Positions 1-45,037 of a DNA stretch of 45,037 bases are shown here, piece by piece. The position numbers were made by a program, and so were the translations under genes. The notes beneath the pieces are model-generated. The model was not told the origin of the DNA. It was given only the letters and a program-made list of their open reading frames with translations, and made no database searches. How positions within the stretch are numbered: position 1 is the stretch's first letter; each line of letters starts with the position of its first letter. This DNA comes from Candidatus Woesearchaeota archaeon (lineage in GTDB: Archaea > Nanobdellota > Nanobdellia > Woesearchaeales > DATGWN01), in the NCBI GenBank assembly GCA_047603125.1, contig JBLKOU010000004.1:1-45037 (forward strand), given 5' to 3'.

Positions 1-68
1 CGCTCGTTGACTTTAAATCAACATAAGTTAAAATTATATTTAAATTTTTTGAAATTTTTTTCCAATGG

Positions 69-265
69 GGGCTTCATTCAATACTTGTTTTTAAAAAAAG
101 AGCACGCAGATTTGGCTCAAGAGTCCCGCTTTGAGAATCGTGCGAAAATTTGCCTACAACTTTTCGGATTCTCATCCTCAAGTTTGAAAGAAGCTTTCAA
201 ACAATCACCAAATTTTCTGAATTTGCTGCAAGGTGCTTTTTTTCCTTATTTTTTGGATGGAGCCC
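69..265. repeat. Structured intergenic repeat, copy A (MITE-like, imperfect GGG...CCC terminal inverted repeats)
   Basis: Ends GGGCTTCATTCAATA...TTTTGGATGGAGCCC. Reverse-complement homologue of 34444-34598. Its 46-nt core (161-206) is the exact reverse complement of 33240-33285. Confidence 0.85.
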
Positions 266-307
266 AATAGGATTTTTATTTATAAATATTGAAAAATTTT
301 CAAAAAT

Positions 308-907
308 GTGGTCAAAAAGTATATGAAACGTAGTAGACTTTTTTCTAGTATGATACAATTGTCTGGCACGACTTCACAGCAAAACATTCGCTTGATGGGA
401 GATTTAATTGAACCCTTTATAGTGAAAAAAATTCAAAAAGAATATCATACGCATTTTGTTTTTCGATGTGCAGACTTTCGAAATTATCAATCTTTTTTAC
501 GAATAAACCAATTTGAGAGTACTTGTATACAAGCTTTCAATAATTTACTAGAAAAATACTGGTCTTGTATTGACATAATTTACGTTAAAGTTAAGAATAT
601 GCCTGCATTCACACCTACAAAAGAATATTTTGATTTAATAGAACAATTACGAGAACAAAAAAATGAAATTATTGATTTTGAAATTTATGAAGTCAAATTT
701 ACTTCGAACTCTCAGTTGAAACCCATTCTATCATCAAAATCATATGACTGTATTTTGACTTTTGAGAAGATGTGTAAAAAAATAAGAATTATTACTATTT
801 TGAGTACTGGTTTTTGTCGTTTACAAATTGAAGAAAAATCTTTTTCTCGAGAAGATTTCTTTATTAAAACACATTATGGTCGCTTGGAAAAATCACAGTA
901 TCGGTAG
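308..907 (+). CDS. Hypothetical protein, possible PD-(D/E)xK nuclease-like fold
   Basis: 199-aa ORF with an IDII...YEVK pattern resembling the D...ExK motif. Start codon uncertain. Confidence 0.45.
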   Translation: MVKKYMKRSRLFSSMIQLSGTTSQQNIRLMGDLIEPFIVKKIQKEYHTHFVFRCADFRNYQSFLRINQFESTCIQAFNNLLEKYWSCIDIIYVKVKNMPAFTPTKEYFDLIEQLREQKNEIIDFEIYEVKFTSNSQLKPILSSKSYDCILTFEKMCKKIRIITILSTGFCRLQIEEKSFSREDFFIKTHYGRLEKSQYR

Positions 908-998
908 TTTTGCTAGGTGCATCAGTAAGGTTCGCATGTAGTAGTTGCTCAATTCACAAGAAATCAGACCTCGGTTTCATCCGGAGGGGCTAGAAAAA

Positions 999-1071
999 TA
1001 GCCCCGCTCGGATTTGAACCGAGGTCGCCTGGACCAAAACCAGACATGATTGGCCGCTACACTACGGGGCT
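999..1071 (-). tRNA. tRNA-Gln (UUG)
   Basis: Reverse complement reads AGCCCCG...TCTGG-TT-TTG-GT-CCAGG...GGTTCAAATCC...CGGGGCT-A. Cloverleaf, no intron, no encoded CCA. Confidence 0.95.
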
Positions 1072-1096
1072 ATATCGTGATGAGACTTCCAGCGAC

Positions 1097-1104
1097 TTTA
1101 TAAA
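1097..1104. promoter_or_regulatory. TATA box TTTATAAA, probably shared by divergent tRNA-Gln and the aminopeptidase gene
   Basis: Palindromic TATA about 25 nt from both the tRNA 5' end (1071) and ATG 1127. Confidence 0.55.
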
Positions 1105-1126
1105 GATTTTCATTCATATATTTCCT

Positions 1127-2077
1127 ATGACATCCGTGGGAGCTGAGCAAATATTTGCAAAATGTCTTGATTGTCAAAATAAGACGGTTCTGATCATCTA
1201 CGACCAGTCCTCAAAGACGGTAAATGCACTTTTAAGCAATCTTGCTATCAAAGCTGGTGCAAAGAGTGTGCGAAGCCAGAATCTGCTCACTCGCCCTGCA
1301 AATATAGCAGACATTCAACTAGACAACGCTCAGATTGTCCTTTTTGTCGCTTCTAAATATCCTGGTGAGGTACCTTTGCGCCGTCAATTACGAGAAAAAG
1401 CAGACCAAGAAGGGTTTATTTTCGGGGCAATGCAAGGTATAAGCCTTCCCATATTAAGTGAACTTTGGGATCAAGAGCAATCGTGGAATGTTGCAAGGGA
1501 GGTTTTTCAACAAGTAAATATGGCAAAAACGATTACTATTCAAAGCCCTGGTGGAACACAATTAACTTGCGAACTTGCACATAAATGGGTGTGTGCGACA
1601 AGTGATTTACGAAAACACCCCCAGCAAAGCTATAATATCCCTGGAAGCGAAGTCTATACTTGCCCAAAAACAGTCAATGGTGTTGCAGTCATTGATGGAG
1701 TGCTTGGCGATCATTTTACATCATTTGGACAATTGCAAAAAACGCCCGTTCATATACATATCACGGATGGGCGGATAACAAAACTTACTTGTGAGAACGC
1801 AAAGTTACAACAAGAACTCGAACAATATATCAAAACAGACGAGCATGCAAATCGAATTGGTGAGCTGGGAATTGGCTGCGCTGTTGGGATGAAACGCTTG
1901 TATACAAACATGCTCGCAGATGAAAAGTTTCCGGGCTGTCATATTGCATTTGGAAATCCCTATGGTGCAAAAACCGGAGCGAACTGGTCAAGTAGCGTTC
2001 ATTGCGATGGGATTATTCTTAATCCAACGATATTTGTAGATGGTGTCAAACTTGATATTGAATCACTGGGAAAATGA
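1127..2077 (+). CDS. Aminopeptidase, M29 (thermophilic metalloprotease / AmpS-like) family
   Basis: Motifs NIPGSEVYTCP, RIGELGIG, DEKFPGCHIAFG, SVHCD. Start moved to ATG 1127 because the ORF-track start lies inside the tRNA. Confidence 0.9.
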   Translation: MTSVGAEQIFAKCLDCQNKTVLIIYDQSSKTVNALLSNLAIKAGAKSVRSQNLLTRPANIADIQLDNAQIVLFVASKYPGEVPLRRQLREKADQEGFIFGAMQGISLPILSELWDQEQSWNVAREVFQQVNMAKTITIQSPGGTQLTCELAHKWVCATSDLRKHPQQSYNIPGSEVYTCPKTVNGVAVIDGVLGDHFTSFGQLQKTPVHIHITDGRITKLTCENAKLQQELEQYIKTDEHANRIGELGIGCAVGMKRLYTNMLADEKFPGCHIAFGNPYGAKTGANWSSSVHCDGIILNPTIFVDGVKLDIESLGK

Positions 2078-2872
2078 TTCGAGCATTTCTTCTTCCGTAA
2101 AATGAAGTTTTGCTGGCACAACTAAACTATGAAGTGGTTTTTGAAAATCTTTTTTGAGAATATTCTCACAGGTGTCATAGACAATTTGCTGATCAGTTGC
2201 ACCTAGTCGTGCAATGGCAACAATTTTTGTTTGTGGTGTGAGAATGTTTTGTTTCTTTTTTTCTTCTAATTCGAATAATTGCGTGATTGCTTGATTAACA
2301 GTCATAAAGCGAGGTGGCTGCGGTGTATAGTCTTCTTTTTGCAATTGTTCTCGTGTTGGTTCACTTACTTTAATATCGAGGAGTACCAATGTATGAAGAT
2401 TCTGCTCAAGATTTTGTGCAATCGTATCATAAGCAGATTCAGGCCGCCAATTTGCATCAAAAAAAACAAGGGATGGTGTTTTTCCAAATCGATAGAGCAT
2501 GAGTCCCGTGTTTGCAATTGCACTAAAGACGGATGCATTATTGATAATCTGTGTTTGGATATTTTTTTCTTTTGCGCGTAAATATAAATCACTATGCGTT
2601 GTTGCACAAAAGACATCTCCTGCAACTAAAAAAACAACACTTTTTTCTTGTGCGTCTTTGAGAATAGTTTCTTCTGCTTGTTGTTCAACAAGTGTTCTGG
2701 GTGCAAGATGAATTTTTTTCTTATAATAAGCTTCTAATTCTTCTATACTATTGTGCATAATTGAGGTATAGTATTCTAAGTATACAACATCGGCATTTTG
2801 AATTGCTTGCAAGCCTTTGACCGTTATATCTGTTTTATCAAAAAGTCCAAGGCCAATAAAGGTGAGTGTCAT
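2063..2872 (-). CDS. dph5: Diphthine synthase
   Basis: Motifs LTFIGLGL, YLEYYTS, GDVFCATTH, YRFGKT, LHTLVLLDI, PLHSLVVP. Confidence 0.95.
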   Translation of the reverse strand: MTLTFIGLGLFDKTDITVKGLQAIQNADVVYLEYYTSIMHNSIEELEAYYKKKIHLAPRTLVEQQAEETILKDAQEKSVVFLVAGDVFCATTHSDLYLRAKEKNIQTQIINNASVFSAIANTGLMLYRFGKTPSLVFFDANWRPESAYDTIAQNLEQNLHTLVLLDIKVSEPTREQLQKEDYTPQPPRFMTVNQAITQLFELEEKKKQNILTPQTKIVAIARLGATDQQIVYDTCENILKKDFQKPLHSLVVPAKLHFTEEEMLESFSQ

Positions 2873-2916
2873 AAAAACAAGAAAAAAACCCGAAGTTAAA
2901 AATGTATGGGTTTATT

Positions 2917-2963
2917 GGCTTTATCTAAAAATAAGGAAGAAGAGAACCTTGCAATAAAATTAG
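2917..2963 (+). repeat. Partial (left-arm) copy of the structured repeat
   Basis: GGCTTTATCTAAAAATAAGGAAGAAGAGAACCTTGCAATAAAATTAG resembles the start of copy D at 34444-34492. Confidence 0.6.
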
Positions 2964-2966
2964 ATG

Positions 2967-3150
2967 ATATAGTTAGCGACAAACGTTTGCGATAATACGG
3001 CGAATATAAGACAGCTGTCTATTTGCCAAAAATGGGCTGCATATTTTCGGATTTTCATCCTCAAGTTTGAAAGAGGCTTTCAAACAATCGCCCATTTTTG
3101 TGATTTTACGCCAAGGTATTATCGCTTTTTAATGTCGTAGGCTAACATAT
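2967..3150. repeat. Structured intergenic repeat, copy B
   Basis: Core 3044-3089 matches 161-206 at 44/46. Nested perfect inverted repeats at 3027-3037/3090-3100 and 2989-2998/3116-3125. Confidence 0.85.
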
Positions 3151-3190
3151 CCGAAGGCTTAAAAATACAGATAAAATCCCACCCCTACTT

Positions 3191-3784
3191 ATGAGAATAA
3201 AACCAGTTGTCAATTTACACGCGGGTCTTCGTTTTTGTGAAAATGGACAAGAAACGTTACCTGAACAAGAACTTCGCCAACAACTCGCCCCGGCTCTGTG
3301 TCGGGCGCATGTACGAACAGACGGGTCTGTTTATGAGGAATATTCTCCAGGCTATCAAAGAATTATTGGGGACTTTTGTATAAGGCAAACAGATTCTGGC
3401 TTTGTTAAGGAATTTGTTCTTTCTTCAGAACATTCTAGACAAACAAAACCTTTGTGCCCTTTTTATTTTGATGAGAATCACGCAATCAGACTTGATGATG
3501 AGCAGTCAACTATTTTTGAAGATGCCCATCCACTACTTGACTTACCGACATTTTACAAAAAACACGGTGTTTCTAATAAGCGCGGTATTATTCGAAGAAG
3601 ACCAAACATTGAAGGAAAAGTAGAATTTCTGAGTCGATATTTGCAAAGATATCTTGAATCAGACGTCTGGGATGGCTTACCTCGAAACTCGCCAACAAAA
3701 CATTTAGCACAACTCGAACAACTGTATGAATTTTATACAAAAGACAGTTTTATTTCTCAAGTTCGCCAACAGTTTTATGGTTGA
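3191..3784 (+). CDS. Hypothetical protein
   Basis: 197-aa ORF with an ATG start downstream of an AT-rich promoter-like stretch. No recognised motif. Confidence 0.65.
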   Translation: MRIKPVVNLHAGLRFCENGQETLPEQELRQQLAPALCRAHVRTDGSVYEEYSPGYQRIIGDFCIRQTDSGFVKEFVLSSEHSRQTKPLCPFYFDENHAIRLDDEQSTIFEDAHPLLDLPTFYKKHGVSNKRGIIRRRPNIEGKVEFLSRYLQRYLESDVWDGLPRNSPTKHLAQLEQLYEFYTKDSFISQVRQQFYG

Positions 3785-3787
3785 ATA

Positions 3788-4087
3788 TTAATGGAATTTG
3801 GAAAGCACATAAATCCCTAGGCTGATGGGAAGCGCAATTGCAAGCTCGTAGGAATGTGTTGGCGTGAACTGATATCCTGGTGGTGTAGGAAGACGAGGTT
3901 CAACCAATGTTCTTGTCTGAATTGGCATAATTCTGGATTGTTTTTCTCTTTGTAAAGATGCAAGTATCTCGGGTGAGACGTTTGTATCTGCCTCAACTAA
4001 AGCACTAATATCGCTTGTTGTTCGGGAATTGTTAAAAGAAAAAGTTTGTTGTTTTCTTCGTAAATCTCTTGCATAAGTATTTTTCAT
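3788..4087 (-). CDS. Hypothetical protein with C-terminal hydrophobic anchor
   Basis: 99 aa; C-terminal LAIALPISLGIYVL. Confidence 0.55.
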   Translation of the reverse strand: MKNTYARDLRRKQQTFSFNNSRTTSDISALVEADTNVSPEILASLQREKQSRIMPIQTRTLVEPRLPTPPGYQFTPTHSYELAIALPISLGIYVLSKFH

Positions 4088-4155
4088 GATACCTTGTTTT
4101 TAAGACTGTCCGGTATTTAAGCTTTACTCGAAAAAATAAGAAAAAGAAGAAAAAA

Positions 4156-4353
4156 TTAAAATTTTTTGAACCGAGCAACTTCGTCAATGAGCTCAACATG
4201 TCCTAAAAATAATGATCGAGAGGCGTAATTTGTTACACCTAAATCATCAAGTACTTTTTCAGGATCTTCGCCCTTTTTGACTCGCTCATCATACTCTTCC
4301 CACAAATGACCTATCGGCTCACCCGTGGAATAGCAACGTATGGGAAACATCAT
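4156..4353 (-). CDS. rpoN: DNA-directed RNA polymerase subunit N (Rpo10)
   Basis: MMFPIRCYSTGEPIG...VLDDLGV..YASR; canonical position after rps9. Confidence 0.93.
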   Translation of the reverse strand: MMFPIRCYSTGEPIGHLWEEYDERVKKGEDPEKVLDDLGVTNYASRSLFLGHVELIDEVARFKKF

Positions 4354-4751
4354 CGGTACGATTTTTGTCGCGTAGCTCTCGCTTTACCTAAGTGATTAGG
4401 CTTAGAAGTTTCTTTTCTTCTAATATCTGCGACCAAGATTTGACGATCATATTCTAAAAGCTGCGCTCGTAATTGCTCATCTTTTGTATAGTCGACAATT
4501 GCTCTTCCAATTGCGTTTCTAATTGCATCAGCTTGGCCAGTTATGCCGCCGCCTTGCACACGAATGGAAATATTGATTTTCTTTCGAAGATCCCCTGCAA
4601 TAATGAGTGGCTCTTCAATTTTTAATCGAAGCAATTTAGGTTGGTATTGTTCAAGTGGAACTGAATTAATTTTAATAACACCTGTTCCTTTTGTTACAGT
4701 CGCGCGAGCAATAGCTTGCTTTCGTCGACCGCTTTGATTTACTATACTCAT
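4350..4751 (-). CDS. rps9: 30S ribosomal protein S9
   Basis: GRRKQAIARA, GGGITGQADAIR, C-terminal QKSYR. Confidence 0.97.
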   Translation of the reverse strand: MSIVNQSGRRKQAIARATVTKGTGVIKINSVPLEQYQPKLLRLKIEEPLIIAGDLRKKINISIRVQGGGITGQADAIRNAIGRAIVDYTKDEQLRAQLLEYDRQILVADIRRKETSKPNHLGKARATRQKSYR

Positions 4752-5164
4752 TGTCTTCCTCCAAGTCGTTTTGATATTGTCTCAATTGTTACATACTTAA
4801 ACACTGGAAGCTTTGAAATGTTTGCATCATCATATGAAACCGTTTCCTTTCCTGCAAATTGCTGCGGAACGCCAATATGACATTTAATTCTTGCAAATGC
4901 ATCTTTTCCTTTTGATTGCTTATATGGTAACATTCCTCGAATCATTCTTTTTACTAAAAGATGTGGTCTTCTTGGAAAATATGGACCTTTGAGTGGTGTT
5001 CCTCGATGGTATCGTGCAAGCATTTTTTCTTCAACCTGTGTAGGTGTTCCAGAAATCACTGCTTTTTCACAATTAATAACATCGACAGTCTCACCATTAA
5101 GTGCTGCCTTTGCAACTTTGGTTGCAAATCGTCCAACTAATAAATCTGTTGCGTCAATAATCAT
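4748..5164 (-). CDS. rpl13: 50S ribosomal protein L13
   Basis: IIDATDLLVGR, GPYFPRRP, RGMLPYK. Confidence 0.97.
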   Translation of the reverse strand: MIIDATDLLVGRFATKVAKAALNGETVDVINCEKAVISGTPTQVEEKMLARYHRGTPLKGPYFPRRPHLLVKRMIRGMLPYKQSKGKDAFARIKCHIGVPQQFAGKETVSYDDANISKLPVFKYVTIETISKRLGGRQ

Positions 5165-5168
5165 TTTT

Positions 5169-5510
5169 TCACCCGATAATACGTAGTTTAGACCCCTTCG
5201 GGTTTGCTTTTATCTCGGATTCAATTGTTGTTATTGATCCGCCTGCGTTGACGATTTTTTGTTCTGCTGCGCTACTATATTGGTATGCAACAACATGTAC
5301 TGGCTCACTAAGGACTCCGGAAGCAAGAACTTTTCCAGGAACAAGCATTTTTTCGCCAGACTTTGCATACATAGCTAATTTTGATATGTTTACATTGCGT
5401 CGCTGGCGCGTAGGTTTGTTCAAATCACTTGCGACACGTTTCCAAATAGGTGCCTGTACACGTTCTAATCGAATAATTAGTGTTTTTAACACATCGTTCT
5501 TTCGAATCAT
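5169..5510 (-). CDS. rpl18e: 50S ribosomal protein L18e
   Basis: IWKRVA, VNISKL, VPGKVLASG. Confidence 0.95.
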   Translation of the reverse strand: MIRKNDVLKTLIIRLERVQAPIWKRVASDLNKPTRQRRNVNISKLAMYAKSGEKMLVPGKVLASGVLSEPVHVVAYQYSSAAEQKIVNAGGSITTIESEIKANPKGSKLRIIG

Positions 5511-6259
5511 TTAAGTTCACCTGATAGTTTTTCTAATTGTTTATTCATTTGTGTAAGAGCTTCTTGAATCATTACATCAACACTGAGCTGACCCCATGAC
5601 TCAACAACAAAAATAAAATCTGTTTTACTATATGTTATTTTTGCATTGTCTTTTACACCTAAATCGAGATTGAGTTTTCCATCTCTTTTGACAAATACTT
5701 CTTTTGATTTTGCATCCACAATATCTTTTGGAAGTACTTGAACTTTCTTTGAGCCACTTTCAATAGTTGGCAATTGTTGATAATATGCATTTCCTGGAGA
5801 CCACTTAATGTGTTCTTTTCCCCGTCCAACAATTGCAGTAGCTTCTAATTTGATTTTTTGATCTTTGAGTAATTTCACAATAGGCATTTTTTCAAATGCA
5901 CAAATTACTGCTGGATCTTTTGCCTTTAATTGTGAGGCATAGACAAGACCGGGACCTTGCGCTTCAAGAGAAATTTTTACAAAACTTTCTGCACGAAGCT
6001 CACCATCTTCTGGAAATTCTTCAGGATGTTTGTAAACCTGTAAATCCGTAACTAATGGTAATAATCCAAGGCGATGTGCGACAACTTCATCATAGACTGC
6101 ACTTGTGTTCTCGTAAATTTCCACATCTTCAATAGCAAGCGTTGGAACAAGACTCATAATGGATCGTCGAAGTGCATTAACATATGCTGGTGTTGTATCG
6201 CTAAGAATACACGCCATTTTTCTCTTATCTTTTGAATAGGCAACTTGTGTTATTTTCAT
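5507..6259 (-). CDS. rpoD: DNA-directed RNA polymerase subunit D (Rpo3)
   Basis: [43 protein letters not shown]. Confidence 0.96.
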
Positions 6260-6666
6260 ACTCGTCGTCCTCGCTTACCGCCTTTTTTCCGGCATGAATC
6301 GTGTGGGAGTGGTGTGACATCTTCGATGATACCAACTTTTAATCCCATACGCGACAGTGCACGAACAGCAGCTTGCGCTCCAGGACCAGGTGAGTTAGGA
6401 CCATTATGTCCTCCAGGTGCTTTAATCTTTACATGAATAGATGTAATTCCACGCTCCATTGCAAGTTCAGCAGCTTTTTTTGCAGCAGCCATTGCAGCAG
6501 TTGGAGAGGACTCCATTCTATGTGATTTTACAACTTGACCGCCAGAAGCAAGTGCAAGTGTTTCAGAGCCAGTAATGTCGGTAATATGAATCACTGTATT
6601 ATTATATGAGGCATAGATATGACAGATACCCCAACGAGTTGTTATTTTCTTTTTTGCGTCACTCAT
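6256..6666 (-). CDS. rps11: 30S ribosomal protein S11
   Basis: [38 protein letters not shown]. Confidence 0.98.
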
Positions 6667-7289
6667 GCTTGCACCTCTTTTGGTTCTTCTTCATCTTCAA
6701 TAGGAAGTTCAATTTCTTCATCAGCTTGTTCTTCTTGCTTTTTCTCTTCAGCCTTTGTTTTTGGCTTTTCAACCACAGGTGTCGAGCGCTCAGGGTGAGC
6801 TTCGTCTGCAAGTGTTGATCGTCCAACAAATGAGAGTGCATTTTCTTCATCAACACTCACCATGTAACTTGGCGCATCAATGACACGACCATTCACGGCA
6901 ATGTGTTGGTGTGTAATAAATTGTCGTGCTTGTTTCATTGATCGTGCGAGCTTTTTTCGAAAGACGATTGTTTGTAATCGACGTTCTAATACATCAACAA
7001 CTTTTAAATTAAGAATTGCAGATAATTGTTTTTCAGGACTTAAAAGACCATATCGTTTTGCCTTTTCAAAAATTTGCTGCTGCTCTTTTGTTGCTTGTTC
7101 AGTTGTTTGATAGTTGAGCTGTTTATAGTGCACAATGAGTTTTTCTAAAAATGTATTATGTTTGTGAATTTCTTTTTTATTTTTTAGACCGTACTCACGA
7201 GAAAGTGTTTTTTCTTGTTCAATTCGAGCCTTTTGCCAAGGATGCATCGGCGTTGAATATTTTTTCTTTGGTTTTTTTGGATCTCCCAT
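6663..7289 (-). CDS. rps4: 30S ribosomal protein S4 with acidic C-terminal tail
   Basis: [29 protein letters not shown]. Confidence 0.97.
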
Positions 7290-7299
7290 TTTCTTTCAC

Positions 7300-7758
7300 C
7301 TATGCTTTCTTTCCTCGCTTTGCAGCATTTGCTTTTTTCGCTTTCGTTCGTCTATGGTTTGAACTTGTTCGTTGACCACGAACTGTTAATCCCCATGCGT
7401 GGCGCATACCTTTGTATGATTTGACTTGTTTTTCACGCTTGACATCATTTTCTTGCGTAAATGTTAAGTCTCCGCCTAATAGATGTACATCTTGACCAGT
7501 TTCATAGTCTTTTTGACGATTAAACATCCATGTTGGAAAGCCTTTTGGCTGTAAGATTAATTCACTCATTGCTTGTACTTTTGGCTCTTCAAGTAAACCG
7601 AGTTTTTGCACTCTATCAACACCAGTTTTTACACAAACTGCGTTTGCAAACGATTTACTGACACCTTTAATTTTACAAAGGGCAACAAGTGTAGGTTTTG
7701 TTCCGTCTAAGTCGGTATTTGCTACACGTACAATGTATTTTATTTTTTGTTCTGCCAT
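7300..7758 (-). CDS. rps13: 30S ribosomal protein S13
   Basis: IVRVANTDLDG, WMFNRQKD, YKGMRH..GLTVRGQRT. ATG 7758 is preceded by the SD-like AAGGTG. Confidence 0.97.
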   Translation of the reverse strand: MAEQKIKYIVRVANTDLDGTKPTLVALCKIKGVSKSFANAVCVKTGVDRVQKLGLLEEPKVQAMSELILQPKGFPTWMFNRQKDYETGQDVHLLGGDLTFTQENDVKREKQVKSYKGMRHAWGLTVRGQRTSSNHRRTKAKKANAAKRGKKA

Positions 7759-8004
7759 TATTGACACCTTTTTTATCGTATAACAGAGTAAGAAGACAGC
7801 ATTATTGCCTCTCACAATGTCACAGGTCGAAAAATTTCTTTTTCAGTTTGTCCCCGCGATTATATGTTCAAAATGCCTTAACATTTCGACATTGTGGGTT
7901 CTAGAATGGAGGATTCGGGGTTGGTTTATAAATGTTTTGGCCTTTGCTTTTATAAAGGGGTGTGGGGTAAGTTACGGATGTTGATTGCAACTCCACGACT
8001 CTTC

Positions 8005-8190
8005 TTAATACAACGCTGCGCCAACAAAAGCAAAAAACAGTGCGAAAATAAAAAAGAGCAAGAAAATCGGAATCGATATAAGTAATCCTGCAACCACTGA
8101 ATATCCGTAAACAGCAAACGCGCGTTTGAGAAAATAATCTGAATTAAGCCAACCCTTGTAGCTATATGTATCTTTTTTTGACTTTGTCAT
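8005..8190 (-). CDS. Small membrane protein
   Basis: 61 aa; YKGWLNSDYFLKRAFAVYGY followed by a long hydrophobic stretch. Confidence 0.65.
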   Translation of the reverse strand: MTKSKKDTYSYKGWLNSDYFLKRAFAVYGYSVVAGLLISIPIFLLFFIFALFFAFVGAALY

Positions 8191-8328
8191 AGCAGTATGT
8201 GTGTTGTTGGTATTTATGTAGTTTTCTTTTTTTGTGCTGTGTTGGATAAATCAATAAAATAAAGAAGACATATTACTTATATTATATACGTAAAATTTAA
8301 ATAATAGGTAGTGGTTTCTTAGAGTACT

Positions 8329-8589
8329 ATGGATAGAACACTCGTTGCATATTCGTTAAGTGGTCATAAAAACGCTCTCGAACTTACTCGAAAAATTTAT
8401 GGATATACGGATAGTTCCAATCATGGCAAATATGTCTATGAACGAAAAGGCATACTCTCAGACATACCCTTTGAAAAAATTGCACGCGGCGCATTTTTTA
8501 TTGACCCAAAATATAAAAAAGAAGTAGTTGCAAAATTCCAAGAACTTGGTTTACAAATCAAAGTATTTGATATCAAAATCAAAAATTAA
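8329..8589 (+). CDS. Small hypothetical protein (possibly Cas2/VapD-like ferredoxin fold)
   Basis: 86 aa; TTTAAATA upstream. The fold is guessed from the beta-alpha pattern only. Confidence 0.6.
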   Translation: MDRTLVAYSLSGHKNALELTRKIYGYTDSSNHGKYVYERKGILSDIPFEKIARGAFFIDPKYKKEVVAKFQELGLQIKVFDIKIKN

Positions 8590-8624
8590 TCAACTGGTAC
8601 ATCTTTTTTTGTTTCTTCATTTCT

Positions 8625-9557
8625 TTACAAAAATAAAGTCGCAAGTGTAAACAAAATAAAGCCTGCAAATAGCACCCACCCTTCCCAGGTATCCAGTCGT
8701 TTTTCAGTGAACATGAATAAAAACATACATATTGTTAGCACAACTAACACAGGAATCGCAAAAAATAAGACATGCGTTGTTAATATAATTGGACTTATCA
8801 AAGCTGGAATGCCAAAGACAAGTAATATATTAAACATATTCGACCCGAGTACATTGCCGACAATAAGCGTATACTGATTTTTTTTCAAAGCAGACAAGGC
8901 AACAGAGAGTTCTGGAAGCGACGTACTTATAGCAATAACAGTCAAGCCAATAATGGAGGCATCAGCAAAAACTGCAATTGTCAAGACAAGTTCATTTACA
9001 CTATATACTGCAACTTCTGAGCTTGCATATAATCCAATACTGCCAAGTATGATAAGTCCGTATGTTTTGAGTGTGACGGATTTTGTTTCTTGCTTTGGTG
9101 TAGCTTGCTGTGTTTGTAAAAGATAGTACGTGACTCCTATAAATAAGACAAGAAAAAGAAATGCATTTATTCGTGTGATTACTCCATTTGCGCTCATAAC
9201 TACGAGAAAAAGAAAAATAATTCCGGCAAGTGCGCTTTGTTGATATAAATCGCGTCGTTTAATAGTAAATTGCTTTGCAAAGATAATAGCGATTCCTAAT
9301 ACAAGTCCGATGTTTGCGATATTTGAACCAATGACATTCCCGCCAACAAGCTCAGATGTATCTCGAAGTACCGCAATTATGGCCAAGAACAGTTCAGGAA
9401 GTGATGTTCCTAAAGAGATCAGAAAAAAACCAATGATAAATGGTGAAATTCCGTATGCGAGGCCGACGTGTACGCTGTTTTGAACAAACATATCTGCAAA
9501 ATACAGAAGAAAAAAAAGAGAAATCACTAAGAGCACAAGAAAGCCAATTTCAATCAT
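8625..9557 (-). CDS. Na+/Ca2+ antiporter (CaCA / YrbG family)
   Basis: Two alpha repeats GTSLPE...GSNIAN and TSLPE...GSNMFN. Start moved to ATG 9557 (MIEIGF). Confidence 0.93.
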   Translation of the reverse strand: MIEIGFLVLLVISLFFLLYFADMFVQNSVHVGLAYGISPFIIGFFLISLGTSLPELFLAIIAVLRDTSELVGGNVIGSNIANIGLVLGIAIIFAKQFTIKRRDLYQQSALAGIIFLFLVVMSANGVITRINAFLFLVLFIGVTYYLLQTQQATPKQETKSVTLKTYGLIILGSIGLYASSEVAVYSVNELVLTIAVFADASIIGLTVIAISTSLPELSVALSALKKNQYTLIVGNVLGSNMFNILLVFGIPALISPIILTTHVLFFAIPVLVVLTICMFLFMFTEKRLDTWEGWVLFAGFILFTLATLFL

Positions 9558-9647
9558 GTATGAACTTACGCAATGATGATTTAAAAAGTAGTAGTTGTGT
9601 TTTTTATTTGAAGAAAATTTAAAAATAAAGCCCCATTCCTCCAAAAT

Positions 9648-9980
9648 ATGACAATCAATAGAATCATTGAACAATTTGAAGCTGCTAAAAAGCGAGTAGA
9701 CTCCGTTGCCAAAGGTTCGGAGCTTATCCCTCACTTTCAATCAAAAACAACAACAGATTCATATAATGAAGGTGAAGGTGTTTTTTACAAACCGGGAAAT
9801 TTCTTAGTATATTCATTTAAAGGCCATGGTGAACTACGCCCCGCAACGCCAACAGAAGTCTTGGATAAATATACCTTTTATGGATTTGAGCCAACAGATT
9901 TGGGCTTAGCCGTTACGGAAGCAACAAAAATATTAAATGATTGGTATCAAGTACACAGACCTACAAAAACAAATTCTTAG
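9648..9980 (+). CDS. Hypothetical protein
   Basis: 110-aa ORF divergent from the antiporter, with TTTAAAAA upstream. Confidence 0.6.
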   Translation: MTINRIIEQFEAAKKRVDSVAKGSELIPHFQSKTTTDSYNEGEGVFYKPGNFLVYSFKGHGELRPATPTEVLDKYTFYGFEPTDLGLAVTEATKILNDWYQVHRPTKTNS

Positions 9981-11047
9981 TCTTTGAGATTCGAGAGGTA
10001 TTCACACACACCTTTATAGATGTCAATAGTTTTTTGACAATTTTTGATAGGACAAAATTCATTAACAATATGGCACGCTTTCTCTGCACCAGCACCAAAT
10101 ACGACTGCTGCCTGGCCTTTTTCGGTGTGAAATATCATATCGTTTGATCCATTCGTAATTGTTTTTTGTGTAATTCCTTGTTTTTCAAATGCGTGTACAA
10201 GTTCATTGTCACTGGGCTGATAACAAGATGGAACGTTGCTAATAATGCGTATATCGGGCTGTTTTTTTAGATATGCGACAAAAGCGTCGTGCGTTTTAGA
10301 AGTTGTTCGTATGTCTCCTTTTGCAATTGCTTGAGAGGGAATGACATTAATAGCAACACCTCCCTGAATAATTGTTGGAAAAGAGATTGTTGCGGGTGTA
10401 AAAATATCTTCTTCAAGGGGAAACGTTTTCAAATCGTCGTGAATTTGTTGTATTCTTTTAAGAAGAGCTGTTATTGCATTTTCTCCATGCTCAGGCTCAC
10501 TTGCATGATGTGCTTTTCCTTTGGCTGTGAGTTCAAAAAAAAGCGACCCCTTATTTCCCACGCCCAGATATTTGGCATCCCTGGGTTCACAAATAATCGC
10601 ATATGTTTTTTGATAGGAATAGTTTTTTTCAAAATACTCAGTCACTTGCTGGGATCCTGATCCGTCCACTTCTTCGTTTGTTACATAGAGGAGAAATATA
10701 TCGAGGTCTTGTTCACAGAAAAAATCAATTAAGAATAAGGTAATTGCCGTAGAAATCTTCTCATCACTCACACCAAGACCATAATAGTTTTTTTCATCCT
10801 TTTCTAATGTGAACGGGTCAGTCTTCCAAAGTTTGCGATCACAAACAGGAACGGTGTCCATGTGACAGTTAAAGAGTACGGCTCTATTTGATCCTTTGTT
10901 TATATGAATGATGATATTTTCTTTGTGTTCTGTGAGTATCACGTTTTTATTTTTACAAAAATTCTTAATGTAAGCTGCAAGTTTTTGTTCATTTCCTGAA
11001 TACGATTGTATTTGAATAATATCTTGGAGGATTGTTTCGTAGTTCAT
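9977..11047 (-). CDS. M20 family metallohydrolase (ArgE/DapE-like)
   Basis: HMDTVP, GLGVSDEK, EEVDG, ICEP, HASEP, NVIP, CHIVNE. Confidence 0.92.
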   Translation of the reverse strand: MNYETILQDIIQIQSYSGNEQKLAAYIKNFCKNKNVILTEHKENIIIHINKGSNRAVLFNCHMDTVPVCDRKLWKTDPFTLEKDEKNYYGLGVSDEKISTAITLFLIDFFCEQDLDIFLLYVTNEEVDGSGSQQVTEYFEKNYSYQKTYAIICEPRDAKYLGVGNKGSLFFELTAKGKAHHASEPEHGENAITALLKRIQQIHDDLKTFPLEEDIFTPATISFPTIIQGGVAINVIPSQAIAKGDIRTTSKTHDAFVAYLKKQPDIRIISNVPSCYQPSDNELVHAFEKQGITQKTITNGSNDMIFHTEKGQAAVVFGAGAEKACHIVNEFCPIKNCQKTIDIYKGVCEYLSNLKD

Positions 11048-11052
11048 GTGGT

Positions 11053-12087
11053 TTATTTATCCAGTATGGGTCCTCCAATTAGCTTTAGTATGTGGCACAT
11101 TTTTCTGATTTTATCCCATGAAAGTGCAAAAGAGATTCGTATATGATCTGTGTTTTGACTAAATGCACTCCCTTTAACAACCAGAAGTTTGTGCTCTATG
11201 CATTTTTGATAAAATTGTTCTTCATCCCCAACAAAAAGATAAAAATAAAAAGCACCCCTTGGATACGTAAACTGATACAAATCTTTTAGTTCCTGCGCAA
11301 TAAAATCGCGCTTTTTTTTAAGTTCAGTTATGTCAATTTGAGTATCAAAACACGAATTTATTGCAACTTGGGTACTATGTGGCGCACAAACAAATGTAAA
11401 TTGTTGCAACGCTCGCAATGCCTCCATATCTTTGGTTCTTCCTGCCAAATACCCAATACGAAGCCCTGTTAGTGCAAACTTTTTTGACCAACCGTCAATT
11501 ACAATAGATTTTTCATATAAATCTCCTATAGAAACAAATGTGGAGTCGTAATCAAATGAACGATATACTTCGTCACTAATGATATAGATATTGTGTCTTC
11601 TTGCAATTTCAACGACTTGCAGTAACTCTTTGTGGCTGTAGACCTGGCCAGTTGGATTATTAGGTGAGTTGATTATAATAGCGCTCGTTTTTGATGTAAT
11701 ATTCTTTGAAATTTCTGTCAATGATGATACAAAAACTGGTGTGACATTTACATATTTTAGTAGCTCGGGATATGAAACAAAATAAGGTTCAATAACAATG
11801 ACTTCTCCTTCTAGTAAATTAAATGCAAGAAAAAGTGCCGCGCTTGCACCGCTTGTTACTATACAAGATTGCGCATGTGTATATTGGTGTATGATTTTTT
11901 CTTGGAGTTGTGCAATACCATTAGTTTGCGTATACCCTGTTTTATTTTGATCAATAGCTTGAATTATTGCATCTTTGATTGAGCGGGGAACTTCAAAATC
12001 GGGCTGTCCAATAGTGGCATTTAACGCGTCAGGTATTGGTTGAAATGATGCCCTGATTTTTGAGTCATTTATTTTATCTAAATTCAT
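11053..12087 (-). CDS. PLP-dependent aminotransferase class I/II (probable aromatic/aspartate aminotransferase)
   Basis: IGQPDF, NSPNNPTG, SDEVY, SKKFALTGLRIG. Confidence 0.93.
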   Translation of the reverse strand: MNLDKINDSKIRASFQPIPDALNATIGQPDFEVPRSIKDAIIQAIDQNKTGYTQTNGIAQLQEKIIHQYTHAQSCIVTSGASAALFLAFNLLEGEVIVIEPYFVSYPELLKYVNVTPVFVSSLTEISKNITSKTSAIIINSPNNPTGQVYSHKELLQVVEIARRHNIYIISDEVYRSFDYDSTFVSIGDLYEKSIVIDGWSKKFALTGLRIGYLAGRTKDMEALRALQQFTFVCAPHSTQVAINSCFDTQIDITELKKKRDFIAQELKDLYQFTYPRGAFYFYLFVGDEEQFYQKCIEHKLLVVKGSAFSQNTDHIRISFALSWDKIRKMCHILKLIGGPILDK

Positions 12088-13642
12088 TGTATTCCCCTAA
12101 TTCAATAACAGTGTATTTTGTTTTAAGTTTTTCAAGTGCGCATATATATCCTTGACGGTTATTTTTTATATTGACGTCAATGTGAAACATATATGTCCCT
12201 AACAAATCTTTTATTGGTCGTGATTCTATTCTTGATAAATTAAGATTCGCATCATAAAATATTTTGAGCATTTCATATAGCAAACCAGGCCGATCAATTT
12301 TAGGTTTGATGACAAGCGTTGATTTATCTCCTTTTTTATTTGCTTTTTGAGACACTATGATAAATCGTGTCTTATTTTGTGAATTATCTTCAATATTTCG
12401 TTCGTATATTTGTAGATTATAAAGCCGAGCAGCAAATTCTGTGCCTATTGCAAGACAGTTCTTTCGCTTGTTTTCTTTAATTTCTTTAAACGCTTGTGCG
12501 GTACTAGAAACACGTTCAATCTTTGCGTGCGGATATTTTTTTAGAAAATTTGTGCATTGTGCAAGCGCTTGCGGATGGCTGAGTATCGTCTCAACAGTAT
12601 CTACTCTATATCCTGCGGCACAGTGTGAAATTGGTGCGATGATTTCTTGATTGATTTTAAGCTTATGCTCGACGACAATATCACACACATCGGCAATCGA
12701 GCCGCCAATTGAATTTTCAATTGGAAGTAAGCCACAAGTTACTTCATTATTCTCAATCATGAGAGCTACATTTGAAAAAGTGTGAGCGTACTTAGTTTCC
12801 ATTCCTAATTTTGAGGCAACAAAATCTGAAAAGCTTCCTTTCGGTCCTAAAACCGCGATTGATGTGTGTAACGATTTCAATAATTTTTGAGATTCCGTAT
12901 AATGCTTCTCGAGTATTTGAGGAAGTTTTTTCTTAACTTTTTCAAAAATGTCGATATATTCTTTTTCGTTTTTTTTGGAGACTGCTTGCGAGAGTTTTTT
13001 TGTATTTGTTATAAAATTTTTAAGAATAGGAATGAATGCTTTATTCTCGAATTGAATATGCGCATACATAGTTGGTTCTTGTGCAAATATTCGCGAAATG
13101 GTGTCAATTAATAATTGAAAATAAGGTGTGGTAAAATCAAATACGTTTATATTTTCATGACTATCTGCAAGAGTCTTGGCAAAAACAATTCCTGTGAAAT
13201 GACTTAATGCCTGTACATACGCCATTGCCTTTTCATGTTCCTCTTTTGTAGTATGTATGATTTGTATTGAGTTTTCTTCTAAAGTTTGTAGTAGATCGAT
13301 AAGCAATTTTGGTGTCTTACATACACATACTATTTTTTTCTGTGCATCAACGCCTGGAGCAAAAAGAGGATGAAGATATGCACTAGGGCAAGAAAGCGTA
13401 TCTAGAGGCGCGTTCATGCTGCTGGATGTGTCTATGACGACTTGATTCGTAAGAACTTCTTTTAAATCTTCAATAATTGCTCGCGTTTTTTCTTGAGGAA
13501 CGCATAATAATATATGGGAACTATTTTTTGCGTACGTTTTTAATTGCGAGTAATTCTTTGAATTAATTACTTTTGCATCTTCAAAAATACTTCGAAAAAA
13601 GGAACCTATTTTGCCAGTTCCTCCGATAATGAGTATATTCAT
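12074..13642 (-). CDS. Fused prephenate dehydrogenase (TyrA) / prephenate dehydratase-ACT (PheA)
   Basis: N-half: IIGGTGKIG, HPLFAP, EHEKAMAYVQALSH. C-half: LGPKGSFS, PIENSIGG, SHPQALAQC, NKTRF, DRPGLL, IESRP. Confidence 0.92.
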   Translation of the reverse strand: MNILIIGGTGKIGSFFRSIFEDAKVINSKNYSQLKTYAKNSSHILLCVPQEKTRAIIEDLKEVLTNQVVIDTSSSMNAPLDTLSCPSAYLHPLFAPGVDAQKKIVCVCKTPKLLIDLLQTLEENSIQIIHTTKEEHEKAMAYVQALSHFTGIVFAKTLADSHENINVFDFTTPYFQLLIDTISRIFAQEPTMYAHIQFENKAFIPILKNFITNTKKLSQAVSKKNEKEYIDIFEKVKKKLPQILEKHYTESQKLLKSLHTSIAVLGPKGSFSDFVASKLGMETKYAHTFSNVALMIENNEVTCGLLPIENSIGGSIADVCDIVVEHKLKINQEIIAPISHCAAGYRVDTVETILSHPQALAQCTNFLKKYPHAKIERVSSTAQAFKEIKENKRKNCLAIGTEFAARLYNLQIYERNIEDNSQNKTRFIIVSQKANKKGDKSTLVIKPKIDRPGLLYEMLKIFYDANLNLSRIESRPIKDLLGTYMFHIDVNIKNNRQGYICALEKLKTKYTVIELGEYNEFR

Positions 13643-13911
13643 TTTCCCATGATTTCTCTTTCAATTCTGTGAGCGTCTTCTATAATACGTTTTACGATGT
13701 CTTCTACGAGGTCAGGGTTGAGCGAGAGTTCTTGAGCAAGTTTTCGCTTGTTCTCAATAATTTCTTTTTCTCGTTGTGGCTGATATCTATCTACATTGTT
13801 TTGACTTTTGTATGCTGCAACTTTTGGGATGAAAGCCATTCTTTCAGCTAAAATCATAAAAAGAGCATTGTCCAATCTGTCTAAATGTTCACGAATTTCT
13901 GTCAGTTCCAT
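13639..13911 (-). CDS. Chorismate mutase (AroQ type)
   Basis: LTEIREHLDRLD...LAER...VAAYK...PQREKEI. Start moved to ATG 13911. Confidence 0.9.
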   Translation of the reverse strand: MELTEIREHLDRLDNALFMILAERMAFIPKVAAYKSQNNVDRYQPQREKEIIENKRKLAQELSLNPDLVEDIVKRIIEDAHRIEREIMGK

Positions 13912-14929
13912 GTGTATCACACTGCATATGTCTTTGATGATATATATAGTTTGCGACATGTATCGCTCCGATAATTGATTTTGTAAACGGCATTCCTGGA
14001 AGTCTGCCCCCATTTTTTGAACCATCAACTTCGCATTCGCCTAAACTGAATATTCTTTTATGCGGTACGATTAAGTGATTTGGATCAGTTCTAAAACCGC
14101 CACTGGTGTAGTGAAAAACAGGTCTTACTTCGAGCGGTTTTCCTCCGTTAAAGTGTTTGGATGTAAAAAAGCACTCTCTTGCGTTCATTTGCTCAACGAT
14201 TTTTGGGAATATTTCGTGGTATGTGTCTGCTCGTAGATGTTTTTCTAGCTCGCTTGAAAAGAACTGCTCTCCTGTACGAGTTTTAAAGATACCTCTTTGG
14301 ACTTCTTTTCCTGTTAAAACATCGCGTCCGTTAAGATATCCAAATGGATGGATGAAAAATGAATCTCGATGTTCGACTGAGCTATCTGAGGCAGTAAACA
14401 ACTCATCACCTTGGTATTTAACCGCATCACTAAGGTGCAAATATGGTGCAAATCCTCCAATTGCTAAAACTATGTATTCTGCCTCATATAAAGTGTTTTC
14501 CGTGGTTGCTTGTGCATGGTGAGAAAATTCTTGCACTGAAATGATATGATTATCGGTATGAATTGGTCTAATTTGTTGTTGTAATCTTTTTAGGATGAGG
14601 TGACCTCCTCTTGGTTTTTGCTCTTTTGGGATGATTCCAAAAGATTTTGTCAGAAAGTCAATGTCTAGCTCTTCAAAAAATTTTTCTACGAGTGGTGAAT
14701 CTTTGTAGTAGGATAATTCATTTTTTGAGCAATTCAGACTTTGTTGAGAAAATTCGTACAATTGTTCAGGTTTTTTTACAATTCGACAATGCCCGTAACT
14801 CTTTGATGAGGTATTTGCAAGAGGGTTTCTTGTGTCGCAGACGTGTACGTAACTAATATCTCTTTTTCCTAATTGGTACGCGAGTGAGGAGCCAGCAATA
14901 CCGCTTCCGATGATTAAGACTGTATTCAT
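13889..14929 (-). CDS. FAD-dependent oxidoreductase, compact NadB/SdhA-like flavoprotein
   Basis: IIGSGIAG, IVLAIGG, FIHP, PVFHYTSGGF, LGEC, GRLPG. Shorter than typical family members. Confidence 0.75.
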   Translation of the reverse strand: MNTVLIIGSGIAGSSLAYQLGKRDISYVHVCDTRNPLANTSSKSYGHCRIVKKPEQLYEFSQQSLNCSKNELSYYKDSPLVEKFFEELDIDFLTKSFGIIPKEQKPRGGHLILKRLQQQIRPIHTDNHIISVQEFSHHAQATTENTLYEAEYIVLAIGGFAPYLHLSDAVKYQGDELFTASDSSVEHRDSFFIHPFGYLNGRDVLTGKEVQRGIFKTRTGEQFFSSELEKHLRADTYHEIFPKIVEQMNARECFFTSKHFNGGKPLEVRPVFHYTSGGFRTDPNHLIVPHKRIFSLGECEVDGSKNGGRLPGMPFTKSIIGAIHVANYIYHQRHMQCDTHGTDRNS

Positions 14930-14982
14930 GTTCTTTGGTTTTAATCAGTGGTCATTTTTTACTATGTGGGTAATTAGGGAAT

Positions 14983-15408
14983 TTATATTATCGCCTTTTT
15001 TATTAGGGAGATTAGTAGTCCTGCTATCAGTATACCTACAGGAATTGAGTTAGGTATTTTCAACCCAAATAGTGTAAAAGCGATGAAAATAAGAACAATT
15101 CCGCCTGTTATTTGCAATAGTTTTAAGTCAAGTAGAGGTAGGATACTCGCACCTATTGCTGCGGCCAGCACTAATGCAAACGTGGCAATACAACTTGCCA
15201 CAAGAACAGAAAAAACATTTTGTTTTACTGTTCCTCCCAATGTTGCTGCTAAAAAGAGCGCTGTCGGTCCTGCGATAAACAAGAGTCCTATTAGGGGTGC
15301 GTTTTTTAGTGTTAAAAAGCCACTTGCTGCTAATATGGAGATATGGCCAGTCATTGCTGGCAAGCTTAAGACTTGTGCTAGTTGCTTTGTTTTTTGTGAA
15401 AGTATCAT
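14983..15408 (-). CDS. Small multi-pass membrane protein (weak MarC/LysE-like similarity)
   Basis: About 4-5 hydrophobic segments; LQITGGIVLIFIA; divergent from Lrp. Confidence 0.65.
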   Translation of the reverse strand: MILSQKTKQLAQVLSLPAMTGHISILAASGFLTLKNAPLIGLLFIAGPTALFLAATLGGTVKQNVFSVLVASCIATFALVLAAAIGASILPLLDLKLLQITGGIVLIFIAFTLFGLKIPNSIPVGILIAGLLISLIKKAII

Positions 15409-15504
15409 ATATTCTTTGATGTTGGACGCCCTCTTATATCTTATTGAAGATTATTCAATATATAAACAAAAAATATATAAATAATTGAATATTATACGAA
15501 TATT

Positions 15505-15948
15505 GTGAAAGACATACGGCAAAAATTAGTTGCACTGTTCAAACAAGGCTATTGTACTCCTCAGATTGCTCGCTTGGCAAAGAAACTTAATGAACCTTCA
15601 ACAACGCTGCACTATAATATTAAAAAACTAGAATCTGAGGGTGCTATAAAAGCGTATAAGGCTGTTTTTGATTATAAAAAAATTGATGAGGGTCATTGTT
15701 CGTATATTCTGATTAATTTATCAAAAGATAATTATGCCGATCCAGAAGACGTTTCGAGAGAACTTGCAAAAGACACTAAAGTCGAAAGTGTTGATATTTG
15801 CACAGGCGATTACGAATTATTAGTAAAATTACGTACTAAAGATATTGATCAATATTATGAATGGGTCAAAGCTCGTGTGAAAAAATTTCAATTTGCAAAA
15901 ACATATTCTTTAACGTCATTAAAACAGGTGAAAAGTGAGTTTGTGTGA
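15505..15948 (+). CDS. Lrp/AsnC family transcriptional regulator
   Basis: HTH LAKKLNEPSTTLHYNIKKLESEGAIK and RAM domain CTGDYELLVK. Confidence 0.92.
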   Translation: MKDIRQKLVALFKQGYCTPQIARLAKKLNEPSTTLHYNIKKLESEGAIKAYKAVFDYKKIDEGHCSYILINLSKDNYADPEDVSRELAKDTKVESVDICTGDYELLVKLRTKDIDQYYEWVKARVKKFQFAKTYSLTSLKQVKSEFV

Positions 15949-15986
15949 AGCAAAATGTTTATATAGCTTCTATTCATACCCTGTAT

Positions 15987-16514
15987 ATGAAAAAAATATC
16001 TTCGAATCAAGTTATTGCTGATCTTATAATGGGTCAGACAGGTTCTTCGCTTGAGAACTATAAAGCGCAAGTTCAACAAATATAATCGCTTTCAAAATCA
16101 GAACAAATGAAACTTGCAAAACAAGATGAGTTCCCGCAAACATGGAATGAACTTTTCGAAGATTCTTTAACAGAATGGTTTGAAACCGAATTAGATTATT
16201 CTACTGATTTTATAAACAAAATTTTTGATAGCGGGCAAGGTTTCATGACGCATATTGGATTGAAACATAGTGAATTAGTACGCCAATATCTATCTGGGAA
16301 AATGCCAAAAGAACATAGTGTGAAAATAGATGCTATTCGAAAAAATCTCAAAACACATCCTCGAATAATTGTTTTGACTGCTGACTTTAACGAATTTTCT
16401 ATTTTAGATGGTGCGCGAAGGACTGTTGCATTCATTCTAGAAAAAAAGCCCATCCCTGTGTATATTGGGAGAAGGGATGAATTTTCATCACTACCAAATT
16501 TTGGAAAAAATTAA
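15987..16514 (+). pseudogene. ParB/Srx-like protein interrupted by an in-frame TAA (16083-16085)
   Basis: ATG 15987 lies about 25 nt after TTTATATA and is in frame with ORF 16107-16514. C-terminal PRIIV...ILDGARRTVA...IPVYIG. Confidence 0.6.
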
Positions 16515-16533
16515 GATTATGCTGAGGTCTCAT

Positions 16534-17664
16534 ATGAATACGGAAGAAAAATTTGAATTAATCAAAAGAAATACTGAAGAAATATTAACTGAGTAGAGTC
16601 TTAGAGAGCTTTTAGAGAGTGGAACTCCTTTAAAACATTATATTGGTTTTGAAATTTCGGGAAAAATTCACTTGGGTACTGGTTTAATGTGTATGTCAAA
16701 AGTCAAAGATTTTATGGATGCAGAAGTTGAATGTTCTGTGTTCTTAGCAGACTGGCATAGTTGGATTAATGACAAGTTAGGGGGAGATTTAGCTGTCATT
16801 AAAAAAATAGCAGTGGGCTATTTTCAAGAAGGATTAAAGGCCAGTTTGAAATGTGTCGGGGGAAATCCAAGTAAATTGAAATTTGTTTTGGGTTCGGATT
16901 TGTATCATAATAACGATGATTTTTGGTTAACAGTCATTGATATAGGAAAACACACTAGTTTATCACGAATTGAGCGAAGTATAACCATCATGGGAAGAAA
17001 AGAGGGTGGTGCTGTTGATTTTGCAAAACTGATGTACCCTCCGATGCAAGTCGCTGACATATTTATTCAAGGTATTAATATGCCGCAAGCAGGGCTTGAT
17101 CAACGAAAAGCACAAGTCATTGGACGAGATGTTGCAGAAAAATTATCATTTAAACCTCTTAAAGATATTAATAGAAATATCATTAAGCCATCTGCTGTCC
17201 ATCATCATTTGATTTTAGGCCTTGGGCTGCCACCCGAATGGCCGCTCCCGAAAGAAAAACTTCAAGAATTATGGTCCACTTTGAAGATGAGTAAGTCTAA
17301 ACCAGATATTTGTGTTTTTATTCATGATTCTCCAGAAGAGATTCGGCGCAAAATGAAAAAAGCGTTTTGCCCAGAAGGGGAAGTTGATTTTAATCCTATT
17401 TTGGATTGGTGTAAGAGTTTGGTATTTCCTATTTGCGGAAAACTTGCTATTTTACGGCCTGAAAAGTACGGGGGTAATGTTGAGTATACTTCGTACGCCC
17501 AATTAGTAAGTGATTTTCTTGAGAAAAAATTACATCCCATGGATCTTAAAAATGGTGTGGCTGAGGCTATTATTGCGATTTTAGAACCTGCGAGGAAACA
17601 TTTTGCGCAACCCCACGTCGCAAAAATGCTTAAAGAAATGGAAGAATTGATTGTAACGCGGTGA
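16534..17664 (+). pseudogene. tyrS: Tyrosyl-tRNA synthetase (archaeal type) with an in-frame TAG at codon 21 (16594-16596)
   Basis: MNTEEKFELIKRNTEEILTE*SLRELLE..HYIGFEISGKIHLG continues in frame into LADWH, YPPMQVADI, GLDQRK, KMSKS, LHPMDLK. Confidence 0.85.
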
Positions 17665-17723
17665 TTTTCTGTACTATTTGAAGAAACGAAAGGATTAAAA
17701 AGTAATTAGTTTATTTATCCACT

Positions 17724-19169
17724 ATGGTTTGGTTTTTTCGTCATCATCGGTTCTCTAAAGCAGAAGAATTTAAAGATTTACTTGAGCAGGTGTTCGAGGA
17801 TATTGAAAAAGAGGGTGTGGATTATAAAAAAATACAAAAGTACATTCTGTTTATAACTAAGGGAAGCGTTTTTGTTACAGATAGTATTTTTTCGGAGATT
17901 CGAAAGAAAATAAATGATTTTCAAATACATTTAGAAAAAGACGGACAATTATGTGATTATTTTCTTGAGATTCTTGCTTCGATAGAAAAATCAAATCCGG
18001 ATTTGTCAAGTTCAGTTCTTGATCCACTACATGAAAAAGTTTCACAGCTAGAAGCGAATCTCGATGATCTGTATACATCTTTTTCTAATATAATTGAAAA
18101 ATTAGATAAGCTTCAGAAGGAAGCGGGCGAACAAATTAAGCATAAAGAAAAAATTCAAGCTCTTAAGCAAGAAATCCTTGACGAAAAAACATACAAAATG
18201 GAAGTAGAACTTCGTGCTAAACTGAGTAAATTGGAGGCGAAAAAATCAGTTGAGGATTATCAAAAAAGACGGGATGAATTGAAATTCGAAATTGAAAAAA
18301 TATCTGAGGGAGTAAATACAAAATTTGAGGAAATAACTAAACTTTCAGAAGAAATTTATGAGATAATAGGATATTTTTCGGCATTTATAGTAAAACATTA
18401 TCATATCATCGATGAGTATGAGAAAAAGTTTACTATGGACAAAGAGTTTTTGGAGAAAAATTTTTTCTATAAGCAGGATAAGACTCTGAAACCTTTACAT
18501 AATGATTATTTGTATGTCATTAACAAAACTTTAGATACAAAACAATTGTTAACTATTTATAATTATTTGTTAAGTTTATTAGCAGATATAGGTAAGACAA
18601 AGTCGTCAGACTTTCCTACTCGCATTCAAATAATGAACAAAAATTATGTTCGGGTGAAACAATTAGAAAGTGTAGTTAATTCTTTAAGAAAAGATCTCGA
18701 ACTTTTTGAAGATAGTAATTCTGATGATGATTCTAAGATTAGAACGATTTTATGCGGAAAACTATCTCTTGATTCTCCTATTGATAAAAAAGTCGAGGGA
18801 CTCATCAAAGGATATTCATATGCAGCTTTGGTGAAGGCAGGATTTGAGGCAGTTGTTAAAAGTGGAAGTAAGTCCAATATAGTTCTAAAAGAAGTCGAAC
18901 GACATGGTCGAAATAAAATACTCTTTTATGAAAATAAATACGACGAAAAAGTATATCTTGACAAAAATGGCTACGGATGGAAACTTGATCTTTCACATAA
19001 AGATGGTCCTCATTTTGATATTCAGAAAGGTGATGCACGTATACCAAAATCAATGGATCAACAGGAAGAAATTGGTAAATATTTTAAAGACTTGAAGAAT
19101 ATAGATCATGTAAATACATCACTCTGGAAAAATCCGAAAAAGCAAAGAATTCGAATTTGGGTTTCTTAA
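17724..19169 (+). CDS. Long coiled-coil protein with a C-terminal polymorphic-toxin-like (putative RNase) domain
   Basis: About 340 aa of E/K/L-rich helical sequence, then YLDKNGYGWKLDLSHKDGPHFDIQ. Confidence 0.6.
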   Translation: MVWFFRHHRFSKAEEFKDLLEQVFEDIEKEGVDYKKIQKYILFITKGSVFVTDSIFSEIRKKINDFQIHLEKDGQLCDYFLEILASIEKSNPDLSSSVLDPLHEKVSQLEANLDDLYTSFSNIIEKLDKLQKEAGEQIKHKEKIQALKQEILDEKTYKMEVELRAKLSKLEAKKSVEDYQKRRDELKFEIEKISEGVNTKFEEITKLSEEIYEIIGYFSAFIVKHYHIIDEYEKKFTMDKEFLEKNFFYKQDKTLKPLHNDYLYVINKTLDTKQLLTIYNYLLSLLADIGKTKSSDFPTRIQIMNKNYVRVKQLESVVNSLRKDLELFEDSNSDDDSKIRTILCGKLSLDSPIDKKVEGLIKGYSYAALVKAGFEAVVKSGSKSNIVLKEVERHGRNKILFYENKYDEKVYLDKNGYGWKLDLSHKDGPHFDIQKGDARIPKSMDQQEEIGKYFKDLKNIDHVNTSLWKNPKKQRIRIWVS

Positions 19170-19183
19170 ATACAATTGGAGTC

Positions 19184-19708
19184 TTATTCAAGAAAGCGTT
19201 CTATAAAACCTCTTTCGAAGTTTGGCCTGATAAAGCCCATTTGAATATATGCTTCTTTTAAGGAATGATTCAATGCAAACTCTTGTCTAAGTAATTTCCA
19301 GAGCCCTCCTCTAGAACTTTCCATTTCAATGGAAAGTTCCTTATAATCCATCAATGGTGAAAGCGTTCTTCTATCGGTAGTTTTATAACCAAAAGTATGA
19401 AATTGTAAACCTTTTTTATAATCACGGGCAATCAAAATTTGATCGCAGATATTGTTAAGTTGTCTCCTGGCGACTTGAATTGTTTCCCGAGATGTTTCAG
19501 CGTCAGCAAAATAATTATATTTGGCCATCTCTCTTCCGTTATTAGATATTGTGGAAAAGCCGGTCCCAATATCCAGGAATGGGCCGAATCCAGATTTAGA
19601 AAAAACCTCCATTCCAATTTTTTGTAATCCGAATTCTTCTGCAAAATTCAATTCACTCTCATCCATACTTTCGAGTTTATTATATACTGCATCTGAATAC
19701 ATGTTCAT
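19184..19708 (-). CDS. Hypothetical protein translationally coupled to rtcB
   Basis: ATGA overlap with the rtcB stop; 174 aa; no recognised family. Confidence 0.7.
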   Translation of the reverse strand: MNMYSDAVYNKLESMDESELNFAEEFGLQKIGMEVFSKSGFGPFLDIGTGFSTISNNGREMAKYNYFADAETSRETIQVARRQLNNICDQILIARDYKKGLQFHTFGYKTTDRRTLSPLMDYKELSIEMESSRGGLWKLLRQEFALNHSLKEAYIQMGFIRPNFERGFIERFLE

Positions 19709-20739
19709 CGCTCCACCACCACACCTAAAGGTTGAATTTTCGCAATTGGGTATGCAAGATTATGTTGTTGCAAACAATCTATTGCTGAATGTATATCTCT
19801 GTATCCTTGGGCGATTTCATCTGCCATAAGATGTGCGGAAACATTAAGTTCGATATTTGCAAATTTTCGACGATATTCGCCTTTTCCAAATTTTCCATTT
19901 AAATTGTTTCTTGCAAACTTTCGGCCAACACCGTGGTTTATAGTATATGCAGTACTGGCGACATCAGGACCTCCAATTACAAGGTAGCCTGGTGTGGTGG
20001 CAGTCCCGGGTATGACTCCAAGGTCACCTGGATGTATTTCTTGAGTTCCTTTTTGAACGATATAAGAACCATTATCCTCTCTGATGGTATTATGTGGTAT
20101 ATCTAAAAGAAGACACTCATCAGTTCCTAAATTTTTTAGAAAACGTAGTGCAAGTATTTCTCTGTTTACTTTAGCGTATTGTTGAGCTTTTAGAAACTCA
20201 TCTAGATAATGATGGTTTGAAACTTGTCGTGTTCCATTTTTTTGAAATTCTGTAAAAACAGCATATCCTTTCAGTCTGGATCCGCTATGAATGAGAAGTA
20301 ATGGTTTATCTTGTTTAATTCCAAAGCTGTTTAATGCCGCTTGATTTGTGACATCAAAAACAGCATATATATTTGCAAAATGATTACCTTTGCCCAAAGT
20401 TCCTGTTTTAGAATGGGGTGAAGCGGCGTTGGAGAGCTGGCGTACCATTTTGCTCAATTTATCCCTTTTTAAAGCTCCTTTGGAATAAATTCGACGTAAA
20501 GGAATATCTAACTGACTTAATCTATACCCGCACCCTATATCCATTCCTATAAATTGAGGACTAATGGGCTGATTTTGCGAAATTTGAAGTGTTGTACCAG
20601 TGGGTAGGGTGTTTGAAGGGGTACAATCTGGAAGAAGAGCTGCGCGTTCAATTTCAATGTCTCGAGTTAAACTGGCAATATTTTGAATTGCGGATTTAAT
20701 AATATGGTCGTTTGTGTCGCTTGGAATTGCAAGTTTCAT
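19705..20739 (-). CDS. rtcB: RtcB-family RNA ligase (compact, divergent)
   Basis: LPD, DIGCG, GTLGKGNHF, HSGSR, PHN, NHGVGR, DEIAQGYRDI. Confidence 0.88.
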   Translation of the reverse strand: MKLAIPSDTNDHIIKSAIQNIASLTRDIEIERAALLPDCTPSNTLPTGTTLQISQNQPISPQFIGMDIGCGYRLSQLDIPLRRIYSKGALKRDKLSKMVRQLSNAASPHSKTGTLGKGNHFANIYAVFDVTNQAALNSFGIKQDKPLLLIHSGSRLKGYAVFTEFQKNGTRQVSNHHYLDEFLKAQQYAKVNREILALRFLKNLGTDECLLLDIPHNTIREDNGSYIVQKGTQEIHPGDLGVIPGTATTPGYLVIGGPDVASTAYTINHGVGRKFARNNLNGKFGKGEYRRKFANIELNVSAHLMADEIAQGYRDIHSAIDCLQQHNLAYPIAKIQPLGVVVER

Positions 20740-20821
20740 TATTACGAGAAAATTTGGACAGCTTATAAATGTTGTTATTCTTAAGTAATGATTTTTCGAT
20801 AATGGTTTTTAGTAGACTTAC

Positions 20822-22591
20822 TCACCCTATAAACCCTCCTTTTTGCAGTTGCCAGAGCTTATGATAATGGCCCTTTTTTCGCAATAATTGTCGGTGAGAA
20901 CCAATTTCTACAATCTTTCCTTTGTGCATGACAACAATTCGATCAGCATGCATAATTGTACTCAATCGATGAGCAATAATGATGGCAGTCCTATTTTTCA
21001 TCAATTTTTCTAAATCTTTTTGAATTTGGTGTTCAGTTTCACTGTCCAAGGCAGAAGTTGCTTCGTCAAGGACAAGGATTTTTTTATCCGCTAATATTGC
21101 CCTAGCAATAGAAACACGCTGTTTTTCACCGCCTGAAAGCTTCACACCCCGCTCTCCAACAATTGTTTTTTCTTTTTTGGGTAATTTTTCAATTATTGAG
21201 TCTAGTTGTGCAAATTTTAGTGCTTTGAGAACATCTTTTCTTTTCGCCTGAGAATTTGAAAAACGAATATTCTCATAAATGCTTTCATCAAAAAGTATTG
21301 CTTCTTGTGGAACGACACTCATTTCTGATCGGAGAAATTCAAAATCATAGTTTTTAATAGGGATGCCATCAACTTTAATGAGCCCCTTATCTACATCTTG
21401 AAGACGATAGAGTAATTTTACTAATGTGGATTTTCCACTTCCTGATTGCCCTACAAGTGCAATTTTTTCTCCGGGTTTAATAGAGAGGGAAACATTTCTA
21501 ATTGCTTTTAAAGATCCATATGAAAATGAAATGTTTTCAAATTCAACTGATCCTTTAGTAATTTTTCTTCGGATGGGCTTTTTGATGTTTGTAATTTCTG
21601 AATGCTCCCTTCCATATGCAAAGAGATCCTCAAAATCAGTCATACTTCGAGAGACTTGTCTGAGTCCTCCTGCAAATTCATATACATTTCCTATGAGTGA
21701 CCAAAATGAGTTAAAAATAAAAACCGTCGTACCTACAGTCATTCTTCCTGCTAAGTATTCATGTACGATTAAGAATAAGATAAGTATGAAGCCAACATTT
21801 AAGATAAAAGATTGTCCTACATCCACAACCCTCCATGCGTTCCAGTACGTGAGTTGGTTTTTTCTTGTAGCTTCCGTTTTTTTATGATGTTTTCGTAAAA
21901 TCGTTTTCTCTTTTCCAAAGAGTAAAACGGATTGTATATTTGTAAAAACATCACTAATAAAGCCTTTTTCCAGATCTTCTGCTTCATTCATTGCCAGATT
22001 TTTCTTCTCGTTTGCACTTTGACGCCAGTAAGTAAATATAACAAAAATAAACATCGTAACAAGTATGATAAGAATTGTGAGTTTACTATAAAACCAAATA
22101 AATACGACAATCCAAACTGTTTTGAAAAAAAAAGGAAGAAAATTAAAAACAATTGTGTCCGTAAAACTTTCAATAGCACTTCCACACCGTGTTAAACGAG
22201 AAATTAAGCTTCCTGTTTTATGATTGGTGTGAAACCTATATGAAAGTTTAACAATATGTTCGAAATATCTTTTTTTAAGTCGTTGAATAATTGTGGTTTC
22301 CACTTTATTAACAATGGTTAATCGCAAAAAACTACTTATCATTCGCAAAATAATAATACCAATAAAAACCGCAACAACAAATCGAATTGTTTGTGCTATT
22401 ATTTCACCTTGGGAAGCGTCTGTCTCAATGATTGTATCGAGTATGATTTTTAGAAGAAAATTCTCAAAAACGTACGAACCCTGAATAAAGATCATGAGAA
22501 GTAATAAAAGTGTTGCCCACATCCACATCCCTTTAAAGAACGAAACATAAATCTTTAAATTATACCAATAATCGACTCTTTTTTTTGTCAT
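20822..22591 (-). CDS. ABC exporter, fused permease-ATPase (MsbA/Atm1-like)
   Basis: TM domain, Walker A GQSGSGKST, LSGGEKQR, LVLDEATSALD, IAHRLST. Confidence 0.95.
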   Translation of the reverse strand: MTKKRVDYWYNLKIYVSFFKGMWMWATLLLLLMIFIQGSYVFENFLLKIILDTIIETDASQGEIIAQTIRFVVAVFIGIIILRMISSFLRLTIVNKVETTIIQRLKKRYFEHIVKLSYRFHTNHKTGSLISRLTRCGSAIESFTDTIVFNFLPFFFKTVWIVVFIWFYSKLTILIILVTMFIFVIFTYWRQSANEKKNLAMNEAEDLEKGFISDVFTNIQSVLLFGKEKTILRKHHKKTEATRKNQLTYWNAWRVVDVGQSFILNVGFILILFLIVHEYLAGRMTVGTTVFIFNSFWSLIGNVYEFAGGLRQVSRSMTDFEDLFAYGREHSEITNIKKPIRRKITKGSVEFENISFSYGSLKAIRNVSLSIKPGEKIALVGQSGSGKSTLVKLLYRLQDVDKGLIKVDGIPIKNYDFEFLRSEMSVVPQEAILFDESIYENIRFSNSQAKRKDVLKALKFAQLDSIIEKLPKKEKTIVGERGVKLSGGEKQRVSIARAILADKKILVLDEATSALDSETEHQIQKDLEKLMKNRTAIIIAHRLSTIMHADRIVVMHKGKIVEIGSHRQLLRKKGHYHKLWQLQKGGFIG

Positions 22592-22751
22592 AGTACTTAG
22601 TACCAGCAAACCCCTAGGTAAATATAATCGTGTTTAATTGTATTCTAAGGATTTTTGTTATAAAATCTTTATAAAGTTTTGTGGCGAAATGGTAATAATA
22701 TCGTAAATCTAATGGAGAAACATTATAAATAAAAATATCTCGACAGTATCG

Positions 22752-24137
22752 ATGGCAGAACTATTATCTTTTGAGAAATATGCAAAAATTGAGTTTACGC
22801 ACGCTATTCCTTATATTTTAGCGTTTAAAAAAAAGCGAAAAGAAATTCTCTATATTGGGACGAAGCACACTTTTAACCCAAATAATAAGAATTTAACGTA
22901 TTTTAAGAACCTTATATTACAGTACAAACCAGATTGCATTTTATTAGAAGGGGATGTTAGAAATCAGATTTATAAAACAAAAAAAGAGGCTGTAAAAAAA
23001 GCAGCTGAAATGGGATACATTAAATATATTGCTGACAAATCTGAAATAAGAACTGAATCTCTTGAAATGCCTTTTGAACAACAACTTGAAGAATTGGCGA
23101 AAAGTCACACTTTAGAAAATATCTTTCTTTTTGTTACTGTGAGAGCTGCTCCTTTTGGTATCAAATTCATTGAACAAGAAATTTCTGAGCTAAAAAAATA
23201 CTCCTTGTTTAGAACCTTCAAAATTTCATATAAGTATTTTAAACAGCGTTATAAAGAGTCTTTTGGTAAAAGTTTTAGCCCAAAAGCAAACAAGGGACTT
23301 TATGATTTGACTTCTCCCACAAAATACATAAGTATGCTAAATGAGATATCGCGCAAAAATAATTATATTCGTGACCAATATATGATTTTGAAAGTTCAAA
23401 AAGAACTAAAAACGGCGAATAGGTTGATGGTTTTTGTTGGAGCTAGCCATGTAGTTATTCAAGAGCCTGTGTTGCAAGAAAAATTTACTTCTGTAAACAC
23501 CGACATGTTTGATGAACAAGCAATACGGGCGTTTGTTGCCGCAAAAAAATCATATGGTTCGAAAAAGGCAACAAAAGCGTATGACCCTTGGACGGTGAGG
23601 GATAATAAAGATTACAAATTAGAAGTCCGAAAAATTAGAGCGATAGCATCCAAACACGGGAATCATGACAATAAAACTCTTCTAGATATTGGTTGTGGCA
23701 CAGGGACACATTTGATGCTTTTAGAGAATTATTACAATTGTATTGGTATTGATCCATTTGAAGAAATGCTAGAGCATGCAAGAAAAAAAACAAAGAAAAC
23801 GACATTTATTCAAGCTGATATGAGAACATTACGTTTGAATAAAACCTTTGATGTTATCATTTCTTTATATAGTGCAATTTCGTATTCGGGAACATACCCT
23901 GTCTTTAGAGAAGTGATGGAAAATATCTACAATCATTTAAATCCCGGAGGGGTGGTGATAATAGATCCTTTTTTTCAAAAAGATCCCAAAATTAAAGGTG
24001 ATACGTACTGGCTCTATAATGACCCTGAAAAATGGCTGAAAATAATGACTGAAGTTGGTTTTGCTGCAAGTTTTCATAAAAATAGGTACTTAGATAACCC
24101 AAAAAAAGGACTCTATATTTTAACTAGAAAAAAATAA
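22752..24137 (+). CDS. TraB/GumN-like domain fused to a class I SAM methyltransferase
   Basis: N-half: YIGTKH, ILLEG, IRDQYM, FVGASHV. C-half: LLDIGCGTG, QADMR, FDVII, LNPGGVVIID. Confidence 0.75.
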   Translation: MAELLSFEKYAKIEFTHAIPYILAFKKKRKEILYIGTKHTFNPNNKNLTYFKNLILQYKPDCILLEGDVRNQIYKTKKEAVKKAAEMGYIKYIADKSEIRTESLEMPFEQQLEELAKSHTLENIFLFVTVRAAPFGIKFIEQEISELKKYSLFRTFKISYKYFKQRYKESFGKSFSPKANKGLYDLTSPTKYISMLNEISRKNNYIRDQYMILKVQKELKTANRLMVFVGASHVVIQEPVLQEKFTSVNTDMFDEQAIRAFVAAKKSYGSKKATKAYDPWTVRDNKDYKLEVRKIRAIASKHGNHDNKTLLDIGCGTGTHLMLLENYYNCIGIDPFEEMLEHARKKTKKTTFIQADMRTLRLNKTFDVIISLYSAISYSGTYPVFREVMENIYNHLNPGGVVIIDPFFQKDPKIKGDTYWLYNDPEKWLKIMTEVGFAASFHKNRYLDNPKKGLYILTRKK

Positions 24138-25206
24138 GTGTCTTGAGTATTTTTTTGACTTTCTCAATAAGTTTTCCAGTAAATATAAGATTTTTCCGAG
24201 TTGTAATCTTTTTTTTGCCAAGTTCATTTTCACGAAACTCTTGAGAACCTAAAATAGTCATTAATCTCTCAAAAATAACTTTTGCATCAACAAAATCTTG
24301 AATTGCCCAGATTCCCTTATGTTGAGCATCTAAATACCTTCCAAAATAAATATAATATGTTAAAATCATACCAATTGCAAATGCTCCACTTAAATAATCG
24401 TGAACTATCCAGATGAGAAAAAGTCCTGCTGATATGGACGCAAGAGATAATAGAATAACTGTTCTTATTTGACTTGCACGCTTTGTCTGCAAAGACTTCT
24501 CTTTATATGCTTCTTCAACACTTGTACTTTTATTTGTTATATGCGAATGAAGCCCCGGTGTCTTTATAGAAGATATCGAATATGCCGATTCCGTAAATGT
24601 CCCGTTCACTTTTTCTTTGAGTATTTGGTTTTCTTTGCGAAGTTGCATTAATCTTGGCATAAACGATTTGTATATAAGAAAAAATACAACTAACATACTT
24701 ATAATAAAAAAAGAATAAAATGGATTAATAAATAAAAATACAAAAATTGAGGCAGTTATTCCTGAAAAAATGAAAATCCACTCATTGGCAATTGAATGAA
24801 ATATTTTTTGAATTTCATCTGTTCCAGAATTTATTTTTTGAATTTTTTCTCCAGTATTTTGATCCTCATGCCAAGATAAATCAAGACGCAATAAATGATT
24901 CATAGAAAGTAAGCGAATATTTCTTCCGACAATTGTTCCAATTTTATAGAGATTATATTTTGAATAAAATCGCAAAGTTGTTTGAAAAATAGATGCAATA
25001 ACAATAATACCAACATACATATAAATTGTTTGTAATGATACAGTATTTTGACTTAAATGACTTATGATAAGGCCAAGTATGAAAAGACTAAGATATGGGA
25101 CTACTTCTGAGATGTACCTTAAAACTAAAAAGAAAAAGAATTTTACGCGTTGTCCTTCCAGAAAAATATAGAAATCTTTGAAAAATTGCGCAAAGGTGTA
25201 ATTCAT
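24124..25206 (-). pseudogene. ABC exporter transmembrane domain lacking its ATPase domain (probably truncated)
   Basis: TMD with LDLSWHEDQNTG motif, paralogous to 20822-22591. Ends where the NBD should start and runs into the opposing gene. Confidence 0.6.
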
Positions 25207-25258
25207 AGTATTTTTTGGGCTCGTGAGTTTTTAAATATTCTTAAAAAAAGAAAAAAAA

Positions 25259-25546
25259 TCAATTTTTCCCATTGAAGCCTTGTATTGCATATTTACTAGT
25301 ATCGATGCACAAGTTGGGACTCCTAGGAAACATTTCTTGCATCATTCGTAAGTTTGACAAGTATTGCTCGGCAAAACTCGGTTTATCATAATTTCTTATG
25401 TTTGCAGTATACACAACTTGTTTTCTTGGGCTTAATTGTGCGTCCACCTTTGGGCAGTAAATGACGTTATTCCTATCATCGTTGTTACCAGGTAATTCCC
25501 AATCGCGCTTTGAATCAATTATATCATATATTGTTTTTTTACTCAT
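25259..25546 (-). CDS. Hypothetical protein (last gene of the receiver operon)
   Basis: 95 aa; AGGAG SD upstream. Confidence 0.7.
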   Translation of the reverse strand: MSKKTIYDIIDSKRDWELPGNNDDRNNVIYCPKVDAQLSPRKQVVYTANIRNYDKPSFAEQYLSNLRMMQEMFPRSPNLCIDTSKYAIQGFNGKN

Positions 25547-25564
25547 GTTCTTATTCTCCTATTA

Positions 25565-26002
25565 TTAGTACAAGTTTTTCCAATCAACATTTACATCAAA
25601 TGGCATTCTCCCTTGCTTAGCTTCGCATTGACTTACCGCATAATCCCAACCAAGCAAATCTAATCGGATAGTCGGATTTGTAAATCCTGGTGTCTCAAAT
25701 GTTTTTGGTCTAATTTGTAATTCGGGATTGAATCTTCCAACTGCTTTTATATCATATGTATTGAATGCTTGTGGTTCTAATTTTGCATCCAAGCCATATT
25801 TTGTGGTCAGACCAAACTCTGAATCTTCGAGTCTACACAAATATAATCCTGAATCTTCAGAGTCAAGCTCCACATTGATTGGAATATTTGCTAGCATTCT
25901 TCCCATTGGACTATTTTTGTCCATCACAAATGGTTCTACTCGAAATCCGCTTTGTGTATTTGTGTCAAGTACTATTTCTTTGATTATATTATCTAGTTTC
26001 AT
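25565..26002 (-). CDS. Hypothetical protein
   Basis: 145 aa; 7-nt gap from the upstream gene. Confidence 0.7.
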   Translation of the reverse strand: MKLDNIIKEIVLDTNTQSGFRVEPFVMDKNSPMGRMLANIPINVELDSEDSGLYLCRLEDSEFGLTTKYGLDAKLEPQAFNTYDIKAVGRFNPELQIRPKTFETPGFTNPTIRLDLLGWDYAVSQCEAKQGRMPFDVNVDWKNLY

Positions 26003-26009
26003 TTATTCT

Positions 26010-26600
26010 CTATTTCCCTTTCAATGAAAGTAGCGCATGCGCAAACGCATGGTAATCTTTAATCGTTGCTCTGGTATCGTTTGCATCTTCGATTCTATTG
26101 AGATCAAAACTATATCTGCGTAAATATTCGAGCACAGGTTCTCCTGGTTTTGGTAACACTGGAAAATCATCGCAATCCGCAAGTGCAAGCAAAGAATTTC
26201 CAGATTGAACTGTTGGTAATATATCGGGACTACTATGTGTAGTTTGCAAACTTGGTACTGGTTTTCTTGTAGTAGTTCTACCAAAAGCTGTAGTAGTCGC
26301 TCTATTAAGTTCAGTGGAGTACATCCCACCATCGGCATAATGTCCGATTAAAGGAACATCCTGACCCATTGCATACAACGCTAAGGCTAAACCTAGCTGT
26401 CGATTTTTCCAACCTGCCCTATTTTCTTCTGCATCCAAGTGTGAACTTGTTAAAACCATTCCGTAAGGTTTTTCTCCCATGCGTTCGATTGCAGATCGAA
26501 AGTCTTTTACTCTGTCAACCCTAAATCCTTCGTGGACTAATCGGTCTATTGTTGTTGTATTTTTATCATTTTTTTCTGCTAATAAAATATAATTATTCAT
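26010..26600 (-). CDS. Degenerate receiver (REC)-like protein
   Basis: YILLAEKN...GFRVDRVKDFRSAIERM..PYGMVLTS; Ser at the phospho-Asp position; GGAGG SD. Confidence 0.65.
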   Translation of the reverse strand: MNNYILLAEKNDKNTTTIDRLVHEGFRVDRVKDFRSAIERMGEKPYGMVLTSSHLDAEENRAGWKNRQLGLALALYAMGQDVPLIGHYADGGMYSTELNRATTTAFGRTTTRKPVPSLQTTHSSPDILPTVQSGNSLLALADCDDFPVLPKPGEPVLEYLRRYSFDLNRIEDANDTRATIKDYHAFAHALLSLKGK

Positions 26601-27057
26601 TGTTTCTTCCTCCCGTATACGTAAGTAAACATTCCATATTCTGTGTTAATGGAATTTGATAGCTTTGTATTTGAGTTTGTCTACCTGAGCTTTGATGCAT
26701 TTGTGTTTGTAAAAATCGTAATGCCATGTTTTTATATGCATTAAACGCAGGTTCGCCAGTCTTCCTTGTACTGATTTGCATCTCGCCAAGCATTTCATTT
26801 TCATGTAGGGCCCTTTTAAATTCAGGGTTAAATGCCGTTAATGATTTTCCATATGGCGTCTGATGTGAAATGAAAAAAGTGTTTTCATAGCTTTTTAGTT
26901 TCAATCCATTAGGAAATTCATATACTTGAACCGGATTCTCAGTTTGAATTTCTATTCTCTGTTGCGAATTTTCTATAGGGTTGTTCGCATTTATTGCATT
27001 TGGGAAAGTCGTTGCTAAAAGCATTCCAGCTAGTCCCATCATTGTTCGTTTTTTCAT
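26593..27057 (-). CDS. Putative secreted protein
   Basis: MKKRTMMGLAGMLLATTFPNAINA signal-like N-terminus. ATGA overlap at 27054-27057. Confidence 0.65.
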   Translation of the reverse strand: MKKRTMMGLAGMLLATTFPNAINANNPIENSQQRIEIQTENPVQVYEFPNGLKLKSYENTFFISHQTPYGKSLTAFNPEFKRALHENEMLGEMQISTRKTGEPAFNAYKNMALRFLQTQMHQSSGRQTQIQSYQIPLTQNMECLLTYTGGRNNE

Positions 27058-27665
27058 TTTTTTCTTCTCCATTCCATTCTTTCAAAGGCATCTTTCCAAA
27101 AATCACTTTGTGCTTTGTATTGTGGATAATCTTTTGGGCAATCAACTAATAACCAACCCTTATTAGCTGCAAACCTGTTAATTGGCTCAGTCATACTATC
27201 GTGGTGATATGTTGATGTGACTAAGGCAAAAGGAATGTCATTTTGATCACAATACTGACCAATTTGAATTCCAAGTGGTTGATTGGCCTGATCAAGCGCC
27301 ATCTCTTCAAGCATCATGCGTTTATAGCCAAAGTCTCTATGCAAATCAACACCTGGCGTTCTCTTAGCTATTCCCTTCATGAGAGAATAACCAAGTTGAT
27401 GAGTTTGCTCTAGTGCTCGACTTGTGTGTGACTCTTGAAACGGAGTTGCAAACGGCTCAAGTAAGTCAACAATGTCTTTACCCAAGTTTACATGTCCACT
27501 CCCAGTTTGATAGGGGAAAAAACAATCCGTAAGGACCGATTCAAACGCTTTTGTAATTTGCATTGCCTCACAATAATCTCGTGCGAGCATAGCGTTGGGA
27601 AACGCTTGTAGTGCGGCTTTTTGAAATTCAGGATTGTCTTCAACTATAAGTAATCCTTTTTTCAT
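27054..27665 (-). CDS. Atypical receiver (REC) domain protein with internal insertion
   Basis: LLIVEDN, VLTDCFFP, QPLG, IPFALVTSTYHH. Confidence 0.75.
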   Translation of the reverse strand: MKKGLLIVEDNPEFQKAALQAFPNAMLARDYCEAMQITKAFESVLTDCFFPYQTGSGHVNLGKDIVDLLEPFATPFQESHTSRALEQTHQLGYSLMKGIAKRTPGVDLHRDFGYKRMMLEEMALDQANQPLGIQIGQYCDQNDIPFALVTSTYHHDSMTEPINRFAANKGWLLVDCPKDYPQYKAQSDFWKDAFERMEWRRKK

Positions 27666-28537
27666 AGCAAATCACCACCATATCTATTTGCGGGAGTAAG
27701 TATTTGCTCACGCGTCATTGAAAGTTGGTTGTAGTCTACACCGGGTCTTTGTATTCCAAGTAATGTGTCAACAACCATTCCCAATTCATAAGTTCCTCCA
27801 CAAGATACTGGAAACAATTTGACATACATACTTCTTGCAAAATTTTCTTTTTCTTTCCAATTGCATCGACATGCAAGCATATTAACTTCAAGTCGAATAT
27901 CGTGCCCTAATGCAGCTGCACTGTAGCGTGCATTATCTCTACTGTGGAGCCCGTCATACACAAAAACATTTTTGATGAGTTCACGATCGGATTTCCAATC
28001 AAATGATCCAAAAATTTTTTTTGTTTTTTGAGCGATGACTTGTTTTGCTGTTTCTTGAGCAAATCGTTCATAGGAGAGTACAAGTACTTTGCCTGAAATC
28101 AATCCTTCATTGTAGCCCTCAATTGGATTGTATGACATAACAATTGAAAGTTTTGGATCTATGGCGGGTCGTGAGTCAGTCTGTTCGAGAACAGGGATGC
28201 CAAATTGTTTTTTGACCTCGTCAAAGATTCGGTCCGTTCGAACTACTCGTACACCCTTTGTCTGATACACGCTTGGTTGCACCCAACCTGGCTGAAAGCT
28301 TGTAAAGATAACAGGGGCTTGCATGCCTTTCTCTCTAAGATGTGCAAGTGTCTGTGAACCTTTGGCGTCTTGCATATTATTTGCATCATTATCTAGTATG
28401 ACCAAATCATAGTTCAAATTATCAAGCATTTGAGCTTGAAATTGACTTGCGACATCAACTTGAGAGTTGATTCTTTTTTTCATTGCAAGTGCGTCTTCTC
28501 CATCGTCGTTTATGACTAATATTTTTTCGATTCCCAT
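27662..28537 (-). CDS. Receiver (REC) domain fused to a Cys-motif domain
   Basis: KILVINDD, YDLVILD, PVIFTS; C-terminal ACRC...SCGG. Confidence 0.75.
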   Translation of the reverse strand: MGIEKILVINDDGEDALAMKKRINSQVDVASQFQAQMLDNLNYDLVILDNDANNMQDAKGSQTLAHLREKGMQAPVIFTSFQPGWVQPSVYQTKGVRVVRTDRIFDEVKKQFGIPVLEQTDSRPAIDPKLSIVMSYNPIEGYNEGLISGKVLVLSYERFAQETAKQVIAQKTKKIFGSFDWKSDRELIKNVFVYDGLHSRDNARYSAAALGHDIRLEVNMLACRCNWKEKENFARSMYVKLFPVSCGGTYELGMVVDTLLGIQRPGVDYNQLSMTREQILTPANRYGGDLL

Positions 28538-28543
28538 GTTTTT

Positions 28544-29071
28544 TCACTCCGTAAATGTATTCAAGTATTCCTGACAGCGAGCTTTCGTACGTTGCATCCG
28601 TTCTCGGTCTGCAGCAGAGACGTAAAAGCCATTTGCTATATTGGCTTCTAATATTCCAATTCTTCCAAGTTCTTGTTGAGCTTGTTTAACTGTTGCAGTA
28701 GTATATCCAAGATCATTTGCTCGCATGATATCGAGCTCTTCTTTTATTTGATCGGCTTTGACACGGACGAGAGTATCATAATTTCCGTTGGAACCTTCTC
28801 TTGCAATCTCAACAAAATCACCAGTTTTACGATCAAAGATGAGACGAAGGGAACCTCTTCCGGATTGTCCATTCTCTTTGTTTAGATATTTGGCATCAAC
28901 GGCGATTTGTCCGGCCCTGCCATTATTAAGAGTATGAACATTGTAATTTCCTCGCGATAAGTCTTGATTGGGAGAAGCCAACATACTGGATGCAAGCAAT
29001 ACATCTAATCCAAACTTGGAAATATTTCGGCAGTTCAAACCTGCTTTATTGATAATTTTCTTTAATGTCAT
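28544..29071 (-). CDS. Hypothetical protein (first gene of the receiver operon)
   Basis: ATG 29071; weak hydrophobic segment near the N-terminus. Confidence 0.65.
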   Translation of the reverse strand: MTLKKIINKAGLNCRNISKFGLDVLLASSMLASPNQDLSRGNYNVHTLNNGRAGQIAVDAKYLNKENGQSGRGSLRLIFDRKTGDFVEIAREGSNGNYDTLVRVKADQIKEELDIMRANDLGYTTATVKQAQQELGRIGILEANIANGFYVSAADRERMQRTKARCQEYLNTFTE

Positions 29072-29186
29072 AAGTAACACCACTAAGCAGTAGTGCTCTT
29101 AAGTTATTATATTTTTTCAATATTTTTCATATTTATTATATTCTTTTTTCGAAACTTATTTAAAAAGAAAGAGCTTTCTGATTTTC

Positions 29187-29984
29187 ATGCAGCGAAAAGT
29201 CATTAAACAAGGGAATGGGTCATATACAGTAACTTTGCCGAAAAAGTGGACGAATTTATTTGAAATTGATCAGACAAAAACGGTGACTATGTCTGTAAAA
29301 GGAGATACCTTGTTAATTCATACTGGCTCTACTAAAGCACAACGATACGAACTTGATTTGCAGCTAATTAAAAACTCTAAAACGATAAGAATGATTTTGG
29401 TGGAATTATATCGTAAAGGCATGGATGTTATTATAATAAAGAATTATACTCAAGATAATTTATTTTCCATTAAAAAAGAACTCCAAAGTCTTCAAGGATT
29501 TCAAATAACATCGCAGAGCGAAAAAATTATCCAAATTGAATTTATATTTGGCCCGAGTATGTCGGATGAATATCAAAAATACATTCAAAGAATGTTTTAC
29601 ATCTTGATTGAATTTTGTTCAGACAATTCTAACATTCAATTGCAAGATACTTTTGCCACGCTGAATAATTTTTTGCGAAGACTCTTATATAAACGTGATG
29701 TGGTAAATAGAGAATATTATACTATTATTTTAAATAGTTTGTCTCGAGTTATGCATCAAATTAAAACAATTGATTATACAAAAAATGAGCTATCGAGAAT
29801 TTCCTTTTATCTGAAAACAACTTTAGGATTGTTCCAAAAGTTTCACATTACTACTTTTAATAAAACAGTAGAACAATTACAAAAAGATATCGTGGATAAA
29901 AAAAACATGGAGGTTCAGGGCTCATTTAGGGATATATATAATACGTTATCCCGAATACTCGTGTTGAATTATCTTGCTGATTAA
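29187..29984 (+). CDS. AbrB/MazE-type DNA-binding domain protein, archaeal PhoU-like regulator (degenerate)
   Basis: RKVIKQGNGSYTVTLPKKW, LYRKGMD, helical C-terminus. Confidence 0.75.
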   Translation: MQRKVIKQGNGSYTVTLPKKWTNLFEIDQTKTVTMSVKGDTLLIHTGSTKAQRYELDLQLIKNSKTIRMILVELYRKGMDVIIIKNYTQDNLFSIKKELQSLQGFQITSQSEKIIQIEFIFGPSMSDEYQKYIQRMFYILIEFCSDNSNIQLQDTFATLNNFLRRLLYKRDVVNREYYTIILNSLSRVMHQIKTIDYTKNELSRISFYLKTTLGLFQKFHITTFNKTVEQLQKDIVDKKNMEVQGSFRDIYNTLSRILVLNYLAD

Positions 29985-31459
29985 TGACGCAAATATTTAC
30001 TTGTCCGTGCCAACTGAGAAATTTGTGTATAGTGGTACGATGCAGATAAGTCGCAGCCCATCTTGTGTGCAGCTAATCGTAGTCCGTCTAGATATAATAA
30101 TTCTACAACTTCTTGGGCAGTCGGTTTATCTCGTATTTTGAAATTTTGCTCACGACTTATTCGAAAATACGTATTCACTGCAGATTCTACTTGATCGTCA
30201 ATATTCTTATTTAAATCTATTACATCAAGTAAACTAAATGCAATGTCTCGGGACGGAGTGCCAATTCTCACACTACCCAAATCAGTTATCTGTGAATCGG
30301 AGACCCAATTGTCTGCTTTTGCATCGTCATGAGTAATGGTTTGGTATTTTCTTTGAGCATATTTTCTTTCCAGTTCATGGTATGAAGGTCCTTCTCCTGT
30401 TCTTAATCCTGTTAAAAATAAATCACTAATAGTGCTAGAAAGATTGCCATATTCTTGTTTTTGCGTAAAAGTGAGTAATTCTCGTTTTTTTTGGTATTTT
30501 TTTAAATTATTTGAAAATATATCTGCGAATCTCTCGGCTGTAATAACATAGGGTTTATCAGTTTCAAATTGTGAATCATAAGGTAATGAGTGGATTGCGC
30601 TTAAAGTATACAAACGTTTTTCTAATAGTGATGAATATGTACTTGCACTATTTGGTTTTGAAGCTTTCCGAGAAGCCACTAAACTAATCTCTGCATCAGT
30701 ATGGACAATTTCTTGTGGTGTTACTAGGTCGCAAAGTGTCGAATTTGATTGTGCTATTCTGGAGAATGCTTGTGCTCGTTTGGCGCGTTGTGTCTCTTCA
30801 AATTTGTAAAAAGTATTTTTTGGTACAAGTTTAACTTTTTGGCTATCTAAAATTTCTAACTCCTCGCGAGAAAATTCAGATCTTTCAAAGGCGCTATGTA
30901 ATAAGACGGGAGCTCTAGGGTAGAGTTCTCTTAATTTACGTACAGTTTCGATACCTGTTCCTAGTTTTCCTTCTCCTCCTTGAAAGTTGTTATTTATAAC
31001 AAAAACAAGTTTAGAGCTATTCGCACCTGGTGGAAACCAGTATTCGATCTCGCCGTCTGCTATGTTGGATTCTGAAAAAAAGGAAAAGGTTTGGCTTTGA
31101 TTTCTCTGATCGGTTATATTTTTCAAACGATCGTTAACAAAAATAATTCTATGTCCTAAATTTGCAAAATTATCTTGTTGGCAAGGTCCTAATTTTTCGC
31201 AAATGTTGCCAAGAAAAATTTTGTCCAAGTAATTTCTATATTCGTGAGCAATGTAGTTTTTAACTTCCTTAGTACGCATTGGTAAGTCTGCCAGAAGTTC
31301 GGGGTGTTTTTGTTCTATGTCTTCTAGTAATCTATCTGATAGTTCTGACTGGAGTGTAATTTCCTCATCGCCAATTATGTCAATTATACTTTGTTTCCAA
31401 AGTGGTCTAAGAATAGGGCTGACGCGTTCGAATGCTCTGCATAGAGTTGCACTTTTCAT
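29981..31459 (-). CDS. REC-like domain fused to an APH/choline-kinase-like phosphotransferase
   Basis: RIIFVND...TGIETVRKLRELYPRAPVLLHSA...VPK, then THDDAKADNW...TDLG...RDIA. Confidence 0.7.
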   Translation of the reverse strand: MKSATLCRAFERVSPILRPLWKQSIIDIIGDEEITLQSELSDRLLEDIEQKHPELLADLPMRTKEVKNYIAHEYRNYLDKIFLGNICEKLGPCQQDNFANLGHRIIFVNDRLKNITDQRNQSQTFSFFSESNIADGEIEYWFPPGANSSKLVFVINNNFQGGEGKLGTGIETVRKLRELYPRAPVLLHSAFERSEFSREELEILDSQKVKLVPKNTFYKFEETQRAKRAQAFSRIAQSNSTLCDLVTPQEIVHTDAEISLVASRKASKPNSASTYSSLLEKRLYTLSAIHSLPYDSQFETDKPYVITAERFADIFSNNLKKYQKKRELLTFTQKQEYGNLSSTISDLFLTGLRTGEGPSYHELERKYAQRKYQTITHDDAKADNWVSDSQITDLGSVRIGTPSRDIAFSLLDVIDLNKNIDDQVESAVNTYFRISREQNFKIRDKPTAQEVVELLYLDGLRLAAHKMGCDLSASYHYTQISQLARTSKYLRH

Positions 31460-31562
31460 AATAAGGGGGTGACAGGATAGTATTTAAAGGTTTCTATTCG
31501 TAGTTACTAGTAAGTAATAAATTTAGAAATGTTTATAAGTAGGCTTGATTTACCCCTTCCAT

Positions 31563-32501
31563 ATGACAGTAATTAACGCATTAGTATTTAATCCCGAGAT
31601 GGGTGCCATTGTCTCTGATGAGCAGAGTTCTTCACAGAGTAGAAAAGAAAACACTGCAAAAAAAGTCTTTCCTTTATACGATAAAGGGGATTTGCAAGTA
31701 CTTATCGGAGAGGCAGGTCCGGTTAGTGAGAATCTAGAGGTTATTTATTCTTCGCAATATCAACCACTGGGTGCATCTTCATTCTTACAAGTTGCCAAAC
31801 ACGTGTCAAAAAAGGCAGCTAAACAGCGACTTAAATCTCTTAAACACTTTTTAAAAGGGAAGCACGGCCTACCATTTAAACAGGTAAAAAGAGGTAAAGA
31901 CAAAAAAGGAGCAGATATACATTCTTACATTATACAAGCATATATGAGTGATTTTTCACAAGGTTGCCAGCAGCAAAATCAGATAGGAAGCTTTGTTCTT
32001 CTTGGAAAAAGCGCGAATGAGCCTGCCAAAATTATTTATTTTGATTCTCGCAACAAAAATCTTTATCCCATGTTTCAAGGTCATTATTCAACAGGGTCGG
32101 GTGCAGATGCAAGTAATCTTGAATTATCCAAATTTATGAATGATATTCCTAGAAATAATCGTAATAACATTAATCCAGTAGAGGGATTAGAAGTTCTTTT
32201 ATATGCAACACATTTGGCGGGTTCAGTAAACCACGGGGTGGGCGGCATTCCTGATATTGGGATAATTCATAACGACAAAATAATTCAACCTGGGGAGTAT
32301 GAGTCTCAACTTGCAGGGGAAATATCTCAATTGAAGAGACGTGACAACCTCATCCGCCCAGAATTCGCTTATGAAGCGATGAAAGGGTTATTGCTTGAAG
32401 ATGCAAATTTTGATGCAGTCTACGACGATTTACAAAAAGAATCGCAAAGCCAAGGAACGCAAAGACAAGTTGACCAATTCTTACGCGGCTATAGAATTTA
32501 A
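31563..32501 (+). CDS. Proteasome-beta/Ntn-hydrolase-like protein without propeptide
   Basis: M-T-VINAL, SDEQ, KKVF, IGEAG, TGSG, GVGG. ATG 31563 lies about 25 nt after TTTATAAG. Confidence 0.75.
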   Translation: MTVINALVFNPEMGAIVSDEQSSSQSRKENTAKKVFPLYDKGDLQVLIGEAGPVSENLEVIYSSQYQPLGASSFLQVAKHVSKKAAKQRLKSLKHFLKGKHGLPFKQVKRGKDKKGADIHSYIIQAYMSDFSQGCQQQNQIGSFVLLGKSANEPAKIIYFDSRNKNLYPMFQGHYSTGSGADASNLELSKFMNDIPRNNRNNINPVEGLEVLLYATHLAGSVNHGVGGIPDIGIIHNDKIIQPGEYESQLAGEISQLKRRDNLIRPEFAYEAMKGLLLEDANFDAVYDDLQKESQSQGTQRQVDQFLRGYRI

Positions 32502-32508
32502 AAAAAAG

Positions 32509-32581
32509 GATGGCCACCGGGAGTTGAACCCGGGCCTGGGGTTCCACAGACCCCTATGCTAACCATTACACCATGGCCATC
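32509..32581 (-). tRNA. tRNA-His (GUG), G-1 genomically encoded
   Basis: Reverse complement reads G-ATGGCCA...GGGGT-CT-GTG-GA-ACCCC...GGTTCAACTCC..TGGCCAT-C. Confidence 0.95.
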
Positions 32582-32608
32582 ATACTCATGAGGAGATACG
32601 GGTTCTTT

Positions 32609-33130
32609 TTAAAGTTGTTTGTTTAAAAATTTCTTCATCTGCCCGAAAACAAGTGGAGCAAGAAAAGCCACAATGTACAAAAAGACAACGACATGCACAC
32701 TTCTCTCAATATAGAAAATATTTGGAAGCTGCTCAGTTGCAAGAGAGAAAATAACCAGCCCTCCTGTTGCAGCTAAATATGGCACAAAAATATACAAAAA
32801 TAAGTGGTGGTGCCCGCGAAATTGATGGTCGATATCATTAAGAATCGTTGTAAATAACTGCCCAAAAACAAGACCAATTAAGATAAGAATCAAGTAAATA
32901 ATCGGATTTGGTAAGACGGCAAAAAGTGGAACAATGACAAACATGATTGCGATATTTGTCAAAACCATGATAGAAAACAAAAACCAAGGAAGTATGGTAT
33001 CAAATTGTTTTTGTTTCGGGTGACGTCTTGTATGAGATTGTGACATGACGCGTTTGACTCGTTCGAGGTCTTTTTGTTCCCAGCCACGTTTATGAAGACC
33101 GTCCACTATTTCTTGTGCTCGCGAAGACAT
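32609..33130 (-). CDS. Membrane protein (about 4 TM)
   Basis: Soluble N-terminus followed by four hydrophobic segments. Confidence 0.75.
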   Translation of the reverse strand: MSSRAQEIVDGLHKRGWEQKDLERVKRVMSQSHTRRHPKQKQFDTILPWFLFSIMVLTNIAIMFVIVPLFAVLPNPIIYLILILIGLVFGQLFTTILNDIDHQFRGHHHLFLYIFVPYLAATGGLVIFSLATEQLPNIFYIERSVHVVVFLYIVAFLAPLVFGQMKKFLNKQL

Positions 33131-33175
33131 GTGTATTTTTCATACATTTGACTTTAAAAGTCTTTAGGAGTTATT

Positions 33176-33372
33176 GGGTTTGTGTAAAAATTAAAAGAAA
33201 TAAGCAATATTACCTTGATGCCTCATTACGACATGGCGCGATTGTTTGAAAGCTTCTTTCAAACTTGAGGATGAGAATCCGAAAATATGCAGCGCCTCGT
33301 CGGCAAGATACGCGAGTCCAAATCAGTCGTAATATTGCGGTAAAATAAAAATTCAATTTTTCACACAAATTT
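33176..33372. repeat. Structured intergenic repeat, copy C
   Basis: Core 33240-33285. Nested inverted repeats at 33229-33239/33292-33302 and 33204-33213/33329-33338; outer TTTGTGTAAAAATT/AATTTTTCACACAAA. Confidence 0.85.
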
Positions 33373-33386
33373 GGAGTTATTTCACC

Positions 33387-33417
33387 AAAAAAGAAGAGCA
33401 CCTTGCAGCAAAATCAG
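33387..33417 (+). repeat. Partial (left-arm) copy of the structured repeat
   Basis: AAGAGCACCTTGCAGCAAAATCAG matches 34469-34492 with one mismatch. Confidence 0.65.
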
Positions 33418-33442
33418 TGTGTTCTTTATCTAATCAACCCGT

Positions 33443-33973
33443 CTAAGAAACAATCTGTAATTGTTGAATTGTTGCAATCGCTTTTTGTTCATGCGATGCT
33501 AAACAACTTGGAGAGAGCCGTGTGTCGCTGAGTATGACATCGTATTGTCGCTCTTCTTGATCTATGAGATTACGCCGAAAATTCCAACGTTGTGTGGCAT
33601 ACTCTATTTCAACACGCTCATTTGCGGGCACAACAAAGAAGCGTTCTCGTCCATAAAATGGTTCGGAGAAATATAATGTATCTTGCGCATACATGTGTTG
33701 ATTTACTGCAGATAATTCAATTGCTGTTTGTGAATTATAGTTATTAGTTTCACATAAATAGACAAATTGTTGTGGATGTCGTTTTTCAAAAACACCATTA
33801 TTTTCAAGAATGAGTGTCAAAATTGGAACGTTCTCAATCTGGCTAGTATTGATAATAGTTGTTTGTGAAATTTCATACGATATTTGAAGCGAATCATCAA
33901 GGGCAAAAAAGACAAGAAAAGTTAAAATGATAAAAAGAGGAAGTGCAATGCCAATGATGACCTTTATATTCAT
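33443..33973 (-). CDS. Membrane-anchored extracellular hypothetical protein
   Basis: N-terminal TM helix and two Cys; ATGA overlap with the upstream gene. Confidence 0.7.
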   Translation of the reverse strand: MNIKVIIGIALPLFIILTFLVFFALDDSLQISYEISQTTIINTSQIENVPILTLILENNGVFEKRHPQQFVYLCETNNYNSQTAIELSAVNQHMYAQDTLYFSEPFYGRERFFVVPANERVEIEYATQRWNFRRNLIDQEERQYDVILSDTRLSPSCLASHEQKAIATIQQLQIVS

Positions 33974-34224
33974 TTTTTCATCTTTTTTGATAAATACAAA
34001 CCAAGGCCCATCATAATCACGGCTGAAATTCCTAATATGGAGAGTATTCCATTTCTTCCAAGCGAGAATGCGTCAATGATAAAACTCATTGTAAATAAGT
34101 ACAGACTCACACTAACGACATAGAGCACCGGGTACCATTTTCGCATTGTTGTTACAAGTATAATACTCACAACAATTGTGATTAAAAATACTAACCATCC
34201 TACTGCAAGTGACCAACCTACCAT
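33970..34224 (-). CDS. Small 3-TM membrane protein
   Basis: 84 aa, hydrophobic; coupled to both neighbours. Confidence 0.7.
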   Translation of the reverse strand: MVGWSLAVGWLVFLITIVVSIILVTTMRKWYPVLYVVSVSLYLFTMSFIIDAFSLGRNGILSILGISAVIMMGLGLYLSKKMKK

Positions 34225-34400
34225 TATACATCCCTCTCCTGTAATACGTCAGCAGTTACAAAAATAATTACTGTCAAACAGCCTAAAATAACGGCTTTTA
34301 TGATGTCCGGTAAATCAAAGATATACTGGTATGAAAAATAACCAAGTGTTACTATTAACAATATGGTTCCTATCGTATAAAACAGGATTTCGATTTTCAT
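34224..34400 (-). CDS. Small 2-TM membrane protein (58 aa, not in the ORF track)
   Basis: MKIEILFYTIGTILLIVTLGYFSYQYIFDLPDIIKAVILGCLTVIIFVTADVLQERDV*. TAATG overlap with the next gene; TATA-like element upstream. Confidence 0.7.
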   Translation of the reverse strand: MKIEILFYTIGTILLIVTLGYFSYQYIFDLPDIIKAVILGCLTVIIFVTADVLQERDV

Positions 34401-34443
34401 ACTGGTGTATGAGTTTGTGCATATTTAAATGTTTGCTATGCCT

Positions 34444-34598
34444 GGGCTTCATCCAATAAATAAGAAAAAAGAGCACCTTGCAGTAAAATCAGAGAATTTA
34501 GTGATTGTCTGCAACTAAATTTTCGCATACTTCTCAAAGCGGGACTCTTGAGCAAAATCTGCGTGCTCTTTTTTGAAAACAATTATTGGATGAAGCCC
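34444..34598. mobile_element. MITE-like copy D of the structured repeat, with perfect 16-bp TIR and most of the core deleted
   Basis: GGGCTTCATCCAATAA...TTATTGGATGAAGCCC; colinear with the reverse complement of 69-265. Confidence 0.75.
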
Positions 34599-34620
34599 TA
34601 TGACTGCATTTATAAAGAAA

Positions 34621-34885
34621 GCAGACAGCCCTTGCAGCCGGCAAAGGTTGCAACAAGCGACCTTCAATAAACCTCCACTTTGCAACCCTAAAAACATCAA
34701 TCCATAACATGAAAGCTGCTTGGTTCCCCACCTGACTTGATTCTGAGATGAATCGACCAATTAGGACAAAGTATCGACAGTCTATAAAAGACTTATTGCC
34801 ACACTTTACAGACCCACAAGGTTTTCGGTGTTGTCGTATCGTCCGTTTACAAATTGAGGAGGACTAACCCTCGCACCTAGTCTGC
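34621..34885 (-). ncRNA. ffs: Signal recognition particle (7S) RNA
   Basis: Terminal helix GCAGAC/GTCTGC; Alu-like 5' CTAGG..GGGTT..TGTAA..CGATA..CCGAA; helix 8 CAGG-TGG-GGAA-CCA-AGCAG. Confidence 0.88.
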
Positions 34886-34955
34886 AAGAACGTGTAATGC
34901 TGCTGCCTTTTAAAAGTTAGTGGTAGAAAATTGAGAAAAAAGAAAGAAATAAAGC

Positions 34956-35276
34956 CTAAGCTTCTGTTTTTTGCTCGTTCGTTGTTTTTTTCACATTCGT
35001 TCGCTTTTTTTCTTGTGGTTTTGGCTTGCGTGATTCGCCTTGTTTTTTTGCCACAAAACCAGCGCCTTCTAGAGCTTTAAGGACATCGTCGCGTGATGCG
35101 TCTTTTGTAATGTCAATTGTCTTTTCAAGCGGTTCAAGGTGTGCAACATTTACTTTTTTTCGTCTCACATTCCCTTCAACAACCACATATGAATCGTCGA
35201 TAACATCAACAATAGCACAGACATTGTTTCCGTCTCTTCCGGCTAATTTTAAGCAAACTCTTCCTATTTCAAACAT
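34956..35276 (-). CDS. rpl14e: 50S ribosomal protein L14e
   Basis: FEIGRVCLKLAGRDG, VRRKKVNVAHLEP; GGAG SD. Confidence 0.95.
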   Translation of the reverse strand: MFEIGRVCLKLAGRDGNNVCAIVDVIDDSYVVVEGNVRRKKVNVAHLEPLEKTIDITKDASRDDVLKALEGAGFVAKKQGESRKPKPQEKKRTNVKKTTNEQKTEA

Positions 35277-35374
35277 TGTTTTTATCTCCAGATTAAAAGA
35301 AATTGATTTCTTTCATCTTTTATTGTTTGTCCACATACTGTCGCCAATATATGCTTCGTTCGTTACAACAAAGA

Positions 35375-35644
35375 TCAAAGCTCTCGTGCTTTGAATTGTA
35401 ATTCACGTCGTGCTGCGCTGCTACTGAGTACTCCACCAAAAGGTCTTTGCGGTCTTCGCTTTGTTTTTGGCATAGCACGAAGTTTTGCAGGTCGAACATG
35501 TGCGATTCCATGAAGATACTGTCCAGTAACTGGGCAAACTGCTCGTCCTGGTTTTCTCAACTGGTGTGTTAACACAGTTCTTGCACCCGGTGTTCTCACA
35601 AATCGGCGTGCAAATGTATGGTTTTTATGTTTTCCTGATACCAT
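35375..35644 (-). CDS. rpl34e: 50S ribosomal protein L34e
   Basis: VRTPG, KTKRRPQRPFGG. Confidence 0.93.
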   Translation of the reverse strand: MVSGKHKNHTFARRFVRTPGARTVLTHQLRKPGRAVCPVTGQYLHGIAHVRPAKLRAMPKTKRRPQRPFGGVLSSSAARRELQFKAREL

Positions 35645-35697
35645 TTTCGTAACCTTCGGGTGTGTGAAAAAGGTTTGGTTTAAAAAGGTGATTGTTG

Positions 35698-35787
35698 GGG
35701 GTCATATATTTTACCTTGCCGTTATTTGTAGCAAGTTTTCTCTATCAGTGAAATTGTTTGTAAGATTTAGGATTTTGATATAACCCC
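35698..35787. repeat. Short GGGG...CCCC-bounded element, possibly related to the repeat family
   Basis: GGGGTCATAT...ATATAACCCC (9/10 inverted repeat) containing TACCTTGC near its left end. Confidence 0.35.
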
Positions 35788-35855
35788 GAGCGTTATTACA
35801 AACAAGTAGTGACAAAAACAAAACATTTATAAGTTTTGACAATCTAATAGGGTGA

Positions 35856-37052
35856 ATGGTCACTTATATTGATAACAATGTCTTGCTGCACCGGAGCATC
35901 CACTCAATAGATGATGCTGTGGCAACGCCGGGTATTAGAGAAGAATTTGAATATAATAATAGGGCTAAGCTTCCTATTCCTGTTAGAGGTCTCAATGAAA
36001 TTAATGGTCGTTTTAATGGTGCGCTATACGAATTAGCGGACCGATTATATCAAGCTGTAGGCTACGAAGCTCTTGCAAAAGATCTTAGCGCTAATGTATT
36101 TGATGCTTTAGATCAAGTACAAACAACAAGCCATCAACCTTTGGATATTCTCCTAGCTATGCCAGCTATGTTTTTGGCCTCTGTGTCCTATCTTACAAGC
36201 TCATTTTCACAATATAAATTCACCGATACGCCAATTGAGCGATTAGTTACAAAAGCATACGATGCGACAAATAGGCCATTTCACGCAATGTTTAATCCGT
36301 TGCTAACGATAACTCATAAAAACGCTGTAAATAAAGGCAATAGAATTATAGGGCAAGCAACTGATGATGATTTTTTTGGCGAAAACACTGGAAAAAAGAA
36401 AAAATGGATTAAAAAACAATTAAAAAAGGATAGAAAGCCAGAAATAATGCGTAGAAATGGTGAATACTCGGCAGTACAATTTTATAATCATAATGATGAA
36501 GAAATGTTGACAACGGCGATGCTTGATGCATCAATCAACCGACGTGATGTTACTGTCATGCATGAAGACAAAGATTTGGTGGAGTTTGCCCGACAAGCAA
36601 AAAACCACTTTGGCTCCGGCTATGTTGTCAAACTTAAAAGTACCAAATACGGGGATATTGATTTGCCAGTCGGAGAATATCATGAACTTGAAGGTCGAAT
36701 TAATCGATACATGAATATGAAACCTGATACCAAAATTCATCGGCGTGTTCAAAAAGTTAAAAGGTTTCAAATAGAAGAAAATACAACGCCGGGTCTGTAT
36801 GATACTGTGAAAAGTTTGCAGCTGACAGTGATGGGAATTCCAGGTGTATGGGCAATGTCTTTTATTGGAACTCATATGTTGCCTGAAATTCCACTGGAAA
36901 CTATAATAGAAAAACCAATTCAGTTTGGGTTTGTTGCTGCAACAATGGCTGGTGCGCCGTATTTAGCTTTAGCTAGTCTCAAATCAGCACATGTTTTTTT
37001 TAGAGGGCTGAAGCCGGTTGGAAAAGTTGATAAGCCTTGGAAGAACATATAA
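35856..37052 (+). CDS. Hypothetical protein with split PIN-like motifs and C-terminal hydrophobic helices
   Basis: YIDNNVLL at the N-terminus; HNDEEMLTTA...VTVMHEDKDL about 210 aa later; GGGTGA SD. Confidence 0.6.
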   Translation: MVTYIDNNVLLHRSIHSIDDAVATPGIREEFEYNNRAKLPIPVRGLNEINGRFNGALYELADRLYQAVGYEALAKDLSANVFDALDQVQTTSHQPLDILLAMPAMFLASVSYLTSSFSQYKFTDTPIERLVTKAYDATNRPFHAMFNPLLTITHKNAVNKGNRIIGQATDDDFFGENTGKKKKWIKKQLKKDRKPEIMRRNGEYSAVQFYNHNDEEMLTTAMLDASINRRDVTVMHEDKDLVEFARQAKNHFGSGYVVKLKSTKYGDIDLPVGEYHELEGRINRYMNMKPDTKIHRRVQKVKRFQIEENTTPGLYDTVKSLQLTVMGIPGVWAMSFIGTHMLPEIPLETIIEKPIQFGFVAATMAGAPYLALASLKSAHVFFRGLKPVGKVDKPWKNI

Positions 37053-37358
37053 ATTTTGTTCACTAGTTAATTTTCTCGCTACAAACCCTTTTTTTAATAA
37101 ATTTTTATTTTTTTATCGCAAAAGAGTTACTTGATTCCTCTAGTATAGTGAGGTTTAATTTGTAAAGGATATTCTGGTCACATTCGAAAACCCACCTATT
37201 TTAGAACTTTTTATACGAATAAATAAACGCAATAAGGTATTTAGTTTATAAAGGGTGCAGCCACATTCGCAACCTTTCTAAATATACTCAAATTTGTTCG
37301 CGCGCTTCTACACCCTTCGCACACAACTTTTTTAAAAGAGTGTTTTTTCAATGCGCTG

Positions 37359-37727
37359 ATGACATCAATTTGTTCAGCAGTATACAGGTTACAATTAACT
37401 GGTTTTTCAAGAAGGTCATATCCCTCGTGGGAAGTAGAGAGTACAAAAGAACCAAAAGGTCAGATTTGGTACTTACATGCGCAGGCAGATACGTTTTATG
37501 GTCCTTTATTTCCAAAAAACGGAGAGGAGATTGCACCCTTGACATTTTCTCGATTTACAGATTCTCGCCTCATGAATGCTTACTTAGATGCAATTGCTGA
37601 CGGGGCATTACAAGCAAGAAGATTAACTGGACGGGAAGCCATTTCTCAAGTGCAAAAGCTTGCACGCTATGCAAGATTTCCTCCTCGCACGGATGATGAT
37701 GTGTATGTCTTTCGAACAGATATGTGA
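37359..37727 (+). CDS. Hypothetical protein
   Basis: 122-aa ORF with TTTTAAAA upstream. No motif recognised. Confidence 0.5.
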   Translation: MTSICSAVYRLQLTGFSRRSYPSWEVESTKEPKGQIWYLHAQADTFYGPLFPKNGEEIAPLTFSRFTDSRLMNAYLDAIADGALQARRLTGREAISQVQKLARYARFPPRTDDDVYVFRTDM

Positions 37728-37781
37728 TTTTTAGTATTTCCCCCCAAAATGTATTTAAATAAACAGGTATTGTGATTTGCT

Positions 37782-38375
37782 ATGGTCGCTATTTCACTTG
37801 AAGAATATAAACAAGAACTCGAAGAATATGAGCAAAAACGAGAACAACTCATTATACAGGCAAGAATTGTCCTCACAAAAGCAAAAAAGCTCATTTTTCT
37901 GGTGCATAAAAGGTCGCAAATTGATACTTTGAAAGAACAAGTCATTTTTGAATTTGAAACATTACGACAACTCGTTTTGAAAGCGCCATTATTGCAACAA
38001 GAAGGGATGTATAGTGAAGCGTCACAAGAATATTGTGAGGCAATTCTTTTTAGCCAACTTGTTTTAGAGCAGCCACTTGCAAAACCAAAAGATCTTGAGG
38101 TGACAACAACGGATTATTTATTGGGGCTATGCGATGTAACTGGAGAAATTGTGCGATTTGTTGTGCAAAACACCATTGAGCGCCAATTTGATCGTGCACT
38201 TATTCTACGAAATATTGTTCAAGATATTTATGAGCAATTGCTCACGCTCAATCAACGCCATGCGCATTTGCGAAAAAAAGTTGATATGGTTCGTTGGAAT
38301 TTACAAAAACTCGATGATATTATTTATGATTTAACTATTCGAGATAAATTGGAGAATACACATGACAAACGATAA
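37782..38375 (+). CDS. Translin/Trax (archaeal C3PO-like) family protein
   Basis: REQLI, QEYCEA, YLLGLCDVTGEIVR, LRKKVD. Confidence 0.9.
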   Translation: MVAISLEEYKQELEEYEQKREQLIIQARIVLTKAKKLIFLVHKRSQIDTLKEQVIFEFETLRQLVLKAPLLQQEGMYSEASQEYCEAILFSQLVLEQPLAKPKDLEVTTTDYLLGLCDVTGEIVRFVVQNTIERQFDRALILRNIVQDIYEQLLTLNQRHAHLRKKVDMVRWNLQKLDDIIYDLTIRDKLENTHDKR

Positions 38376-38595
38376 ACAAGCAATTCGAAAAGAAGCTTTT
38401 TCTATTATGAAATCGTTTTACACAGCACTCTCAAGTGTCGATGTCAAAGATGTTTCTATAGGCGTAAATAGGGAAATTCAATTACGTGATGATGAGCCAC
38501 AAGATGGCGATGCAACATTTCGCGATGCTTTTTTTGCAAATGCACCGCAAAAAGATCAAGACTATGTGTATGCGGAGAAAAAAACATGGAAATAA
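38362..38595 (+). CDS. gatC: Divergent amidotransferase subunit C
   Basis: LRDDEP...FFANAP...YVY; overlaps the gatA start. Confidence 0.7.
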   Translation: MTNDKQAIRKEAFSIMKSFYTALSSVDVKDVSIGVNREIQLRDDEPQDGDATFRDAFFANAPQKDQDYVYAEKKTWK

Positions 38596-39902
38596 AAGAA
38601 AAACTTGCACTAATTCGTGAGGGAAAACTCAGTGCCGTGGAAAACACGCAAACATTTTTAGAACGTATCAAAAAAGATACGCATAATATCTTTCTCTATG
38701 TAAATGAAGATGCACTTTTGCAAGCAAAAGAAGTTGATAAAAAAATTCAAGATAAAACGGCAGGAAAACTCGCAGGACTCTGTTTTGCAATTAAGTCAAA
38801 TATTTGTGTCAAAGGACTCATAACAAACTGCGCTTCAAAAACATTGGAGAATTTTCGTTCTCCCTATGATGCTGATGTCATCGAAAAAATAAAACAAGAG
38901 GATGGCATTATTTTAGGAATGGTCAACATGGATGAATTTGCTTGTGGCTCAACAGGTGCATCATCAGCATATGGTGCGACAATCAATCCACGTGCGCCGG
39001 ACTTTGTACCGGGCGGTTCTTCAAGTGCAAGTGCAGGGGCAGTGAGCGCACAACTCTGTGATATTGCACTTGGTTCTGATACGGGTGGTTCAATTAGAAA
39101 TCCTGCTTCGCATTGTGGTGTTGTTGGAATAAAACCTTCGTATGGTCGTATTTCGCGATACGGACTTATAGATTTATCGATGAGCCTCGATCAAATAGGG
39201 CCTCTGTGCGCCGATGTGTATGGCTGTGCTCTGGTTATGGAAGTTATTTGCGGATATAGCAAAAACGACCCGACAACTATTTCAAGCGACGTTACGCCAT
39301 ATACACAATGCCAGGATACTGTGCGTTGCGGTGTGAGTCCACAAATTGTTGAGATGATTGCGCATCCTCAACTCAAACAATTATTTGAAAAAACAATAGA
39401 GTCGTATTCTCCAAAACCAGTCTCACTTTCCCATATGGATCTAGCTGTGCAAACATATTATCCACTCGTGTATGTGGAGTTTTTTTCAGGAACACGAAAG
39501 TTTGATGGAAGAAAATATGGTCTCAAAATCGAAGAAAGTGTCGGTGAAGAAGTACTGCGTCGTATTTATGGAGGCGAGCAAATTTCACAGGCTGAGCATG
39601 AAGGAAAATTTTACAGAAAAGCGCTTGCTGTCCGTTCTCTTATTGAAAAAGAATTAGAAAACGCATTTGAGGCGGTTGATGTGATTGTTTTGCCCGTGCT
39701 GCCAACAATTGCTCCAAAAGTTAATCAAAAGCTCAGTGTAGAGCAGATGTATGCTTTTGATGTATTTACTATTCCTGCAAATTTAGCAGGTATTAGTGCA
39801 GCCGTTATTCCAATGGGCGTTGTAGATGGTTGCCCGGTAGGACTACAAATATGGGCCAAAAACGAAGAGAAATTGTTTTCGTTTTTGAATAAAAAAAAAT
39901 AG
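38586..39902 (+). CDS. gatA: Asp/Glu-tRNA amidotransferase subunit A
   Basis: AIKSNI, NMDEFACGS, PGGSSS, GSDTGGSIRNPA, ANLAG. Confidence 0.93.
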   Translation: MEIKEKLALIREGKLSAVENTQTFLERIKKDTHNIFLYVNEDALLQAKEVDKKIQDKTAGKLAGLCFAIKSNICVKGLITNCASKTLENFRSPYDADVIEKIKQEDGIILGMVNMDEFACGSTGASSAYGATINPRAPDFVPGGSSSASAGAVSAQLCDIALGSDTGGSIRNPASHCGVVGIKPSYGRISRYGLIDLSMSLDQIGPLCADVYGCALVMEVICGYSKNDPTTISSDVTPYTQCQDTVRCGVSPQIVEMIAHPQLKQLFEKTIESYSPKPVSLSHMDLAVQTYYPLVYVEFFSGTRKFDGRKYGLKIEESVGEEVLRRIYGGEQISQAEHEGKFYRKALAVRSLIEKELENAFEAVDVIVLPVLPTIAPKVNQKLSVEQMYAFDVFTIPANLAGISAAVIPMGVVDGCPVGLQIWAKNEEKLFSFLNKKK

Positions 39903-39908
39903 TCTCTA

Positions 39909-40841
39909 TTATCCTATTTGAAAATGCGTTTTAAACTCATCGATCATCAATATGAACTGACCTTGTTCATCTTTTACTTTATTGAAACGAGCATTATAAG
40001 TATTTAGTGCATCTTCAATTCCAAGTATTAGATTTAGCTCATAATTTATGGATTCATCACATGTTCGAATTAAGTCTGCCATCTCCTCACCTACGAGCGT
40101 ATAGAAATGTGCTCCACTGACGGCTCCAGATCTTTCATTTATTACATGATTGGATTTTTGTTTTAAGTTTTGAAGAATTTCTTTAAATTTACTAAAGTGA
40201 TTTGCATCCACTTTTTTATTTTCTTTTGTAAATTCCTGCAATTTTTTAATTTCGGGATATAATAGGTCGGCCCATTGTTTTGCAGTATATGTTTTGCTTT
40301 TTTCAGAGAAAATACCGCTCTTATTTTTTGTGTCAATGAGTTTAATTACTTTTGCAAAATCCTGAATAATGTTATTTGCAGTTCGCACATTGAAGAGTAT
40401 GCTATCTCCCCAATTTTTTTCGAGAAATACCTGAAAGTGGTTTTTTACTGCAGCCGCATGTCTTTTTAATGAACCCCAATATTCTCTTTGTGTTTTTTCT
40501 TTTTGTAGCTTGGCGGGTTCATCAAGGATTTTTTCCCATTGAATCAATACTCCTTCCAGATTGTAGATGCTTTTTTGAAGCTCTTTATTATTGAGGTGTG
40601 TTTCCATTTTCTTCACAACAATACGTCGACCAGGATTGAGGGGGTCAGGGTTGGAGTGACTAGTTTTGCTAATCATATCGCCATGTACTTTGTCAAGTTC
40701 GTTTCGTTTGAAGTCTACTATTTTTTTTAAACTCTGAAAGAATCTAACTAACGTACCTTTATCATCACCTTCTTTCATTATTAAATTTGCTATTCGCAAA
40801 ATACTGTGTTCCCTAATTTTTGCTTGGTTCATTGCTGTCAT
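39909..40841 (-). CDS. Hypothetical alpha-helical protein
   Basis: 310 aa, K/E-rich; no recognised motif. Confidence 0.7.
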   Translation of the reverse strand: MTAMNQAKIREHSILRIANLIMKEGDDKGTLVRFFQSLKKIVDFKRNELDKVHGDMISKTSHSNPDPLNPGRRIVVKKMETHLNNKELQKSIYNLEGVLIQWEKILDEPAKLQKEKTQREYWGSLKRHAAAVKNHFQVFLEKNWGDSILFNVRTANNIIQDFAKVIKLIDTKNKSGIFSEKSKTYTAKQWADLLYPEIKKLQEFTKENKKVDANHFSKFKEILQNLKQKSNHVINERSGAVSGAHFYTLVGEEMADLIRTCDESINYELNLILGIEDALNTYNARFNKVKDEQGQFILMIDEFKTHFQIG

Positions 40842-40946
40842 GAATAATCACTAAGCTTTTTCTTATTATGTTGATATATAAGCTTTACGCTTCAGTAGCA
40901 CTAAAAAACTGAACATTTATAAATACTGTTGGGCAGAATCATACTG

Positions 40947-42269
40947 ATGAGATGGGTATTATTGTGGTTTGCAAGTATTTTTATTCTATCAACTAAATCT
41001 TTTGCGAATTCAATTTTTGAACCACTCGCCATGATTAATCCAATTGAACTTTATGAAGTCGCAGGCCCATTTATTGATTTTATTGTTATTTTACTTTTCT
41101 TTATTGCCATCTTAAAAGGAAATAAAGCGGTCAGTGAGAGGTTGGGAAATAAAGCAGCAATAACTATTGGAGTGATGCTCGCTATTTCTATTACAGCCGC
41201 TCAGGGCATGTATAGTATCCGTTTAGCAGATTTAACGCCCGTCGCTCTGGTCATATTTTTTGTCGCATTGGGTGCATTTTTATATCGTTTCTTTGTCGCT
41301 CAGGGGATGCGGGGGGCTTTTGCTGCATTTTCAACGATTATTATCGTGATGTTGTCCCTTACGTCGGTATTTGGACCGAATTTAGAAGGGTTACAAAGTA
41401 TGAGCCCGACACTTTATGATTATGTGCAGCTTGCATTTGCAATTGCAATTGCGGGAATTATTTTGATTCCGATATTTTATTTAATTGGGCGTTATAAGCC
41501 GAGTGCGCAAAGTGCACTTGATAATTATCATCCTGATAACCCGTCTACAACTAAAGCAGATTCACAGCTGGAGGATTTAGGCAGTGCGGAGCAGGAAGTG
41601 AATCAAGCGGTTGAGAATGATGCCGCGACAAGCAGTAATACGGATTCAGAGACTGAAAAAACGGCAAGAGCGGTTGAGAGAGTAGATGATGATTTGAATT
41701 CTAAAAAAGATCGCTTATTGGAATTATTAAATAAAGTAGAACCTGGGCTGACTGACGAGGACAGTAGAGAGTTGAATGCTTTGGCTAAAGAAATTCAAGA
41801 CGAAGACAAATTAGTGAAGCATCTTGCGAGTTTAGCAACTCGGAGTGCAGAACAAGCGAGAAAAATAAATGAAGATTTACAAAAACTTACTTCTATTATT
41901 GATAAGGAATTGCAAAGTTTGGAAGATAGTATCAATCCTGAAAAGACAGATTTGGTTTCAGCTTTTAACTCAATTTCAGATAAAAATCAAATTTTGAAAC
42001 AAAGAAACGCTGACAAACAAAAATTAGACCGTGATTTTGATACTTTGCACTTTGAGATAAGTCAAGGTACTAAGGAAACAGTTCCAAGAGGTGCTCAGAA
42101 ATTGAAAGAATTTGCAGAAAAAAATAATAATCAACTTAAATCAAAGTGTGAACGTTTGCTATCCCTCATTTCGGATCGAAAGTCTCTGTCATCTGAAATT
42201 TCAAGTTTGAAGGGAGAAATATCGAGAGGCATAGCTGAATTAAAAGAAAAAATAAACAAATCATCATGA
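40947..42269 (+). CDS. Multi-pass membrane protein with C-terminal coiled coil (paralogue 1)
   Basis: Signal-like N-terminus, about 5 TM, acidic linker, long heptad region. TTTATAAA about 25 nt upstream of ATG 40947. Confidence 0.8.
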   Translation: MRWVLLWFASIFILSTKSFANSIFEPLAMINPIELYEVAGPFIDFIVILLFFIAILKGNKAVSERLGNKAAITIGVMLAISITAAQGMYSIRLADLTPVALVIFFVALGAFLYRFFVAQGMRGAFAAFSTIIIVMLSLTSVFGPNLEGLQSMSPTLYDYVQLAFAIAIAGIILIPIFYLIGRYKPSAQSALDNYHPDNPSTTKADSQLEDLGSAEQEVNQAVENDAATSSNTDSETEKTARAVERVDDDLNSKKDRLLELLNKVEPGLTDEDSRELNALAKEIQDEDKLVKHLASLATRSAEQARKINEDLQKLTSIIDKELQSLEDSINPEKTDLVSAFNSISDKNQILKQRNADKQKLDRDFDTLHFEISQGTKETVPRGAQKLKEFAEKNNNQLKSKCERLLSLISDRKSLSSEISSLKGEISRGIAELKEKINKSS

Positions 42270-43759
42270 AAAAAATCCTAGCTGCAATACTTGTATTTTT
42301 ATCGACTATTTACGTATCATACGCATATGTACTCGATAGTGTCTTCGCACCACTGGCCGGGTTTGCAACAGCGTCATTTTATTTACAATACCAAGGTTTT
42401 ATTGATGCGTTGGTCTACATCGCATTTTTTATTGCAATTGCGCAAAAAACAGTAGGTGAACGTTTAGGAAAGAAATCTGCAATTTTGATTGGTGTCATCC
42501 TTGGGCTTTCATTAACATTTGGAAGTCAAGCGATGGGCTTCTCATTAATCTCACTTGGTCCTATTGCAATGACAATTTTTCTCATTGTGCTTGCCGTAGT
42601 TTTTTACATAATGATTTCATCAATGATGGATCTAAAAGATTATGGCAAAGAGCGCACATGGGTTCACCCAACTGCACTCGGGATTACATTTTTTGTTATT
42701 TATGGATTATATAGGGGATTATTCCCAGGCTTTTTTGATCAAATTCAATCAACGCAATGGGGATACCAAGTTGTTGGCATTTTAGACTTACTTTGGGTTT
42801 TGTTATTTGTTGGTGTTGTAATTTGGGGTATATTTAAAGGAATAAATGCACTTGGTGGTGGTTCAGAATCTGTTACGCCTAGTGATACATCTAGTGTTGA
42901 GGTGGATACCGAAAAACCAGACACTAAAACACCCGACACTGCAAATGATGGTGATAATCACATAAGCGCAAATCAGCACTTTCTTAAAGAAGCAGATAGG
43001 ATGTTTGATTTTTGGAATAAAAATAAAAATATAATGAGGTATTTAAAACAGAAAGAAAGAGCATTAAAAACAGCACAAAATGCTCTTTTAAAAAACAATC
43101 TTCATAATAGAACATTATTAGAAATTCGAAATGATATGTTTGCATACCAAACATGGTTTGATCCATTTCTCAAACTCACAGATGATTTTCGTCATTTTCA
43201 TTCCCGATTAACTGATTTTCTTGTGGCCTATGAGAAGTTCAAGAATGCTTTAGCTAGAATGTCTTCACCAACAGGTTCTAGAAGAGATTTATTTAGGCAA
43301 ATTGATCATAATTATGCAAGCATTAAGTCAGAACACTTCAAGGGTTTTTCACATGCCATTCAAGCATTTACTGAAATATCAAATTTTGCTTTTAGAAATC
43401 CTATTACTGAAACTCAATTATTGAGTAATTGTAGGAATTTAAAAGACAGTATGGAACGGCTTAAAAATGCAAAAGAAATTTTAAAAGATTCGCATAAGCT
43501 GACATATGGGTTTACAAAGCAACTGCAAAGTGCAATAAATATTGGTGCAAATTTGAACTCGAGAGATTGGAAACGGGCAATAGAAGATTTCATAAGAGAA
43601 AAAAGTCATATGAATTCTCGATTCACTGCTGCTCGTCTAACTGATGCTCAAAAACGAAAACACATAGATAACGAACATTTGGTTTTTAACATGATTAAGA
43701 ATATCTTACCTGCTGATTATAAAAGCGAACTTGACAGGTGGGAGCGTTCGATAGGGTAG
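42266..43759 (+). CDS. Multi-pass membrane protein with helical C-terminal domain (paralogue 2)
   Basis: N-terminal TM region aligns by eye with the upstream gene; ATGA overlap. Confidence 0.8.
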   Translation: MKKILAAILVFLSTIYVSYAYVLDSVFAPLAGFATASFYLQYQGFIDALVYIAFFIAIAQKTVGERLGKKSAILIGVILGLSLTFGSQAMGFSLISLGPIAMTIFLIVLAVVFYIMISSMMDLKDYGKERTWVHPTALGITFFVIYGLYRGLFPGFFDQIQSTQWGYQVVGILDLLWVLLFVGVVIWGIFKGINALGGGSESVTPSDTSSVEVDTEKPDTKTPDTANDGDNHISANQHFLKEADRMFDFWNKNKNIMRYLKQKERALKTAQNALLKNNLHNRTLLEIRNDMFAYQTWFDPFLKLTDDFRHFHSRLTDFLVAYEKFKNALARMSSPTGSRRDLFRQIDHNYASIKSEHFKGFSHAIQAFTEISNFAFRNPITETQLLSNCRNLKDSMERLKNAKEILKDSHKLTYGFTKQLQSAINIGANLNSRDWKRAIEDFIREKSHMNSRFTAARLTDAQKRKHIDNEHLVFNMIKNILPADYKSELDRWERSIG

Positions 43760-43774
43760 TAGTTAAGTTCTGAT

Positions 43775-44917
43775 TTAAGGATTAGATTGCCTACCATAAA
43801 GAGAGCTATTTTTTTGAATATTATCGAGTATTATTTTACTATTTTTTTGAATGTTAGAGGTGTGTTGTGCATATGCATTTCGAAATGCATTAATTTTATC
43901 TTTTACTTGTGAGTCATTTTGTGCATTTTGTTGCAAACTCTGTATTAATGCATCTCTGATTTTTGTTAAACTATCTTTTGATCTTTTTAGTTCTTTTCCA
44001 ATATCATCATGTTGAAAATATGCGCAGAATTGTGCGAGTGTAGTAAATAATCCAGTTGTTAGTTCTTCAAATCGGTAAATTTGTTGAGCAATATCTTTTT
44101 TTAATTTATGCTTTGATAATTCTAAAATCTTGTAATTAGAAATCAAATAGTGAAATTTTGGGAAAAAATCAGCTTTGGGTTCGTTTGCATCTATTTGTTT
44201 TTTTAAATCAGAGTATGTGTCCATTAGTAGATTGAATTTTCTTTTAATGAACATATTATCAAGTATTCGTTTGCCTTTCATAGTAATCCAACCAGTTGTT
44301 AAAGTCCAGAAAAAACTTGGTTTGACTACTTTTTTTGAGTTATTCAGGCTCACATCCAATTTTTTATAATCAGCAATTTCATTTTTAAGGCTTCTTTCAG
44401 CTTTTTGTAGAAGTGATCCCCAATCTTTTATAATCTGTTTTAGTGAATTTTCAGGAACAACAAACTCTCCGTTTTGTGATAATGTCTGTAATTTTTGTAA
44501 CCAACTATTAACTTCTTCAAACATATTTTGTTGTAGGTAAGTACATAGCCTCATGCTTTCATCAAAAGAATTTAGAAGGGTTTCGGAGTGTTCAGTATAT
44601 GTTTGCATGTCTGATTCGACAACTTGAATAAATCTTGCTAATTCAGATTCTAATTTTTCAGGATTATTTTTATATCGATTTTGAATTTTGGCAAGTCGTT
44701 TCCCATTTAAATTGCTTTCAACATGCCTTGTCACACGAATAAGTTCTCGAAACATTTTGACGGATGTTTCATTATCTATCACTTCACGCATTTGAAATGA
44801 GTCTAAATTTTTTAAGAAAGAACCATATGTTCCATTCCCTAGGAGGGTTCCTACAACATTCCCCCTCATTCTTGAAAGGCCAAAAGGGATTCGCCAGATG
44901 AGATTTCCAATACCCAT
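43775..44917 (-). CDS. Hypothetical alpha-helical protein
   Basis: 380 aa; Gly/aromatic N-terminus, then helical sequence. Confidence 0.7.
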   Translation of the reverse strand: MGIGNLIWRIPFGLSRMRGNVVGTLLGNGTYGSFLKNLDSFQMREVIDNETSVKMFRELIRVTRHVESNLNGKRLAKIQNRYKNNPEKLESELARFIQVVESDMQTYTEHSETLLNSFDESMRLCTYLQQNMFEEVNSWLQKLQTLSQNGEFVVPENSLKQIIKDWGSLLQKAERSLKNEIADYKKLDVSLNNSKKVVKPSFFWTLTTGWITMKGKRILDNMFIKRKFNLLMDTYSDLKKQIDANEPKADFFPKFHYLISNYKILELSKHKLKKDIAQQIYRFEELTTGLFTTLAQFCAYFQHDDIGKELKRSKDSLTKIRDALIQSLQQNAQNDSQVKDKINAFRNAYAQHTSNIQKNSKIILDNIQKNSSLYGRQSNP

Positions 44918-45037
44918 ACATTCATTTTTTATTTACTAATTTAAATAATTATCTGAAAATTGTACGTAAAAAGTCAGGTCTTTACCATTCTTAGATTTTG
45001 AAAGATATTTTTCCCTTGTAATTTCCAAGTATGTATT

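What the first reader, a model, noticed from the sequence alone, without database searches (positions are those of the whole stretch)
69..34598. Dispersed intergenic repeat family with covarying secondary structure (candidate new structured RNA or ssDNA element)
Seen: copies at 69-265 (A), 2967-3150 (B), 33176-33372 (C) and 34444-34598 (D). A, B and C share a 46-nt core, read on C(+) as GATT-GTTTGAAAG-ctt-CTTTCAAAC-TTGA-GGAT-gaga-ATCC-GAAAA. The only two differences in B fall in the two loops, and GAGA->GAAA keeps a GNRA tetraloop. The stem enclosing the core differs in every copy but still pairs: GAAAATTTG/CAAATTTTC (144-152/209-217), CAAAAATGGGC/GCCCATTTTTG (3027-3037/3090-3100), CGACatGGCGC/GCGCCtcGTCG (33229-33239/33292-33302). 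An outer stem also covaries (GCGATAATAC/GTATTATCGC, GCAATATTAC/GTAATATTGC, GAGCAC/GTGCTC) and always carries the same AC-[CTT bulge]-G. Established: GNRA loops and compensatory changes typify functional RNA folds. Inference: the structure is under selection rather than being passive decay of a MITE. The GNRA loop suggests the sense strand is minus for A and B and plus for C and D. I do not recognise the family.
Basis: partly seen in the sequence, partly recalled or inferred. Interest (0 to 1): 0.85.

Follow-up and report, generated by a model that had tools for sequence, protein, structure and literature searches.

The report
Y-shaped folded module in archaeal mini-transposons
The four repeats are small jumping-DNA elements with different transposon ends that all carry one uncatalogued, strongly conserved Y-shaped fold, which is also scattered without transposon ends through many related tiny archaea and more likely works as folded single-stranded DNA than as RNA.

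Summary
The universal unit is a ~95-nt three-way junction: outer stem, CTT bulge, 4-bp helix, 11-bp stem with loop GATTYATGCA, third hairpin. A covariance model finds 117 copies in this Woesearchaeota-like genome. They sit between at least four end types with different target duplications (3, 8, 9 bp), including IS630- and IS6-type ends, so the window copies are MITEs. Six of nine family relatives carry 8-44 copies, and many copies elsewhere have no transposon ends. In 139 distinct outside copies the 11-bp stem has 115 sequences and is fully paired in 110. GNA triloops, scarce G·T, no orientation preference and almost no RNA contigs favour single-stranded DNA, REP-like in behaviour, but no partner enzyme was found. 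No Rfam match. One intact-looking IS5-type element carries the module inside its right end, a plausible MITE precursor. This scan noted the same family before on other DNA (e1-6982087, e1-949735, e1-3612766).

The parts
70..264 (-). Copy A: MITE with GGC(T)TCATCCAA-type ends, long form; target duplication imperfect and out of register
96..242 (-). Three-way-junction module of copy A
   Evidence: 47.8 bits; the model strand is the reverse of the folded strand
161..202 (-). 42-nt two-hairpin insert in the conserved loop of A
2970..3146 (-). Copy B: MITE with IS630-type TAGT...ACTA-like ends (one end degenerate; possible 3-bp ATA duplication)
   Evidence: ends read by eye
2989..3125 (-). Module of copy B, with the 42-nt insert at 3044-3085
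   Evidence: (80.3 bits)
33176..33372 (+). Copy C: MITE with GGGTTTGTG ends and a perfect 9-bp target duplication (33167-33175 / 33373-33381)
33204..33338 (+). Module of copy C
   Evidence: 44.4 bits
33244..33285 (+). 42-nt insert between GATT and TATGCA; a DNA contig of run X2 skips exactly these 42 bases
34445..34597 (+). Copy D: short form of the A family; 9-bp target duplication with one mismatch; about 20 bases from the 3' end of the SRP RNA gene
34467..34572 (+). Module of copy D, without the insert (11-nt loop variant)
   Evidence: (70.9 bits)

Best explanation
There are two layers. Shell (shown): each window copy is a MITE, about 20-35 bases of each end of an insertion sequence, moved in trans by that family's transposase. 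Core (shown): a ~95-nt three-way junction that folds on one strand. Its stems may have almost any sequence so long as they pair, while the C-CTT-G bulge, the 4-bp helix, the 11-bp stem length, the 10-nt loop and short junction words are held. Mechanism (inferred): the core folds as single-stranded DNA exposed during replication or transcription, and is read by a lineage-restricted protein, in the way REP hairpins are read by TnpA(REP). Cut-and-rejoin in the conserved loop would explain why three unrelated double-hairpin inserts sit at the same GATT^YATGCA point and why one insert is shared at near identity by families with different stems and ends. A core that lands inside an IS (as in L315) becomes a MITE when the transposase gene is deleted, and then amplifies. 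End-less copies are either direct insertions or MITEs whose ends decayed while the core was kept. The protein is not identified.
For: End types and target duplications differ by family: 3 bp in 16 of 16 E copies; 9 bp in 9 of 14 A/D copies with at most one mismatch; 8 bp in 3 of 3 true G copies. The G end matches the left end of an IS6-type transposase element, and E/B/F ends match IS630-type ends, in the same genome. The core lies in both orientations relative to the two IS630-type ends. Autonomous elements mostly lack it: 0 of 28 IS6-like loci, 0 of 1 full IS630-like element, 1 of 20 IS5-like loci. Covariation far exceeds shuffled and slid controls. GNA triloops occur in 61 of 157 third arms against 14 on the other strand; GNRA tetraloops 4 against 4. 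GNA/GNNA mini-hairpins are far more stable in DNA than in RNA and occur in ssDNA priming signals (PMC13037366, passages). Between co-directional genes the core is sense 29, antisense 30 outside this genome and 24 against 29 in it. Presence is all-or-none among close kin. TnpA(REP) recombines and shuffles REP substrates in vitro (PMC3333891, passages), which is the model for the inferred step.
Against: No partner was found. Y1/HUH transposase does not co-occur (only a 67-aa fragment here, 1 of 6 other positive genomes), nor reverse transcriptase (1 of 7), TnpB (0 of 5) or a second tyrosine recombinase. No gene family is enriched beside the copies. Tandem G·A pairs and GGA loops also occur in RNA, and ssDNA and RNA motifs are hard to tell apart by computation (PMC5737381, passage). 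End-less copies show no target duplication or terminal signature, so autonomous mobility of the bare core is not shown. Within the A/D family many copies have mismatched stems, so selection on MITE-borne copies is weak. Many third arms descend from a few types, so the triloop counts are not independent events.
Confidence: 0.5

Rival explanations
1. The core is a structured RNA (a small ncRNA or protein-binding RNA tag) transcribed from the reader's strand. MITEs spread it, and useful copies are kept.
For: One strand is clearly preferred. Junctions on that strand are A-rich. The insert's small loop is GNRA in 35 of 38 copies. One 157-nt RNA-library contig of a C-type copy was seen. Copies keep the same side and strand next to homologous genes in 14 of 18 pairs (pairs not independent).
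Against: G·T makes up only 23 of about 1,500 cells of the 11-bp stem. Triloops dominate over tetraloops. There is no orientation preference relative to genes. In two metatranscriptomes SRP RNA gave depth 180 and 51, while the element gave one contig at depth 5.5 in one run; contigs cannot show level or strand, so this is weak.
Confidence: 0.25
2. The core is a host chromosome signal that works in either orientation, such as a primase or replication-restart site or a topoisomerase or nucleoid-protein site. MITEs only carry it.
For: Copies are retained at apparently orthologous spacers (grpE-dnaK, ribosomal protein L30, pgm-aldolase) with fully changed stems. Mini-hairpins mark phage G4 and ssiA priming signals (PMC13037366, passages). 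REPs bind gyrase, IHF and PolI (PMC3333891, passage).
Against: It is not found in three family members, two of them 90-94% complete, nor in most of the order. An essential host signal should not be all-or-none among close kin.
Confidence: 0.12
3. These are ordinary MITEs: the fold is a by-product of palindromic IS remnants, and the covariation comes from arm-to-arm copying (palindrome correction) without function.
For: TIRs and target duplications. MITEs commonly fold (PMC10969869, passage). A Woesearchaea genome is among the most MITE-dense archaea (PMC11602168, passage). Nearly pure Watson-Crick pairing fits copying.
Against: Copying cannot make tandem G·A pairs on one strand, nor hold an asymmetric bulge, a fixed 11-bp length and junction words across unrelated IS ends and end-less copies. 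Autonomous IS mostly lack the core.
Confidence: 0.09
4. On the opposite strand the core is a bulge-helix-bulge or bulge-helix-loop intron, cut by the tRNA splicing endonuclease and ligated by RtcB.
For: The opposite strand shows helix / 4 bp / AAG bulge geometry in every family. The host has EndA and RtcB.
Against: The second bulge is not conserved outside this genome. No splice joint was seen in the few RNA contigs (uninformative).
Confidence: 0.04

Closest known systems
Prokaryotic MITEs (IS630-, IS6-, IS5-derived)
   Same: Short, non-coding and intergenic, with terminal inverted repeats, family-specific target duplications and partner transposases in the same genome; transcripts or strands can fold (PMC10969869, PMC11602168, passages).
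   Different: One covarying core is shared by at least four end types in this genome, and by IS200/IS605-like and IS5-like ends elsewhere. The core also occurs without ends. Full-length IS mostly lack it.
REP / BIME / REPIN with TnpA(REP) (RAYT)
   Same: Dozens of extragenic copies, patchy among kin, structure kept while stem bases vary, a needed irregularity in the stem, mosaic module exchange, and association with IS elements (PMC3333891, passages).
   Different: A three-way junction of ~95 nt, not a 20-40-nt hairpin. No conserved GTAG-type foot. No Y1 gene flanked by copies, and no co-occurrence with Y1 transposase.
Integron attC sites and the DUF1874 motif
   Same: Structure-coded, sequence-variable sites with extrahelical bases that work as ssDNA. 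PMC5737381 (passage) calls ssDNA more complex than a hairpin rare.
   Different: No conserved RYYYAAC/GTTRRRY ends (consensus recalled; one search shows no terminal conservation), no cassette arrays, and only one XerA-like recombinase per genome.
Single-strand initiation signals (phage G4 origin, ssiA)
   Same: Multi-hairpin ssDNA with GNA mini-hairpins (PMC13037366, passages).
   Different: Chromosomal, multicopy and carried by MITEs; not found on viral contigs (four chance matches); priming not tested.
Archaeal bulge-helix-bulge introns
   Same: A 3-nt bulge next to a 4-bp helix on the antisense strand.
   Different: The second bulge is absent, and the folded strand is the other one.

Membership tests
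MITE | Terminal inverted repeats | tested here: met
   (A/D, C, E, G families; B has one degenerate end)
MITE | Target-site duplication of family-specific length | tested here: met
   3 bp in 16/16 E; 9 bp in 9/14 A/D; 8 bp in 3/3 G; perfect 9 bp at window copy C
MITE | Short, non-coding, multicopy | tested here: met
   117 model matches, 1 overlapping a long ORF
MITE | Autonomous partner with the same ends | tested here: inconclusive
   Met for G (IS6-type) and E/B/F (IS630-type) ends. No partner found for A/D or C ends (negative; repeats are collapsed at contig ends).
MITE (for the end-less copies in relatives) | TIRs and target duplication | tested here: not met
   A crude IR test was positive in 9 of 182 copies (lower bound); no duplication above control
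REP/BIME-RAYT | Short hairpin with a conserved 5' tetranucleotide foot | tested here: not met
   No conserved word outside the stem
REP/BIME-RAYT | Y1 (HUH) transposase gene flanked by, and co-occurring with, the repeats | tested here: not met
   no model match in 21 Y1 loci
REP/BIME-RAYT | ssDNA binding and cleavage by the partner | not testable with these tools
   needs biochemistry
attC / integron | R''/R' boxes at the ends and cassette arrays | tested here: not met
attC / integron | Integron integrase in the genome | tested here: inconclusive
   One tyrosine recombinase in 4 of 5 genomes, XerA-like by eye; no IntI-specific model was run
Bulge-helix-bulge intron | Two 3-nt bulges 3' of a 4-bp helix on the transcribed strand | tested here: not met
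   Second bulge variable; strand evidence opposite
Known Rfam RNA family | Covariance-model match | tested here: not met
   window; 12 outside loci
Retron / DGR / retro-element RNA | Linked reverse transcriptase | tested here: not met
   no model match in 10 RT loci
TnpB/IscB guide-RNA scaffold | Position at the 3' end of tnpB, abutting the right end | tested here: not met
   No TnpB in 5 positive genomes; no TnpB among 146 adjacent ORFs

The most novel reading that the evidence does not exclude
The core is the first member of an undescribed class of archaeal single-stranded-DNA signal: a branched, structure-coded site with its own unidentified cutting-and-joining protein. It spreads by itself, accepts hairpin cassettes at one fixed loop position, and is repeatedly captured by unrelated insertion sequences to found new MITE families.
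Probability: 0.35. Interest if true: 0.85.

Novelty: new variant of a known kind. Interest (0 to 1): 0.63.

Why it matters
MITE interiors are usually treated as leftover sequence. Here one interior is under structure-level selection, crosses transposase families and persists without ends, so it points to an unknown nucleic-acid-binding or -processing activity in DPANN archaea. If it works as ssDNA it would be a rare branched ssDNA motif. The consensus and about 200 natural variants make binding, cleavage and priming assays directly designable. It also offers a concrete route for how new MITE families are born (L315-type intermediates).

Tried and rejected
Bulge-helix-bulge intron: my first idea, dropped on strand evidence. 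Rfam: no match. Partner searches without result: Y1_Tnp, RVT_1, TnpB (87), four-helix-bundle protein (48; one sits beside a copy in G087 only), phage integrase, and DDE_Tnp_1, IS256, DDE_3 and IS1595 in the own genome. Neighbour-gene clustering found no enriched family. Viral contigs gave four matches, none passing the model. The whole-alignment G·U versus A·C count was uninformative (19 v 28 and 29 v 30); only the 11-bp stem separated the strands. Absence of RNA contigs over copy D and over run X8's element region proves nothing. A recalled likeness of the loop to a retron msr was not tested beyond the lack of a linked RT. Paper searches returned no description of this motif; most subscription papers are not searched, and I did not read supplements (the MITE lists of PMC11602168 may contain these elements). 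A DGR paper I wanted for loop comparison was not held, so nothing rests on it.
Full report
Observation. The four copies exist as described. The window is contig C33 of a 1.12-Mb, 36% GC archaeal genome. Its relatives by this motif carry Woesearchaeota titles. Rfam finds only two tRNAs and SRP RNA in the window and nothing over the repeats, even at E up to 10.

The shell is a MITE. Self-comparison of the genome gives 177 repeat loci that sort into families with different ends. Target duplications are family-specific: 3 bp in 16 of 16 E copies; 9 bp in 9 of 14 distinct A/D copies (6 perfect, 3 with one mismatch, 5 none); 8 bp in 3 of 3 true G copies (a fourth regex hit was false); and a perfect 9 bp at window copy C. 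The G end is identical over 19 bases to the left end of an IS6-type transposase element, and TAGT-type ends precede an IS630-type helix-turn-helix ORF. Partners for the A/D and C ends were not found, but several IS are collapsed at contig ends. The family labels for those two end types are therefore open.

The core is a separate unit. A model from 16 short copies finds 117 matches in the genome among 150 candidates scored (a lower bound). Across those 16, 25 of 28 pairs change on both sides. Across 54 distinct outside copies, 26 of 28 do, with a covariation score of 0.74 against 0.20 shuffled and at most 0.14 slid (that alignment was fitted to the model). Long and short forms exist in the A/D, B, C, E, E2 and J families, and a DNA contig skips exactly those 42 bases. 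Two other, unrelated double-hairpin inserts, in family G and in G007, sit at the same point of the loop.

Distribution. Six of 9 same-family genomes have 8-44 matches, and 0 of 31 genomes of other families have any. A wider sample gave 4 of 150 in the order. A class-wide sample gave 2 of 150, both in the same order. G003, G004 and G009 stay negative under looser settings. I tested 80 with the model: 52 passed, all with archaeal titles (43 Woesearchaeota, 8 'uncultured Methanosarcinales', 1 'Euryarchaeota SM23-78'), and the 28 bacterial ones all failed. The Methanosarcinales titles are probably mislabels; I did not test this with a tree. These sets were picked by the loop and bulge pattern, so they cannot show loop conservation independently; the model-found copies in G001-G008 show it with variants. 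My regex set of 199 distinct copies contains at least one chance hit (L091) and related organisms.

Many copies have no ends. In several genomes every copy has its own stems and no recognisable IS end. A crude inverted-repeat test was positive in 9 of 182 (it misses imperfect and IS200/IS605-type ends), and no target duplication stood above control. Others lie between IS200/IS605-like hairpin ends or further TIR types (family names by eye and recall). Full-length IS mostly lack the core: 0 of 28 IS6-like loci, 0 of 1 full IS630-like element, and 1 of 20 IS5-like loci. That one, L315, has the core between the transposase stop and the right inverted repeat. Of 146 adjacent ORFs scanned (of 192 listed), two were transposases: L315, and L140, where the MITE end lies between core and gene. 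Next to homologous genes, copies kept the same side and strand in 14 of 18 pairs at 25-89% protein identity, with different stems. The pairs are not independent and one is probably a spurious ORF.

Which strand, which molecule. This fixes the strand and rejects my bulge-helix-bulge idea, although the host has EndA and RtcB. The third arm carries GNA triloops in 61 of 157 distinct arms, against 14 on the other strand, and GNRA tetraloops 4 against 4. GNA and GNNA mini-hairpins are much more stable as DNA (PMC13037366, passages). Orientation between co-directional genes is even (29 v 30; 24 v 29). MITE-borne copies here favour divergent spacers (36 v 4 convergent), and outside copies lean the other way (15 v 28). 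Two lake metatranscriptomes held SRP RNA at depth 180 and 51 but only one C-type contig at depth 5.5; contigs show neither strand nor level. Against this: the strand bias and G·A pairs fit RNA too, and PMC5737381 (passage) warns that the two are hard to separate.

Mechanism and rivals. The best reading (0.5) is a folded ssDNA signal read by a lineage-restricted protein, REP-like in behaviour, captured by IS ends to make MITEs. Shell, core, strand and selection are shown; ssDNA function, loop cleavage and the direction of capture are inferred. No partner co-occurs among Y1, RT, TnpB or tyrosine recombinases. Rivals: structured RNA 0.25, host chromosome signal 0.12, passive palindrome 0.09, splice motif 0.04.

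Known or new. As MITEs the window copies are a known kind, and a Woesearchaea genome is already listed as MITE-dense (PMC11602168, passage). The core fails the membership tests for REP, attC, BHB introns and Rfam families, and six paper searches (listings only) found no description. Papers seen as passages only: PMC11602168, PMC8632793, PMC5737381, PMC3333891, PMC13037366, PMC10969869; no supplements were read. Earlier notes of this scan describe the same family as MITEs with a Y-shaped core. This work adds the end-less majority outside this genome, the strand, the DNA-type loops, the fixed insertion point, and the finding that the core is not a regular IS end.

Noticed in passing
window 33387-33417 and 2917-2973: Left-half remnants of A-family MITEs directly beside copies C and B; the elements pile up at the same spacers.
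   Followed up: partly
G000, e.g. C57:22881-23070, C21:2175-2363: A separate ~190-nt repeat family with IS200/IS605-like hairpins and no shared core, bounded by AATAA/AATA. 16 copies were parsed, several inserted into the A-rich flanks of core-bearing MITEs.
   Followed up: partly
window 34619-34887 (-): Archaeal SRP RNA gene (Rfam 96.6 bits), well covered in both metatranscriptomes; copy D lies about 20 bases beyond its 3' end.
   Followed up: partly
window 19705-20739 (-): RtcB-family ligase (344 aa) among accessory genes; the window also has tRNA-Gln (999-1071) and tRNA-His (32509-32580).
   Followed up: no
window 25565-29083 (-): Run of six overlapping or closely packed ORFs without Pfam match, some with receiver-domain-like N-termini by eye.
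   Followed up: no
G000 contig ends (C1, C2, C10, C13, C20, C39 and others): At least six different collapsed IS-like ends break the assembly, so several active full-length IS families are unassembled.
   Followed up: no
L278, L334, L348, L351, L360, L372, L376 (third arm of the module): GC-rich multi-hairpin cassettes with GNA triloops nested in the third arm; possibly related to the four-way-junction repeat of note e1-4641002 (not compared).
   Followed up: no
L082:3228-6564 (G087): The only two copies in this genome are inverted, share 52 identical bases, and flank a four-helix-bundle gene, a 494-aa unknown and TsaD/Kae1.
   Followed up: partly
G000 C39:14000-14356: A C-family and a D-family MITE inserted in tandem, sharing one 9-bp target duplication three times.
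   Followed up: no
G000 C19:232-441: Short tandem array of ~59-nt repeats just after a tRNA-Ser gene.
   Followed up: no
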